A stretch of DNA of 64,000 nucleotides, taken from positions 620,001 through 684,000 of the forward strand of contig NW_025766981.1 of the NCBI RefSeq assembly GCF_003918875.1, given 5' to 3'. This document shows, piece after piece, positions 1-64,000 of this stretch. A model generated the notes under the pieces. It saw only the letters and a program-made list of their open reading frames with translations, did no database searches and was not told where the DNA came from. The position numbers were made by a program, and so were the translations under genes. The stretch's first letter is position 1. Each line of letters begins with the position of its first letter. The DNA is from Haliotis rubra. Lineage: Eukaryota.

Positions 1-1829
1 GGGGCATTTGCATGGGAAACCTTGAGGCTCAGTATGTATCCATGGTGCCGTCAGGTGTTGGAATTTACAAGAGTTCAAGTTATGTCTCTGCTGTTGCCTA
101 CAGGGAAGATATCCATGCTATCAGAGGTGACATTCCATACGAGTCAACAATACGTTCAACTAATTGCTGTCCACTGGTTCAATCAAAGAGGAGGTGCAAA
201 CACTGTGACCTGTACAGAAATACTCTGCGGAAAAAGGATTCACGTCAAAAGGCCCACACTAGCTGTGTCAACATTTTTCTCTGAAGAAATCACCCCACAG
301 CACTATGAACTGAATTCATCTTGTTAAAAAAAATAATATGCTAAAAACTGAGAAGAGATCAATTCAAGCAGAACTTGACCGACTTATAAGACGTGTGCTT
401 GATGTCATCAAAACAAAAGGACATGTGTTAAGCGGCAGTGAAAACAAAGAACTTCTAGAAATTGTGGAACAATACACAAGTGATGCCGAGAGAAGTTATC
501 CAGACGAAAATTCTACTCAAAGGCTCTTCTGGGACCAACAGCTAAAATATGCTAAACTCAAAAACAAATCAACAATGAGGTGGCACCCTATGATGGTAAA
601 GTGGTGTTTGCATTTACGTAGCAAAAGTCAGAAAGCTTACAATGTGGCCAGAGATTCTGGATTTATTGCTCTTCCAAGTACCCGTACCTTATTTGACTAT
701 TCACATGTCTTGCCGAGTACATGTGGCTTTCATGAAAGATTTACTGAACATCTGATAGAACAGGCTGAAAAATGTGGAATGTACAAGGAAGAAGGGAAAT
801 CCTCTGTTGGGATCACCCAAGATGAAATTAAAGTATCAGAAGGACTGGTTTATGACAACAAAAGCGGCGAGTTAGTGGGATATGTAGAGCTGGACAAAAC
901 TGGGAATGACATCAGTAATATGGACAATCTGCTTAGTGGCAGTGATCCCAAACTTGCAAAATCCAATCTGGTTGTTATGGTGAGAGGCATCACTACATCT
1001 TTGCAGTATCCATTTTCTGTCTGGCTACTGATGGAATAATTTCAGCGACTTTATACCCTCCCATATGGGAAACTGTGAGAATACTAACAATTGAGTGTGG
1101 GTTAAAGCCATTGTTTATTACATGTGATGGGGCAACACCTAACAGGAAATTGTTCAAACTACATCGTAATGAAAAGTTGCAGAATACGTTTTGGACTTTA
1201 AACCCATATTCGCTTCCCACCAGGAAACTGTACTTCATATCTGATGTCCCACACTTACTAAAAACGACAGGAAACTGTTTTTCAAATTCAAATTCGTCAC
1301 ATGAATCGTTTTATTCGACTGTCTTAACACTAGACATTTAGAGGAGGCAAAACGCAAGAGGAACCCAGACCTAGAGTCATATAGGACACCAGATGACTCG
1401 AGATTTCATTATCTGACTGATGAATTTCTACAATATTTCAATGACTGGGAAATGGCAGTAATGAATAGGGCAGGACCATATACTCTACGGCAGAGAAAAA
1501 ATATGAAGCTGAGTCAACAGACATTGAATGGTCTCCATATCAGTGTGAACTCCATTGTAGAATGCACTAAGTTTCTTTTGCAAGAAGGAGCAAGTTTTGT
1601 TATGATTCACAGATTTAATCAGGATCCCCTTGAGGAACATTTCGCTCATTATAGACATAAAGATTGATCGAACGGCAACCCAACAGTTTTTGATGTCCGC
1701 AACACTCTTTCTCAACTCAGAGTAATTGGATCTGAAGCACTTGCTCCTATTCGGGAAAATATTACCAAAAGAAGACAACAGGGACCACTTGCTGTGGACA
1801 ATACCCCACTAGCAAAATGGCTGAGATAA
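1..1829 (+). pseudogene. Degenerate P-element/THAP9-type DDE transposase (frameshifts, stops, internal deletion)
   Basis: Motifs spread over ORFs 338-1039, 1075-1341 and 1452-1667: MRWHPMMVKWCLHL..SQKAY..LPSTRTL, QDEIKV..GLVYD, TCDGATPNR, FISDVPHLLK, FDCLNTR, RFNQDPLEEHF. The frame ends ...DNTPLAKWLR* at 1829. Part of the GTP-binding insertion is missing near 1300. Confidence 0.85.
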
Positions 1830-1859
1830 TCAAGTGACATCCTATTTCATGATTATGAC

Positions 1860-4520
1860 TGAAAACTTTGAAACGCTCAACTTCAAGGCGAGACAATCTG
1901 TTTTAAGTGGGACAGAGACATAATTCTACTATTCCCATACATATCTCCAGAGAATTCACCAATCTATGAAGGCTGTGACGATGATGGTATCTCCACACTG
2001 GAGGATTACTTTTACAGAGTGAAATCAGGCTATCCAGGGCCCCTATTTTATCGAAAGGATCCTAGCCCTAGGATATCCTAACTTTGATCCTAGTGTCTAG
2101 GATAGGTGTCCTGCCTAATTCTCAAAGTATCCTAGCGCTAGGATGCACATATTCTTTCGATCTACAAAAGAGATTTGTTCAATTCTTACCTAATCTAGGC
2201 CTTTTTAATTACAACATTGCTCTTTCCAGTCACATTGCCGAGAAATGTCAATGTCAAGGCCAACTTGATAGGGGAAGTATCTCCTGTTTTTTCCTAGGTG
2301 AATTTTTCAGTTTGTGAGATGATGCATAATTAGAGTTCAAGTGGTGATTTTCATAAAAAAACAAATACACTGGAAATACTTTTTGCACATATCTTTAATA
2401 TCCTTATTGGTATTTTTTGGCAGACTTTCAAACTCTGAAGTAAAAATGTAATCGCCTTGTCAAAAAATGAATTTTCAAAAACTTCAAAAGTACTATATAA
2501 TGTGATGGAAATATCGAATAATTTCCTTTAGATCTATTAAGTCCATCAAAAGCTGAATTTCCTTATAATTATGGGTTTTTTTATGTAATGAATCATGGAT
2601 AATATTTAGGGGAATCCCCAACTTAATGAGGGTATTTCTATCTAACCTACTGAAGAGCTCGCTATCCTATCTAGGATAGGTAGCACAAGTTAGGACAGGG
2701 AGAGGATCGTTTCGAGAATGGGTCTTATCCTAACGATGTCCTAACTTCTGTCTTAACTACTTAGGATCTGTCGTAGCTGGGACACTTTCGAGCATAGGGG
2801 CCCAGAGGAACATGTCTTCCTAGTTGGTGATCTGAATGTCAGAATGAATGACTTTCTTATACATTCCTGATGACATTGTTGAATATGTGTATGATGCAGA
2901 TGTACTACCCCATTGATGTGTTAGACACTCCAAGGAAGATGAGAGATAATAATTAACAGCATAATAACTATGGTATTAAATTTGCTGAACTGTGGTGCAA
3001 GTATGATTGATGACATGTTGGCATCTTCATCACTCTTTCCTTATAATAGATACTTTGGTACTGGTACACTAGATTTTTCATGTTACTTTCTATTATACCG
3101 TTCACTGGATATCTCTTGTAACCATGTAGATAGCCATATGTCTGGTAACTGTGGTAACAGCTGTAATGACCCTAAAGAACATGGACTAAGTTTGTATGGT
3201 TAAAAGATTATGAAAATACCTTGTACAGACAGATGTATTCTGGCATTGATGGCTCTGTATCTTTATTTGTAAAGTTGTCACATGATGCTGCAAGTCATAC
3301 TATGGGTGTATATCCACCAAGGTTTACAGATGATTGCAACCAAAATTAGAGGTGTTAGAGCTCATAGAGATCATTATCAAAGTCTGGATATATATTGTTT
3401 TGAGGAATAGTTTTAGGTATGTATTTAAAGCTAAATGGGAGTGGTATTTCAGTAAGAAGAAGGTGGTTGAAGCCAGCAAGGATTCAATATTTGCCCTGTA
3501 TTTTAAGTGAGATCGTAAAAATGATCCAAAGAATTACAGAATCATTTCACTTATAGATTCCACTTGTGAGATATTAATGTCTGTTATGAATAGCCACCTT
3601 CAAGTATGGTGTGAGGTGCATAATATTAGTGGATCAAAAGCTGGTTATAAGGCTAATTACTCTACAAGTGATCACATATTTTCCTTGCAGCCCTAACTTC
3701 AGAAATACATTAGCAAAATGGATGGAATACTTTATTGCCTGTTTATAGATTTTAGATAATTTCAATTGTGTAAATTTATTTAAGATATTTGATTGTATGA
3801 TCAGACCTATACTATGCTATGGATGATAAAAATTGATGCACTTCTTACTGGAATACCATGGAATCGGTCCACATCAAAGTTTGTACAAATGTATTTAATG
3901 TTGGACAATCTACTTGTAGCAATATGGTTTTATGGAATATGGAAGAGTACCTTTGCAATTTGCATTTATGTTTAAGGCTATTCGAGCCTTTCTTGTGTTT
4001 AATGTAGATTACTTTATATGCCTGATAATGGCTTACCAAAACAATGTTATCTTATCTTTATATAATGTAGGTCACGGTTCATGGACAATAAAGATAAAAC
4101 ATATTCTATTTCAATATGGATTTGGCTTTGTTTGCATTAGTCAGGAACTATGGGATCGAAAAGCTTTAGTTAATGATTTTTAATCAAACATTGTATGATA
4201 ATTTATTTCAGTCACGGTATTCATCTATACAGGCAACCCGTAAAGATTTTATTCTATTTCAATTCTATTTTGAATGTTGTAAGTTTACGTTAGAATTTGA
4301 AACTGGTATATATGAAAATGTTATTCTTGAGGAGGGGTAGTGCAAATCATGTAAATACAAGGGTATGTTTCTAGTGAAAGATGAATGGCATGTATTTGAT
4401 ATATGTGAAACATATTCTGTGTACATTATGAAATATTTTAGCATTTATCACACCATTAATAACTTTGCTGCAGTGATAAACAGTGATGTAATATGGCTAT
4501 TTTTGTACCATGTAAATAAA
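1860..4520 (+). mobile_element. Degenerate APE/RT LINE (RTE-X/CR1-group-like) inserted between the two P-element genes
   Basis: Endonuclease remnant FPYISPENSPIY..DGISTLEDY..|EHVFLVGDLNVR, interrupted by a MITE. RT remnant NDPKNYRIISL..YSTSDHIFSL..LYCLFIDF at about 3480-3755. Related to the LINE at 21456. Confidence 0.75.
2038..2802. mobile_element. Non-autonomous PIF/Harbinger-like MITE
   Basis: TIRs GGCCCCTATTTTATCGAAAG / CTTTCGAGCATAGGGGCC with a CAG 3-bp TSD. It splits a LINE endonuclease reading frame. A second copy lies at 47463-48686 in the opposite orientation. Confidence 0.85.
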
Positions 4521-4842
4521 ACAAGAAAAACGTAAGTGGACATTGTGTACATAATTGTGATGAAGTTTGTATTTTTTGCTGGAGGTCTTTTGCTGAATTA
4601 AACCATCTGTCTGTTTGCCTGTCTGTTTGTCACATAGTGATGATCAGAAACAGTGAACTGAGATACTTTCCATTCAGTGTTAAACATGTATTGACTTTGC
4701 ACGGTTAAATAGGAACAAATGGATTTACATCTCCACAAAAAATATGTATCTGACATAATGTTTTTGTAATAAATAAAGGGACACAAATCACCTAATAATA
4801 AAAAATCCCAGATAAATGAAAATGTCATATTTATCATGTTAA

Positions 4843-6508
4843 TCATTGTAAGGTCTCAATCGTTTTCTCAGAGACTGGGATTTCTTTCCTTTCAAAACTG
4901 ATTTGGCATTTTCCGTCTGGGTTTGGCACGTGTTTTGCAACGGCCCTTTCACGGAGTCTTAGGAATAGATCCACAATGTTCTCTAAGATTGCTGTTTTTA
5001 ATTTATCCTCAGAATCAGTTAGCTTGTCCCAGTAGTATGAAACCGTGATGTCTTGCATGATTGTCTCTTTCAGTGCTGTCTTTTGAATCAGTGTTGCGAT
5101 CATATAAATTAGATGCCTGTCTGCATATTGTCTCAATTTTTCGGACCAGAAAGAAAAAGATATCACCTCAGTCTTTCAGTCCACCACGATTCAACCTTCA
5201 GAGTCCACTTTTTTAACTTGGTTACAAAATCAGGAGACATCTCAGTAGATGAGGCTCAAAGGTTTTTCAGAATTAATGCAGAGGCTGCATTTCCATTCTT
5301 TTTCGAAATTTTCTCCATGGCATAAATCAAATATCCTGATATGTAGAAGAGCACAGAATTGTCTTGGTCTGTAAATGATTCTGCAGACTTCTCTGTTTAC
5401 TTCTGCAGACTTTTAGTAAAATTGTTAACAGCGCATCTGAGGAGGTCATCCAGCAGACCCTGACTAAAGAGGTGAACATGCATTTCTGTCTGTTTTGAAA
5501 CTTTCATGATCACAGATCTTAAATTGGCACAAAATTTAAAGTTTGTCCTCATTGCATGAAATTTACTAAACATTAATTCCTTGTCTGACGGGAAAGAGCT
5601 TGTCTTGCCTAAAACTGCCAATGTATCCAGTAATGGTGGTTTAATTAATGTTTCGAGATGTTGCATTGTGACAGGTGAAGAAATCACTGCTTTGCTGATC
5701 TCAATCATGATACCTCAGGATTTTGATGTGATCGAATTGTGGTTTGGGTTGTTGCACACTTCGGAGACCGCAGACTCAAGCAGTTGTGCAAATGACTTGT
5801 CAGTCAAGGTTGCTATGCTGCTTGATGTGTTTGTGACACCCTTGTTGTAGACAGGTGTAGCAGCAATATCACCAACTTTCTGTGTGTCTGACACCTTGTG
5901 CTGACTGACTGGAGTAAAATTAATTATATTAATATTGCTATTCTCCAGTTGCTGATTAAAACTGTATGTACAGATAACAGTAGGTAACGTGTAATTATTA
6001 TTAAAAAAAACAAAACATTTTTTTACAGATTAACATTCAATGCAGCAGAGATGGTTCGGTGCCTTATTATTATTTTTTTTGTTAAGCATTACCTATAAAC
6101 ACCTTTAATTAACCATGATCTGTGCTCAAAAAAAATTTTATTCAGTGAATATGCTGTGGCCTTAATTTGGATCAATATGACTGCATTTAGTCTGACCATC
6201 ACCTATCTGGAAATATTCACCATATTAGTACTCTCACCTATTACACCGGGTCGTTTGAGTTTGTTGACGACAGGAACACTGAACCCTGACACGGACAAAT
6301 ACTGTTTGGGGCACAGTGGACACTGGTAGCATGTCTTCTTTACGGAAGATGTGTCTGTGTTTTTTGTCTTGGTCTTAGATCGTTCGGTAGATTTATCTTC
6401 GTCATCTGACCATGAATCCGAGCTGAAGTCTAATTCGTACTCTGTCCATTCACCCAACATTGCCGATAAATCGACATCGGATTCGTCCCAATACAAGTAA
6501 TCTGACAT
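4843..6508 (-). pseudogene. Two-exon partner gene of the P-like element: degenerate C2H2 finger plus a domain resembling the P/THAP9 transposase C-terminus
   Basis: Exon 1 is 6508-6238 (MSDYLYWD..CPLCPKQY; the two His positions read Pro and Leu, each one base from a His codon). A GT-AG intron 6237-5909 joins in frame to ORF 5708-5397. The sequence continues through stops and frameshifts to LFYISGY (5331-5345), NRGGL (5177-5191) and ILENIVDLFLRLR. Confidence 0.65.
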
Positions 6509-6835
6509 TGTATGTGTTGGTAGATATATAACGATCGCGCTTATATTACATAGATGCGTGAATGAGCAATGCAACTATAGAACGTGTGACATGCACACAC
6601 ACATGACGTTTTGCGTCGAGAAAACTTCTGACAGCTGCGTTATCCGGATGTTTTGGTAAGTAAGGAAAGCATTGCGCAAGCGCAAGATGGTCAAAAGTTA
6701 ACTCATCGCGAGTCGCGGCTGGGGAACGTTATCACTCGTTATCAATGAACACGGTCAGCTTATGCGGCGCACATCGCCTAAGGCTTCCAATCCTGTGAAT
6801 ATACGTCCTTGGTGAAAGCTAATGAAAACAGTATT

Positions 6836-7014
6836 AGGTTTGTGTCGTGCCCGTTCGCCATTGACGACCTTGACCTTAACCTGCCCCGCACTAAAATGAG
6901 CAAGGGAGATCATTGGCTATAAATAAAATATGCCCCATCAGATCGCTGACTCTTTTCAGTGCGGGGCAGGTTAAGACCAAGGTGGTCAAGGGCGAACGGG
7001 CACGACACAATCCT
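6836..7014. repeat. Short palindromic MITE-like element (about 65-bp inverted arms)
   Basis: AGGTTTGTGTCGTGCCCGTTCGCC..CTGCCCCGCACT versus AGTGCGGGGCAG..GGCGAACGGGCACGACACAATCCT. Confidence 0.7.
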
Positions 7015-7289
7015 GTTTGCGATGAATAGATGTACGTAAATTCATTATGACAGTAAGGTGTAAGTATCTCCGAAAGAATGGCGATAAGCACACTGACATG
7101 TGCCATGTTTTGGTTCAAGTCGTTTGGGTATAGTGTGAAATAACCAAGAAAATTGGTGAGTAACCGCTACAAATTCTGAGCGGGGATTTTGGCTCGGGAG
7201 TTTCATTGAAATAAGATTCATACGAGTTACAGGAGTACAGTTAAATTACTGTAAATAAATATTTTTGCTGCTGTTGTCTCTGGTACATA

Positions 7290-7486
7290 TGGGCGGTGGG
7301 GTTAAAACGTTCGCTCGTCAAGCCGAAGACCCGTGTACGATTCCCTACATGAGTACAATGTATGAAGCCCATTTCTGGTGTCCCCCGCCTTGATATTGCT
7401 GGAACATTGCTAAAAGTGGCGTAAAACTAAATTCACTCACTCAATCAATCAATCTCTCTCTCCCTCCCTCCCTCACTCACTCACTC
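7290..7486 (+). mobile_element. tRNA-derived SINE family A with (CACT)n tail
   Basis: Matches the copies at 52007 and 54626: GGGCGGTGGGG..CGATTCCC.ACATGGGTACAATGTGTGAAGCCCATTTCTGG..ATATTGCTAAAAGYGGCGTAAAACTAAA(CTCA)n. Confidence 0.85.
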
Positions 7487-7607
7487 TGGTGCATTGTCGT
7501 TATCATTAACTTATTGCCAAGAGTTTCATACGCATAGTTGTGATGTGATAACGCTGCGTATCTGGACGTCATAACATACCAGGGGCAATGTATTATGAAG
7601 ATATATA

Positions 7608-9120
7608 TACTAAGCAGCAAAAGAAACGTCAGTTTGGAATTTTCCTTCGCAGAAACGGATAACTGTATACTCATTTAATGTTTTGACTGTATATTTTTGA
7701 CAACATATCCAACTTTACCTGAGCAAAGACATTCCTTCCCAAACTCAAAATGGTCTCAAAAACGCAACCTGATCTCGGAGACGGTACGGTGTTCTCCATG
7801 TTTTTCATGCAACTCATGCTGCACGTGCAGTTCACAAGGACCAGCCCTATAAAATGCACCCCCAAACCTGGTTGAAACATTCACATTACAACGTCAGCAG
7901 GATGCCGCAACTCACGACAGCTTAGAGGAACCAGGCGCTAGGAAGACTTAAAGCTGTCCACACTGCACAAGCCGTTGCCAATCACTTCCAGGTCAACGTT
8001 CGGACCATCTTCAGGCTGCAGCAATTGTTCCGGGCCACCAACATCCCAAATGGCATCCCCGTACTGGCAGACCAAGGGTGACCACAAGATGACAAGACCG
8101 CCATGTTGTGCGACAGCATGTACAGAATCTCTTCATGCCGGCATCCGAAACAGCACGCCAGACAGTAGGAACACACGGAAGACCAATCAGTACTGATACA
8201 GTACGCCGACGTCTTAACAGCGGGAACCCCCATTGCCGTAGACCTTACCGTGGACCTATCCTCACCCCTCGTCATCGGCGTGAACGTCTACAGTTTGCTC
8301 TACAACACCAAAACTGGCGATACAGGCAATGGAGAACTGTTCTGTTCACAGATGAGAGTCGGTACTGCGTATCAACTGCAGATGGCAGAACAAGAATATG
8401 GCGACGACGTGGCCAGCGTTACTCAGACCAATGTGTTATGGAAAGAGACTCATGGGGAGGTGCAAGCATCATGGTATGGGGTGGAATAGACCTGAACCAG
8501 AGAGTGGGTTCTGTGGTGTTCCAGAACCTTGGTCCAGGGAGAGGAGGCGGCATCACAGCGGTGCGCTACATCGACCAAGCTCTCAGACCCCACGTCATAC
8601 CACATTTCGCACGTCACCGGAACAACATTTTCCAGCATGATAACGCCAGGGCCCATACTGCCAGAGCTACACGGGACTTCCTACAGCAGAACGGTGTCAA
8701 CATTATGCAGTGGCCAGCCCTTAGTCCTGATTTAAACCCAATTGAACATCTTTGGGATGAAATTCAGAGGAGACTGAATAATGTCATACCAAGGCCGAAC
8801 ACAGCTGATTTATTGCGCCAGAGTGTGGTTCCAGGTGCCAATGGCCTTCATCAATCGATTGGTGCACTCCATGCATAGACGCTGTGCTGCAGTTATTGCC
8901 GCTCGTGGTGGTCACACTAGATACTGAAGTCAAGAGTCTGAACGGACTGCAAACATTCACGTTATGTCTTTGAACTGTGCTGAGTTATTCATTGATGTGT
9001 CAGGATATTGTACACAAAAAATGTTTTTGATCCGCTTATTATGTCCATTTCTGTAATGATTTGATTACAGTGCCTATCTTATTTTGAATTCGTACTGACG
9101 GGTTTTTCTGCTGCTGAGTA
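7608..9120 (+). mobile_element. Full-length Tc1 (DD34E) transposon with an inactivated transposase (7902-8927)
   Basis: TIRs TACTAAGCAGCAAAAGAAACGTCAG / CTGACGGGTTTTTCTGCTGCTGAGTA flanked by TA. Motifs GRPRVTT, FTDESR, QHDNARAH and SPDLNPIEHLW with D-34-E spacing, ending GGHTRY*. There are N-terminal stops and a frameshift. Confidence 0.92.
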
Positions 9121-9456
9121 TACTTATACCAGTACACGGATTGATATGGTGTGTACGGAACATGCGCATTGCGTATGCACACAACGTTTCCTGCTACGGT
9201 GTAGGCAAGGCCGCGTTGGACAACAGCTACCATCTTTAACGTCTCAAGGTGTGACGACACCATCGACCTTCACCTTCAAAAGAGGCGTTCGTTTCTCGAG
9301 ATCACGGGGGCCGATCAGCTCATTATCTTTTGTACTGTCGTGTGGGATGTTGTCACGAGACACATTGTTATCAATACGGGCATAGTTTCTATGTGTGTCA
9401 TGTAAGCAATCTATTAATCCCATACCTCAGAACAACTACATTCACCACTATTTACA

Positions 9457-12400
9457 ATGGAGACGAAACCACTTCTACAAAAACCCAGGAAGGAGGAATC
9501 CCTCCTGAATATCAGGAACTTAGTGATGGGAAACATTGTAGCTGTTCTGTACAATATTGCGTCAGCCTTCCATGCCCCGACTCTCGACCAGTACCTCTAT
9601 AAACGGGTGTCGTTGGAAGTATTCGGCAACAACACAGGTGACAGTTTCAGTCCAGCCAACGTTACCTGTTTCACCAACAAAACATCCGAAGGCTACATTC
9701 TTCAGGAAATGGCCCAGAAAGCGACAGCAAACCAACAGATGTACTTTTCCCTCGTTAATAAAGCTGCAGCATTTTTTGGATCTCTAGTTCTTGGATCGTA
9801 TTCTGATTATTTCGGCAGGAAAGTCGTGTTCATTTTACCAGCCATAGGCGACATGCTGAGGAGTGGACTGCTCACGGCCATCATCCATTGGGAACTGGAT
9901 CTGAATTGGTACTACATCGGGGAAGTTCTCTGTGGATTGGGCAGTACGAGTAACGGTATACTTCTTGCTAGTTATGCTTATGCCGCAGACAATACGCCAC
10001 CCCGAAAGTCTCGGACAATAGCTATAGCAGTCATAGACACAACCAGGAACATTGCGTATGCTGGAACCAGTGCTGCCACAGGGTTCTTCATACAGGACAT
10101 TGGGTATTTCTACCCATCCCTCGTGTCTGCTGCCATCATGCTGGTGCTCATTCTTGTTGTAGTCTTTTTCATAAGAGAGAGTAAACATTCTCTCAAACAG
10201 ACCCACAAATCGAAGGTGAACCTTACCCAGGGGATAAGGGACGTGGTAGGAATGTACCTGTTTGACAATACCTGTCGGGTACGGAGTCTTTTCTGGTTGG
10301 GTCTAATGTGCTACTTCTTCTCCCAGATGAGTGTTAATGGACAACTCAATATAAACACTTTGTTTATGTTGAACCTACCGTTCTGTTGGACGCCGGAAAA
10401 GATTGGCTACTTCACAATGGCATCTTCGATGGTGACCCAGGTTCTCGGTGTGCCGATGATCAAGGTCCTGCATTACTGTATAGGGGACGAGGTCATTGGC
10501 GTCCTCAGTGCCTTTACCGTCACAGTTGCCGACCTTTTGCATGGCTTTGCAACAACAGACTGGATGATGTATGGATGTAAGAAATAACTTCACATTTTGA
10601 AATGTTCAGTTGGTATGAAACTGTATATAATATAAACGTTTAATTTATTTTGTTTGTTGTTTAATACCGCACTCAGTAATATTCCAGCTATAAGGCGGGT
10701 ATAAACGTTTTAGCATATTCTTAACTTTGTCCCAAGTTGATTTCCAGTTTCTAAATTCAAGATGCAATGGCGGGAGCCTTTTCTTTTGCTGCCGTACCAG
10801 TGATCAGAGCAATAATGTCCAGAATGGCCCCGAAAGACAGCCAAGGTATGTGCTGAGTTTCACAATTTCGTATAAATACTTTCATTGTAAGATGTATTCC
10901 CTAAAACGTTCGCGAACACCTGGTGTCATTGTCATTTTAGTGATCCATTCATGTATTTTTCACAGCTATTTTCTGCTTTACACCAAACGGTTTCTGGGGA
11001 TAGTTAAGACTATCTATAGTTTTATAGTCGGCTGCGTTCATTGTGTGCCGTAAGTGAAGGACATTGAATGCTCCAGATCCTGAGATACCAGTGATATATG
11101 CGTACCACACATCAGCACACATCAATAGGGCCTGTAAGTAGGTCGCGGGACTTGGCGAGACCTTACTACTTCCGGTAACAAACAACGTTTCACACCTTTT
11201 CGAATGGTCTCATGGCTGTCAGTTGACAGTAAGGAAAAGATCATCCTTGCAGGAATAACAAATTTCCGATCTAACCATCCCCAAATTTGCCAAATATTAC
11301 GATTGTCATCAGCTGTGACAGTCAAGCATGGCTTGGGCGATGCAGAGTCTACCCATTAAATGCATTGTTCAATGCGACATCCTTGTTCATTTCCACCAAC
11401 GACAGATGAATTGGTATTCAAATGTTAATATAATAATAATAATAATGCATTTGTTTAGCGCCTAATGTCCAACCAGTGCTGCTCAGTGGCGCTGTGCAGA
11501 GAAAGTGGAGAAACTTAGTAGGTAGTTTTTAGTTGGCCCCTAAATGCTTCCAGGGAAGATACTGATCTCAGTTCAACTTGCTAGCTCTGTCTCCCATGGA
11601 TGTTTTTGTAGCTGGCATTTTCAGGCTGCCTCATTTCTCAGACCTCAAGACACGAGTTGGACGATAGATTTCGATTATACCTTTGAGGTAAGCTGGTGAA
11701 TTGATGTCATAGAGGGTTGAGTAGGTGATGCAAATTATTTTGTACCGTATTCTCCTCTTTACTGGGAGCCGGTGCAACGACCTCAGCACAGGGGTGATGT
11801 GTTCCTGACATTTTGTCCTGGTTATGATCCTGGCAGCTCTGTTTTGTACAAGCTGGATATGTTGGATTGCTGCTGCTCTGACACGAGGGAGTTCACAGTA
11901 GTCTAGGCGTGAGATGACGTATGACTGAACTAAAATTTTGGTTGTGTCAATGTCCAAATAGCGGCGGATTTTTCCTATTCGGCGGAGATGAAAGGTTGCT
12001 GATCTTGCTGCTGTTAGGGCTTGTGATTCTGGTGACATTGAAGAACGGAAAACAACACCCAGATTCTTCACCTGGGGCACAGGGCAGATAGACTGATCTT
12101 CAACTGTGAGACTACACTCGCCTATTTTGCAAAGCTGCTGCCTAGTTCCAATGATCATGAACTCAGATTTGTCGTCGTTGAGTTTCAGAAAGTTGTTTGT
12201 CATCCATATCTTGATGTTAGCGACACAGCTCTCCATAACATCTTTTGCGTGTTCAACATTAGCTGGTGTAATTCCTATGTAGAGTTGGTTATCATCTGCA
12301 TAACCATGGAATTTTATGTTGTGACTTCGGATGATATTGCCCATTGGAAGAATGTACAGTGAAACCAAAATCGGACCAAGCACAGAGCTGGTGGTATTAT

Positions 12401-13733
12401 AACAATACTTTCCAATAAGGTATCATCAGTAATGCGTAAATTCTGTAACACTTCAAAAACATCCAGAACAAACTCAAAACAAACACTTTATTCGGTCGCT
12501 TTGACACTTCAGATTTCAATATTGAAAATAACTCTTCCGGATTGCTGACACTCTGATAATGTTCGGGGTTTTGTTTTGGTTTTGTATGTGTTGTTATATA
12601 CCATTCAAAAACAGAAGGGGGTATTGGATTACAAGATTGATAAAATTCAAATGATGAAGCCAAGGAGGAAACAGATGATGAAGAGAAATTAAGGGAAAAT
12701 GTGACAATTTATTCCATTCCATTGGAAATGTTTCATCTGTATGGATATATATTACGTTTTCTCACATGCATTGGCATTGACCAGTGGTATGCTCGCAAAA
12801 TGGAATATCCCCTACTTTTTTTTAATGGTATATTATGTGGTCATATGTTCTTATGTTTTTATTTCCCAGAGTGTAGGTTATCTAATGGTGTCAAAGTGGA
12901 TGTTGAATGAACAAACGTGTGTTTCAGGATCTCTGTTTACAAGTCTCACCCTGGCTGACCACGTGGCTGGGTTGATCCTCAGCCCTTCGTTTGCTTTCAT
13001 CTACGAGGCCACCATGAACTTTATGCGAGGTTTTATCTACCTTGTCTTCGCCAGCACTCATCTAGTTGCATTTGTGCTATTGATGTGAGTATGTCTCCAG
13101 CCGAAATACCTTTTGCGTAATACTGTCCCTTAGCTGCGCCAGGATCCGATGATAACGTATTCGAGCCCCACTATGATCTGATTTTGATCCTTCAGTAGCT
13201 CTATACCCGTGTTCTATTTCACTAAATTGATAAAATGCTGACTTGCGCCGTACTTGGTTTGCCGGCAATAGGATAGATAGATACCACATGGCGATATTAC
13301 TAAAATATTGTTCCAACTGAGTGAGTGAGTAAGATTTTACACCACCTTTAGCAATATTCCAGCAAATATCACGGCGGGGGACATAGAAATGGGTTTCACA
13401 TTCAAGTAGTACACATGCACGGAATCGAATCCAGGTCTTCAGCGTAACGAGCGAACGCTTCAACCACTAGATTACCCCCAACGTCCTTGTTCCCAGAGAC
13501 ACAAAACATAAATGTGTATATTGAGATATAAGACTCCACTATAATCGATGTGGTATCACAGACATCTGAATACGACATTAATAAGCTATTTTATCTTTTC
13601 CTTCAGATTGTTTGCATGTTTGACATATAAGCACAACAGGCGTATTGAACACGAGGACACTGTGACAATACAGGACAAGGAATGGCCTCAACAGTCTTCC
13701 CAAAGCAACCTGGCACAGAGCACTGAAATGTGA
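9457..13733 (+). CDS. SLC46: SLC46-family (PCFT/SLC46A3-like) MFS transporter, copy 1 (most divergent), 495 aa
   Basis: Exons 9457-10576, 10762-10845, 12928-13084 and 13607-13733, all GT-AG, 1488 nt in frame. Motifs GSYSDYFGRK, ASYAYAADNT..SRT, PFCW, VIRAIMSRM and QGSLF. AATAAA at 13821. Confidence 0.9.
11427..12395 (-). mobile_element. 5'-truncated L2-clade LINE in intron 2 of copy 1
   Basis: ORF 11631-12383 contains LGPIL, YADDNQLY, LKLNDDKSE, KNLGV, SRLDYC and QNRAARII..EHITPVL. The 3' end GGCGCTAAACAAATG is followed by an (ATT)n tail. Confidence 0.9.
13318..13480 (-). mobile_element. SINE family A
   Basis: Reverse complement of the family A consensus, with (GTGA)n at 13318. Confidence 0.8.
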
Positions 13734-14346
13734 AGAACACTTCAGGCATTGAGCCAACGATGTCATTCGTCCACCACCGATACTATGCAAATATGTCATG
13801 TACATAATAATGTTTGAATGAATAAAATTAAATTAAAAACTATCCATTCATGTTTACATGTGTCATCAAAATTATGAATGAGCAATGCAATCATTCATTC
13901 AAAAGCAGTACCATAGAGGTCAGACTTTTGCTTACAAAATCAACAAACTTGATGCAGGTGTTGTAACATACATGCATCAAAACAGTTGTCGACATTGTAA
14001 ATTGCTAAAGTTACCAGTTATTTTCGGAAGCACTGCTGATTTCCTATAACAACATCTAATTGATATGTTATGAAAGAATATTCCAATCTTCTCGTAGATA
14101 GAGGGACAAAGACAGACAGATCGGGGGTTTTCATGCCCATTTCGAGGTGAAAACGGAGAAAAGTGTCAAAAGATTTTGGTCCAGTTTGCTACCAACATTA
14201 CAGCAAATTATGTGTTGCATTTTATTAGAGATCCAGGATATCTGACCTTCATCATTCATACAGGCAAGGTCAACTGAGTACCTCAGAGACGAGACACGAA
14301 CATGTATAGTAACATCTAGACATGAAAAGTTTGGTACTTTAGCCAC

Positions 14347-16182
14347 AAGAACATTGATAGCAACTGGTTACCTCAGACACACGAACATTGATAGCAAGTT
14401 GGTACCTCAGACACACTAACATTGATAGCAAGTGGATCCCTCAGACACACGAACATTGATAGTAACTGGGTACCTCAGACACACGAACATTGATAGCAAG
14501 TGGGTACCTCAGACACACGAACATTGATAGCAAGTGGGTACCTCAGACACAACATTGAACATGGTGATAGCAAACATTGATAGCAACTGGGTAACTCAGA
14601 CACACGAACATTGAAAGCAACTGGGTAACTCAGACACGCGAACATAGATAGCAAGTGGGTAACTCAGACACGCGAACATTGATAGTAACTGGGTACCGCA
14701 GATACGCGGACATTGATAGCAACTGGGTACCTCAGACACGCTAACATAGATAGCAAGTGGGTACCTCACACACATTGAACATTGATAGCAAACATTGATA
14801 GGTACCTCAGACACACGAACATTGATATCAACTGGGTACCTCAGACACACGAACATTGATAGCAAGTGATACCTCAGACACGAACATTGATAGCAAGTAC
14901 CGCAGACACATGGATAGCCTCAGAACACACGAACATTGAACATTGATAGCAAGTGGGTACCTCAGACACACGAACATTGATAGCAAGTGGGTACCTCAGA
15001 CACACGAACATTGATAGCAACTGGTACCTCAGACACACGAACATTGATAGCAACTGGGTAACTCAGACACGCGAACATAGAAAGCAAGTGGGTAACTCAG
15101 ACACGCGAACATTGATAGTAACTGGGTACCGAAGATACACGGACATTGATAGTAACTGGGTACCTCAGACACGCTAACATAGATAGCAAGTGGGTACCTC
15201 AGACACGCAATAACATTGATAGCAAGTAGGTACCTCACACGAACATTGATAGCAACTGGGTACCTCAGACACACGAACATTGATAGCAAGTTGGTACCTC
15301 AGACACACGAACATAGATAGCAAGTGGGTACCTCAGACACACGAACATTGATAGTAACTGGGTACCTCAGACACACGAACATTGATAGCAGCTGGGTACC
15401 TCAGACACACGAACATTGATAGCAAGTGGGTACCTCAGACACGAACATTGATAGTAACTGGGTACCTCAGACACACGAACATTGATAGCAAGTGGGTACC
15501 TCAGACACACGAACATTGATAGCAAGTGGGTACCTAAGACACACGAATATTGATAGTAAGTGGGTACCGCAGACACACGAACATCGATAATAACTGGGTA
15601 CCTCAGACACACGAACATTGATAGTAACTGGGTTCCACAGACACACGAACTTTGATAGTAACTGGGTACCTCAGACACACGAACATTGATAGCAAGTGGG
15701 CACCTCAGACACACGAACATTGATAGCAAGTGGGTACCTAAGACACACGAATATTGATATTAAGTGGGTACCGCAGACATACGAACATCGATAATAACTG
15801 GGTACCTCAGACACACGAACATTGATAGTAACTGGGTTCCACAGACACACGAACTTTGATAGTAACTGGGTACCTCAGACACACGAACATTGATAGCAAG
15901 TGGGTACCTCAAACACACGAACTTTGATAGTAACTGGGTACCTCAGACACACGAACATTGATAGTAACTGGGTACCTCAGACACGAACATAGATAGTAAC
16001 TGGGTACCTCAGAACTGGGTACCTCAGACACACGAACATTGATAGTAACTGGGTACCTCAGACACACGAACATAGATAGTAACTGGGTACCTCAGACACA
16101 CGAACATTGATAGCACTGGGTACCTCAGACACACGAACATAGATAGTAACTGGGTACCTCAGACACACTAACATTGATAGTA
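14347..16182. repeat. 34-bp minisatellite array, about 54 units
   Basis: Unit ACGAACATTGATAGCAAGTGGGTACCTCAGACAC with variants. The period is 34 (e.g. 14461 to 14495) and there are no spacers. Confidence 0.95.
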
Positions 16183-16394
16183 AAATCTGTCGTGACACCA
16201 ACCTAATGCTTTTGGGTTAGTCATTATGACAATCATCGTTAGTAACTGCGAAAAGATCATATTTATTTGTTAAGCATTTTATGCATTCAAAAATAGCATG
16301 AATGCAGCATCCCTGTAACTTAAAGTATATATTAAATGTCGCGTGTCCCTCCATGTTGTTTCACCTTTAAGAAAGATCAACCTTCTACGAGTAA

Positions 16395-16543
16395 GGGCGG
16401 TGGGGTAGCCTAGTGGTTAAGATCCGCGTTCGATTCCCTACATGGGTACAATATGTGAAGCCCATTTCTGGTGTCACCCGCCGAGATATTGTTGGAATAT
16501 TGCTGAAATCGGCGTAAAACCATACTTACTCACTCACTCACTC
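16395..16543 (+). mobile_element. SINE family A (internally deleted)
   Basis: GGGCGGTGGGGTAGCCTAGTGGTTAA..TTCGATTCCC..(CTCA)n. Confidence 0.85.
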
Positions 16544-16814
16544 AATTGTGAATGTTGCTGACGGATACTTCTTAATTGATATGGATAGTTTGTTACAAGG
16601 ACGTCAGTGCTCAGCTCCCAGTTTCCTACTGCCATATTACAAGAGGTTGCGTAGGTCAGCTGTGTGTAATAAGCATCAGAGTATGGTCAACATTGCGGAT
16701 GAGGTGCTTGAAACTAAAGCCTGACCAAACATGTACCGTAATGATATGACAGTGAATGTAAATTTGTAATGCTTTTGTTAGTCGAGACCTAGACGAAATT
16801 TACAATATATAATA

Positions 16815-17595
16815 TAGTCTCTGATTATATAATACAAACAAAAAGTATGGGAACACCCTAAAATTTGATAGTCATATATAAACTTAAACGTGGTGGGATT
16901 ATTTATGCTCTAAGATAAATGCATTTTTTGTGTGTGTTTTAATGGGCACTATAAACGACATGTTGGAACATGCAGTGAAGCTACTGATTCAATATTCGTT
17001 GAGTTTGAGTGAAATGAAACATTGTCAAAAACAGCGAAAAACAAGGGTGCAGCCTAGTGAATGTGGAAGACAGACTTCCCATGCAGCTTATTTTTGACAA
17101 TGTTTCATTTCACTCAAACTCAACGCATATTGAATCAGTTGCTTCACTGCATGTTCCAACATGTCGTTTATAGTGCCCATTAAGCACACAAAAATTTGCA
17201 TCTATCTTAGAGAATTAATAACCCCACCACGTTTAAGTTTATATATGACTATCAAATTTTAGGGTGTTCCAATACTTTTTGTTTGTAGTATATATAATTT
17301 TGATAGAACACATATTCCCATTATATTTGAAAAGGAGTCCCAGTGTGTGAGCCGGAACCTTAGAAAATCTAGACTTGCTTCATTTCGAGCTTTAGCATTG
17401 CAGAAAGGGCTGGGCAGAAGGGAAAATAGTCTGTCTCAAAATCCCTGAACCACATTATGCCCTATCTACAGTGCTAAAGCCCTAAATAGAGCAAGTCTAG
17501 ATTTCCTAAGTCTGAATCTCTGGTCTCCCTGGGACTCCTTTTCAATTTAAATTTTCTTGTTTGTTACTATCAAAATTATATATATTCAGAGACTA
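16815..17595. mobile_element. Palindromic MITE with TAG..CTA ends (Academ-like), interrupted by a second MITE
   Basis: TAGTCTCTGA.TATATA / TATATATTCAGAGACTA. Internal inverted arms TTTGATAG..GAAAAGGAGTCCCAG..TCTAGACTTGCT..GCTTTAGCA and their complements. Related pieces occur at 38485-38645, 53219-53380 and 57716-57900. Confidence 0.6.
16830..17290. mobile_element. Tc1/mariner-type fold-back MITE (about 200-bp arms, about 60-bp spacer, TA flanks)
   Basis: 16830-17030 is a near-perfect reverse complement of 17091-17290. Confidence 0.85.
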
Positions 17596-18142
17596 AGCCT
17601 TAGTCTAAAGGGAAAATAATGTCCTTCAGGGGTTGTGAGACAGACCCTTCGAGACCCTCCGACAGCGGCCAGGCAGGGTGGTTGACGGTTACTACCCGCT
17701 CGTTGTAGTAATAGTATATAGCTGTAAGTGTAGACGTCGAATACAGCGTTGTGGCCACTGGTGGACTCCTGAATGTGGAAGAGAGATATCCCAACCATAA
17801 TAGTGTGGGATATTTATATATCGCTGACGCGAACACGCCTGACCTGTGACCTAGATTGGCAAAGCGAGAGATATGCGACTATGGCTATGCGACTTACTTC
17901 TCAGTTCACACGGCGCAGACGACACAACGCACTGTCTGTCGTATTAGCTAACAGCTATGCATATCGCCAAAAAGAGATCATTCACTCTACGAGTGATATA
18001 GGCGTGTGTCCAACTTGCTGTAGACTTGATCTTTATCACTGATGTCAGCGACACCACGTTGATAGAGGTCAGTGTACTAACACAACACGAGACTACAATC
18101 ATGTGGTGTTGACAGTCACCTGTTTCTATGATACAGACAAAC

Positions 18143-21100
18143 ATGGAGTCTACACCGCTACTAGAAAGAAAGGACGAAGGTGACAAGTCGAAGCTGGGAA
18201 ATCTACTCAAGGCCAACGTTGTGTTTCTGGTGTTCCATTTGGCTGTCAATATCCGTAATCCGCTGGTGACACAATATGTTTACCAGAGGTACTACGATGA
18301 GGAGTTCGACAACAGCACCAACACCCTCAATCAAACATCTAAGTGTTACGTCAATGAGTCGGATCCAGGATACCTGTTACAGGAAAGGGTTCAGGAAAAG
18401 ACATCGGACTTTCAAACAATACTGACAGCCATCGGAAGTTCCTTAGCTGTAATTAGCTGTATGTTCTTGGGGGCCTATTCTGATTATCTTGGTCGACGAT
18501 TCCTCTTTATAGTACCTTTAATTGGAGAGAGCATCAGGTATGCATCTGTAACAATTGTTATTTACTGGAATCTAGATCTGAGATACATGTACATTGGTGA
18601 GGTGTTTGAAGGAATTACAGGGGGATACAATGGTGTGATTCTGGCTAGCTATGCCTACACGGCTGACAACACACCACCTAAGAATTCCAGGACAATTGGC
18701 ATCGCTGTGATAGATTTCACAACCTATCTGGCAGCCGCAGCTTCTTCAGCCAGTACTGGATACTTCATCAAAGACACAGGATTCCTCTATCCCTCAGTGA
18801 CTACTTTATCAATCATGCTTCTCTCTGTGCTCTTTGTCATTTTTCTTCTCCCAGAAACTATCAACACAGATAGAAGATCCCAATATCCATCTCCGGTGAA
18901 GGCGGTGAAAAATGTCTTTGGATTCTACTTTTCAAAAGATTTTGGACCAAAGAGAGGTCTTTTCTGGCTTATACTTGCATCATACTTTTTATCAATGTTT
19001 TGCGGGGCAGGAGTGTCCACTGTTCAATATCTTTTTCAACTAAACCTGCCTTTCTGTTGGGGACCAGAGCTCATCGGGTATTTCAATATGGCGATGTGCC
19101 TTGGAATGCAATTGCTGGGGATTCCAGTCATCAAACTTCTCCATCTGTGCACCTCAGACCCAGTAATAGGTATCATAACAGCTTTCATACAAGCAGGAGC
19201 CTATGTCCTTATCGGCCTGGCCAGCACGGATTTTATGCTTTTCTCATGTAAGTAGATTGGTTTGTTGTTAAACGCCAAACTCAACAATATTCCAGCTATG
19301 TGGCGGTGGTCTTTAAAAAATCGAGTCTGATCCAGACAATCCAGTGATCAACAGCATGAGTATAGATCTACACAATTGGGACACGATGACATGCGTCAAC
19401 CAAGCGAGCTTGACCACTCAAAACCGTTAGTCGTCTCTTACGACAAGGATCGGCTGCAGAAGACCAATTCTAACCCGAAACTTTACGTATTTTTCTCATG
19501 TAGGTCATCATTACAATAAGCGATTTCCTACATTTCTACAAGTTTTAAAAAAGGATAGAAATATTCATATAACAACATGCATAACATATGTTTGGATTTA
19601 CAAGATGTTCTTTAAACTTTGTGTGCTATATGACAGTAATGTCAGCTTTTGCTAATTATTGTTGGATGTCTTTGTTGTAGTTGTGGTGCCCAATGGTGTT
19701 GCTTCCCCGTTCCCACCGACAGTGAGAGCTATCATGTCGAGGATGGCTCCTCCTGAAATGCAGGGTGAGTTCACAGACAGACGCTCAAGGACAGGGTCAT
19801 GCACAGCGTTACTGTGGCAGTCCCCATTTCCAGTGTAACATTCAAAGACACTAATTTAAGCTAATGAAATCAAAACATTAACTGGAAACAGATAACTTCA
19901 AACAAGAGGGAATGATTCCCAAAATGGCCTCAAGAAGCAAGATTGTTTTTTAGTACATTATTAACTAACTTTAAAGACGGGAAGGTCTCACTGAATCCGA
20001 CAATGAGATTGATTTAACCACATTTATCGTGCATAGTTTCCTCAACATGTTTGATGGTGTCTGAGCAGTGATATGTTATTAACTGATACGTGCATAACGG
20101 AAGCCTGGAAAGAACTCTTTCTTCGTAGGCTACTGCATTAATGATATTGATTGATTTGTTGTTGTTTAACGCGGCACTCATCAATATTCCAGCTATATAG
20201 CGGCGGTCTGTAAGTAATCCAATCAGGACCAGACTATCCAGTGATCAACAGCAAGAGTATCAATCTACGCAACTGGGATACGATGACATGTGTCAAACAA
20301 GTCAGCGAGCTTGTCCACCGATCCCATTAGTCGTCTCTTAATGTTATGAATAAGAAGGTAATATTATCAATACATATGTAATACGGTGAATACGTATGTA
20401 ATATCTGAACGTTATTTGCCAGGTTCTCTGTTTGCCGGTATTGGACTTGTGAACATCATCTCTGGGACCGTAGGGATTACAGCTTTCAACGAGATCTATA
20501 ATGCCACTGTGGAGATGCTTCGTGGCTTCGCCTTTTTTCGCCTGTGCGGGATTCGAGTTCTTGTCAGGAGTGATAGTATTGTGAGTACACACCATATTCT
20601 AATGTAACATATAAACTTATTTCTATATGTTGTTTTTACCCTTTACTATTAAATACGTAATTCTGCATTCTGAATTTTGTTTGGAAGAGAATTAGTACCA
20701 GTCTTTTTTTAACAACCACGAAATGTTATTTACATCTATGTAGATGTTACTCTTCTTCTACGAAGGTGGTACTCCAATTTACGTGTTCGATATTACCATC
20801 GACATAGAAGTAGATATCTATTGACTAATCGACTTGGTAACCATCTTTTCTCGAGTAGTCGGCAATAGTTACAGGTCTGTTTTATGCAAAATCTGGCTTA
20901 TTGACCGATTTGTTTCACCTTTTGAGTGAGTGAGTGAGTTTAGTTTTACGCCGCACTCAGCAATACACAAGCTATATGGCGGCGTTCTGTAAATACACGA
21001 GTCAGGACCAGACAATCCAGTGATCAACAGCATGAGCATCGATCTACACAAGTGGGAACGATGACATGTGTCAACCAAGCCAGCGAGCCTGACCACCCGA

Positions 21101-24100
21101 TCCCGTTGGTCGCCTCTTACCACAAGCATGGGTTACTGAAGGCTCATTCTAACCCGGACCTTCACGAGTTTTCACTTTTAGAGGTACTATCAGAACATTC
21201 AATACAGTTACTCTTCATAGTAAAAGGTAAAACGAAAATAGACAACCAACATACTACTAATTATTTATATAATTCTTGCTTAAAGTGTATGGAATGTGTG
21301 TTGTGACTATACTCAACTAATTTCACAACACAATATCACGATCTCATTTGCGATATTACACTGCAATATATGGAGATGAACGTAGCTTACGCGAAGATAA
21401 AAGTAACTTTTACGTATACAGTATAATCTACAGAGAGAATAGAAACAATTGAGACTACTTTTGCAATACCCATATGTTTCCAATTTGCAACTGCATCGTT
21501 TAGGTCGCTACAGCTGCGGTATTACTGTTTGTACAAGTGATTACTTAGTGAATGATAATATTATAAAACAGCTCTATACATATTTTGAAAATTGTGTGGC
21601 CTTGTTGTTGAGAACATCTGTTCTCGGTTGCGATCAGGTCACTGCACCTGTGTTTACATATCTATCACCTGAAAACTCGCCCATGTACAATCAGAGTGGC
21701 ACTGATGGCATATCATCACTAGAGGACTATCTCTTCGTCATTACTTCTGATCACCCAGATAAACACGTCTTATTATGTGGTGACCATAATGCAAGAATCA
21801 ACGACTTTATAGATTATATACTTTCTGATAGCCTAGACTTTGTCCAGGACTCTGATGATTATCCTAGTGATGATTTTGATTTGCCAAGAAATTCCAAAGA
21901 CAATTTAGTTTATAACAATTACGGTGTTAAGTTAGTGTAAATGTGTCGCACATGCGGTGTTCACATCCTTAATGACAGGATTTTTAAGGATAAATGGTGA
22001 ATGTATTACTCATAAGCCGGTTCAGTGTTGTTGACGATAATTGCCTCGTCTTCTCTTTTTTCCTCACATGACAGATTTTGGTGTCGGTACACTTGACATG
22101 TCCTTTCACTTTCCATTACACTGTTCACTTGACATCAACATCCATAAACAAAGCTCTGACAAAGCATCCACATCATATCACACGCACAACATCCCTGATG
22201 AACCTAACACTGCAAAATCAGAAACAACTAAATGGTTTAAGTTTTTATGGATCACGGACACTGACAATAATTTCATTACAAACTTCACAAACACCTACAA
22301 TAATGTTTATCCAACATGATAAATAGTAACATTGACATGGCTATACAATATTTTGTAAACCTGTTCAACCAAACTGCAGAACACACTAAGAGACTGTACC
22401 CTGGTGGGACAATGAACTGGACAACATTATACAACAGAGATACACAGCATTAAGGTCACATAGAGACAACAAAACGGGTATTTCTCTATTCAGAAATTTA
22501 AGATCCATCTTCAAGAAAACCTTTTTAAAGAAAACAACCGAGTACTTTGGGAAACAGAAAGATAGATTAGTAGAGGAAAGAAAAGACCCTAAATTATGTT
22601 AGAAAATACTTAAGGAAAAACGGAGTTCACAGGGTTTATCTAACCAAATCACAGATGAACAGTGGGTAACACACTTTATAGAGCTCCGCAGTACAGATAA
22701 TCAAACAGACTACACCTCCCACTGCAGTACTTCCAACATGGACTCTTATGTACACTAAACAAACCAATAACAGAACAGGACATATTAGCAAGGATTTCAA
22801 ACTTAACAAATAACAAGACACCTTGACCAGATAGGCTTGCCACAGAGTTTCTTAAAGCAACACAACATAACATTATCACACCACTTACATTTCTTTGTAA
22901 TAATATTCTCAATGCAGGACACTTCCCAAACAGCTGGGGCAAGAGCATAATATGTCCTTTACATAAATCAGGAAATAAACACGACGAAACAATTACAGAG
23001 GCATTTCACTCATTAAGACCCTTTGTAAGATTTTTGCCTTAGTACTGAACAAAAGGCTACAAATTTGGTGTGATGAAAATAACATTAAATGAGGCCAAAG
23101 CAAGTTTTAAAGCTGGTTACTTTACTGTGGATCAAATGGCTCTTATTCCAAGGTACTGCTGCAAAACGAAGGGAAGATTCTACTGTCTCTTCGTGGGATT
23201 TGCGAAGGCATTCGATACACTAAGACATGATGTTCTTTTAGCCTCTTTACATAGGGCTGGAGTATCTGGCAAGTTTTATAATATTATTGAATCAATGTAT
23301 TCCAATCTTTAGCCTGTGTCAGAAACTAAACATAGTCTTTCATCTTGTTTTAAATGTTTTGTAGGTACAAGGCAGGGGTGTATTCTAAGCCCACAGATAT
23401 TTCATATATTTATTGATAACCTTTATAAGAAATTAGAATCGGGGGAGGTCTTCATTAATCATTTGTTCCCAAATTTATGTGCACTTATGTTTGCAGATGA
23501 CATTTCGGCACTATCTGGCACTTTTAACTAACTTCAAAAGAAATTAATTGTTTGGGAAAACTTATGTAATAGTACGGGGATGAAAGTTAACTTAAACAAA
23601 ACTAAGATTATTGAAATGGGGGGCCTCTTCGTCATTATGAGAAATGGTTCTATAATGGTACCCCTGTTGAATCGGTTTTATTTTATAGATATTAAGGATT
23701 AGCTGTCAATCCCAAGCTTGTCTGGAGTAAGGCCCAGCCGTGTCTTGCATCGCAGGCCTCTATAGCTAAATGGTTTTCAGAGAAAAATTGGTGACATAGT
23801 TTGTACTGATCTACTTAAAGGAGAATACTAACAAAAACAAAACTTTTCATAGGAGTAAAGGAATTCTAAATGTCACCTTCCGTGCTTAAAATTGAACCAA
23901 AAGTTTGTAAAATTGCAATAAAAACACACAAAAAACGTACTCGTAGTTCCACCTATTACGGAAACACCCGACAGTTAATGAGCAGTGGGGGTATCACGTG
24001 ACATGACGTCATATGTGCCTGTTGCTGATAGCTTCCTCTTTGATTTTACCTCACAACTTAACAGAGTCTATGGATTCTAAAGCAATAAAAGATGTTCCTG

Positions 24101-26945
24101 ATGTCATTTCAGAAATGGATGTTAGACCGGATAAAAACGTTCCGATTTTACATCTTGCAAAACAGTATTCCAGTGAAAATGCAGAATAATCAAGCGAAAC
24201 AGAGGCACCTCTTGATGTTAAAATAATATTAAAAATAGACCATATGATTTGTCAGGAATATGACTTGTCAGCAACATGCGATACAGTCCAACCAGCGCAC
24301 CCACCCCTATAAATAAATTCTCAGTCCCTGAGAAAATATTTGTGTGAAATGTGATTGCAGTTCCTTTTGTGTCAAATGGGTGATTGCAGGGTGTCTGGGA
24401 TTTATAAAAAAGGATTATGCTTCAGACTGGGGAAGATAGAAATTATCTGCTACAAAAAATTATACTGGAATTATTTTGTTGATTAAAATTAGGATCCTTG
24501 TCCCCATTAATAACGTATCAAGCTTCCGTACAATATCCCAACCTGAGATAATATAAGCGACGCAGAACTAGTCAGGACAATGTATGTTTCCCCAGTTTTT
24601 GCTTATGTAAATAGTTATGGTGCTCGGTCATAACCTTAGAATGACATCTTGTCAGCCAATGAGAATACAGAACAACTTTCACGGCAAACACCACCGATAA
24701 GTAGCGAGTCTGATGCCGACGTGCGGAATTGGACAAAATAGAAAACAATGAATGTAACTAGCACTTCATGATTTACCGTTGTATTCGTAAATTTTTCGGG
24801 TTGACTGCAGCATTTATGGCTCCAAACCGGAACGAACGTTATAGCAAAACATTTTCAAGATTATGAGAAATCTCTTACTGATAATATATATATAGCGAAC
24901 TGCCCCAGCTACAAAATACCCCAGCAAATTTGGTCATTGATCCTAATTTGCTCACATTTTTTTTTTAAAATGATTAAATATATACATAAATGCATAGTTT
25001 TTTGTCAATTTGATATTATGTTCTTCTTATAAAAGTTATTACAAAGTAGTATTTCTGATAAATGTTTCATTAGTAAACTCATAGCTATATATTATATAAC
25101 TTTTATATGAAGAACATAACATCAAAGTTGACAAAAACTATGCATTTATGGCATATATTTAATCATACAAAATAAATTGGGCATTTTGACTACCCCCCCT
25201 AGGGCAATTTGACAAAATATCCGGGGCAATTTGACAAAATTTGCTGGGGCATTTTGTAGCTGGGGCAATTCGACTGGTACCCTATTTCATCGTCATCGGA
25301 CTTGATTTAATCTATGTTAAAAATAAGTTGTAAAAGTAAGTTGTGACATGGAATGATGTAGTATAAATAAATATCGTAGGTACTGCTTCCTTCTTCAGCC
25401 TAGATTTTAGATTTTCATACCCCATGTGTGCATGTCTCTTTTCATATGCGCCCGACTTGAAATGATCGGAACATTTCTCCTGCCTAACTTTGTCTTTTTA
25501 CTTGGAACACGAAAGAAATGGTTGCTCTTTCCATTGTTCAATGATGCCGTGCATCCCCAGGCAACCCAGGTTTTCTACCCCAAAATGCATGCCACTGAAC
25601 TGGAAGTGTGCACTGATAGCATCAAGTCCTGGATGACTATGCACAAGCTGAAACTAAATGACGGCAAAACGGAGGCTCTTCTTGCAGGAACTCTGCCTAA
25701 ACGGTTGGCTGCTGGTGTGAAGACTGTTCGAGTAGGAGACTCTGAGATTACAGTTTCGGAATGTGTCAGGAATCTTGGTGTGGTTTTCGACAACAATCTA
25801 TCAATGGATGATCACATATCTAAAATCTGTCACTCTTGCTATTTTCATCTAAGGAATATTGGTTCCATTAGAGATCTTCTCTCTACTGATATAGCATATA
25901 TGCTAGCAAGAACACTTGTATTGACAAGACTTGATTATGCAAATAGCTTGTTGGGAAATCTAACCCAGGAACAGTTTGCGAAACTCCAACGGGTCCAAAA
26001 CACTGCAGCAAGGATCGTGACCCGAACGAGAAAGTGTGCACATATAACACCAGTGCTAACTTCCCTACACTGGCTCCCAGTCCAAGCTCGAGTCCAAAAC
26101 AAGATTCTCACCTTGACATATAAATGTGTCAATCAAACAGCTCCTGCCTATCTGACAGAATTGATTGAGAAATATGAACCTTCTCTGTCACTATAGTCTG
26201 TTTGCAGTGAAAACGTACCGATGAATTTCACTTTAAGCAAAAAAGTAAATCAAATAAAGTGAAATTAAGATTGCGAATCCTCCTATTTTTACCTTGTTAA
26301 ATGAACATTTGAATCTCAGAATTTTATTCATCTTAGGATAAAAGTTGTTTAACAAACGATCATAGTTTCAAATCGCTATTATTGGTTTATATTACAAGGG
26401 GGTAAGCGCAGTAGTTGGAACACTGAAACAAATGCACGTGCGGTACGTGATGAGCGTTAATTTAGACCAACACTACCTTTTCTCGGTGTTTCATTTAATG
26501 TGCATACAACAAATGATGATGTCATATCCAATGTTGGCCTATACTTATATAATGTACAGACATTGATAAACTCCTGGACGTTGAGCTGCAAAGTTAAATT
26601 GCGCACCCACGAAATACACTGTCATCTGATTGTATTATGGGCGAAGGCCTCTTTACTGAATAAACACTGTCTGTTTGTGTGTCTGTTTCCAATTTAAACG
26701 ACTAATTAAGATTCCATCACATTTGCTATGATATATTATTAATCCTGCAAGGATAACCGCTATATGAATATTATAACCAATGGATATCCACGTGTTACAG
26801 GGTGTTCCTGTGTGTATCTCACCGCGTGGATGACACTGATGCCTCCACTGTCGTTGTCATCAACGAAGAAGACAGGAAACCGCAGCAACACCTCCCACGA
26901 GAAACCCATCCCGAACCGACAACGCTTCTTGGTGAACGCTTATGA
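18143..26945 (+). CDS. SLC46: SLC46-family transporter, copy 2 (496 aa if a +1 T in exon 3 is corrected)
   Basis: Exons 18143-19247, 19681-19764, 20423-20580 (158 nt; 6 T at 20533-20538 versus 5 in copy 3) and 26801-26945. Same motifs as copy 1 (GAYSDYLGRR, ASYAYTADNT, VRAIMSRM). Confidence 0.8.
19257..19490 (-). mobile_element. SINE family B (CTTGTCGTAAGAGGCGACTAA core) in intron 1 of copy 2
   Basis: Reverse complement of the consensus seen at 46609 and 63612. The same position is occupied in copy 3 (29826). Confidence 0.8.
20150..20340 (-). mobile_element. SINE family B (partial)
   Basis: AATATTCCAGCTATAT.GCGGCGGTCTGTAA..TTAGTCGTCTCTTA. Confidence 0.75.
20923..21168 (-). mobile_element. 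SINE family B
   Basis: Full consensus from the (GTGA)n tail to TTCACG. Confidence 0.85.
23819..24890. mobile_element. Probable Kolobok-like non-autonomous element (right end not found)
   Basis: The LINE is interrupted at TTAA followed by AGGAGAATACTAAC. I could not locate a matching right TIR. Confidence 0.35.
24896..25282. repeat. Palindromic MITE
   Basis: CGAACTGCCCCAGCTACAAAAT.CCCCAGCAAATT versus AATTTGCTGGGGCATTTTGTAGCTGGGGCAATTCG, plus inner inverted arms 24969-25040 / 25094-25166. Confidence 0.75.
25590..26196 (+). mobile_element. L2-clade LINE RT fragment
   Basis: LKLNDGKTE, VRNLGVVFD, TRLDYAN, QNTAARIV..HITPVL..LHWLPV. Confidence 0.9.
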
Positions 26946-27159
26946 TTGTTGGCGACCTAGAACAAGTCTTTGTCAAATCGCCATAGTTGTTGTAACATGC
27001 ATTAAAATTTAAATAAATTATTTTGAATATTAACACATTCACTTGTTCTATCCAATTACTTCATTATGGCGAAAATAGCATCATTTATATACATAATTTA
27101 TCTATATGGTATTGCTTAAATATACGATGGTGAGTGTTTGAAAAACGTTGTCATTCATG

Positions 27160-27336
27160 AGTGAATGAGCTTAGTTTTACGTCGGACTCAGCAATACCCC
27201 TGCCATATGGCGGTGGTCTGTAAATAATCGAGTCTGGACCAGACACTCCAGTGATCAACAGCATGAGCATCGATCCACGCAATTGGGATACGATGACATG
27301 TGTCAACCAAGTGAGCGAGCCTGACCACCCGATCCA
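27160..27336 (-). mobile_element. SINE family B (partial)
   Basis: Consensus match. A counterpart lies downstream of copy 3 at about 34040-34167. Confidence 0.8.
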
Positions 27337-27570
27337 CACAACGTTTTGGAGTTTATCCTTACTCCTTCACCAGGTGAAATTACTGCATTTAGAAGAGATA
27401 CACATAAGGACCGGAGTTTTATGGATGTGAACATTTTTATTCTGATGAGCACAACGTTTCGGATTAAATCCTTGCTTCTTCATCACCTGATGTTCATTGT
27501 AATAAAGAAGTTGACATCCATAAAACTCCCTTCTTTATGTGTATCGCTTCTAAACACCATTCAAAGACAT
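27337..27570. mobile_element. Penelope-like terminal-repeat remnant in inverted arrangement
   Basis: Inverted arms TTTAGAAGAGATACACATAAGG..GGAGTTTTATGGATGT / ACATCCATAAAACTCC..TTATGTGTATCGCTTCTAAA. Two CTGATGAAG..CCGAAACGTTG-like cores lie on the minus strand. Confidence 0.5.
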
Positions 27571-29825
27571 GTACGTAGCCTGTCCTCAAGCATTCAGTCA
27601 ATGTTATCAATAATGTACGGTATGTTAGTAGGTCACTAAACATGATGAGATTACACCTCCACTACGGTGTCAATATAGATATATGGATATAAACGGAACA
27701 AATCAAGTAGTTTTCATGACAATGGCAAACAGTATCTGCTCTCTACACGAACTTGTTTAAGGGATGAGTGGCTCTCTGAGTTGCAGCAGTACTGTCCAAA
27801 CACACAGTAGTCACTGAAACTATGTCTTGCTATCTGATCCATGCCCTCTGTAGAACCCATCGATAGGTTACTACACAGATTTTGAACTCCAACGGGGAGT
27901 TCATGTCGGATAAAGACCGACCACTAGTGTGATGGAAATTACGTTTCATTCCTCTTTTGACTGTTCTCTGTTATATTGTTTATGAAACATACTTTAAAAA
28001 TGTTCGTTTTGTGTGTGTTTTAAATTTGTAAAACAATCGTGTTCATCAAACTCTCTTCTCGGTGGTTGTCCACAAATGAATAGAGGTCTTGCCATTGTTA
28101 AGCACAGGCGCGTTCACAGGCGGTATTGATAAATATAACTTCCTGTCATATGACAAGCTGCTAAAACTGATAACAGCAGCTAGATACAGATAGATACATA
28201 TGGATCAATAAATGTTAAGCTTCATTCATATTTGTCAAAGAACTGTTGTCGTCGTATCACAACAGATCGATGCTCATGCCGTTGATTAATAGATTGTCTG
28301 GTCCAGACTCGATTATATACAGACCGAACACCAAACGAATCTAAACAACCAAATAAATGATTTAAGCATTTTCCAAAGCGTCCCTGTATTTCTACATCAC
28401 ATATCGTTTAAAATGGTATCTTTTTCGGTATATGTTTGATAGAAGCCAAAATGAAACAAAACAATGAATATTTGTAGGATGATATATTTGATACAGATAT
28501 GAAAGTGTGTTTGGACCGTAAGTTTGCTGTGTTTTGACGGCTCGTTGCAGCCCAGTAAACTTGATCATTCACCCTACGAGTCTAAATGGCTGTAGACTCG
28601 ATCATTATCACTGATGTCAGCGGCACGACGATAATAGAGGTCAAGGTACTATCAGAACACGAAGCTACAATCATGTGGTGTTGACAGTCACCTGTTTCTA
28701 TGATACAGACAAACATGGAGTCAACACCGCTACTAGAAAGAAAGGACGAAGATGACAACTCGAAGCTATGAAAATCTACTCAAGGCTAACTTTGTGTTTC
28801 TAGTGTTCCATTTGGCTGTCAATATCCGTAATCCGCTGTTGACACTGTATGTGTACAAGAGGTACTACGATGAGGAGTTCGACAACAGCATCAATACCCT
28901 GAATCAAACATCTAAGTGTTACGTCAATGAGTCGGACCCAGGATACCTGTTACAGGAAAGGGTTCAGGAAAAGACATCGGACTTTCAAACAATACTGACA
29001 GCCATTGGAAGTTCCTTAGCTGTAATTAGCTGTATGTTCCTGGGGGCCTATTCTGATTATCTTGGTCGACGATTCCTCTTTATAGTACCTTTAATTGGAG
29101 AGAGTATAAGGTATGCGTCTTTAACAATTGTTATTTACTGAAATCTAGATCTGAGATACATGTACATTGGTGAGGTGTTTGAAGGAATTACAGGGGGATA
29201 CAATGGTGTGATTCTGGCTAGCTATGCCTACACGGCTGACAATACACCACCCAAGAATTCCAGGACAATTGGCCTCGCTGTGATAGATTTCACCACCTAC
29301 CTGGCAGCCGCAGCTTCCTCAGCGAGTACTGGATACTTCATCAATTACACAGGATTCCTTTATCCCTCAGTGACTACCTTATCAATCATGCTTCTCTCTG
29401 TGCTCTTTGTCATTGTTCTTCTCCCAGAAAGTATCAACACAGATAGAAAATCCCAATATCCATCTCCGGTGAAGGCGGTGAAAAATGTCTTTGGATTTTA
29501 TTTTTCAAAAGATTTTGGACCAAAGAGAGGTCTTTTCTGGCTTATACTTGCATCATATTTTCTATCAAGTTCCTGCTGGGCAGGAGTGTCCATTATTTGA
29601 TATCTTTTTCAACTAAACCTGCCTTTCTGTTGGGGTCCAGAGCTCATCGGGTATTTCAATATGGCGATGTGCCTTGGAATGCAATTGCTGGGGATTCCAG
29701 TCATCAAACTTCTCCACCTGTGCACCTCAGACCCAGTAATAGGTATCATAACAGCTTTCATACAGGCAGGAGCATATGCCCTTATCGGCCTGGCCAGCAC
29801 GGATTTTATGCTTTTCTCATGTAAG

Positions 29826-30055
29826 TTGGTTGGTTGGTTTGTTGTTTAACGCCGGACTCGGCAATATTCCAGCTGTATGGCGGTGGTCTGTAAATAATCG
29901 AGTCTGGACCAGACAATCCAGTGATCAACATCATGAGCATTGATCTACACAATTGGGATACTATGACATGTGTCAACCAAATCAGCAAGCCTGACCATCC
30001 GATTCCATTAGTCGCCTCTTAGTCGCATCGGTTGCTGAAGACCCATTCTAACCCT
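29826..30055 (-). mobile_element. SINE family B in intron 1 of copy 3
   Basis: Consensus match at the same position as in copy 2. Confidence 0.8.
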
Positions 30056-31280
30056 TTTACCATGTATGTGATCATGACAGTCTTTTAAGTGATATTCTAC
30101 ACTTCAACTAGTTGGCATATTTTTTGACAAAAGCAAAGACATTCATATCACAACGTATATAAACATGTGTTTGCCTGTATAAGATGTATTTTTTAATTCT
30201 TGCGCAAATTATTTGGTGTGACATATGAGACAATATTATCAGTGTCTGCTATTACTGTCGGGAGTCTTTGTTGTAGTTGTGGTGCCCAATGATGTTGCTT
30301 CTCCGTTCCTGCCGACGGTGCGAGCAATCATGTCGATGGATGGCTCCTCCTGAAATGCAGGGTGAGTACACTGACAGACGCTCAAGGACGGGGTCATCCA
30401 CGTCTTTTCTGGCGTTAGTCATGAATTAAAGTGTAACATTCAAGGACACTCATTTCAGCGTGATCAAATCAGAACAGGACTTGAGAACAGTTAACTTAAT
30501 TGAAAAACAGGAAATGATCCCGAAAACCATCTCAGGAAGCAAGGGTGTTGGTATTACATTATTAACTAGCTTTGAAGACAGGAGGCTCTCACTGAATCTG
30601 ACAATGAGATTGATTTAACCACATTTATCGTGCATAGGTTCCTTAACTTGTTTTAATAGCCTCTGAGCAGTGATATGTTATATGTTAATGCATGTAACAT
30701 GCACAACGGAAGCCTGGAAAGAACTATTTCTTCCAAGGTTACTGCATTAATGACAATATACATGCATATCTGACAACAACCATAGGATTCTGGTAGGCAC
30801 CTCGGTCCCCAGAAGCCCATGCTTACCGTATGAGACGAGCATGTGGATTGGGTGGTCAGGCTTGGCAACTTGGTGATTGCTTGTCATCATATCGTATTGG
30901 TGTGGATCGATGGTCAATCAGATGATTGTGTGGTTAAGACTCGACTAATTGTAAATCGCCGTTTTCCAACAGGAATATTGCTGGGTGATTCGTTAAACAA
31001 AAAAATCTCAAATACTAACTGAATACTTCTTCTAAAATTCCAATTCGTCAGTGTATGTTTCGTAATAATAGAATGACGTCATTCGATGTTTGAAGAGTGT
31101 GCCTATACGATGCAAGAAAACGGGACGGGTTGTCAAGCTCGGTTAGACTGTTGAAAGTGCAATACCTTGTTTAGGTGGTACGTTCTATATCATTTCAATC
31201 CACTGGTCCAGGTTGAACTATTTACACGCTACTGTCATATATTTGGAGGCTTGCTGAATAAAAACTGTATGGTGTATGAT

Positions 31281-31502
31281 ACCCGTGAAGATCCGGGTTA
31301 GAAGTGGTCTTCCGCAAGCCATGTTTGTCATTAAGCGACTAACAGGATCTGGTGGTCAGGCTCGCGGACTTGGTTGACACATGTCATCGTATCCCAATTG
31401 CGTCAATCGATGTTCCTCCTATTGATCCCTGGATTGTCTGGTTCAGACTCGATTATCCAGGCCGCCGCCACATAGCTGGAATGTTTCTGCTTGCGGCGTT
31501 AG
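31281..31502 (+). mobile_element. SINE family B
   Basis: ACCCGTGAAGATCCGGGTTAGAA..GCGGCGTT. Confidence 0.75.
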
Positions 31503-31777
31503 TAACTGAAGAGCAATTTACTTCACCCTTGAGTGAGTGAGTGAGTGTGTGAGTGAGGTAATATCTTAGCCATATCGTGATGGTAAAATATGAAAACCTG
31601 TCAGCGATGGACAGTAAAATAGCTAGAGTATCACAGATATGAATTTAAAACTAGTAATTAACTCTAAAACAGTTTAACTATGAGTAAATATGAGCTAACA
31701 TTAATATTTTTTAACTTTTCTAATGGGAAATTGAATGGTATTACGTATATGACATTTTGAATACGTTTCCAATGTTA

Positions 31778-31890
31778 AGAATAAGTAGGTAATATTATGA
31801 ATAAGTAGGTAATATTATGAATAAGTAGGTAATAGTATGAATAAGTAGGTAATAGTATGAATAAGTAGGTATTATTATGAATAAGTATTA
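31778..31890. repeat. 20-bp tandem repeat (about 5.5 copies)
   Basis: GAATAAGTAGGTAATATTAT units. There is a single unit at the paralogous site in copy 2 (about 20348). Confidence 0.9.
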
Positions 31891-32130
31891 ACATTATCAA
31901 TACATATGGAATACTGTGAATACGTATGTAATATCTGAACGTTATTTGCCAGGTTCTCTGTTTGCCGGTATTGGACTTGTGAACATCATCTCTGGGAACC
32001 TAGGGATGACAGCTTTCAACGAGATCTATAATGCCACTGTGGAGATGCTTCGTGGCTTCGCCTTTTTCGCCTGTGCGGGATTCCAGTTCTTGTCAGGAGT
32101 GGTAATAGTGTGAGTACACACCATAATCTA

Positions 32131-32260
32131 AGGTAGCCAAGTGGATAAAGCGTCCGCTTGTCAAGCCGAAGTCCCGGGTTCCATTCCTCACATGGGTACA
32201 ATGTGTGAAGCCCATTTCTGTTGTCTCCCGCCGTGATATTGTTGGAACTCACTCGCTCGC
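32131..32260 (+). mobile_element. SINE family A (partial)
   Basis: GGTAGCCAAGTGGATAAAGCG..CACATGGGTACAATGTGTGAAGCCC. Confidence 0.75.
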
Positions 32261-32359
32261 TTCTTTATGCCATTGTTTTTACACTTGACATCTAATACGT
32301 AATGTTGCTTTCACTTTTATTTGGTATCAGCTGCTATTAAATTATCGACATGGTAGCTA

Positions 32360-32779
32360 CAGTCGAACCCCAATGTCTCGAACTATTTTGAGTCGAATTC
32401 TCGTTGTGTCGAACTCATCTCGGTTCCTGTCGATTTCCTTATTTATCATTATTTTGACCCTGTCTCGTACTAGATGTGTCAAATTCCCAGTTATGTCGAA
32501 CTCATTTCAGTTTTTTAAATTACATATATTCTTATCGTTTTGTATGCATATTTATTTGTCAGGAAGAATAAAGTGATTGAATTAATTTATATTTTTTATA
32601 TATTTCAAGTTAATGATCAGTACTGCAGTAAACGTTTATTACAAAGATGTATTGTTCGTATGTATAGCCTACTATAGAAAAACGATGCTGTAAGCACTTT
32701 GCTGACGGATGTGTCGAACACTCGGATAAGTCGAACTTTCCCCTTGGTCCCGTCGAGTTCGACACAGCGGGTTTGACTG
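32360..32779. mobile_element. pogo/Tigger-like MITE
   Basis: TA-CAGTCGAACCCC..GTCTCGAACT / AGTTCGACACAGCGGGTTTGACTG-TA, with repeated TGTCGAACT subterminal motifs. Confidence 0.8.
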
Positions 32780-33140
32780 TATATTTTCTCCATGAAATGT
32801 CAATAGTTGCGGGTCTATTTTATGTAACGTCTGACCTATTGACCGATTTGTTGGACACAGCTGTGTCATTATTGAGGTACTGTCAGAACATACAATTAAG
32901 TAACTCTTCATTTACATGTATCGGAGATTTGTTAAATCGATTTAACTGAGATGATGCTATGAAACAATTTGAATTGTGAACATACAGAAAAGGCCAAATG
33001 AATACAGACAACCATCATGCTGCCAGACATTTATATGTTCTATATTTGTATTAACTATATCCAACGTGTGTTTAAACTATACCCAACTAACTTCACAACA
33101 CAATATCACGATCTCATTGACGATTTCCTTCTATCATATA

Positions 33141-33437
33141 CCATGCAGGTAGCAAAAGTACTGTAAGTCCCCATGGTCCTTAAGTTGGTGATCTACCTTC
33201 AGTTGTTGGCGATCTATAGCCAGTTTTAATATTTTATTGTCCAAATGGTGCTATTAGTTTTAATTTTCCACACTAGTTTTAGTTGTAATTGTGATATTCT
33301 AGTTGTTTTACTGTCCTTCGTCGGCAGGTTTTATAATATACATCTTTTCCATTTCAATGTGACATATGTCCTCGTCACGATACGGCTGTAATATTGCCGA
33401 TGTGACGTTAAATAATAACTCACTCACTCACTCACTA
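33141..33437 (+). mobile_element. 5'-truncated LINE 3' end (I/Nimb-like tail) with TSD
   Basis: Ends GTCACGATACGGCTGTAATATTGCCGATGTGACGTTAAATAATAA(CTCA)n with TSD CTATCATATA. The empty site is in copy 2 (about 21360). Further copies are at 54968 and 63122. Confidence 0.7.
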
Positions 33438-34243
33438 CTATCATATATGAGATAAAAGTGGCTTACGCGAAGATGAAGGTAACTTCTACGTATACATCAT
33501 AATCTACGTAGAGGACAAAACAACTTAGACTGTTTCTCTTTCAGCCGTTTGCAATTTAAACGCATTACTACGTACAGGAGAAACGACTGATTAAGAATCC
33601 ATCACATTTGCTATGATATATTACTAATCCTGCAAGGATAACCGCTATATGAATATTATAACCAATGGATATCCACGTGTTACAGGGTGTTCCTGTGTGT
33701 ATCTCACCGCGTGGTCGACACTGATGCCTCCACTGTTGTTGTCATCAACGAAGAAGACAGGACACCTGATCCCATCATCTCCCACGACAAACAAATCTCC
33801 GAAACGACGACGTAACGTCCCTGGTGAACGTTTATGACTGCTGACGACCTAAACCATGTTATTGTCATAACTGTCGTAACATACATGTAATAAATTATTA
33901 TTGATATGAACGCATTCACTTGTTCTTTGCAATTGCTTGATTATGGCAAAATTAGGATAATTTATATGCAGAATTAATCTATATGGTATTGCTTAAATAT
34001 ACGATGGTGAATGTTTGAAAAACGTTGTTATTCATGAATGAGTAAGTCCAGTTTTACGCCGCACTCAGCAATACCCGAGCTATATGGCGGTGGTCTGTAA
34101 ATAATCGAGTCTGGACCAGACAATCCAGTGATCAACAGCATGAGCATCGATCTACGCAACTGGGATATACCCCTGTTATACAGCAATGGTTTAATATGCA
34201 ATACCCCTGCTATATGGCAGCGGTATGTAAATGGCATGTAGAG

Positions 34244-34603
34244 GTGAGGTGAGGTGAGGTGAAATTGGGTTTAACTTCGTGCTTGAGAATATTTCGCTCA
34301 TATGACGACGTGCATGCGTGTGTAAGTGTATGTGAGGCTGCTTGTACTAGCCCAGACTGAAGCTGGTTTTATAGTGCTAGCCCATGAAATACCATGCCGC
34401 AGTGAAGCATGAATACCCCACTCAGACACATTATACTGACTCCGAGCCGACCAGTCCTTGTTGTACCCATTAATGCCGAGCGCCAGGCAGGGACCAACAA
34501 GTACCATATTTTAACGTCTTTTGGTATGACGCGGTCGGGGATCGAACCGGCGACCTTCCTCTCTCCGGGCGGACGCTCTAACTACTACACCACGGAGGCG
34601 GTC
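34244..34603 (-). mobile_element. tRNA-derived V-SINE-like (RUDI-like) element
   Basis: Head ACCGCCTCCGTGGTGTAGT..GGTTCGATCCCCG, body GGACTGGTCGGCTCGGAGTCAGTATAATGTGTCTGAGTGG, (CACCT)n tail, TSD AAATGGCAT.TAGA. Confidence 0.75.
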
Positions 34604-35647
34604 AAATGGCATTTAGAAGTGATACACATAAGATAGGGAGTTTTATGGATGTTTAAGGGATGAATGACGCTTTGAGTTGCAGCAGAAATATTCAAACGCA
34701 CAGTAGCGAATGAAACTATTTCTTGAGAGAATGCCCTCTGATCCATGCTCTCTGTAGTACCCATCGATAGGGTACTACACAGACCTGGAACTCCAACGGG
34801 ATGTTCAGGTCTGTTAAAGACCGACCACAAGTGTGTTGGAAATTGCTACGCTTCATTCCCCTTCTGACAGTTATCTGTTATATGGTTTATGAAATATACT
34901 TTTAAGAATATCCGATTTGTGCCTTTTCAGTTTTTAAAACAATCTGCTTCATCAAAGTCTCTTCTCGGTGGTGGTCCCAGAATGAATGTAGCACTTGACA
35001 TCATTAAGGACGAGTTGACAGGTGGCATTGATAAACATAACCTCCTGACGTATGGGAAGCTGGTAAAACGAATAACACTGATAATTTTAGGCTGCATTCA
35101 TATTTGACGAAGGTCTGTTAAAAATATACTTGAATTTTTTACAAAGCAATCCTATATCATTTATTGTTTGATATGGTCTCTCATTTTATTTCTGCATATG
35201 TTTGTTGGTAGTCAAAACAAATTAAACTAACAAGACATGAATATGCAGTAGCAATGTACTGGATACGGAAGTTTTGGATCTCAAATTTGCAGTGTTTCGA
35301 CGACTTTTTGCAGCCAAGTAAACTTGATCAAGTTTATAATGTTTAGGTAAAATTACAGTTACAATCATGGCACTGTGGACTAATTTAAATTTATTTTATT
35401 CAATGAATATGTTGATGATTTGCTGAAGTGCACAAGGTATGTCTGACCAGTGTTATATAACAGCGATGGTGTGATCTGGACTCACTCTGTGTCCGCCAAC
35501 GCAGGTTGATCTTGTGGTCACAATCCACGCTGGTGTCTATCACCGAGTAAACAATTTTTATATGACAGAGGGTTCAAACGTCAAGGCTGCAGATATGTAC
35601 TATCGAGAAGCCAGCTGTGCACACGGCTCTAAGTATACCGAACAAAC

Positions 35648-38600
35648 ATGGAGTCTACGCCTCTAGTAGCAGGCAATGATCAAGAAGAGAAGTCTAAACT
35701 GGGAAACCTCCTCAAAGCCAACGTTGTGTTTCTGGTTTTTCATTTGGCTGTCAATATCCACGAGCCATTGGTAACACAATATCTGTACACCAGGTTCTCG
35801 GATGAGCTGTTCGGTAACAGGACAGTCCACGCTACAAACCAAACATCAGCGTGTTATCTCAACGAGTCGGATCCAGGATACATATTACAAGAAAAGGTTC
35901 AAGAAAGAACATCAAACTTTCAGACGGTACTGACGGCTATATCAAGCTCTATTCTGCTCATAAGCTGTATGTTTCTCGGGTCATATTCTGATTTTCTGGG
36001 TCGAAGGTTTCTTTTCATTGTACCTTTAATCGGAGAGTTTTTGAGATATAGCACGTTGACTGTTGTTATATGCTGGGATCTGGATTTGAGGTACATGTAC
36101 ATTGGTGAGGTGCTTGAAGGTATCAGTGGAGGGTACCATGGTGTGATTCTGGCCAGTTATGCCTACACGGCTGACAACACACCACCTAAGAATTCCAGGA
36201 CAGTTGGAATCGCTGTGATAGATTTCACCTCCAACCTATCTTCTGCAATCTCACAGCTCATGACTGGATACTTCATCAAAGACACAGGATTCCTTTATCC
36301 CTCTTTGACTACTTCATCACTCATGCTTCTCTCTGTCATCATTGTCGTTGCTCTTCTCCCAGAAACTATCAACACAGATAGAAGATCCCAATACCCATCT
36401 CCGGTGAAGGCGGTGAAGAATGTCTTTGGATTCTACTTTTCAAAAGATTTTGGACCAAAGAGAAGTCTTTTCTGGCTTTCAACTGCAGCATATTTTTTAA
36501 TATATTTTAATAAGGGTGGTATTTACATTGTAGAATATCTTTTCCAACTGAACCAGCCATTTTGTTGGGGCCCAGAACTCATCGGCTATTTCAATATGGC
36601 GTTGGCCCTCTCCAGACAATTTCTAGGAATTCCAGTCATCAAACTCTTCCATCTGTGCACTTCCGACCCTGTGATATGTATCATAACATCCCTTATACAA
36701 GCAGGAGCCTATGTCCTAGAGGGCCTGGCCGACACTAACTTCATGCTTTTTGCAGGTAAGTCATAATAAGCTTTATGTCAATAAAAGAAACCTTTGATAA
36801 GAACCTATGTTGGGAATCAGACACGGGCCTTCCACGTGACAAACGAAAACTTAAATTGATGGACTACCTTACCGACCCCACCCCTATCCCACATTTGTGC
36901 GTACTCAAATTATTATCATTCCTGTCAAAACAGTTTGAAAGATTGAAGGCTAAATATACTGATAGCTTTTCTTTGTTTTCATTGCAGCTGCTTTGCCAAA
37001 TGGTATTGCTTCCCCTCTGCTCCCGGCAGTGAGAGCTATCATGTCAAGGATGGCGCCTGCGGAAATGCAGGGTGAGTCTTATACGGATAAAGAAAGAAAC
37101 GTGCATGTGTGCAATGGAAAGACGACGCACGTTTATATAATACCTGTTTATGTTTACAGCATCCTTTCTAAAGTACATTTATCATAGCACTGAATAATTC
37201 CAAAAACTTTCAATGTATATTGCACTTCAACAACGCATGAGAGAGCTTTGGGGTAAATGTTCGTGGATAGAATGGGACGCCAACAATATGCATGCTTTCA
37301 CAAAATTCATCATATATCATAATTTTAAGTATAACAAGTACATAACCATATGCCCACATGCTATATATGTCGAAGTTTAACGAATCGCGAGAAATTTTTA
37401 AAAATCGGAGAATCAATTTGATTCATCAGTGCAGGTTCGTGAATATTCAAATAAACATTCCTGTACCAACTGAGACATAATGTATATTCAATGTGATTCA
37501 GCTGGAATGCATGTACCTTAAATAAATAAACAAATAAATAAATAGATAAATAAATAGTTCCGTGAGTTAACGCATTGCATTTTAAACTCAGTTACACCAT
37601 GCTACGATTGCGACAATATCATAGGTTTATGAATCAGATAGTGAGGATGTCTGGTGATGTCAAAACAGGAAACGGCACGGGGCATAATTTGGGTCACCGA
37701 GTGTCAAAATTAGATATCGTTTCTATCATTGCTACCATACAACCTTTGGGAAATGTTACTAAGGTCTTGGACGTTGCTAAGGTCTTGGATAACCATGTTC
37801 AAGAAACATTTCAGTAAGAACAAAAGGTAGCTGTTTGAAAGGTTCGTAGAAAGAGGCCCTAAGAAGAACTGGAACGTAGTTCCAGTGGCTGGAACTGCTG
37901 GAGGATGACGTATCATCTTGGAAAGATCGTCAAAGCGACTTTGTCAAGAATATGTGTACATAGATCTTAATATGAATCTTATCCAGTTCAGAAGGTAAAT
38001 GCGTGGTGGCGAATTGGTCGTTTGACCATTAGACATCAGATTATCGATATACCCAAAACTCAATTTCAAAATTGTTTTGTTTACCAATCGGAACAGGTCC
38101 CTATTCTTATTGCTAAATGCATGCCGTCACTTTTTGCTTGCAGGATCACTGTTTGCAGGGGTTGGGCTAATGAACATCCTCTCAGCAGGTTTAGGAGTGA
38201 CAGCTTTCAACCAGATGTATGATGCAACTGTGAAGATATTCCGGGGTTTCGCCTTCCTCGTCTGTGCTGCTTGTCATTTGTTGGCGATAGTTATCATAGT
38301 GTGAGTATATGAATGATCATGGGTATTAAAACGTTTCTTGAAAATGTACAGGGTTTTTCATTAGCCGTTTTGGTATAAAACCACTATGTACCAGTAACCT
38401 TATTACATAGTGTTGACGTCATATGTTCAAAAGGTCATCTGTTCTACGTAAGTTCCTGGTTTATCTTTTCACTGACGAATAAATTAGTCTGTCTCACAGT
38501 CCCTGAACCATATTATTTTCCCTACAACCTAGCCTTCCCTGCAATGCTAAAGCCCTTAATGAAGCAAGATTTCCCCTGGTTGGTCTCCGTGGGGCTCCTT

Positions 38601-38847
38601 TTTAATTTAAATGGGTGTATTTGTCACTTGTATGTTCAGAGACTAAGCGTTAGTCTAACTAATAAATACGATCACACGTATAGGACGTTTTTAGGACAAA
38701 CTAACGTATGTTTATATGTATGTGTTTCGTACTTTGCATAAATAAATATATAATTTTCTGTCTTGCAGGGTGTTTCTGTGTTTGTCACGCCGCACTATCG
38801 ACATTAATACCTCCACCAATGTTGTCAACAATGACTCCGATCAGTGA
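35648..38847 (+). CDS. SLC46: SLC46-family transporter, copy 4, 475 aa
   Basis: Exons 35648-36755, 36988-37071, 38144-38300 and 38769-38847; 1428 nt in frame with GT-AG introns. Confidence 0.9.
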
Positions 38848-40130
38848 CACGATGATGTGATGTCATTGGATGATGCTTATGGATAGAGAAGACATACACC
38901 CAGAGCATAACGTGAACCTATTTTGATACAGTGATTCTATGGTAGTCCAGACACTTCCGGGATGATTACCGTCGAGAGTCTCCTTATTATTGGAATACTG
39001 TATTAAGTGAAATTTGAAGTTTGACTGGTGCCACAGGTGCAGCGGGTTACGCTCCCCTTTCCACGAAAACCCGGTATCATCTATATATTGATAGTGCTTC
39101 ATAAACACAAGTCGGAACTGAAATATCAATTCCGCGCTTTCAGAAGAAGTTCCTCATGGATGTGGAAATGGTTTTGCCGCTCAGGTTAATCAACAGAGAT
39201 AGTGCCCCAATCGTGACAGTTTGGAGTATCTTTTAATTCATGTCAGCATTCTTCTCTTTTAGCCGTTACTCCGTCTAAATTAGCTAATGCTCAAGTCAGT
39301 TGACTCAGTGATATGTATTACGTTTACAAACAAATACCCGATTAGAATGTTCTCTTGATTAATTTGGGTTGTTTTGTCTGTTTGATTTATTTTTATATTA
39401 TTATTTTTCATTTTATTCAATTTTTTAAAAATAATTTAATTTTTTTTTTTTGTTGGGGGGAGAGGGGGATTGGGTGTGCATAACACATGACTCCGTAACT
39501 ATGATAATGAGTGTTCAACATATATAGTGGATTAATGAAATATATATGCAAAATGTCTGGTCCAAAATATATTCGACTATATACAAATTAATATTGCTAA
39601 GCGAGGCATTATACAAGAAACTTACCAACCAAATAAATATAATTTAAGCATTTTCCAAAGCGGTCCTGTATTGCGACATCATATATCCTTTGATCAGGTT
39701 TTGGTAAAATCACCTTTTTCTATCATAGCCCATACTTTCCTTTTCCCTGCTGTTTTTCTGCCACAAACTAGGAACATGGATTGTAGATTTAAAACCCATT
39801 CCGAGTAAAAGCACTGAAGAATACCTTTGGATTCTTTTTTCACTCGTAACAACTGACGGGCCAATGCGAAACCCTATCTAATTCAACTGCTGCACTCTTT
39901 GTATAATAATATAGTGGTGACGATGTAGATTGATGCCGGTTCCTACCACTTATTACAGTTGGAAACTACTTTGTGGTACTTCCAATCAAGGATAGTTACA
40001 CGCATGCAGAGTTTGTCCAAGTTAGTGTATGCCGTCCATAGTGGATGGATGTTAAATTGAAATGATGATAACACTACTCACCATAGTTGATGAATTACGT
40101 GTGTATCTTGTGTTACGGTTTAGAAATTTA

Positions 40131-40329
40131 CATAACAACGTATGGTTTGGATTTACGACTTCCTTAATATTTACGACACGACGTTTCTGGGCTACTTCCT
40201 GCCCCATTCACCTGATAACGGGGCAAGAAGTAGCCCAGAAACGTCGTGTTGTAAATAGTAAAGAAGTTGTAAATCCATACCATACGTTGTTATGTTACCT
40301 TCCAACTTCTAAATGCCCATCAATCATCT
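40131..40329. mobile_element. Penelope-like terminal remnant: inverted repeat with hammerhead-like core, flanked by direct repeats
   Basis: About 75-bp inverted arms at 40131-40205 / 40220-40294. The direct repeat GGTTTAGAAATT is at 40117 and 40330. It shares TAAAGAAGTTG..ATCCATA..CTTCTAAA with the 27337 element. Confidence 0.55.
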
Positions 40330-41583
40330 GGTTTAGAAATTACGAAGACAAAAGTCTTGTAAGTCCCCTTTAAACCAGCAAAACAGAACACAGACAAGTC
40401 TATGATATTCAATAATATATTGAATAAAAAACAAACAAGGTTATAATGAATGACAGTACAGATTTCCAATACAACACAATTGAGTCACAAATCTAGAAAT
40501 ATTAACTCAACAACATCTTGATATTTCTGGTAAACAGATGTACTGATTGAAGATTGTTGACAGCAGTTGAAAGATCAATGTAGATCAATAACTCTTGAGG
40601 TATTTCGAGGGGAAGTTACGTGCTAACCAAAGACCCCTAGTCTAACTCCATTCAAATTATTATACGCTATACGTTTGATATTAAAAGGGTCAATAATTGC
40701 ACGGTAGTCCGTGTCGTTTCTTTAAAGCGTGAAAAAGGGTGTTATGTCTTGTATGAGGTGACGTGAAATGTAATTTGATTGACAATGCTGCAATGTCACC
40801 GTTAAAGAAAATGTACACATCCAATCTAAAGTTCTCGTAGTGGCTACACAAACTCGTTAGCCCATTTAACAACTGACACTTATGATTTTCTGATTTCAAC
40901 TTTGCACATTCCTGAAATTTCCTTGTCGGAAAACTAGATCCGTCCCCACATTAGTACAATGTGTGAAGCCCATTTCTGGTGTCCCCTGCTAGATATTGCT
41001 GACATATTGCTGAAAGTGACGTAAAGCCCATTCACGCACTCATTCACTCTCCCATACTAGATGCAATAATGTGTCGACCTGGTGTCAGATAAAAAATATT
41101 CAGATATGTAATTGATAAATTTAACATGAAATCAATAGCCTTATCTTCAAAGTCACCAAACCATCAACTTCAAGATCATTAAAGCAAAAAGAAAACTATT
41201 GTATAATAATCTCGATGATATCATCCCTAGTTGTAGTACCCCAGCTGTATGGCGGTGATGTGTAACGAAGAGTTTGGTCCGAGACAAGGAATTGTTGACA
41301 TAATGAACAACGACGTAAGACGACAACATGCAGTAAACTATCTTTCTCAAGATTGAACAATCTCATCAGAAGCAACAAACTGCCTGTGGTATGTTTGAAG
41401 CCGGATTACATGGAGGGGGTAACATATTTAGTAGTAAATTCCAAAAATGACCGAAATACTCACACAGATTGGGTGATTGAATTATTGTGGGTAGTGTGTA
41501 TCGGTAAAATAGAATGTAAAAGCATAACTTCTCTTCCTAAGGCTCCTTGACCATATTCCAAAGGTATGAGTATTGTTGTCAAG

Positions 41584-41734
41584 CGGGCGGTCGGGTAGCG
41601 TAGTAGTTAAAGTGTTCACTCGTCACGCCAAAGACCCGGGTTCGATTCCCCATATGGGTACAATGTCTGCAGTTCATTTATAACTGGAATATTGCTAAAA
41701 GCGGCATTAAAACTAAACTCACTCGCTCACTCAC
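41584..41734 (+). mobile_element. SINE family A
   Basis: tRNA-like head with B box GGGTTCGATTCCCC and a (CTCA)n tail. A partial copy is also at 40937-41050. Confidence 0.8.
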
Positions 41735-42069
41735 TATTGTTGTCTACAAACAATCCTATGCCACTGTGCAGAACGAATAATAAGATAAGATAGATATATC
41801 CAATTATGTAAACAGTAAGTCGATTAATGCTAAATTGTAATTGTAAAGGTATGTCGGACCTGTGTTGCATATATACAAACAGTAATGGAGTGATCTCGAG
41901 TCTGTGTTCACCCACACAGTCTGATTGTGTTATCGCAATGCATGCTCGCGTGTGTCACCAGGTATACAAGGGTTTTTTTTATGCCACGGGGGTTCAAACT
42001 TCAAGGCTGCAGGTATATATACTATCGAGAAGCCAGCTGTGCACACGGGTCATAGTATACCGAACAAAC

Positions 42070-45000
42070 ATGGAGTCTACGCCTCTACTAGCAGGCAATG
42101 GTCAAGAAGAGAAGTCTAAACTGGGAAATCTCTTCAAAGCCAACGTTGTGTTTCTGATTGTTCATTTGTCTGTCAATATCCACGAGCCATTGGCAACACA
42201 ATATATGTACACCAGATTCTCGGATGAGCTGTTCGGTAACAGCACAGTCCACTCTACAAACCAAACATCTACGTGTTATCTCAACGAGTCGGATCCAGGA
42301 TACATATTACAAGAAAAGGTTCAAGAAAGGACATCAAACTTTCAGACGGTACTGACAGCTATGTCAAGCCCTATTCTGCTCATTAGCTGTATGTTCCTCG
42401 GGTCATATTCTGATTTTCTGGGTCGAAGGTTTCTTTTTATTGTACCTTTAATCGGAGTGATTCTGAGGTACAGCACGTTGACCATTGTCATTTGCTGGGA
42501 TCTGGATTTGAGGTACATGTACATTGGTGAAGTTATTGAAGGAATAAGTGGAGGGTACCGTGGTGTGATTCTAGCCAGTTATGCCTACACGGCTGACAAT
42601 ACACCACCTAAGAATTCCAGGACAGTTGGAATCGCTGTGATAGATTTCACCTCCAACCTGTCTTCTGCAATCTCACAGCTCCTGACTGGATACTTCATCA
42701 AAGACACAGGATTCCTTTATCCCTCTTTAACTGCTTCATCACTCATGCTTCTGTCCCTAATCCTTGTCATTGCTCTTCTCCCAGAAACTATCAACACAGA
42801 TAGAAGATCCCAATACCCATCTCCGGTGAAGGCGGTGAAAAATGTCTTTGGATTCTACTTTTCGAAAGATTTTGGACCAAAGAGAAGTCTTTTCTGGCTT
42901 TCAACTGCAGCGTACTTTGTAATATATTTTACTACTAGTGGAGTGTACTTTGTAAAATATCTTTTCCAACTGAACCAGCCATTTTGTTGGGGTCCAGAAC
43001 TCATCGGCTATTTCAATATGGCGGCGTCCCTTTCCAGACAATTACTAGGAATTCCAGTCATCAAACTCTTCCATCTGTGCACGTCCGACCCTGTGATATG
43101 TATCATAACATCCCTTATACGGGCAGGAGCTTATGTCCTAGAGGGCCTGGCCGACACTAACTTCATGCTTTTTGCAGGTAAGTCATAATAAGTGTTATAA
43201 CAATAAAATTATGCTTTGATAAGAACCTATGTTGGGAGTGGTACAAGGGCCTCCCACCTGACAAACGAAAGTTTTAATTAGTGGACTACCTTACCGCCCC
43301 CGCCCCCAGTCTACATTGGTGAGTACTCAATTTATTACCACTCCTGACAAAACAGTTTGAAAGATTTCCATTACACATTAAAAAAGGCAAAATATACTTT
43401 CATTTGTTTTCATTACAGCTGTTTTGCCAAATGGTATTGCTTCCCCTCTGCTCCCGGCAGTGAGAGCTATCATGTCAAGGATGGCGCCTGCAGATATGCA
43501 GGGTAAGTCTCATATACACTCTTAAAAAAGAAACGCATAGACGTTTTAAGTAGTTCAGTTCGATACATATTGAGACAGCAATCGTCATTAAGACAATTCT
43601 TTTGTTTGAATTCTTTGTTGTTGAATTCCTTTGTTGTTGTTAACCATGTCGTGGTTGTTGTGCATTGCCCACAAACGCATCCCAAAATGTGTTTGTAAAC
43701 GTTTGTCATAAGTAATGAAATCGATACATGAAACCTGCTCAATGGGAAGAGACGTCGACTATAAAAGGCCAAATTCATCATTCCATTACGAAATTATCTG
43801 TAACATTAATTTTGATCATTTTAGAGCTATTGAAACAAGAATACCTTCTTAAAACAATTGCCCACTAGAAAGAGTAGAAAAACACCTATAAAGTTTAATT
43901 TTTCCCTTAGACGCAATGCATTTTTCAAAGTAAATGTCTTCCTGTACCTGTAACTAATCAATAAACCTTAAATAGTTTTATAGTTCCTGATAGAAAGCAG
44001 TTACTAGAATGTATTTTGTGAAAAAAAGCAAAATCTAATTTTCCCAAATTTTTCCCACCCTGACCCCCTTTGTGGGGTCACTGCGGGAAAAATCCCCCGC
44101 ACCCAGCCTGCAAACACCTGGAATTTGAATGTACATATGATAAGCTTTCAAAAAAATATAGTCTTCAAAATTCCCCCGGGAGGAGGGTCACCTATATCAG
44201 CCCATGGGCTATCAGAAATCGTCTGAGAGAAGTGGGAATTCGAGCATATCGACCAAAAGTTGAACCTGTCCTGACACGTGTCCAATGGTGCAACGGGCTA
44301 CAGGCATGGAACCTGGGGAACTGGTGACGCGCTGTTTGGTTCAGCGATGAATCGCGTTTCTTCATCAACGACAGAATGGGAGACAACATGTCTATCGACG
44401 TCGATACGAACGTTTTGCGCCGAACTGCGTTCGACAGGTGGACAGACTTGGTGGAGTAGGCGTCATGGTGTGGGGAGCCATGTCTTACACGGGTAGATTA
44501 GAGCTAGTGGTGGTTCAAGGCCATCTTACAGCACATCGCTACATCGACCAAATCCTGCGACCTCACCTCCTCCCACATTTTTAACTAACCGCCAGAGGGA
44601 GCTGTTTTGGCACGACAAAGCTCGACCCCACACAGCTCGTTAAAAGGTGCCTATCTCGCCAATGCAAACGTCAATGTCCTTACCTGTCCTTCCAAATCGC
44701 CTGATCTGAACCAGATCGAGCATCGTCTACGGGACGAATTTGATCGACGCGTCAGTAAACGTCACCATCGTCCTCAGACACTTGCAGAACTTGCCAACGC
44801 GTTGCAGGAGGAACGGCAAAGGATTCCCCAAGCAAACATCCGACAGCTTGTGCAATCCCTTCCAAGGCGGTGTCGAGCAGTGACGGCTGGAAGGGGTGGT
44901 GTCAAAAGGTACTGACCTGCACGCTCCCGTGTGTCCACACATGTGCAGTGAGCGAACTGAATTAATGCTGACAATGACAACAATGCATATGTTCACCTCT

Positions 45001-48000
45001 GTGTCGAATTTCATTCATCTATGTTCAAGCTTAATCGACTTATGTATACTTAAATACGTTTAATACATTTCCTTATTTTTAGCCTAATCGTTTCTTTTCT
45101 TTAGATAAAGAAGTGAGTGAGTATGGTTTTACGCCTCTTTTGGCAATATTCCCGCAATATCACGGCAGGGCGACACCAGAAATGGGCTTCACACTTTGTA
45201 CCCATGTGGGGAATCGAACCCGGGTCCTCGGCGTGACGAGCGAACGCTTTTAAAACCGGCACCGTTCACTGACCATGTAGATAAAGAAAGATGTGCATTT
45301 TTAAAAATCTATTAATTACCTTTTGTATTCAAACAATCGTCCAAATATGTAACAAAAGTGTTGATAACATGATTTTACACAATTGCACAAGTAAAAAATC
45401 GACTTTACCTGAAAATGTTGATTTTGATGAGCTTTCTTACAAGGATTAAAAAGGCATAGCCACAACGCAACAGAAATCACCTTTCAGTTGAAACTGTGCA
45501 GCAAAGAGCATGCACTGTTTGACACTGAACATCGCAATTGAAAGAATGCACGCTGAGATTATCAGTCTTCTGTTGCCAAACGTCTGAATGTTATTCTGAG
45601 CACGATATCACGGCTTGCAGCTCATTAATACCAAATAGGCATAACAAATGACCGTCCCCGTACAGGCAGACCTCGAGTCACCACTGTAGCCCAAGATCGG
45701 AACATCCGGGTACTACATTTGCGTGATCATACTGCCAACTGTACAGAACAGGTTGAGAGAGATTGGACTGAGAGCCAGGAGCCCCGACGTCGGGACCGTG
45801 CTACGTCGTAACCATCGCGCATAACGTCTCCGTTATCTAAAATTATCCACTTGGTTGTATAAACGTTTCCTTCTTTTAAACTGGTGTCTAGATTCATGTA
45901 CTAAAGTCTATTTGTGGACGAGTTATACATGTTTGAAAATACATTTTCGCAACAGATATCTGGGTTATGCGTTTCATTTTGTGAATAGTATATTTTAGTA
46001 CCTTTGTAATGTTTACATTTCACTGATAGTATGTCACATATTGTATACGAAAGACTAATGCTGCTACGTTTGTCGCATACATATTTTGTTCAGCGAAATC
46101 TGTAGTTGTTTTGATTAGTTTCTCATTGCTTCGATTATTTCAAGTTTCTTTCAACAACCAGAAAATCCGAGTATTTTCTCGCTGCTTCATATATTTTCTC
46201 GGTGTTTGAATTATTTCTTCAAATTTTGAGTATTTTCTCGTTAGTTCATTTATATTCTCCAGATTTTGAGTATTTTCCTATGCTACTTGAAATGACAAGA
46301 AAATATTCAAAACTGGAAGAAACCAGAAACAGATAAACGTAATGATAAACAAATTCGTCTGGAATTCAAATACATCTCAGAGAGTATATTTTAATAGTCC
46401 AAAACAATCAGTGTTTAGTTTTAGGTCATGACGTACTTAGCGGACTCATTATGTCAGCAATTTATATTCAATTTGATTAATTAAGGAGGCATGCAAACTT
46501 TCAGTGTTATATGCCGGCTTGATATGTGTTGGTTGAAGCAGCTTATTTAAGAAATCAATGCAAATTATGTAAGATCAAACATTGCACTCTTAACTCACAG
46601 TTACCATAACCCGTGAAGATCCTAACCCGTTAGAATTAATCTTAAGTAACTCATGCTTGTCGTAAGAGGCGACTAACGGGATCGGGTGACCAGGCGCGCT
46701 GGCTTGGTTGACCATGTCATCGTATCCCAATTGCGAAGTCGATGCTCATGATGCTGATCACTGTATTGTCTGGTCCAGACTCGATTATTCACAGACCGCC
46801 ACCATAAAGCTGGAATATTGCCGAGTGCAGCGTTAAACAACAAACCTACCAACCAACGTTGCACCAATCTGCGATTGCAAAAATATCACAAGTGAAAATA
46901 GAGAATTGCATAATAATAAGTCATCTTCTATAGCGCACAGACTCCAAACACCAAGTGATTGCTCGCGGCGCTTAATCAGATTCTTATTACCCCGGATAAC
47001 CCAAGCTGCCTGTTAGGCGCTAGAAGGTTATAGTCACATGACTTTATCCCACCGGGTACCCATTTTCAGCTAGGTGAACAGAGGCAATTTCAACAAACTC
47101 ACTTGCCTAAGACCACATGCATCACATGTGCTTCGTTGTGGGGCAGGACTGAAGCCCTAGAAACTCTCAGGAGTCAGGCTGCCAAACACGGACACCCATC
47201 CAAGGATTGTCCGAGCTCGACGTTGCTTAACTTCAACTGATTTGTGACCTGAGCTCTGTGCACAGGACCACGCGCCACCACCATAGGACATCATTTTGGT
47301 CACTGAGTGTCTGAATTCGAGATGTTTTCTCCCATTGCTACCATGCAACCTTCTGAAAGCATTATTAAGGCCTTGGATGGTGTGGTCCTGGTCAAGAAAC
47401 CTTTGAGAAAGTGCAACAGGTAGCTGTTCATAGTGCGTGACAAGATCCCCTAAGAAGGTCTGGGTGCCTATTCTCGAAAGTGTCCCATCTAAGACAGATC
47501 CTAACTAGTTGGGACAGGAGTTAGGACATCCTACCGTTAGGATAAGACCCATTCTTGAAACGACGCTATCCCCGTCCTAACTTGAGCTACCGATCCTAGC
47601 TAGGATAACGAGCTCTTCAGTAGAAGAGATAGGAAAACATTCATTACGTTGGGGGATTCCCCTAAATATCACCCATGATTCATTCCATAAATAACACATA
47701 TACAAATGTATAAAGGCAAATACAATCTCGTTTGCAAGATAAATGGTAAGACTAGAAATCGAAGTAGAAGCTTGAATGTGGTGAAAGTCAGCTTTTGGTG
47801 GACTTAATAGATCTAGAAGAAATTATAATTAATTATGGTTATAATTAAAATACACCTCTTGTATCCAGAAAAATAGAGGTGAATTAGTACCTGAATGGAT
47901 TTTAAATATTTAATGAAATTGTTTAATATCTATTTGTTCAAATTACCATACTTCCAGAAAACAAAGTATTGTTATAATTATGCTGCTATATTCGATATTT

Positions 48001-50963
48001 TCATCACATTATAGTAGATTTGAAGTTTTTAAAATTCATTTATTTCACAAGGATATAACATTTTTACTTCAGAGTTTGAAAGTCTGCCAAAAAAGCAATA
48101 AGATATGTGCGAAAATATTTTCATTTTATTTCCTTTTTTTGAGAAAATCATGACTTGAACTCTCATTATGCGTCATCTCACAAACTGAAAATTCACCTAG
48201 GAAATAAACAGGAATTACTCCCCCTATCAAGCTGGCCTTGACATTGACATTTCACGTCAATGTGACAGAAAAGAGTAATGTTTTGATTAAAAAGGCAGAG
48301 AATAGGTAAGAATTGAACAAATCTCTTTTGTAGATCTAAAAAGTATGTGCATTGCAACAAGTGTGACTATTCATTACCGATAAATTGATAATATAAACAC
48401 AAAATACTATTCTTAACTAAAACTGTTTGCTGTTGTAATTTCAAATGTAATTTAGGCTAGTTATTTTTTTTGACAACGTCAAGATTGGTGAACAAACAAG
48501 AACCACACCATGTTGATTTCCACTAACATAGACTTAGGACAAGTCAGAACCTATCCTAGTAATTGTCCTAAGTTAAGATATCCTAGCGCTAGGATACTTT
48601 TCGAGAATAAGGTAGGACACCTATCCTAGACCCTAGGATCAAAGTTAAGATATCCTAGGGCTAGGATCCTTTCGAGAATAGGGGCCCAGAAACGTAGTTA
48701 CAAAGATGTAGCTGCTGAAGTATGGCATCACTCAAGCAAGAGAGTCGGGGAAAGGTTGATTATTGCAAATGTCTTCACACAGATTTAGTCACGAAGATGT
48801 ATACATAGATCTTACATTGAATCATGTCTAGTTGCACATAATTGGCTGTTTGACCATTAAAGTACTGTCGGAAATAGAAACAAAAACTGTTTTTAGGCTG
48901 TTACCCTGTATCCCTAAAATTTACACAACTACCAAAATCAAATGTTGAAATAACCCACATTGGTTCAGTGGGGTGTGTCATAGAATATCCAGAAGTGCAT
49001 GTTTACTCGTAAAATAGGGCAAAACTAAAAAAATACGAATAGCTGCTGAAAACAATAGATGGCAATTAGGTCGCTCAGCCAGGTTTGACGACGGACCGTC
49101 GACTCACCTGGCATGAAATGCACGTGCTACCTACAGGCACAAGGGGTCATCTCAAAGATATTTTATGCTTTTGTCATGTTTATTGAATATGTCTCATCTA
49201 TTTGATTATCATCTTACGTGTCTTTCATAACGTGTATGTTGAGATATGTAAAAGAATATGATACCCATAGGAAAGCTTAAATCAACTATCGTATTAAATG
49301 TCTCAAAATATATAGGTGACAAGACCACCCCAAGATCGACAGGACTGGATATTATTTGTTAATTGTTAAGACATGCCGTTTACTTCCTCCAGTTTAATTC
49401 CCCTAAAGGATTATTTTATCGTAGCTGATATCTCTATGCCCCATGCCAGTACGACCCCAACCACCGTCTGCGACACCCGTCCTGGTTTTGCTTTTGAGAC
49501 AAGCCCTCCTACCTGTTTCTTTTTAAAGTGATAGTGGGGCTCCATGGTAGCTTCATCCTAAATAGTTTCTGTATTAAAGTCGATATGTTTTACGTCAGCT
49601 ATCGTTTATAATGAAGCTAAGTCTAGTTTCAAAATAGGCATTTAAATAGTGTCCTTTGAAATACAATAGCATCGCACACTAATTTGCATAAAGCCATGGT
49701 CTGTTCTAAATAAGTTGCTTTGGACTTAGAAAAAACCGCATTGCTCATTTGAGCACTTATCTCTCCTCAGTAAAGTCCTTTTAACGTTTCCTATCTCCCC
49801 GCCACTGAGACTGTAGTTAGACCGAACTTAGTTTCACAGATATTTCACACTTTCACATTTTAACTTCATAAATGGTAGATATATATGTGATATATATATT
49901 TTTTCTATTTCCGACAGTACTTTAGTGAGCACTATCAGATCATCCATATACCAGAAACCCAATATCAGAATTGGGTGAATGCACAATGTCATGTGATAAG
50001 TTATGAAATGTAACATTTGTTACATTCTTATTCTTACTACAGATTCTAGTACTTTTTGGGGTTGAGTCACATCCGCAGAGTCATGCACCTTGGTGTGCAT
50101 GTTTCCAGCACACCAAGTCAGCCATCTAACCCACTCAGCCAACATGGTTTCCAAGTCGGACAACTGGTAGTCTAGGTCACGTGCCTGACTCTGAAAGTGT
50201 GGGTTCGAATCCCGGATCCGTCTCAACCCAAAGCGAAGTAGAATCTACACTTTACTGAGAAAGTGTAATCCCAAATATAGCAAATGCCCCTTGTTTTGTG
50301 TTTGCCAGTCAGGTTCCAGACAAGGTTCCAATTCTGATTCCTATGTAAATGCCTACGGTCAGCTGTTGGTTTCAGGATCACTGTTTGCCGGAGTTGGGCT
50401 GATCAACATCCTCTCAGAAGGTTTAGGCCTACCAGCTTTCAACCAGATGTATGATGCAACTGTAAAGATATTCCGTGGTTTCGCCTTCCTCGTCTGTGCT
50501 GCTTGTCATTTGTTGGCGATAGTTATCATAGTGTGAGTATATGAATGATCATGGGTACATTAAATTTTCAGGAAAATGTAAAGGATATTTTATTTGCCTT
50601 TTTTTATAAAACCTCTTGTGTCTTCAATGCCAGCACCCGCATTACATAGTGATGACGTCTCACGTTCAAACTTTCCAGTCATGTCCAACATCTGATGTCA
50701 TCTGTGTGACATATCTGTTCTACGTAGTTTCAGTATTGTACAAGGTTTAGTCTTCACTGAATACGACGTTTTACAGCCGAAACATGTTTGTATGTTAGTG
50801 TCGACATACATGTGTTTCGTACTATAAGGACTTTTACTCATCCAGTAAAGTAAACACAACTCTTATATATTTTTTGTCTTGCAGGGTGTTTCTGTGTTTG
50901 TCGCGCCGCACCACCGACATTAATACCTCCATCAATGTTGCCATCAATGACTCCGATCGGTAG
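42070..50963 (+). CDS. SLC46: SLC46-family transporter, copy 5, 475 aa (recent duplicate of copy 4)
   Basis: Exons 42070-43177, 43419-43502, 50376-50532 and 50885-50963; 1428 nt in frame. Intron 2 is expanded to 6.9 kb by TEs. Confidence 0.88.
43515..45101 (+). mobile_element. Degenerate Tc1 transposon in intron 2 of copy 5
   Basis: Left TIR TACACTCTTAAAAAAGAAACG. Transposase remnants at 44192-44915 (IRNRLRE, FSDESRF, GVMVWG, SPDLNQIEH, GGVKRY*). Absent from the copy 4 intron. Confidence 0.8.
45113..45255 (-). mobile_element. SINE family A
   Basis: Consensus match with flanking direct repeat TAGATAAAGAA. Confidence 0.8.
45345..45991 (+). mobile_element. Tc1 deletion derivative
   Basis: N-terminal transposase remnant (DRPRTGRPRVTT..QDR.IR) and right TIR TGCGTTTC.TTTTGTGAATAGTA-TA. 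Same family as 53680 and 63860. Confidence 0.7.
46609..46856 (+). mobile_element. SINE family B
   Basis: ACCCGTGAAGATCC..CATGCTTGTCGTAAGAGGCGACTAACGGGATCGGG..GGAATATTGC..GTTAAACAACAAACC. Confidence 0.85.
46911..47282 (-). mobile_element. SINE with chimeric 5S rRNA/tRNA-like head, Deu/Nin-like core and L2-like tail
   Basis: Minus strand reads GAAGTTAAGCAACGTCGAGCTCGG..CTTGGATGGGTG (5S internal control region), then CACCTAGCTGAAAATGGGTACC, GCGCCTAACAGGCAGCT, and GCGCTATAGAAG..(TTA)n. Absent from the copy 4 intron. Confidence 0.7.
47463..48686. mobile_element. PIF/Harbinger-like MITE, longer copy of the 2038-2802 element in reverse orientation
   Basis: TIRs GGTGCCTATTCTCGAAAG / CTTTCGAGAATAGGGGCC with CTG/CAG flanks. 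The empty site AAGAAGAACTGGAACGTAGTT is at about 37861 in copy 4. Confidence 0.85.
48861..49921. mobile_element. Kolobok-like non-autonomous DNA transposon
   Basis: TIR AGTACTGTCGGAAATAGAAA / TTTCTATTTCCGACAGTACT with TTAA and TTAG flanks. Absent from the copy 4 intron. Confidence 0.75.
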
Positions 50964-51119
50964 TCCCAAGGTCAACGCCATTAGTGACAAGGCGATGTAA
51001 TGGCATTGGATGATGCCTATGAATGGAGAAGACATACGACCAGAGCATAACATGACCTCTTCCGATACAGTCAATGTATAGTAGTCCAGATTACCGTCGA
51101 GCGTCTCCATATTGGAATA

Positions 51120-51301
51120 ATATTTTTTTGTTTTGATTTTTGTGTTGTTGGGGTTGGTTTTTTTGTGTGTGTTTTTTGTTGTATTTTTGTTGTTTTTATT
51201 TGGTTTGGTTTTGTTTTGTTTTGTGTTTGGTTTGGTTGGGGTTGGGGTTGGGGTTGGGGTTGGGTTTGTTTTTGGGGGTTGTTTTTTTTTCTTTTTGGGG
51301 G
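51120..51301. repeat. T/G-rich low-complexity tract including (TTGGGG)n
   Basis: Read directly. A paralogous tract is at 61385-61580. Confidence 0.85.
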
Positions 51302-52006
51302 TATAACAGATGTCTCTGTAAGTATGATAAAGACGGTTAAATAGTGTTGATAACTGAAATTTAAATGAAACGAAATATATGTCACTGGATCCATATTGTT
51401 ACCATATCATGTACACCAACTGCAGAAATGCATCTTGAATTCATCTGTTAATTTCCGTGTAAAGGTGTGTGTTTTTCTAATCTATAAATGCACGTGCACA
51501 GGATGCATATAGACATAAGTGCAGCTCCAATTATTTGTCAACGCCTAAGTCCAGAAATCAACAGTTACATGCTGCGTTAGTTTACGGTTCGGGCGGAAAG
51601 GTAAATATGTAAGCTGCCTTTGGGGGCCAGACAATCGCCAAGTTGCTGTCATGATATCGACATAAACTTCCCCATGATCAATTGTCAGGTGGTTCACTTT
51701 TCCATGACGATTGCATCACCATGGTTCACGAATACCATGAACGAGATATAGAGTCAACCTTCTTATTGAAGAAGTTTCTGTCCTAACTTGCACAAGCAAT
51801 AAACAATCACTGAGCGGTCTGTTCTTATTTACACACTAACATATCAATTTCATTGCATACTATTCCCTTCACGGCGGCTGTAACAACCTTCGACTCCAGC
51901 GTTATACATATCATCAATTTTTTTTGGCCAGCTTCAAATTATGAAATAATGCATTAAAAATCATAAGATATATGTTTTGTGTCTGCATAGTGATTCTATG
52001 TATATC

Positions 52007-52177
52007 GGGGCGGTGGGGTAGTGTAGTGGTTAAAGCGTTCGTTCGTCACGCCGAAGACCCGGGTTCGATTCCCCACATGGGTACAATATGTGAAGCCCAT
52101 TTCTGGTGTCCCCCGCCGTGATATAACTGGAATATTGCTAAAAGCGGCGTAAAACTAAACTCACTCACTCACTCACT
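52007..52177 (+). mobile_element. Full-length SINE family A with TSD
   Basis: TSD TCTATGTATATC. The empty site is in the duplicated segment at about 62645. Confidence 0.9.
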
Positions 52178-52724
52178 CTATGTATATCATACAATGGGCA
52201 TAATGAAAACGTGCGATAGAATAGTTAAACAGTTCAAGTCTATAATCATAGTAGCACCAGTTTTGATACCTGCAATCGAGTTCATATGTCCCCAAACATT
52301 GGGTTATCATAGTCTGGATAACAAAGTGTTCACGTGACTAATGTTATCAAAAGTGTTTAGTCGGCCAGTGTGGTAATTTTCTCCTGGGACGGATGGGTTC
52401 CCTTTGATGGTTAAGCAGGAGACCCGGGTTCGATTCCCCACATGGGTACAATGTGTGAAGCCCATTTCCGTTGTACCCCCACCTTGATATTGCTGGAATA
52501 TTGCTAAAACCGGCGTCAAACTAAAGTAACACAGTCAAATGAAGTTATCGAGACGTCAAGACTGATTATATCACAGAGAACATCTGTAATCTACTAAGTT
52601 GCTTATGAAACACTTCCTATCATTGTCATTATGCACCAAAATACTCAATAAAAGTAGTAAAATCGGTTTTGGTTTCTTATTTGTAAATATTTCAGAGTCT
52701 CAGAGAATAATTCATATATTCTTT

Positions 52725-52887
52725 CGGTGAGGTGATGTACACACTACCTTTGAATATCTCAGGCTCCAGAGCATATCGGCTACTTCAGTATGCTTGTGCT
52801 CCATTCCACACAGGCACTGGTGATTCCATCCACACAGTTGCAAGCAGGAGCCAATGTCCTACACGCCCTGAAAAACACTGACCTCGT
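52725..52887 (+). pseudogene. Relic fragment of SLC46 exon 1 (3' part)
   Basis: Translates to PEHIGYFSMLVLHSTQALVIP..LQAGANVLHALKNTDL, matching PELIGYFNMA..SRQ.LGIP..IQAGAYVL.GLA.T.F. Confidence 0.6.
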
Positions 52888-53078
52888 AAGAGGCGACTAA
52901 CGGGATCGGGTGGTCAGGCTCGCTGACTTGGTTGACACATGTCATCGGTTCCGAATTGTGCAGATCGATGCTCATGCTGTTGATCACTGAATTGTCTGGT
53001 CCAGACTCGATTAGTTACAGACCGCCGCCATATAGCTGGAATATTGCTGAGTGCGGCGTAAAGCTAAACTCACTCACT
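52884..53078 (+). mobile_element. SINE family B (5' part deleted)
   Basis: Starts at TCGTAAGAGGCGACTAACGGG. A full copy is at the duplicated site (63612). Confidence 0.85.
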
Positions 53079-53448
53079 CGTGGAAGACATAGCTGCACTA
53101 CATTACGTTTGGCTTCATAAACGAAATGGTGGGCCACAGATTTCTATTGTTGACGTGTATTGAGTTTGAAAGTGTAAGATGTGATGCTAGAAAGCTGTTC
53201 TTGTACCCGACAAACATCTAGTCTCTAAAATGAAGATATTTACATCATAATCATACAATATAATGAAAAGGGGTCTCGAGATTTTCATTTTCAGAAATAT
53301 AAACTGTGATAATCTAGACTTGCCACATAATCTAGACCTGTTTGGACTTTCTTGGATATTATTGTTTCAGGGTCTGTGTGACGGAGTATTCTTATACCTA
53401 CATGTAAGGGTGCGTGAGCAGACCTACATATTCTTTACTATTTGTTAT

Positions 53449-53680
53449 ACCCGTGAAGATCCGGTTTAGAATTGATCTTCAGTAACCCAAGATTGTCGTA
53501 AGAGGCGACTAACTGGATAGGGTGGTCAGGCTCGCTGGCTTGGTTGACATATGTCATCGTATCCCAATTGCAGGATTGCGTAGATCCATGCTCATGCTAT
53601 TGATCACTGAATTGTCTGGTCCAGACTCGATTAATTACAGACCGCCGCCATTTGGCTGGAATATTCCTGACTATGGCGTA
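53449..53680 (+). mobile_element. SINE family B
   Basis: Consensus match. Confidence 0.85.
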
Positions 53681-54520
53681 AAAAGTGTTAATAACATGAT
53701 TTTACACAATTGCACAAGTAAAACTGTCGACTTCACCTGAAAATGTTGATTTTGATGAGATTTCTTACAAGGATTAAAAAGGCATAGCCACAACGGAACA
53801 GAAATCACTTTCCAGTTGAAATTGTGCAGCAAAGAGCATGCACTGTCTGGCTTTTAAATTCCAGATTACTTTCGGAAACGGGCATTCGTTTTGAAGGAGG
53901 TTCAAGGTCAAATCACTACGCCACTCTTGAATCTGCGACACGGAACATCGCCATTTAAAACGAATGCACGATGGAGATTACCATTCTTCTGTTGCCAGGC
54001 GTCGGATTGTTAGTCTGAGCACGATATCACGGCTTGCAGCTCGTTACAACCAAACAGGTATAACAAATGACCGTCCACGTACGGGCAGAGCTCGAGGCAC
54101 CACTGCAGCCCAAGATCGGAACATCCGGGTACTACATTTGCGTGTTCGTACTGCCACGGGTGAGAGCACAGCAGCCAGGGTGCCTGAACTTCGGAAGATA
54201 TCCGGTCAAACTGTACGAACAGAGATTGGTCTGAGATTGGACTGAGTCCCGAGACCCGACGTCGTCGGCCGTGCTACGTCGTCACCATCGCGTTCAACGG
54301 ATCCGTTATCTAAAATTATCCACTTTTTTTTTTAGACAATATTTTATTCATTTCAGATAGGTATATAAAATTATCCACTTGGTTGTATAGAGTTTTCCTT
54401 TTTCTAAACCGATGTAAAAATTCATGTACTAAAGGCTTTTTGTGGACGAGTTATATATGTTTGAAAATACAACATTTTCGCAACAGATTTCTGGTCTATG
54501 CGTTTCTTTTTGGGATAGTA
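53681..54520 (+). mobile_element. Tc1 deletion derivative
   Basis: ORF 53964-54245 (TISRLAARYNQTG..DRPRTGRAR.TTAAQDR.IR) and right TIR TGCGTTTCTTTTTGGGATAGTA-TA. Confidence 0.75.
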
Positions 54521-54625
54521 TATATTGCACCTTCAATAATTCTTATTCAACATCACCACAGCTTCAATTTCCCAAAATGAGTAGTTGATATCACAATTGC
54601 TAACTCTGATGTATACTCAAGGCAA

Positions 54626-54790
54626 GGGGCGGTGGAGTAGCCTAGTGGTTAAAGCGTTCGCTCGTCACGCCGAAAATCCGAGTTCTATTCCCCACGTGGG
54701 TACAATGTGTGAAGCCCATGTCTGGTGTCCCCCGCCGTGATATTGCTGGAATATTGATAAAAGCGGCGTAAAACCAAACTCACTCACTCT
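54626..54790 (+). mobile_element. SINE family A
   Basis: Consensus match. Confidence 0.85.
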
Positions 54791-54967
54791 TAATTTATTA
54801 TATTTGCCTTTGTGCATATGCAACATATGTGAACAAATATTCCTATTGGTGTCAAAGTACTCTTTCCAATCTCGTGAATGTGGTGTAGAAGACACAGGTG
54901 TCATTCGATTGTGTAATCCCACATTTATCATTTCTTATCTCCATTTTGTGTGCAAAATATATAAATG

Positions 54968-55291
54968 GCATGTATCCAACTAGGGTCCATGCAGGTATCA
55001 AAAATACTGTAAGTCCTTATGGCCCCTGGTATGATTAGCTACCTTCAGTTGCTGGCGATACTCAGCCCGTTTATATATTGTATTGTCCCAATTTGAAATC
55101 TAATTTTAGAGAAAGATCCTAGTTTTAATTCTTGATACTGTGATATTCTAGTTAGTTTTACTGTCCTTCGTTGACAGGTTTTAAAATATGTATACTTATC
55201 ATGAATTTATAACTAGTTTTGGTCACGATATGACTGAAATACTGTCGCTGTGACTATAAACTTTAACTCACTCACTCACTCATTCACTCAC
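54968..55291 (+). mobile_element. 5'-truncated LINE 3' end (same family as 33141)
   Basis: CCATGCAGGT..CTACCTTCAGTTG..GTCACGATATGACTGAAAT..(CTCA)n with flanking TATAAATG repeat. Confidence 0.65.
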
Positions 55292-55817
55292 TATAAATGT
55301 GATACACATAAAGTGTGAAAAGTTATGGATGTCAACAACAACAACAACTCCTTCATTGGGTGAGCTTTCATTTATTTCTTTTCGATCCAGTTGAATCTGT
55401 GCTTAATTGATAAACAAAACAAAACATCATTTCTAACTAGTTGAAATTATGAGCAGCAAACCACTGCATGTCTTGGAAATATATTCAGGTTACATTCCAA
55501 AATGACAAGGCATTCTACAATTCGCACTCAAGATTACTTCATGGTATGTGCCAGCAACACGTTACCCTTACGTCTTTATCACAGCCTATTTAGCAGGTGA
55601 TCATTTCACATATCTACACAGCTTATCGACAATGTTAAAGATGCTGCACCACTGTGACATCACGCAACTTATTATCTCATGTATCACATGGCCATTACAC
55701 GATATATGTTAGGTCAATGGGTTGCGCCATTAAATGCACTGCGCATGTATCAGGGTAACTTGCTGGGGCAGGAGACGCAAGCTAGGCCACAATCTCCTGG
55801 ATGAGCACGGGACAAGC

Positions 55818-58800
55818 ATGGAGTCTTCACCGCTTCTTGAAAACAAGGCTAAAGAAGAGAAGTCTAAGCTAGGAAATCTACTCAAGGCCAACATTGTGTT
55901 TCTTGTTTACCATCTGTCTATCAATGTCCATGATCCAGTGTTAACACAATACCTTTACCAGAGGTACTCCGAGGAGGTGTTCGACAACAGCACAAAGTCA
56001 GCCAGTCCTGCTAATCAAACGTCCAAGTGTTACGTCAATGAGTCGGATCCAGGATACCTGTTACAGGAAAGGGTTCAGGATCTTACTTCCAACTGTCAGA
56101 CAATACTCACAGCTATCGGACACTCTGGAGCACTTATCAGCTGTATGTTCTTGGGGGCGTATTCTGATTTTCTTGGTCGACGTTTTCTCTTCATATTACC
56201 TTTAGTCGGCCAGTCTCTGAAGTATTTATGGATGACACTTGTTATTTACTGGAATCTGGATTTGAAATACCTGTACATTGGCGAGGTGTTTGAAGGTGTT
56301 TCGGGGGGTTTTAACGGTGTGATTCTGGCTAGCTATGCCTACACGGCTGACAATACACCACCTAAAAACTCACGGACAATTGGCATCGCTTTGATAGATT
56401 TCACTACCTACCTCGCAGCTGCAGCTTCCCAAGTTATTACTGGATACTTCATCAAGGACCTAGGTTACCTCTACCCATCTATAACTACGACTTCGCTCAT
56501 GCTTCTGTCACTAATCCTTGTCGTTGTTCTTCTTCCTGAAACTATCAATAAAGATAGAAGATCCCAATATCCATCTCCTGTGAAAGCAGTGAAAACTGTT
56601 TTTGGATTCTACTTTTCAAAAGATTTTGGACAAAGAAGAAGTCTTTTCTGGCTTTCGCTAACAGCGTATTTCATAACATACTTTAGTATGAATGGTGTTT
56701 TCTTCATGGAGTATCTTTTCCAGCTGAACCTGCCTTTCTGTTGGGGACCAGAGCTCATCGGCTATTTCAATATGGCGTTGTACCTTTCCAGACAAATGCT
56801 TGGGATTCCAGTCATCAAACTACTTCATTTATGCACCTCAGACCCAGAGATATGTATCATAACGTCTGTCATTCTGTCCGTATCCTTTGTCCTCAATGGC
56901 GTGGCCAACACAGACGTCATGATCTTCCTATGTAAGTCATTCTACATCTTCAGAAGAAATTATAATAATTATATTAACACTGTTTAGTCTTTGCTATTGT
57001 GTAAAGTGGATTGTTTGTTGCAGCTGTTTTGCCAAATGGTATTGCAGCTCCTTTGTTGCCAGCACTGCGGGCTATCATGTCACGGATGGCCCCTCCTGAA
57101 ATGCAGGGTGAGTATGCAGGTACATTTTGATGGACTTGTCAGGCTTGCAAACAGAATGAAAACATGGATCCTCGTAGACAGATATGTATGGACACGCGTG
57201 CAAGTGTGATAACAATAGAGGGTCCCATGATATCAACAGTCATACGTCATAGATATTACAGATAACCAATCGGACGAAATGCCTATGGTAGTAATGAAGA
57301 GATTTTTTTTTTTTTTTTTTTTTTTAAATTTATTCATTTTAGATACAAATATACAAAGAACATTTTTTTTAAATTTATTCATTCAGGATCAGTAGATACA
57401 AATATACAAAGTACATGATGTGACAGCACTTGTACACCGTAAATGGATTAAGTAATTAAGAGAACTTATCAATCAAATTTACATACTTAACGCAATTTTC
57501 TAATTAGTAGAAACCTTTATTATAAGATCTTAATTATATCTTCAACTTATGGGTCATGGACTCATGGTTAAATAGACTTGATAACGTCTCCATGGTGATC
57601 CTATCTCAGTGGTGACACTCTTTACAACGACAACCACATGCTTTCCAACATGCAAAGGAGAGGCACACGTTCATCTTTTGTGCTGGTATGAGAGGCATAA
57701 CTAGACAAACATTTCGTCTCTGAAATGAACATATTTTACAGAAAAAAACGTTCATAAATAATCATCATAAAATATAAGGAAAAGGAACCCTGAGACTATG
57801 TTCATTATCAGAAACTATGGTAATCTAGACTTGCCACATATTCTAGACTTGCATGGGCTTCCTTGCACATATTTGTTTCAGGGTCTGTATAAGAGACTAA
57901 GGCATAACCATCAATGCGATCTGCACACAGCGAGAATCTTTAACTGGTTTAAAGGAAATCAAGTAAACTGTTCCTATTCTGAAGCTTTACTTAAAGGTCA
58001 CATGCAACTTTACAGATTCTGATACCTTTCGGTATGGACTTACCGAAACAAATCATCAAAAATGCAAATTCAACTTATAAAGTTGAAAAATAACGCGATG
58101 AAAAAAACCGCGCGAAATCGGAGTTCAAACGATTCACTAATTTTCCCCCGACTTTTCGGGGAAACCTGGTTTCAACAGCTGGGCTGCGCTCATAGCACAT
58201 GCGCAGTGAAATAGGTTCGCGCAACTTGGAAGCGGGCTGTCCGGTGAATACTCGGTGAAGGCTTTGGTGTGAGCTATTATCCTAATGTTTTGTTGATATC
58301 TCACAGGCGCGAGCTTCTATATGTTATGACAGTAAATAAACTGTTTATATGATTTCATTTGTCTATTTCACCACACGTTCTTCTTACCGAGTCACTTTCT
58401 CAGTTCGATACTTAAAAGCAATGTCATTATTTAGCGTTGACAGCAATTTCTAACTGTGATATAGATATGTCGTTGTCACAGACAAAACTCAATGTCTTGT
58501 TTTATTGACACCTGTGTGTCTGCCTGCCTGCCTGCTAATGACAATATTCAATACACAACTGCGATCACTGACCACATGCAATTTGAACTTAACACCAATC
58601 AGGCTATACACCATAAACAAAACGCATTGATTTATGGCCCGAGTTCGGTCTCTGTCACATTATGTAATTACACAGACAGGCAGGTGTGATACTTGAACAC
58701 ATGACATGTTATGATGTCTGTTGATTGCAAAATGTTATACACAAAAAATGAGCCTGTATTTACAAAACCCAACATCTCTATATATACACACACAATGAGC

Positions 58801-61039
58801 CGTGAGGGCATCTGCAAAGGAACCAGCCGTTACACTTGAGTGCACACCCACCCGCTCTGACTGGGTTTGGTATCCCGGCTGCTTCGTTTCTTGGGAAGTA
58901 AACCCAAGTACACAATATTGCACTTTTGATTTGCGATTGTACGCTTATAATTTTGTTTATATGTTTTTTCATAACCAGCAATGTATATTATATGTCATGA
59001 ATAAGTGATAATTGTGTTTTAATTATGTTTGATTTTTTGGTTGCATGTGACCTTTAAGAACTGACTTTCACCATATTCACTTTCTTAGTAGTAAAGTTTC
59101 TATGAATTCATGGAGTATGAACCTTCATAGAGAGATGATGGAAGTTTATGAACATCCAGGCTTTCTTGATCATCTTCGATAATCTCCAGGGTATACGTTA
59201 CGATCACTCTCCACTATACCCTGGATGCATCCACGGCTTGGCTCGATAATTATATTACCTCCTTTTGCTGGCTTCGCATTCTCACAGTAGTATCAAGGAT
59301 GGCTTTTGATGTACCTGTGAAGATCCTGTTTAGAGTTAGTCTTCAGCAACCCATGCTTGTTAAAGGGGCAACTAACGGGATCGAGTGGTCAGGCTTGCTG
59401 ACTTGTTCCAGCCACATGTCTGTAAATAATTGATTCTGGACCAGACAATCCAGTGATCAACAACATGAGCATCATTCTACGCAATTGGGATATCTACAGA
59501 TCATTAGACTATAACTTTATTATCACATTCAGGTGTCCATTTACCATTACCATGGTCTGAAAGCCACAACGTGTCCAATTGACCGTCATTATGCACTTCT
59601 ATAACAACAATCCTGCAGGCTGAAATAGAAATGTATGATAAATACAACTGGAAAAGGAATGAGAGTGCACATAAATACGTTTTCTTTATTACAAATGTTT
59701 TGTAAACTCATTTGTTTAACAAATGTATACCGAATAGTGGAAAGGAGAAAAAATGTAAACAACTAGACAAATATTAAATTAGTTGCTGCATAAGAAGCTG
59801 ATCATATTTTCCAAATCACACATTACAATAGTGAAATCATGTGTTTCTGAAACGCTATGAAATAGTGACGATAACATGTAGTGAGTGAGTGAAGGTTACG
59901 CCACTTTAGCAATATTCCAGCAAAATCACGGCGGGGACACCAGAAATGGTCTTCACACATTGTATTCATGTGGGGATTCGAACCCGGGTCTTCGGCGTGA
60001 CGAGCGAACGCTTTAACCACAAGGCTACCCCACAACCCCGACGCTAACATGTAAACGATAAGGTGAGCTTATCTTCCTCTAATAGTGAACATTGATTTCA
60101 GGATCACTTTTTGCGGGTATCGGACTTGTGAACATCATCTCATTAGTCACTGGGACTACAGTTTTCAACGAGATGTATAATGCCACTGTGAAGATGCTCC
60201 GTGGGTTTGCCTTCTTCGCCTGTGCGGGATGCCAGCTGTTGTCTGCAGTTACCATGGTGTGAGTACAGGTCTTGTACATGTCTTGTTGAACATTCAGGAC
60301 GTCCATAGATAACCCGACCAGTTGATAGTCTCCCTATCTATTTAAGTATCTTGTATGTTTACATTTTACAGATAGGATTTCACTGATAGGATGTCACATA
60401 TTGCAGCTACGTTTGTCGCATACATATTTTGTTCAGCGAAATCTCTAGTTGTTTTGATTAGTTTCTTGTTGCTTCGATAATTCCTCCCTCGTTATTTCGA
60501 GTATTTCTCATTGCTTCGATTATTTATTCGATATTTTAGGTTTCTTTCAACAACCTGAAGATTCGAGTATTTTCTGTCTGTTTCAGATATTTTCTCGGTA
60601 TTTTAATTATTTTCTTCAAATTTTGAGTATTTACTCGTTATGTTTCATTTCCTCATTTCATTCATTTATATCGAGTATTTTCCTACTTTACTTGAAATGA
60701 CAAGGAAGTATAGAAACCAGAAATAGATAGAAGTAACGAGAAACTTCAGAATTCCGTTAAAACTTCAACAGAGGCAACATTAGAGTATTTCCAAGTATAT
60801 TTGGTTCTAAACGCCGACAGAAAAATGGTAAGGACCACCTTCATCTCACATACAGTGTTAGTGTATGTACCCACTGAGATGCTTGCAAGAGGTAAATGTT
60901 AGATGTCACATTGTGCAACTGACAAAAAACTAAGATATTAAACAAATACATATTCATGTGTTGCAGAGTGTTCTTGTATACCTCCCGCCGCAGGATTGTA
61001 ACTGATACCTCCACTGTTGGCATCAACGACAACGTCTGA
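55818..61039 (+). CDS. SLC46: SLC46-family transporter, copy 6, 475 aa
   Basis: Exons 55818-56931, 57024-57107, 60102-60258 and 60967-61039; 1428 nt in frame with GT-AG introns. Confidence 0.88.
57995..59053. mobile_element. Kolobok-like non-autonomous DNA transposon
   Basis: TTAA-AGGTCACATGCAAC ... GTTGCATGTGACCT-TTAA: a perfect 14-bp TIR with TTAA TSD. Confidence 0.88.
59880..60040 (-). mobile_element. SINE family A
   Basis: Consensus match; flanking TAACATGTA repeat. Confidence 0.8.
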
Positions 61040-63121
61040 ACGCCAGTACCCATCATCACCCAACACAAGTCTGTCACCGACACGACTATGTGGTGTCCGT
61101 TGTTGATGTCAAGGAACGAGGATGATACTGAGTTATTACTCTTGAAATGAACATAACTGCCAGGAACGTTTTATATAGTATTCTTCTCTTTTCGCCCTTG
61201 CTCCCTCCAATTTAGTAATGCTCAAGCTGGTTGATTCAGTGATTTGTATTACGTCTACAAATAAATACCCAGTTAGATTGTTCTCTTGGTGAACGCAAGA
61301 TGACCATTAATATATGTCTTATGCATGTCTTATGTCTTATGTCTTATGTCTTATACATTAAGGCACAATTACACATCTATACATGCATTTTGTTTTGGAT
61401 GTTGTTGCTTGTTTGTTTTTATGCTTGTTTTTGTTTTGTTTGTTGTTTGTTTGTTTGTTTTCGGGGTGGTTGCTTTGTTTTGATTCGTTTTGGGGGGGTC
61501 GGGGTGGGTTGTTTTGTTTGGTTTGGGTTTTCGGGGGTGTTTGGGGTTGTTTTAGGGGTGTGTTTGTTTGGGGAGGGGAGTATATAACAGATGACTCCAT
61601 AAGTATGCTACTTACGGTTAAACATTGTTGATAATTGGAATATAAATAAAACGAAATATATAAGTCACTCGATCCAATTTTAAATGCACGTGCACAGGAT
61701 GCATATGGATGTAAGTGCAGCTCCAATTATTTGTCATCGCCTAAGTCAGCAGTTACAGTTTGTTCAGCTTGACCTGAGCTACTCTACATATGCATGACCC
61801 TGGAGGTAAAATGGCACAAACGGCAGGTCGAGTTAATTTCATTAAATAGGGGAGTAGAGAATGTTATTAATGTTGCGTTCGTATGCTCTCTAGTTACTAA
61901 CTTTACAACGTTCAGACGTCTGTCAGTTACTTTCACAATCCGATTCACTCTCGCTATCACCCTCTACACCCAGTTGCTGCTGCTCGCTGCCTAAAAGCCC
62001 GAATCGGAAAATTAAACCTTCTTGTAGCTTCTTTTCAGGAGAAAGTTAAGACATTGCTGACGATATCTCGACACTGAAATGTTTTATAGCGACATGTTGA
62101 CAATCAACTGACAAAGGTGCACCCCTTCACAATAATAGACCAAACCAGTTGTGACACGGTCACGCAGTGCATTAGTATTCAGTTGATCAGGTCAAGCTGG
62201 ATGAGTTGTACATGCTGCGTCTATTTACGGCTCGGACGGAAAGGAGCATGTGTAAGTTGCCTATGGGAACCAGACAATCGTCAAGTTGTTGTTGTCATGA
62301 TATCCACATATCATATAACTTACCAATGACACATTATCAGCCGGTTCACTTTTCCAGGACGATTGTGTCACCATGGTACACGAATACCATGATATAGTGT
62401 CAACCTTCTTATTGAAGAAACGTTCCTGTCCTAACTAGCACAAGCAATAAACAGTCACTGAGTGGTCTGTTCTTATTTACACACCAAGATATCAGTTTCA
62501 TTGCATGCTACATTGTATTTCTGTCACAGCGGCAGTAACAACCTTCGCCTCAAGCGTTTTAACATATCACATTTCCTGACCATCTTCAAATTATGAAAGT
62601 ATGCATTACAAATCATAAGATATATGTTTTGTGTCTGCATAGTGATTCTATGTATATCATACAATGGGCATAATGAATACGTGCGATAGAATTTAAACAG
62701 TTCAAGTCTATAATCATAGTAGCACCAGTTTTGATACCTGCAATCGAGTACAGATGTCCCCAAACATATTTGGGTTATCATAGTCTGGATTCACGTGACA
62801 AATGTTATCACAAGTGTTTAGTCGGCCAGTGTGGCAATTTACTCCTGGGACGGATGGGCTACCCTTTGATGGTTAAGCAGAAGACACGGGTTCGATTCCC
62901 CACATGGGTACAATGTGTGAAACCCATTTTCGTTGTACCCCCACCTTGATATTGCTGGAATATTGCTAAAACCGGCGTCAAACTAAAGTAACACAGTCAC
63001 TAATTTAAATGAAGGTATCGAGACGTCAAGGCTGATTATATCACGGAGAACATCAACAAAGTTGATTATGAAACACTACCTATCATTGTCATTATGTACC
63101 AACAATACTCAATAAAAGTAG

Positions 63122-63390
63122 CATGGTCCCTAGTATGGTGATCTACCTTCAGTTGTTGGCGATCTTTAGCCCATTTTACATTGTATTGTCCAAACATGCT
63201 TTTCTACTTTTAAAGATATATGCTAGCTAGTTTTAACTCAATCTGTGATACTCTAGTAATTTTACTGTCCTTCGTTGACAGGGTTTTATATATTATATGT
63301 ATGTATTATGAATTTAGAACTAGTTTTAGTCACGATATGGCTGAAAAATTGCCAATGTGACTTTAAATTTTAACTCACTCACTCACTCAC
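63122..63390 (+). mobile_element. 5'-truncated LINE 3' end with TSD
   Basis: TSD CTCAATAAAAGTAG. The empty site is at about 52644. Confidence 0.75.
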
Positions 63391-63469
63391 TCAATAAAAG
63401 TAGTAAAATAGGTTTTGGTTTCTTATTTGTAAATTATCCTGGAGTCTCAGAGAATATTTCATATATTCT

Positions 63470-63608
63470 TTCGGTGAGCATATCGGCTACTTCCAGTATG
63501 CTTGTGCTCCATTCAACACAGGCACTGGTGATTCCATCCACACAGTTGCAAGCAGGAGCCAATGTCCTACACGCCCTGAACAACACTGACCTCGTGCTTT
63601 TCTCGTGG
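63470..63608 (+). pseudogene. Second relic fragment of SLC46 exon 1
   Basis: EHIGYF/SMLVLHSTQALVIP..LQAGANVLHALNNTDLVLFS, ending where exon 1 ends in intact copies. Confidence 0.6.
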
Positions 63609-63611
63609 AAG

Positions 63612-63860
63612 ACCCGTGATGATCCGGGGTAGAATAGGTCTTCAGCAACCCATGCTTGCCACAAAAGGCGACTATGCTTGTCGTAAGAGGCGACTAATGG
63701 GATCGGGTGGTCAGGTTCGCTGACTTGGTTGACACATGTCATCGGTTCCCAATTGCGCAGATCGATGCTCATGCTGTTGATCACTGAATTGTCTGATCCA
63801 GACGCGATTATTTACAGACCACCGCCATATAGCTGGAATATTGCTGACTATGGCGTAAAA
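63612..63860 (+). mobile_element. SINE family B
   Basis: Consensus match with an internal duplication CATGCTTGCCACAAAAGGCGACTATGCTTGTCGTAAGAGGCGAC. Confidence 0.85.
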
Positions 63861-64000
63861 AGTGTTGATAACATGATTTTACACAATTGCACAAGTAAAA
63901 AGTCGACTTCACCTGAAAATGTTGATTTTGATGAGATTTCTTACAAGGATTAAAAAGGCAACCAAAAACATCTTCCAGTTGAAATTGTGCAGCAAAGAGC

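What the first reader, a model, noticed from the sequence alone, without database searches (positions are those of the whole stretch)
1..6811. Bipartite P-like transposon: transposase lacking its C-terminal domain faces a separate gene encoding such a domain
Seen: the + strand transposase stops about 70 aa after the catalytic QDPLEEHF motif. A convergent spliced gene (6508 to about 4843) encodes a decayed C2H2 finger followed by LFYISGY...NRGGL...IVDLFLRLR. Recalled knowledge: Drosophila P and THAP9-type transposases carry a YIAGY...RGGL..P...YxxIR domain at their own C-terminus. Inference: this lineage has split the enzyme, or keeps a stand-alone C-terminal-domain partner fused to a DNA-binding finger, inside one element ending at CAAGGACGTATA (6811). 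That would be a two-component P transposition system.
Basis: partly seen in the sequence, partly recalled or inferred. Interest (0 to 1): 0.7.

Follow-up and report, generated by a model that had tools for sequence, protein, structure and literature searches.

The report
Two-gene P transposon, dead copy
This stretch is a decayed copy of an abalone jumping gene related to the fruit-fly P element, whose cutting enzyme lacks its usual tail domain while a second, oppositely oriented gene encodes that tail joined to a zinc finger; the same two-gene design occurs in animals from Hydra to acorn worms.

Summary
The scan found this family twice before on other DNA of this genome (s1-339668, s1-347343).

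**This copy.** Window 1-6811 is the right-hand three quarters of a P-superfamily transposon, and it is dead. The transposase has three frame changes, a 254-bp deletion and an internal TGA. The partner has four in-frame stops and three frameshifts, and both finger histidines are lost.

**The family.** Intact or near-intact relatives show the design is real. Elements bounded by inverted repeats and 7-bp target duplications carry both convergent genes in Haliotis rubra, H. cracherodii, an unidentified ENA organism, a crinoid, an acorn worm and Hydra. Mytilus, Patella, Batillaria and H. rufescens also have the gene pair.

**The transposase.** All 63 relatives that keep the NQDPLE motif end 49-83 residues after it.

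**The partner.** Its C-terminal half matches the Drosophila P transposase C-terminal domain.
- Sequence: that domain is also the best PDB profile hit (E 0.0087).

That the two proteins assemble in trans is inferred, not shown. I found no paper describing this.

The parts
1..1829 (+). P-like transposase pseudogene, cut at its 5' end by the window edge. Its homologues carry an N-terminal Cys-rich domain, HTH, RNase H with a GTP-binding insertion, and a short basic tail, but no C-terminal domain.
   Evidence: Pfam gives PF21787 at 1.1e-8 and PF12017 at 0.0066 on 338-1039. It is 88-91% identical to H. rubra P0011 and 47-68% to H. cracherodii P0008. Frames shift at ~281-338 and ~1015-1040.
6..281 (+). 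Remnant of the transposase N-terminal Cys-rich motif (ICMGN ... C x9 C x2 C).
   Evidence: Aligns with the invariant C123, C174, C183 and C186 columns of 20 homologues.
1289..1292 (+). Junction of a 254-bp internal deletion that removes most of the GTP-binding insertion domain.
   Evidence: Window 1-1289 matches L015 9701-10986 and window 1292-2037 matches L015 11240-11984. P0011 residues 332-419 are missing.
1617..1643 (+). NQDPLEEHF motif of the RNase H C-terminal part, holding the catalytic Glu.
   Evidence: In the homologue it aligns to NQDIVEHFF of 6p5a_A, chain positions 526-534. Coordinates.
1665..1667 (+). In-frame TGA, specific to this copy.
   Evidence: Intact relatives read GG(S/A)N here.
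1668..1829 (+). Short transposase tail (NPT motif, basic end) and the family's natural stop.
   Evidence: The tail ends at the same place in P0011, P0008 and 63 of 63 relatives, 49-83 aa after the motif.
2037..2802 (.). Nested unrelated repeat in the spacer between the two genes.
   Evidence: Absent from paralogue L015, where 11984 and 11981 are contiguous. A second copy lies at window 47459-48687, inverted, 85-92% identical.
1830..4838 (.). Spacer between the two convergent stop codons.
   Evidence: 78-85% identical to the L015 spacer, in patches.
4839..5908 (-). Partner gene exon 2, decayed: a helical domain followed by the P-transposase-CTD-like domain and a basic tail.
   Evidence: The partner HMM hits pieces 5400-5714, 5259-5396 and 4846-5175 at E 1e-17 to 1e-7. 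Stops and frameshifts were located.
5331..5348 (-). FYISGY motif, the start of the CTD-like domain.
   Evidence: The family profile aligns this motif to EYIAGY of the P transposase CTD chain 6p5a_B. Coordinates.
5177..5191 (-). NRGGL motif of the CTD-like domain. In this copy it sits in a shifted frame and is followed by a stop at 5168-5170.
   Evidence: The family motif aligns to HGGL(IKPS) of 6p5a_B. Coordinates.
5909..6237 (-). Partner intron, GT..AG, phase 1.
   Evidence: Donor G|GTGAG and acceptor CCAG|. NCBI model P0002 joins ...DVI|VSQHKV.
6238..6508 (-). Partner exon 1: acidic WD(E/D)SD-DL-LLGE motif and one C2H2 finger.
   Evidence: 86% identical to P0002 residues 1-92. HMM E 1.8e-24.
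6251..6331 (-). C2H2 finger with both His ligands lost (GFSVPVVNKLKR, against GFRGHVVNKHKR in P0002).
   Evidence: The Cys and His columns are invariant in intact homologues.
6781..6811 (-). Right terminal inverted repeat.
   Evidence: Read inward it is CAAGGACGTATATTCACAGGATTGGAAGCCT, against CAAAGACGTATATACACAGGATTGGAAGCCT in the 31-bp perfect TIRs of L015. It also resembles the L001 TIR.
6812..6818 (.). Flanking GTGAAAG, the expected right copy of a 7-bp target duplication.
   Evidence: The family makes 7-bp TSDs. The left copy lies outside the window, so this is untested here.

Best explanation
Window 1-6811 is the right-hand ~6.8 kb of a roughly 9-kb P-superfamily DNA transposon of the blacklip abalone, and this copy is dead.

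The family encodes two convergent genes between its terminal inverted repeats:
1. A transposase with an N-terminal Cys-rich domain, an HTH and an RNase H domain split by a GTP-binding insertion. It ends about 70 residues after the catalytic-Glu motif and so lacks the alpha-helical C-terminal domain (CTD) of the Drosophila P and THAP9 enzymes.
2. A 416-480-aa partner protein with an acidic N-terminal motif, one C2H2 finger, a helical domain and then a homologue of that CTD.

Shown here:
- the anatomy;
- CTD homology of the partner, by profile and by fold;
- absence of the CTD from the whole transposase clade;
- both genes lying inside TIR- and TSD-bounded elements in several phyla;
- near-identical paired copies whose few coding differences are all synonymous.

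Inferred:
- the partner supplies the CTD in trans. In the solved P transpososome the CTD is joined to the RNase H domain only by a disordered linker, sits between the RNase H domain of one subunit and the GTP-binding domain of the other, and contacts transposon and target DNA;
- the finger adds DNA binding;
- transposition needs both proteins, so expression of the partner could gate activity, much as splicing-in of the last exon does for the Drosophila P element.
For: **Transposase identity**
- PF21787, PF21788 and PF21789 hit the intact 800-aa ORF of L001.
- Its best solved relative is 6p5a_A, E 4.3e-14, with NQDPLEEHF aligned to NQDIVEHFF.

**No CTD in the transposase**
- No PF12596 or PF22824 hit.
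- None of the 120 listed relatives (best of 133) carries either family in the precomputed table.
- 63 of 63 relatives with the motif end 49-83 aa after it. In Drosophila the enzyme continues to at least residue 734 (6p5a_B) after a motif at 526.
- The partner HMM scores below 6 bits on all 120.

**Partner carries the CTD**
- A profile of 11 partner sequences has the CTD chain 6p5a_B as its best PDB hit (E 0.0087), aligning YIaGY and GGLxkPs.
- An AlphaFold model (pLDDT 76) gives Foldseek probability 0.90 and TM 0.64 against 6p5a_B.
- PF12596 is the top, sub-threshold hit for the Hydra partner (E 0.0027) and also appears for Mytilus (E 0.19).
- Precomputed PF22824 THAP9_C marks the Patella and Mytilus partners and, weakly, the H. 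rufescens one.

**One element**
- L015, H. rubra: 9,064 bp, 31-bp TIRs, TSD GTCCATA.
- L001, H. cracherodii: TSD ATACCAA.
- L003/L004, ENA organism: 99.3% identical, 44-bp TIRs, TSD CTCTAAC in L003.
- L012/L013, Antedon: 99.5% identical, 39-bp TIRs, TSD GTTTTAG.
- L011, Ptychodera: 30-bp TIRs, TSD matching at 6 of 7 bases. L014, Hydra: TSD ATATTTT.

**Co-inheritance and constraint**
- Partner and transposase distances correlate (Mantel r 0.74, p 0.01).
- Between the two ENA copies the coding DNA has 3 differences in 3,945 bp, all synonymous. The left non-coding 1,053 bp has 5.
Against: - There are no functional data. No RNA run holds the stretch, so even expression is untested.
- The sequence-level CTD matches are individually weak: E 0.0087 against PDB, and PF12596 below its gathering score. 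The local Pfam copy gave no PF12596 or PF22824 hit for the five full-length partner proteins scanned.
- Helical domains can reach a middling Z by chance. Here, though, the match stands about 5 Z units above everything else and covers the whole domain.
- The partner alignment used for folding is shallow, at 11 rows.
- A CTD-less transposase might work alone, with the partner acting as a regulator.
- The window copy itself is non-functional, and its left end was not seen.
Confidence: 0.8

Rival explanations
1. The partner is an element-encoded regulator or targeting factor, not an obligatory subunit. It could be a CTD decoy or repressor, or a finger protein that tethers the transposase. On this view the CTD-less transposase is catalytically self-sufficient.
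For: [quoted passage not shown]
- The partner has extra parts the canonical CTD lacks: an acidic motif, a finger and a helical domain with no clear fold match.
- The partner evolves faster than the transposase (p-distance 0.40-0.84 against 0.32-0.66).
Against: - In Drosophila only the full-length protein with the CTD transposes, and the CTD contacts both transposon and target DNA (PMC7776569).
- The partner is retained intact next to an intact transposase in near-identical, presumably recently active, copies in two phyla. The pairing spans cnidarians to deuterostomes.
Confidence: 0.15
2. The resemblance of the partner to the P transposase CTD is a generic helical-bundle similarity. On this view the partner is an unrelated accessory DNA-binding protein, like the Myb-like protein of PIF/Harbinger elements.
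For: - Sequence matches are weak (E 0.0087; PF12596 below cut-off).
Against: - That domain is exactly the one missing from the neighbouring transposase.
Confidence: 0.04
3. Chance juxtaposition: two unrelated decayed repeats happen to lie tail to tail in this window.
For: - Both genes here are pseudogenes.
- The spacer carries a nested foreign repeat.
Against: - The same convergent pair occurs in every locus examined, in ten organisms.
- Similarity between copy pairs begins and ends at shared TIRs that enclose both genes.
Confidence: 0.01

Closest known systems
Drosophila P element transposase and vertebrate THAP9 (P superfamily)
   Same: - HTH, and an RNase H catalytic domain split by a GTP-binding insertion (PF21787, PF21788, PF21789).
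- The NQDxxE catalytic motif.
- TIRs that begin with CA.
- 7-bp TSDs, within the 7-8 bp I recall for the superfamily (my own knowledge, not checked here).
- The CTD fold is present in the system.
   Different: - The CTD is not part of the transposase. It is encoded by a second, convergent gene and fused to an acidic motif, a C2H2 finger and an extra helical domain.
- Mollusc and hemichordate transposases show no Pfam THAP domain. The modelled H. cracherodii N-terminus has an RWD/UBC-like fold and, like its homologues, a four-Cys motif.
- Hydra keeps THAP.
P element 66-kDa repressor (third intron retained)
   Same: A P-type protein with DNA-binding and catalytic-core regions but without the part encoded by the last exon, where the CTD lies (PMC7776569).
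   Different: There, the CTD is removed by regulated splicing of one gene. Here, the CTD-less form is the only product of the transposase gene, and the CTD comes from another gene.
PIF/Harbinger transposons (transposase plus Myb-like DNA-binding protein)
   Same: A TIR element that encodes a catalytic protein and a second protein with a DNA-binding module. This comparison rests on my own knowledge of the family.
   Different: The Harbinger partner is not a detached domain of the transposase, and the superfamily and fold are different.
ProtoRAG / RAG-like transposons (convergent RAG1L and RAG2L genes)
   Same: Two convergently oriented genes inside one TIR-bounded element in marine invertebrates (PMC7204232, abstract seen).
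   Different: It belongs to an unrelated transposase superfamily, and RAG2L is not homologous to a domain of RAG1.

Membership tests
P superfamily DNA transposon | [quoted passage not shown] | tested here: met
   The intact L001 ORF hits PF21787 at 1.3e-21, PF21788 at 7e-24 and PF21789 at 5.3e-7. The window copy keeps PF21787 (1.1e-8) but has lost most of the insertion domain to a 254-bp deletion.
P superfamily DNA transposon | Sequence homology to the solved P element transposase, including the catalytic Glu motif | tested here: met
   6p5a_A is hit at E 4.3e-14. DGASPN aligns to DLGTGN and NQDPLEEHF to NQDIVEHFF. The first catalytic Asp lies outside the aligned stretch and was not verified.
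P superfamily DNA transposon | Terminal inverted repeats with 7-8-bp target site duplications | tested here: met
   Five exact 7-bp TSDs and one matching at 6 of 7 bases, in six elements. For the window copy only the right TIR (6781-6811) is visible.
P superfamily DNA transposon | [quoted passage not shown] | tested here: not met
   No THAP hit at E up to 1 in the Haliotis, Mytilus or Ptychodera transposase N-termini. The Antedon protein has a zf-AD-like hit. The Hydra protein has THAP at 1.1e-10. The feature therefore varies within the clade.
P superfamily DNA transposon | C-terminal alpha-helical domain within the transposase polypeptide | tested here: not met
   Searches show it is absent from all relatives retrieved. 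This is the point of difference from canonical P elements.
P transposase C-terminal domain (Pfam PF12596 Tnp_P_element_C / PF22824 THAP9_C), tested on the partner protein | Profile match above the curated threshold | tested here: inconclusive
   - Local Pfam: PF12596 E 0.0027 (18.7 bits against a cut-off of 22.6) for Hydra and E 0.19 for Mytilus; nothing for the gastropod proteins.
- Precomputed tables from a newer Pfam list PF22824 for the Patella and Mytilus partners and, weakly, for the H. rufescens one.
- PDB profile search: the best hit is the CTD chain, E 0.0087.
P transposase C-terminal domain (Pfam PF12596 Tnp_P_element_C / PF22824 THAP9_C), tested on the partner protein | Same fold as residues 617-734 of the solved P transposase | tested here: met
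   [not shown]
C2H2 zinc finger (partner N-terminus) | C-x2-C-x12-H-x4-H ligands | tested here: met
   The ligand columns are invariant in intact homologues (C97, C100, H113 and H118 of P0003). Pfam zf-C2H2_4 hits are sub-threshold at 2.6e-4 to 3e-3. In the window copy both His are lost.

The most novel reading that the evidence does not exclude
The two-subunit form is the ancestral state of P-type transposases, present before cnidarians and bilaterians split. On this reading the single-chain Drosophila P and THAP9 enzymes arose by fusing the partner's CTD onto the catalytic gene. [quoted passage not shown]
Probability: 0.25. Interest if true: 0.85.

Novelty: new variant of a known kind. Interest (0 to 1): 0.7.

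Why it matters
P elements are a textbook transposon and a model for how one multi-domain enzyme cuts and pastes DNA. A widespread clade that keeps the DNA-contacting C-terminal domain on a separate protein would have several consequences.
- It would show that this domain works as an independent module.
- It would offer a natural two-component version of the enzyme for structural and mechanistic work.
- It would give an easy handle for controlling activity: supply or withhold the partner.
- It would bear on how THAP9 and P transposases were assembled in evolution.

Nearly identical intact copies in a crinoid and in an unidentified marine organism suggest the system may still be active and could be tested directly.

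Tried and rejected
- Pfam on the window's own decayed pieces found only the transposase N-terminal families and nothing for the partner. I therefore moved to intact homologues.
- A phmmer search of 1.8 billion representatives with one 104-aa partner piece gave only 4 hits. One was a spurious Knl1 MELT-repeat protein.
- Word-based searches with the full partner and with a 3-sequence profile added only 3 proteins. More partners were recovered by walking from transposase homologues to their neighbours.
- The local Pfam copy never reports PF22824, although the precomputed tables do. The version numbers differ, so I did not lean on either alone.
- The look-up of Ptychodera P0020 found nothing on record.
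- No RNA-seq run holds the stretch, so read laying was not used and expression and splicing remain untested.
There is therefore no rooted tree and no profile-profile comparison with PF12596.
In the Mantel test only regions lying in single ORFs were used.
- Chance juxtaposition and host-gene capture were considered and rejected, because the pair recurs inside TIRs in every locus examined.
Full report
**What is in the window**

Six-frame reading shows a + strand P-like transposase that is already under way at base 1. The window starts at about residue 221 of the 909-aa H. cracherodii homologue P0008.
- The Cys-rich N-terminal motif (ICMGN, then C-x9-C-x2-C) lies at 6-281.
- The HTH and the first half of the RNase H domain lie at 338-1039 (PF12017 and PF21787).
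- The second catalytic-Asp region, TCDGATPN, is at 1120-1143.
- NQDPLEEHF is at 1617-1643, and the natural stop follows AKWLR at 1827-1829.

The copy is broken in several places.
- The frame changes near 281-338 and near 1015-1040.
- A 254-bp deletion at 1289/1292 removes most of the GTP-binding insertion. It corresponds to P0011 residues 332-419 and to L015 10987-11239.
- A TGA sits at 1665-1667.

The partner gene lies on the - strand.
- Exon 1 is 6508-6238. It holds an acidic WDESDVDL..LGEWTEYE motif and one C2H2 finger.
- The GT..AG intron is 6237-5909.
- Exon 2 runs from 5908 to the original stop at 4839-4841.
- Exon 2 has in-frame stops at 5715-5717, 5397-5399, 5256-5258 and 5168-5170, and three frameshifts.
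- Both histidine ligands of the finger are replaced (compare P0002).

The spacer between the genes carries an unrelated 766-bp insertion at 2037-2802. That insertion is absent from a paralogue and is repeated at 47459-48687.

**The element's end**

CAAGGACGTATA ends at 6811. A paralogous copy in the same species, L015 (GCA_003918875.1), carries protein P0011, which NCBI names as Haliotis rubra. It is 92-94% identical to the window over the transposase and 85% over the partner, and the similarity stops at window 6813.
- L015 is complete: 9,064 bp.
- It has 31-bp perfect TIRs reading CAAAGACGTATATACACAGGATTGGAAGCCT.
- It has an exact 7-bp duplication, GTCCATA.

The window's 6781-6811 is the same TIR with two substitutions. 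GTGAAAG at 6812-6818 is the expected right half of a TSD. The left end of this copy lies upstream of the window and could not be seen.

**The two-gene layout recurs and is bounded by TIRs**

I started from one 104-aa partner piece and then moved on from intact proteins. This recovered partner proteins of 416-480 aa in H. cracherodii, H. rufescens, Patella caerulea, Batillaria attramentaria and an unidentified organism in ENA assembly ERZ25069853. In each locus a P-like transposase gene lies downstream on the opposite strand.

Working the other way, I took transposase homologues and inspected their surroundings. A partner profile finds a convergent partner ORF in all four species:

| Species | E-value |
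|---|---|
| Mytilus galloprovincialis | 3e-37 |
| Antedon mediterranea (crinoid) | 3e-19 |
| Ptychodera flava (acorn worm) | 2e-15 |
| Hydra vulgaris | 5e-12 |

Element boundaries were mapped in six cases:

| Locus | Organism | TIRs | TSD |
|---|---|---|---|
| L015 | H. rubra | 31 bp, perfect | GTCCATA |
| L001 | H. cracherodii | 74 nt, 74% complementary, starting CACGGAC | ATACCAA |
| L003/L004 | ENA organism | 44 bp; copies 99.3% identical | CTCTAAC (L003) |
| L012/L013 | Antedon | 39 bp; copies 99.5% identical | GTTTTAG |
| L011 | Ptychodera | 30 bp, perfect | 6 of 7 bases match |
| L014 | Hydra | long subterminal inverted repeats | ATATTTT |

In every case both genes lie inside the repeats.

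**The transposase really lacks the C-terminal domain**
- The intact 800-aa ORF of L001 has the three P-type Pfam families but no PF12596 or PF22824 at E up to 10.
- Its alignment to the solved P transposase ends at the NQD..E/NPT region.
- None of the 120 listed relatives (best of 133) carries a CTD family in the precomputed table.
- All 63 relatives that retain the motif end 49-83 residues after it (median 71), with a conserved basic tail.
- None of the 120 contains the YI.GY plus GGL motif pair.
- The partner HMM scores below 6 bits on all of them, even with HMMER's filters off.

**The partner carries that domain**
- A profile of 11 partner sequences from five phyla (A3) has as its best hit, among 177,635 PDB sequences, chain B of 6P5A/6PE2. 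That chain is the P transposase CTD, deposited separately. The hit has E 0.0087 and aligns LfYIaGY with EYIAGY, and nRGGLkkPs with HGGLIKPS.
- An AlphaFold model of P0003 residues 160-480 (mean pLDDT 76, all-helical) matches 6p5a_B with Foldseek probability 0.90 and target-normalised TM 0.64.
- Local Pfam gives PF12596 as the top, sub-threshold hit for the Hydra partner (E 0.0027) and a weaker one for Mytilus.
- Precomputed tables list PF22824 THAP9_C for three partners.
- The helical domain before the CTD (P0003 160-295) has no clear structural relative.

**Signs of function as a unit**
- Partner and transposase pairwise distances over eight loci correlate (Mantel r 0.74, permutation p 0.01). 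Shared host phylogeny contributes to this.
- Between the two ENA copies, the two ORFs (3,945 bp) differ at 3 sites, all synonymous. The left non-coding 1,053 bp has 5 differences.
- The Antedon partner ORFs differ at 1 synonymous site.

**How it most likely works**

In the solved P transpososome the CTD is tied to the RNase H domain only by a disordered linker. It sits between the RNase H domain of one subunit and the GTP-binding domain of the other, and it contacts the looped transposon strand and the target DNA. Only the CTD-containing 87-kDa protein transposes, while the 66-kDa form that lacks the C-terminal third is a repressor (PMC7776569).

A CTD delivered as a separate polypeptide is therefore structurally plausible, and I take this as the best reading. 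The C2H2 finger and the acidic motif would add DNA or protein contacts. This step is inferred and nothing here tests it. The main rival is that the partner is a regulator or tether and not a required subunit.

**Comparison and novelty**

The element belongs to the P superfamily by its catalytic core, TIRs and TSD. It departs from the family definition in two ways. It has no CTD in the transposase, and in molluscs and the hemichordate it has no recognisable THAP domain.

Four full-text searches found no description of a two-gene P element or of a stand-alone P-CTD protein. Repbase reports could not be searched. Two earlier notes of this scan reached the same reading on other loci of this genome. 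I re-derived it independently here.

I rate it a new variant of a known kind. The specific locus is an ordinary dead copy, and the interest lies in the family.

**Limits**
- No expression evidence.
- No canonical fused-CTD sequences were in hand, so there is no rooted tree and no profile-profile test.
- The folding alignment is shallow.

Noticed in passing
window 6836-7014: A hairpin with 86-nt arms (81% complementary, 7-nt loop) starts 25 bp beyond the transposon end. It looks like a foldback or MITE-like repeat.
   Followed up: no
window 7297-7447: A ~150-bp interspersed repeat. It is also present at 76-86% identity twice in H. cracherodii L001, once in H. rufescens L002 and twice in H. rubra L015. 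It is probably a Haliotis SINE or MITE.
   Followed up: partly
window 8108-8878: A 256-aa ORF that reads like a Tc1/mariner-type transposase (…HDNARAHTA…LNPIEHLWDE…). This is judged from the translation only and no family scan was run.
   Followed up: no
window 2037-2806 and 47459-48687: Two inverted copies of an unrelated repeat, 85-92% identical. The first is a nested insertion in the transposon's spacer and is absent from paralogue L015.
   Followed up: partly
[not shown]
   Followed up: partly
L012 1002-8984: The Antedon copy L012 carries an ~8-kb insertion with its own inverted ends (TAGTGGAGTCTGTTAGGGA…) inside the left part of the P-like element. Sister copy L013 lacks it.
   Followed up: no
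L003 12692-13152 / L004 12693-13386: A ~234-bp tandem unit in the spacer between the two genes is present in two copies in L003 and three in L004.
   Followed up: no
L004 ends (8948 and 17472): This copy has no matching target duplication: ATTTTAC on the left against AATAGGT on the right. Its 99.3%-identical sister L003 has a clean 7-bp TSD. A flank rearrangement or recombination between copies could explain it.
   Followed up: no

What the first reader, a model, noticed from the sequence alone, without database searches (positions are those of the whole stretch)
9457..63608. Tandem birth-and-death array of SLC46 transporters (6 copies plus 2 relics)
Seen: six same-strand paralogs with identical intron positions and phases, related as 1 / (2,3) / (4,5) / 6, including one pseudogene and two exon relics. 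Established: vertebrates have three SLC46 genes. SLC46A1 imports folate, SLC46A2/A3 and a Drosophila homolog are implicated in delivering peptidoglycan fragments, SLC46A2 imports cGAMP, and SLC46A3 is lysosomal. Inference: rapid turnover of this kind resembles immune or xenobiotic gene families. The array may be a repertoire of endolysosomal exporters for microbial ligands or dietary algal metabolites.
Basis: partly seen in the sequence, partly recalled or inferred. Interest (0 to 1): 0.72.

Follow-up and report, generated by a model that had tools for sequence, protein, structure and literature searches.

The report
Abalone SLC46 transporter gene array
This stretch of the blacklip abalone genome holds six neighbouring genes for SLC46-type membrane transporters (four intact, one frameshifted, one dead) that are a slice of a cluster of about 35 such genes which keeps duplicating and decaying; it is real and machine-annotated, and what the transporters carry is unknown and probably not folate.

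Summary
The window is Haliotis rubra scaffold C2091:620001-684000. It carries six + strand, four-exon SLC46 paralogues with GT-AG introns at identical positions and phases (1, 1, 2). They are related as 1 / (2,3) / (4,5) / 6.

Copies 1, 4, 5 and 6 are intact (495 or 475 aa). Copy 3 is a pseudogene with two frameshifts and two TGA stops. The two "relics" are 97% identical copies of one degenerate exon-1 fragment, carried in the copy-6-type repeat unit.

The six are only a slice: at least 34 exon-1 copies lie between about 403 and 774 kb of the scaffold. Gene types have orthologues in three other Haliotis species, while young duplicates group by species.

Selection is mainly purifying (dN/dS 0.2-0.3 between paralogues, 0.11-0.22 between orthologues). 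Replacements are concentrated in TM7, at the positions of PCFT His281/Phe282. Most PCFT folate residues are absent.

The immune or xenobiotic repertoire idea is untested. Neighbouring windows of this scan already reported the same array. Known kind, moderate interest.

The parts
9457..13733 (+). Copy 1. Exons 9457-10576, 10762-10845, 12928-13084, 13607-13733. Intact 495-aa CDS of an old, divergent type (about 41% identical to copies 2-6).
   Evidence: splice sites and translation. One-to-one orthologues are H. cracherodii P0026 (86%) and H. asinina P0054 (91% in exon 1). No full-length H. rubra RefSeq model was found; there is only a 376-aa exon-1 product.
18143..26833 (+). Copy 2. Exons 18143-19247, 19681-19764, 20423-20580, 26801-26833. 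An extra T in the run at 20533-20538 makes exon 3 158 nt instead of 157. This shifts the frame, and TM12 is replaced by a hydrophilic 26-aa tail (459 aa from the MEST start). Intron 3 is 6.2 kb, against 1.6 kb in copy 3.
   Evidence: RefSeq XP_046575163.1 (P0001) keeps the shifted tail. Exon 1 against the H. asinina orthologue gives dN/dS 0.11, so the lesion is either recent or a homopolymer assembly error.
28715..33815 (+). Copy 3, a pseudogene. Exons 28715-29820, 30277-30361, 31953-32109, 33686-33815. Lesions: +1 insertion near 28770, TGA at 29139-29141, TGA at 29598-29600, and +1 T in exon 2 near 30336.
   Evidence: Exon 1 is 95% nt identical to copy 2; dS 0.15.
35648..38847 (+). Copy 4. 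Exons 35648-36755, 36988-37071, 38144-38300, 38769-38847. Intact, 475 aa.
   Evidence: It equals RefSeq XP_046575188.1 (P0006). The AF2 model of P0006 has pLDDT 83.4, and its best PDB match is chicken PCFT 7bc6.
42070..50963 (+). Copy 5. Exons 42070-43177, 43419-43502, 50376-50532, 50885-50963. Intact, 475 aa from the conserved MESTPLL start. Intron 2 is 6.9 kb.
   Evidence: RefSeq XP_046575189.1 (P0053) starts at an upstream ATG at 41938. dS 0.15 and dN/dS 0.29 against copy 4.
52763..52887 (+). Relic 1. A degenerate 3' fragment of exon 1 with an internal deletion, lying 3 kb upstream of copy 6.
   Evidence: HMM positions 309-366, E 0.008. It is 97.5% identical over 120 bp to relic 2. A third copy lies upstream of the 695-kb gene (L009 66-238, 91%).
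55818..61039 (+). Copy 6. Exons 55818-56931, 57024-57107, 60102-60258, 60967-61039. Intact, 475 aa.
   Evidence: RefSeq XP_046575215.1 (P0016) is a 5'-truncated 337-aa model of it. It belongs to a clade with the 685-kb pseudogene and the near-identical 695/704/714-kb copies.
63476..63611 (+). Relic 2. A duplicate of relic 1. It ends at the exon 1 / intron 1 boundary position and lies 2.3 kb upstream of the next, pseudogenised copy, which is outside the window.
   Evidence: HMM positions 338-371, E 0.13. DNA matches to the last ~60 bp of exon 1 in copies 2 and 4 and in L004/L005 have E 1e-7 to 1e-23.

Best explanation
The region is a slice of a large tandem cluster of SLC46-family major-facilitator transporter genes in Haliotis rubra.

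Shown:
- There are at least 34 exon-1 copies in about 370 kb of one scaffold.
- Units of about 6.5-14 kb, each carrying a four-exon gene, have been duplicated repeatedly. This is most simply explained by unequal crossing-over between same-strand copies.
- Some copies decay by frameshifts and stop codons (copy 3; perhaps copy 2). An exon-1 fragment is carried along as a passenger of the copy-6-type unit.
- The ancestral Haliotis array already held the main types. Young duplicates are lineage-specific.

Inferred:
- Each intact gene encodes a 12-TM secondary transporter that keeps the SLC46 scaffold. This comprises the D-x-x-G-R-[RK] loop, the loop-1 and loop-7/8 cysteine pair, an acidic TM5 residue at PCFT Glu185 and the TM10 Arg at PCFT Arg376.
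- These proteins lack the PCFT folate residues Arg148/Asp156, His247, His281, Phe282 and Tyr315.
- They therefore most likely act as proton-coupled carriers of organic anions other than folate. An N-terminal cytosolic E-x-x-P-L-L motif suggests they work from an acidic compartment (endolysosome or gut-facing membrane).
- Paralogues probably differ in substrate preference through the fast-changing TM7 cavity helix.
For: Family:
- Pfam MFS_1 on every copy.
- The only significant PDB sequence hit is chicken PCFT 7bc6, E 8e-33.
- The AF2 model of copy 4 has pLDDT 83.4. Its best fold match is 7bc6 (E 7e-20, TM 0.79/0.86), far ahead of the next MFS at 3e-11.
- RefSeq names the genes SLC46A3-like or PCFT-like.

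Array:
- One search lists exon-1 matches from 403 to 774 kb of C2091, plus two on C7 and one on C247.

Gene models.

Decay.

Duplication units.

Ages and selection:
- Paralogue dS 0.03-0.8 with dN/dS 0.15-0.46.
- Orthologue dS 0.26-0.38 with dN/dS 0.11-0.22.

Lineage specificity:
- Young pairs group by species in a DNA tree: the H. asinina pairs at 100/100 support, the H. rubra 2/3 pair at 86/57.
- H. asinina has its own second copy-2-type gene and a frameshifted copy-6-type copy.

Conserved types.

Residues:
- The alignment was read against the numbering in PMC8978580. One search shows D109, R113, C66 and C298 kept in 29 of 30 copies (only the 685-kb pseudogene lacks D109 and C298), Asp or Glu at E185 in 29 of 30, and none with R148, D156, H281 or Y315.
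- Arg at R376 is nearly invariant.
- E-x-x-P-L-[LIV] occurs in 21 of 30 N-termini.

Hot spot:
- The most variable 15-residue window is TM7 (permutation p 0.002).
- The column of PCFT His281 has 7 different residues among 11 intact clade members.
- TM7 dN is 3-5 times that of the rest of exon 1 in five of the nine pairs compared.
Against: - There are no expression, localisation or transport data. The proton coupling, anionic substrate and endolysosomal site are inferred from a few conserved residues and a short motif.
- Human SLC46A3 uses a C-terminal YxxPhi signal (PMC9896951), which these proteins lack.
- Local dN/dS in TM7 stays below 1 (0.1-0.8), so positive selection is not shown. The second hot spot (TM3) is not a cavity helix in MFS proteins and may only reflect relaxed constraint.
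- Grouping of paralogues by species could come from gene conversion rather than independent duplication.
Cluster-wide counts of intact genes are therefore approximate.
- Protein sets for the other species are incomplete (word-based search, 90% clustering).
Confidence: 0.8

Rival explanations
1. This is a diversified innate-immune or xenobiotic repertoire. The paralogues are specialised endolysosomal exporters that deliver microbial ligands (muropeptides, cyclic dinucleotides) or dietary algal metabolites to the cytosol, and turnover is driven by changing ligands.
For: - SLC46A2/A3 and fly homologues handle muropeptides, SLC46A2 imports cGAMP, and SLC46A3 is a lysosomal exporter of conjugated small molecules (bioRxiv 10.1101/2022.09.29.509906; PMC8228594; PMC9896951).
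- An N-terminal acidic dileucine-like motif is present in most copies.
- The hypervariable TM7 column corresponds to PCFT His281/Phe282.
- dN/dS is higher between young paralogues (0.28) than between orthologues (0.11-0.17).
- There are lineage-specific duplicates and pseudogenes.
Against: - There are no expression or challenge data.
- dN/dS is well below 1 overall and below 1 in TM7.
- Most gene types are conserved across Haliotis.
- Raised dN/dS after duplication is also expected from simple relaxation.
- No link to any immune pathway gene was seen in the window.
Confidence: 0.2
2. This is a stable old multigene family homogenised by gene conversion (concerted evolution), not birth and death. 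The copy-2/copy-3 pair and its H. asinina counterpart would descend from one ancestral duplication, and they look young because they are repeatedly converted.
For: - Both species have two copy-2-type genes immediately upstream of the copy-4-type gene.
- The pairs group by species.
- Same-strand tandem copies with 85-95% identity are good conversion substrates.
Against: - Copy 3 has accumulated four disabling lesions without being repaired from copy 2.
- Similarity between the units extends through introns and flanks at about 86%, as expected for whole-unit duplication.
- H. rubra has two copy-4-type genes against one seen in the H. asinina locus.
- H. rubra has five copy-6-type members against two seen in the H. 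asinina locus.
Confidence: 0.15
3. These are folate (or haem) uptake transporters, that is, functional equivalents of SLC46A1/PCFT multiplied for nutritional demand.
For: - PCFT is the only solved relative.
- Some RefSeq names say 'proton-coupled folate transporter-like'.
- The TM5 acidic residue, the TM10 Arg and the D-x-x-G-R-R loop are kept.
Against: - The positions of hPCFT Arg148, Asp156, His247, His281, Phe282 and Tyr315, listed as mechanistically important in PMC8978580, read Glu, Gly, Ala, variable, variable and Gln in copies 2-6. No copy in the cluster has the PCFT residue at Arg148, Asp156, His281 or Tyr315.
- Identity to PCFT is only about 24%.
Confidence: 0.05
4. This is an assembly artefact: haplotigs or mis-joined repeats inflate the copy number.
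For: Some copies outside the window (695/704/714 kb) differ by only dS 0.03-0.04. The copy-2 frameshift sits in a homopolymer run.
Against: - Window copies differ by at least 5% in exon 1 and far more in introns. They have different intron sizes, TE insertions and private lesions.
- The window contains no N.
- The independent H. asinina assembly shows the same tandem organisation.
Confidence: 0.03

Closest known systems
SLC46A3 (human lysosomal proton-coupled steroid-conjugate/bile-acid transporter; PMC9896951)
   Same: Same family by RefSeq naming and the same 12-TM MFS fold. The abalone proteins carry a plausible endolysosomal sorting signal on a cytosolic terminus. An acidic-compartment organic-anion carrier is the most likely mode of action.
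   Different: The sorting signal is an N-terminal E-x-x-P-L-L motif, not the C-terminal YELL (YxxPhi) shown for the human protein. No Y-based motif is present in the tails of copies 1, 4, 5 and 6. It is one gene in vertebrates against about 35 here. Orthology to A3 rather than A1 or A2 was not tested.
SLC46A1 / PCFT (chicken structure 7bc6; review PMC8978580)
   Same: It is the best sequence and fold match. The D109/R113 loop motif, the C66/C298 pair, an acidic residue at Glu185 and Arg376 are conserved.
   Different: Arg148, Asp156, His247, His281, Phe282 and Tyr315 are replaced. Identity is about 24%. Folate transport is therefore unlikely.
Invertebrate SLC46 members: Drosophila SLC46 homologues implicated in muropeptide delivery (bioRxiv 10.1101/2022.09.29.509906) and C. 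elegans slcr-46.1, a lysosomal copper-related transporter (PMC13216265)
   Same: They show that invertebrates hold SLC46 genes with endolysosomal or immune roles.
   Different: No sequence comparison with them was made here. The copy number in abalone is much larger and the genes are organised as one tandem cluster.
Lineage-specific SLC expansions in molluscs (for example, SLC46 listed among expanded families in Alviniconcha; bioRxiv 10.1101/2025.05.21.655246)
   Same: The same kind of event: expansion of a solute-carrier family in a gastropod.
   Different: That paper only names the family. No description of the Haliotis cluster was found in the searchable literature.

Membership tests
SLC46 family (MFS) | 12-TM major-facilitator fold | tested here: met
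   Pfam MFS_1 on all copies. The AF2 model of copy 4 (P0006) has pLDDT 83.4, pTM 0.83 and a 12-helix-bundle pattern.
SLC46 family (MFS) | Closest characterised relative is an SLC46 member rather than another MFS family | tested here: met
   PCFT 7bc6 is the only significant PDB sequence hit (E 8e-33). It is also the top fold hit (E 7e-20, against 3e-11 for the next MFS).
SLC46 family (MFS) | TM2-3 loop motif D-x-x-G-R-[RK] (hPCFT Asp109...Arg113) and the loop-1 / loop-7-8 cysteine pair (hPCFT Cys66/Cys298) | tested here: met
   Present in 29 of 30 H. rubra copies; the exception is the 685-kb pseudogene. Residue roles are taken from PMC8978580; the Cys66-Cys298 disulfide is from my own knowledge.
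SLC46 family (MFS) | Orthology to a particular vertebrate member (A1, A2 or A3) | not tested
   No vertebrate or fly sequences were included in the trees. The RefSeq 'A3-like' names are automatic.
PCFT-type folate:H+ symporter | Mechanistic residues Arg148, Asp156, Glu185, His281, Phe282, Tyr315 and Arg376 (PMC8978580) | tested here: not met
   Only Glu185 (as Asp or Glu) and Arg376 are kept. Copies 2-6 read Glu, Gly, variable, variable and Gln at the other positions (alignment).
Lysosomal SLC46A3-type transporter | Cytosolic lysosomal-sorting signal (human: C-terminal YxxPhi, PMC9896951) | tested here: inconclusive
   There is no YxxPhi in the C-tails of copies 1, 4, 5 and 6. An N-terminal [DE]xxxL[LIV]-like motif is present in 21 of 30 copies. 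Localisation cannot be tested here.
Birth-and-death multigene family | Tandem paralogues of graded ages with pseudogenes or relics | tested here: met
   dS ranges from 0.03 to 0.8. Copy 3 and the 685-kb copy are pseudogenes, copy 2 is frameshifted, and there are relic fragments.
Birth-and-death multigene family | Lineage-specific gains and losses between related species rather than strict one-to-one orthology | tested here: inconclusive
   Young pairs group by species and copy numbers differ between H. rubra and the two H. asinina loci. Gene conversion is not excluded, the older types are one-to-one, and the other genomes were only sampled.

The most novel reading that the evidence does not exclude
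Abalone maintain a cluster of about 35 SLC46 genes as a diversified repertoire of endolysosomal small-molecule exporters. The fast-changing TM7 pocket tunes each paralogue to a different microbial or dietary ligand. This would be a transporter-level analogue of expanded innate-immune receptor families, feeding cytosolic sensing or detoxification.
Probability: 0.15. Interest if true: 0.75.

Novelty: new member of a known kind. Interest (0 to 1): 0.38.

Why it matters
Vertebrates have three SLC46 genes. Their substrates (folate, cGAMP, muropeptides, conjugated steroids, drug catabolites) are of medical interest, yet what determines specificity is poorly known.

A natural series of about 35 closely to distantly related paralogues could serve as a comparative panel for mapping SLC46 substrate determinants. 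The paralogues share a conserved scaffold and a variable TM7 pocket, and include pairs that differ at only about 9% of residues (copies 4 and 5).

The cluster may also matter for abalone nutrition, detoxification or immunity, which is relevant to aquaculture disease. As it stands it is a machine-annotated gene-family expansion without functional data.

Tried and rejected
I did not try to obtain that DNA by another route, so cluster-wide statements rest on the exon-1 loci L001-L030 and the table.
- Literature searches for an abalone or mollusc SLC46 expansion found only a passing mention in an Alviniconcha preprint.
- The costly exhaustive protein search was not used, because the family was not in doubt.
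Exons were searched by reference, and full-length work used RefSeq proteins returned by the tools (P0006 and others). Splicing and translation were done only inside scripts.
- A possible third micro-relic at 39802-39843 (HMM E 0.29) is not supported.
- A local dN/dS of 2.5 in TM3 for copy 6 against the 704-kb copy rests on 19 codons and is not treated as evidence of positive selection.
- No site-model test (codeml-type) could be run.
- I took the first gene of H. asinina locus L031 for the copy-1 orthologue and rejected that: P0054, the real orthologue, does not map there.

Full report
**Identity of the window**

Exon 1 of the second paralogue is 100% identical to RefSeq 'solute carrier family 46 member 3-like isoform X1 [Haliotis rubra]'. 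The window is G000:C2091:620001-684000, on a 1.21-Mb scaffold. It contains no N.

**Observation**

Six long + strand ORFs all hit Pfam MFS_1 and align along their length. Exon-by-exon tblastn with RefSeq proteins returned by the searches, followed by inspection of junctions, gives four exons per copy. All introns are GT-AG. Intron 1 is in phase 1 after the codon following TM10. Intron 2 is in phase 1 after an 84-nt exon, and intron 3 is in phase 2 after a 157-nt exon. Positions are identical in all six copies. Splicing and translation were done only inside scripts.

**State of each copy**

| Copy | Span | State |
|---|---|---|
| 1 | 9457-13733 | Intact, 495 aa |
| 2 | 18143-26833 | Extra T in the run at 20533-20538; exon 3 is 158 nt |
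| 3 | 28715-33815 | Pseudogene |
| 4 | 35648-38847 | Intact, 475 aa |
| 5 | 42070-50963 | Intact, 475 aa |
| 6 | 55818-61039 | Intact, 475 aa |

- In copy 3, exon 1 has a +1 insertion near 28770 and two TGA stops (29139-29141 and 29598-29600). Exon 2 has a +1 T.
- In copy 2, the shifted frame replaces TM12 with a hydrophilic tail and ends early. The best 19-residue hydropathy is 1.4, against 3.1 in copy 4.
- RefSeq XP_046575163.1 keeps the shifted tail of copy 2. Exon 1 of copy 2 has evolved under strong constraint (dN/dS 0.11 against H. asinina). The lesion is therefore either recent or a homopolymer assembly error.

**The relics**

- A family HMM finds weak hits at 52763-52885 (E 0.008) and 63507-63608 (E 0.13).
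- At DNA level the two are 97.5% identical over 120 bp.
- Relic 2 matches the last ~60 bp of exon 1 of copies 2 and 4 and of two downstream paralogues.
- A third copy lies upstream of the 695-kb gene.
- They are therefore one degenerate exon-1 fragment that has been copied with the copy-6-type repeat unit.

**Relationships**

Protein and DNA trees give 1 / (2,3) / (4,5) / 6.

**Wider context**

- A six-frame search of the genome shows exon-1 matches on the same scaffold from about 403 to 774 kb. There are at least 34, mostly on the + strand, and several carry stops. There are two more on C7 and one on C247. The window is a slice of that cluster.
- Further DNA from the genome could not be fetched.
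- Notes from this scan on neighbouring windows (s1-335140, s1-333104, s1-335220) describe the same array. My own results agree with them.

**Evolution: conserved types**

- A 65-row protein tree places all window copies in a Haliotis-only clade (SH-aLRT 97). A caenogastropod sequence sits outside it on a long branch.
- A second, older lineage of the cluster groups with a Gigantopelta protein.
- Most types have orthologues in H. asinina, H. rufescens or H. cracherodii.
- Copy 1 is one-to-one with P0026 (86%) and P0054 (91% in exon 1).

**Evolution: young duplicates**

- H. asinina locus L031 carries two intact copy-2-type genes followed by one copy-4-type gene.
- H. asinina locus L032 carries a copy-6-type gene and an unannotated, frameshifted second one.
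- In a DNA tree the pairs group by species.
- Paralogue dS is 0.15 (2/3 and 4/5) and 0.10 (the H. asinina pair), against orthologue dS of 0.26-0.38.
- Duplications therefore postdate the species split, or gene conversion has homogenised the copies. I favour duplication for three reasons: copy 3 has kept four lesions, similarity extends through introns and flanks, and copy numbers differ between the species.

**Evolution: selection**

- Selection is mainly purifying. dN/dS is 0.2-0.3 between most paralogue pairs (range 0.15-0.46) and 0.11-0.22 between orthologues.
- Amino-acid change is concentrated in TM7 (residues 280-299 of copy 4; permutation p 0.002).
- The column matching PCFT His281 shows seven different residues among eleven intact clade members.
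- TM7 dN is 3-5 times that of the rest of exon 1 in five of the nine pairs compared, with local dN/dS of 0.1-0.8.

**What the proteins are**

- The only significant PDB sequence hit is chicken PCFT (E 8e-33).
- An AF2 model of copy 4 (pLDDT 83.4) matches it best (TM 0.79/0.86).
- Using the residue list and numbering in PMC8978580, the scaffold features are conserved: Asp109/Arg113, Cys66/Cys298, an acidic residue at Glu185 and Arg376.
- Arg148, Asp156, His247, His281, Phe282 and Tyr315 are not conserved. Folate transport is therefore unlikely.
- Most copies begin with M-E-x-x-P-L-L, an acidic-dileucine-like motif on the cytosolic N-terminus. Human SLC46A3 reaches lysosomes by a C-terminal YELL motif (PMC9896951), which is absent here.
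- My working model is a set of proton-coupled organic-anion carriers acting from an acidic compartment, with TM7 tuning specificity. This is inference.

**Verdict**

The birth-and-death reading is supported in a moderate form. The immune or xenobiotic function is untested. This is a known kind of thing, machine-annotated and already met in neighbouring windows of this scan.

Noticed in passing
window 14333-16183: A 34-bp minisatellite of about 54 units (82-95% matches between units) lies between copy 1 and copy 2. It causes the strong AT skew of that interval.
   Followed up: partly
window 31771-31934: A 20-bp tandem repeat (8 units) sits in intron 2 of the pseudogene, ending 18 bp before exon 3.
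   Followed up: no
window 338-1039, 8108-8878, 11631-12383 (-), 53964-54245: Transposon remnants are present: a P-element/THAP-like transposase ORF, a Tc1/mariner DDE_3 ORF, a reverse-transcriptase fragment inside intron 2 of copy 1, and an HTH_29 ORF upstream of copy 6.
   Followed up: partly
window 52007-52171 and 52884-53079; many places in L001-L030: Two short interspersed repeats (about 165 and 195 bp, 80-97% identical between copies) recur in introns and flanks of most cluster members on both strands. They could promote unequal exchange.
   Followed up: no
window 41938-42069; 55818-56231; 9457-13733: There are RefSeq model quirks. The copy 5 model starts at an upstream ATG (519 aa). The copy 6 model is 5'-truncated (337 aa) although a 475-aa CDS is intact. 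Copy 1 has no full-length H. rubra model although a 495-aa CDS is intact.
   Followed up: partly
L032:17215-18335 (H. asinina CM074533.1): An unannotated copy-6-type exon 1 with a frame break near 17646 lies 4 kb downstream of the annotated gene P0011. It is a probable pseudogene in the sister species.
   Followed up: partly
window 20581-26800 and 43503-50375: Intron 3 of copy 2 (6.2 kb, against 1.6 kb in copy 3) and intron 2 of copy 5 (6.9 kb, against 1.1 kb in copy 4) are swollen by insertions. These include ORFs with no Pfam match, for example 25426-26196.
   Followed up: no

What the first reader, a model, noticed from the sequence alone, without database searches (positions are those of the whole stretch)
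35648..43177. Hypervariable substrate-cavity residues, centred on TM7
Seen: copies 4 and 5 are near-identical in loops, yet 7 of 13 consecutive TM7 codons change amino acid (LIYFNKGGIYIVE versus VIYFTTSGVYFVK). Other differences also alter charge: IGEF/IGVI, GGYH/GGYR, IQAG/IRAG, LSAG/LSEG. The TM7 segment reads SQMSVNG, SMFCGAG, SSSCWAG, IYFNKGG, IYFTTSG and TYFSMNG in copies 1-6. By my recalled alignment to human PCFT (VITVHFGAQD), the His281-equivalent position is V/G/W/K/T/M. The motif-A Asp/Arg, the Arg376 equivalent (RAIMSR), an acidic residue at the Glu185 equivalent (IAVID) and the two loop cysteines stay fixed. Inference: diversifying selection on ligand specificity with a conserved proton-coupling scaffold.
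Basis: partly seen in the sequence, partly recalled or inferred. Interest (0 to 1): 0.75.

Follow-up and report, generated by a model that had tools for sequence, protein, structure and literature searches.

The report
Abalone SLC46 transporter array, variable TM7
Six tandem SLC46 (folate-transporter-like) membrane transporter genes in the blacklip abalone differ most in a pore-lining helix, an ordinary pattern for a duplicated transporter family, and the claimed diversifying selection is at best borderline and limited to two positions.

Summary
The window is a Haliotis rubra scaffold carrying six tandem four-exon SLC46-family MFS transporter genes, which NCBI names "SLC46A3-like". In detail: copies 4 and 5 differ at 45 of 475 residues, and 7 of those fall in 13 consecutive TM7 codons (scan P about 0.01-0.03). 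By HMMER alignment to chicken PCFT, five of the seven sit at positions homologous to TM7 residues of human PCFT that cysteine scanning implicated in substrate binding. K/T289 aligns to His281.

The selection inference is not established:
- The TM7 patch has omega 0.44, significantly below 1, and its synonymous rate is also raised (about 1.7x).
- A branch-site test on copy 5 gives LRT 0.
- M8 beats M7 and M8a (p 0.01 and 0.004), but M2a versus M1a does not (p 0.11).
- The signal weakens with segment trees and is lost without copy 5.
- Only sites 289 and 412 are flagged.

Copy 5 is a young, H. rubra-lineage duplicate of copy 4 under purifying selection (omega 0.41). Copy 3 is a dead pseudogene and copy 2 carries a frameshift. 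The "conserved PCFT scaffold" is only partly true, because the TM4 Arg/Asp pair, Phe282, Tyr315 and the TM11 Glu are replaced.

Best reading: ordinary specificity divergence after tandem duplication.

The parts
9457..13733 (+). Copy 1: divergent SLC46 paralogue (about 40% identical to copy 4), intact. Exons 9457-10576, 10762-10845, 12928-13084, about 13604-13733.
   Evidence: orthologue P0019 in H. cracherodii
18143..26950 (+). Copy 2: exons 18143-19247, 19681-19764, 20423-20580, exon 4 from 26801. An extra T near 20533 in a T-run frameshifts TM12. This is either a real lesion or a homopolymer assembly error.
   Evidence: NCBI model P0005 reads through with an aberrant C-terminus; branch omega 0.21
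28715..33815 (+). Copy 3: pseudogene, 95% nt identical to copy 2. It has 1-nt insertions at 28769 and 30337 and two in-frame stops in exon 1, one of them inside TM7.
35648..38847 (+). Copy 4 (XP_046575188.1, 475 aa): exons 35648-36755, 36988-37071, 38144-38300, 38769-38847.
36497..36535 (+). Copy 4 TM7 patch, codons 284-296 (LIYFNKGGIYIVE). Codon 289 (Lys, His281 equivalent) is at 36512-36514.
42070..50963 (+). Copy 5 (XP_046575189.1; the NCBI model adds 44 aa from an upstream ATG): exons 42070-43177, 43419-43502, 50376-50532, 50885-50963. Intron 2 is 6.9 kb and holds a degenerate Tc1/mariner remnant.
42919..42957 (+). Copy 5 TM7 patch, codons 284-296 (VIYFTTSGVYFVK). Including two flanking synonymous changes at codons 281-282, there are 12 nt differences from copy 4 across codons 281-296.
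38185..38187 (+). Copy 4 codon 412 (Ala; Glu in copy 5 at 50417-50419). It lies in TM11, one helical turn after the equivalent of chicken PCFT Glu407, and is the second candidate positively selected site.
55818..61039 (+). Copy 6, intact, 475 aa: exons 55818-56931, 57024-57107, 60102-60258, 60967-61039.

Best explanation
This is a lineage-specific tandem array of SLC46-family major-facilitator transporters in Haliotis rubra. The family contains PCFT (SLC46A1), SLC46A2 and SLC46A3.

The shared transport machinery is conserved: the 12-TM MFS fold, motif A, the TM5 Asp / TM10 Arg gate pair and the ECL1 to TM7-8 loop cysteine pair. A short set of central-cavity positions differs between paralogues: TM7 284-296, TM4 164, TM9 351 and TM11 412. 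This is what is expected when duplicated transporters drift or specialise in substrate preference.

Copy 5 is a young duplicate of copy 4, made after the H. rubra and H. asinina lineages split. It is still constrained overall but took about two thirds of the replacements, including all or nearly all seven in TM7 (positions 289 and 292 polarise ambiguously). Most of the patch evolves under relaxed purifying selection on a locally raised substitution rate. At most one or two sites (289, the His281 equivalent, and 412) may be positively selected.

Shown here: gene structures, duplication order, omega values and homology of the sites to PCFT cavity residues. Inferred: that the changes alter substrate specificity. 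The substrate is unknown and is unlikely to be folate.
For: - Identity: 100% match to the H. rubra SLC46A3-like protein. Pfam MFS_1 matches. Chicken PCFT 7bc6 is the best sequence hit (E 1e-85) and the best fold hit (TM 0.79/0.87).
- Duplication order: dS is 0.149 for copy 4 versus copy 5, against 0.33 and 0.36 to the H. asinina orthologue. 19 sites support (c4,c5) against 9 and 9 for the alternatives. No copy 5 lies within 10 kb downstream in H. asinina or H. rufescens.
- Constraint on copy 5: the ORF is intact and branch omega is 0.41, below 1 with p = 0.003. Polarised changes are 34 N / 25 S on copy 5 against 14 N / 18 S on copy 4.
- Variability: the TM7 patch is the most variable 13-residue window in the family, yet omega is 0.44.
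- Site models: M8 against M7 gives p = 0.010 and against M8a p = 0.004, flagging only sites 289 and 412. The own GY94 code reproduces the IQ-TREE M0 lnL.
- Cavity mapping: PCFT cysteine-scanning and cryo-EM residues (PMC8978580, PMC7612623).
- Orthologues keep paralogue-specific TM7 motifs: NKGG in both H. rubra and H. asinina copy 4.
Against: - No model coordinates were available, so cavity-facing orientation rests on homology to PCFT at about 24% identity rather than on measured geometry.
- TM3 residues 127-143, in a helix that is typically peripheral in MFS folds, is almost as variable as TM7.
- Synonymous changes are also clustered in the copy 5 patch (about 4 in codons 281-292 against about 1.2 expected). 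Family-wide dS in the patch is about 1.7x the gene average. The middle-third tree places copy 5 outside copy 4 plus asinina. Together these hint at a mutational cluster or conversion from an unsampled donor.
- No expression or transport data exist; the RNA look-up was inconclusive.
Confidence: 0.6

Rival explanations
1. Pervasive diversifying (arms-race type) selection on ligand specificity acts across the TM7 cavity stretch.
For: M8 beats M7 (p = 0.010) and M8a (p = 0.004), with omega about 3.4 at sites 289 and 412. The signal persists with segment-specific trees (p = 0.028 and 0.014). Site 289 shows 7 different residues in 15 sequences. The 7/13 cluster is non-random. The variable sites map to homologues of PCFT substrate-binding-domain residues.
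Against: Patch omega is 0.44, significantly below 1. M2a against M1a gives p = 0.11. The copy 5 branch-site LRT is 0. N:S in the patch against the rest gives Fisher p = 0.09. Without copy 5, M8 against M7 gives p = 0.12 and M8 against M8a gives p = 0.059. Only about 0.5% of codons fall in the selected class. Orthologues conserve their TM7 motif. One of the 'diverse' copies is a pseudogene.
Confidence: 0.15
2. The copy 5 TM7 cluster is mutational rather than selective. It could be a short gene-conversion tract from an unsampled paralogue or allele, or a clustered multi-nucleotide mutation event, in a redundant young duplicate under relaxed constraint.
For: There are 12 nt differences across codons 281-296, including about 4 synonymous-type changes against about 1.2 expected. 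Local omega falls below 1 once these are counted. The middle-third tree moves copy 5 outside copy 4 plus asinina. At 289 and 292, copy 5 shares nucleotides with the rufescens and cracherodii orthologues. Patch dS is raised family-wide. Copy 5 omega is higher than background (0.41 against 0.26, not significant).
Against: No sampled paralogue shares more than 4 of the 12 derived nucleotides. Three replacements are unique to copy 5: L284V, N288T and E296K. Variation in pS along the gene appears unremarkable: a hand chi-square on the window counts gives about 9.8 on 9 df. Copy 5 is clearly still constrained.
Confidence: 0.2
3. The cluster is a chance clumping of neutral or nearly neutral replacements.
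For: The window was chosen after seeing the data. The rate-weighted scan P is only 0.026.
Against: The uniform scan P is 0.009. The same stretch is also the most variable window among the other 13 sequences.
Confidence: 0.05

Closest known systems
[quoted passage not shown]
   Same: It is the best sequence hit (E 1e-85) and best fold hit (TM 0.79/0.87). It shares the 12-TM MFS fold, motif A, the ECL1 and TM7-8 loop cysteines, a TM5 acidic residue with a TM10 Arg, and a TM4 helix break.
   Different: The folate and proton-coupling residues are replaced in all intact copies:
- Arg156 is Glu.
- Asp164 is Gly or Thr.
- His289 is variable.
- Phe290 is Gly, Ser, Asn or Ala.
- Tyr323 is Gln.
- Glu407 is Asn or Asp.
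- Asn98 is Thr or Ser.
Identity is about 24%. A folate substrate is therefore unlikely.
SLC46A3 / SLC46A2 (lysosomal and plasma-membrane SLC46 carriers of drug catabolites, steroid conjugates, cGAMP and muropeptides)
   Same: NCBI's pipeline names all the abalone proteins SLC46A3-like. It is the same family. Family members carry diverse organic substrates, including immune ligands (bioRxiv 10.1101/2022.09.29.509906; PMC8228594).
   Different: Orthology to SLC46A3 rather than to the whole vertebrate SLC46A1-3 group was not tested here. Nothing is known about the abalone substrates.
Lineage-specific tandem expansions of transporter families whose paralogues differ at cavity-lining positions (general pattern)
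   Same: A tandem array contains live genes, young duplicates and pseudogenes. The fastest change is in a cavity helix, orthologues conserve paralogue-specific motifs, and overall omega is well below 1.
   Different: Nothing here departs from the pattern. The most notable detail is that the fastest site is the equivalent of PCFT His281.

Membership tests
SLC46 family (MFS superfamily) | 12-TM major facilitator fold | tested here: met
   AF2 model has pLDDT 84 and pTM 0.83 with 12 TM helices. Top Foldseek hit is 7bc6_A, E 3e-20, TM 0.79/0.87. Pfam MFS_1 scores above its cutoff.
SLC46 family (MFS superfamily) | Closest sequence relatives are SLC46 proteins | tested here: met
   Profile against PDB: PCFT at E 1e-85, next hit MFSD10 at 5e-05. 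All named homologues are SLC46A3-like or PCFT-like.
SLC46 family (MFS superfamily) | Motif A (G-x-x-S-D-x-x-G-R-R) between TM2 and TM3, plus the ECL1 / TM7-8 loop cysteine pair | tested here: met
   G111, D115, G118, R119, C69 and C306 are invariant in 30 homologues and in copies 1, 2, 4, 5 and 6. Disulfide formation itself is not testable here.
PCFT (SLC46A1) functional type: proton-coupled folate transporter | TM4 intrahelical Arg148-Asp156 pair (chicken Arg156-Asp164), which binds the folate gamma-carboxylate and a proton | tested here: not met
   Glu154 and Gly162 (Thr in copy 1) occupy these positions in all intact copies. The residue roles come from PMC7612623.
PCFT (SLC46A1) functional type: proton-coupled folate transporter | His281 and Phe282 in TM7, Tyr315 in TM8, chicken Glu407 in TM11 | tested here: not met
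   His is V/G/K/T/M, Phe is N/A/G/S/N, Tyr is Gln, and Glu is Asn or Asp. The residue roles come from PMC8978580.
PCFT (SLC46A1) functional type: proton-coupled folate transporter | TM5 Glu185 - TM10 Arg376 gate salt bridge | tested here: met
   Asp192 and Arg385 are present in all copies. Conservation is at the sequence level only.
SLC46A3 orthologue | Groups with vertebrate SLC46A3 to the exclusion of SLC46A1 and SLC46A2 in a tree | not tested
   No vertebrate SLC46 sequences were fetched. The name is NCBI's automatic one.
Gene under positive diversifying selection | A site class with omega above 1 supported by likelihood-ratio tests | tested here: inconclusive
   - M2a against M1a: p = 0.11.
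- M8 against M7: p = 0.010; M8 against M8a: p = 0.004.
- With segment trees: p = 0.028 and 0.014.
- Without copy 5: p = 0.12 and 0.059.
Relative branch lengths were fixed at their M0 values.
Gene under positive diversifying selection | omega above 1 over the claimed TM7 stretch, or on the copy 5 branch | tested here: not met
   Patch omega is 0.44, below 1 with p = 0.002. Branch-site LRT is 0. Copy 5 branch omega is 0.41.

The most novel reading that the evidence does not exclude
The abalone SLC46 array is a diversifying set of importers for microbe- or diet-derived small molecules, for example muropeptides, cyclic dinucleotides or algal metabolites, by analogy with fly and mammalian SLC46 carriers. 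On this reading the His281-equivalent (289) and TM11 412 are true targets of recurrent positive selection that retune ligand range.
Probability: 0.12. Interest if true: 0.55.

Novelty: new member of a known kind. Interest (0 to 1): 0.3.

Why it matters
If the TM7 and TM11 sites really set substrate range, copies 4 and 5 would be a natural, minimally different pair: 45 substitutions, 7 of them in one helix. That pair could be used to map specificity determinants in the poorly understood SLC46 family, whose mammalian members carry folates, drug catabolites, cGAMP and muropeptides. As it stands, this is a routine lineage-specific transporter expansion already annotated by NCBI. The evidence for adaptive evolution is borderline.

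Tried and rejected
- Gene conversion from a sampled paralogue as the source of the copy 5 TM7 tract. No sequence in the window or in 7 fetched loci from 4 species shares more than 4 of the 12 derived nucleotides. Variation in pS along the gene looked unremarkable.
- Copy 5 as a pseudogene. Rejected: the 475-codon ORF is intact, omega is 0.41 and below 1, and NCBI models it as a protein.
- Copy 5 as an ancient paralogue. Rejected on dS and site patterns, although the middle-third tree disagrees.
- RNA evidence. Laying four candidate runs gave mostly short SINE-like repeat matches and only faint contigs on copy 5 exon 1, so it is uninformative.
- Direct cavity-versus-lipid mapping on the AF2 model. 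Model coordinates are not exposed to scripts, so published PCFT residue data were used instead.
- Literature on SLC46 expansion in molluscs. Nothing specific was found.
- H. asinina second gene in L004 and the first exon set in L003. These are frameshifted pseudogenes and were left out of the codon analysis. Copy 1 was left out as too divergent, copy 3 as a pseudogene, and copy 2 was truncated at its frameshift.


Full report
**What is there**

The window has no N runs. It matches a 1.21-Mb Haliotis rubra scaffold: the copy 4 protein is 100% identical to XP_046575188.1, 'solute carrier family 46 member 3-like'. tblastn with copy 4 finds six tandem + strand copies.

Reading the junctions shows four exons with conserved phases. 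The copy 4 model reproduces the NCBI protein exactly. Copy 1's fourth exon was located with its H. cracherodii orthologue.

State of each copy:
- Copies 1, 4, 5 and 6 are intact.
- Copy 2 has one extra T in a T-run in exon 3 that frameshifts TM12. NCBI's model simply reads on into an aberrant tail.
- Copy 3 is 95% identical to copy 2 in nucleotides. It carries two 1-nt insertions and two in-frame stops, one of them inside TM7, so it is a dead pseudogene.
- Copy 5 has a 6.9-kb second intron with a decayed Tc1/mariner remnant. It is annotated as XP_046575189.1 with a 44-aa upstream extension.

The array continues beyond the window with another pseudogene and two near-identical copies.

**Family**

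Pfam gives MFS_1. The only strong solved relative is chicken PCFT, at E 1.8e-27 with one exon and 1e-85 with a 30-sequence profile. An AF2 model has pLDDT 84 and pTM 0.83 with 12 TM helices. Its best fold match is 7bc6, with TM 0.79/0.87.

Mapping PCFT's functional residues onto the copies gives the following (roles from PMC7612623 and PMC8978580):

| PCFT feature | State in the abalone copies |
|---|---|
| Motif A Asp/Arg | kept |
| TM5 acid (as Asp192) | kept |
| TM10 Arg385 | kept |
| Two loop cysteines | kept |
| TM4 Arg156 | Glu154 in every copy |
| TM4 Asp164 | Gly or Thr |
| Tyr323 | Gln |
| Glu407 | Asn or Asp |
| Asn98 | Thr or Ser |
| Phe290 | variable |
| His289 | variable |

These are SLC46-family carriers, but not folate-type PCFTs.

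**The observation**

Copies 4 and 5 are both 475 codons with 45 amino-acid differences. Seven fall in codons 284-296. A permutation scan gives P = 0.009 with uniform placement and 0.026 when sites are weighted by variability in the other sequences. The four charge-changing differences and the six TM7 strings are as quoted.

In this region the numbering of copy 4 equals that of chicken PCFT, and human numbering is 8 lower. Positions 289, 290, 292, 294 and 296 therefore correspond to human 281, 282, 284, 286 and 288. All five are on the list of TM7 residues that cysteine scanning identified as a potential substrate-binding domain. H164R corresponds to human Gly158, the TM4 break. Q351R corresponds to chicken Asn350, which hydrogen-bonds His289. 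A412E lies one helical turn after the Glu407 equivalent.

The 'cavity' part of the claim is therefore supported by homology. I could not measure geometry because model coordinates are not exposed.

**History of copy 5**

I fetched the orthologous loci from H. asinina, H. rufescens and H. cracherodii and extracted exact CDSs.
- dS is 0.149 for copy 4 versus copy 5, against 0.33 and 0.36 to the asinina orthologue.
- Informative sites favour (c4,c5) by 19 to 9 and 9.
- No copy 5 lies within 10 kb downstream of the orthologue in asinina or rufescens.

Copy 5 is thus a young duplicate in the H. rubra lineage. Polarised by three outgroups, it took 34 nonsynonymous and 25 synonymous changes, against 14 and 18 for copy 4. 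The TM7 replacements fall on copy 5, except that changes at 289 and 292 polarise ambiguously. Copy 4's motif NKGG is identical in H. asinina.

**Selection tests**

PAML and HyPhy are not installed, so I wrote GY94 F3x4 site, branch and branch-site likelihoods. They were checked against IQ-TREE: M0 lnL is -8468.59 against -8468.58. The data were 15 sequences by 449 codons, with relative branch lengths fixed at M0 plus a global scale.

| Test | Result |
|---|---|
| M0 omega | 0.267 |
| M1a / M2a lnL | -8363.16 / -8360.96, p = 0.11 |
| M7 / M8 / M8a lnL | -8348.49 / -8343.91 / -8347.35 |
| M8 against M7 | p = 0.010 |
| M8 against M8a | p = 0.004 |
| Selected class under M8 | 0.5% of codons at omega 3.4; only 289 (P 0.98) and 412 (0.95) |
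| Separate trees for three gene thirds | p = 0.028 and 0.014, same two sites |
| Without copy 5 | p = 0.12 and 0.059 |

Per-segment M0 gives omega 0.33 for TM7 and 0.44 for the 13-codon patch. The patch value is significantly below 1 (p = 0.002) and comes with a 2.15-fold rate multiplier. That corresponds to dS about 1.7x and dN about 2.8x the gene average. N-terminus, TM1, ECL1 and TM9 have similar omega (0.39-0.45).

Tests specific to copy 5:
- Branch-site model A with copy 5 as foreground gives LRT 0.
- The copy 5 branch omega is 0.41. It is below 1 (p = 0.003) and not different from background (p = 0.135).
- N:S in the patch against the rest (8:2 against 39:44) gives Fisher p = 0.09.

What survives is a fragile signal at two cavity positions.

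**Alternative for the cluster**

The copy 5 patch also contains extra synonymous changes at codons 281, 282 and 291 and at the third positions of 289 and 292. In total there are 12 nt differences across codons 281-296. That is about 4 synonymous-type changes where 1.2 are expected.

The middle-third tree pulls copy 5 outside copy 4 plus asinina. This hints at a mutational cluster or a micro-conversion. However, no sampled paralogue shares more than 4 of the 12 derived nucleotides. Variation in pS along the gene looked unremarkable by a hand chi-square on the window counts. An unsampled donor cannot be excluded.

**Expression**

The single run search found no run on record as RNA that holds copy 5. 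Laying four candidate runs produced mainly matches to short repeats at 40954-40990 and 41600-41724, and only faint contigs over copy 5 exon 1. This does not decide the question.

**Verdict**

The variable sites are homologous to PCFT pore residues. The array nonetheless looks like an ordinary birth-and-death transporter family, with live genes, a young duplicate and pseudogenes. Its cavity positions evolve fastest under relaxed purifying selection, with at best borderline positive selection at 289 and 412.

The most likely mechanism is divergence of substrate preference after tandem duplication on a conserved alternating-access engine. This is inferred, not shown. No literature on SLC46 expansion in molluscs was found.

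Noticed in passing
window 14333-16183: A 34-bp satellite array of about 50 copies at 82-89% matches lies between copies 1 and 2. It explains the strong AT skew of that bin. Translated on the minus strand, it gives spurious short hits to the TM12 peptide.
   Followed up: partly
window 28715-33815: Copy 3 is a decayed duplicate of copy 2 (95% nt identity) with two 1-nt insertions (28769, 30337) and two premature stops. Copy 2 itself has a possible homopolymer frameshift near 20533.
   Followed up: yes
window 44070-44915 (intron 2 of copy 5): There are fragmented ORFs with a weak Tc3-type transposase HTH match (PF01498, E 2.7e-4). This is a degenerate Tc1/mariner insertion that inflates the intron to 6.9 kb.
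   Followed up: partly
window 40954-40990 and 41600-41724: Short segments are covered at very high depth by contigs of all four laid runs, with many different flanks and 'joints'. These are dispersed repeat (SINE-like) fragments, possibly related to the SINE families that other notes of this scan report near the window.
   Followed up: no
codon 154 of all copies (copy 4: window 36107-36109): The TM4 position that is Arg148 in human PCFT (binds the folate gamma-carboxylate) is a conserved Glu in every abalone copy. This charge inversion argues for a non-anionic or different substrate class.
   Followed up: partly
L003:576-6792 and L003:10001-23257 (H. rubra, downstream of the window); L004:17215-19692 (H. 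asinina): The array continues with a fragmented pseudogene and two nearly identical intact copies in H. rubra. H. asinina also has a frameshifted copy. Birth-and-death turnover is common to the genus.
   Followed up: partly
residues 289 and 351 across 15 sequences: The equivalents of the PCFT His289-Asn350 hydrogen-bond pair change together by clade: M/L/V with Leu in the copy 6 clade, and polar residues with Gln or Arg elsewhere. This cannot be separated from shared ancestry with this sample.
   Followed up: no
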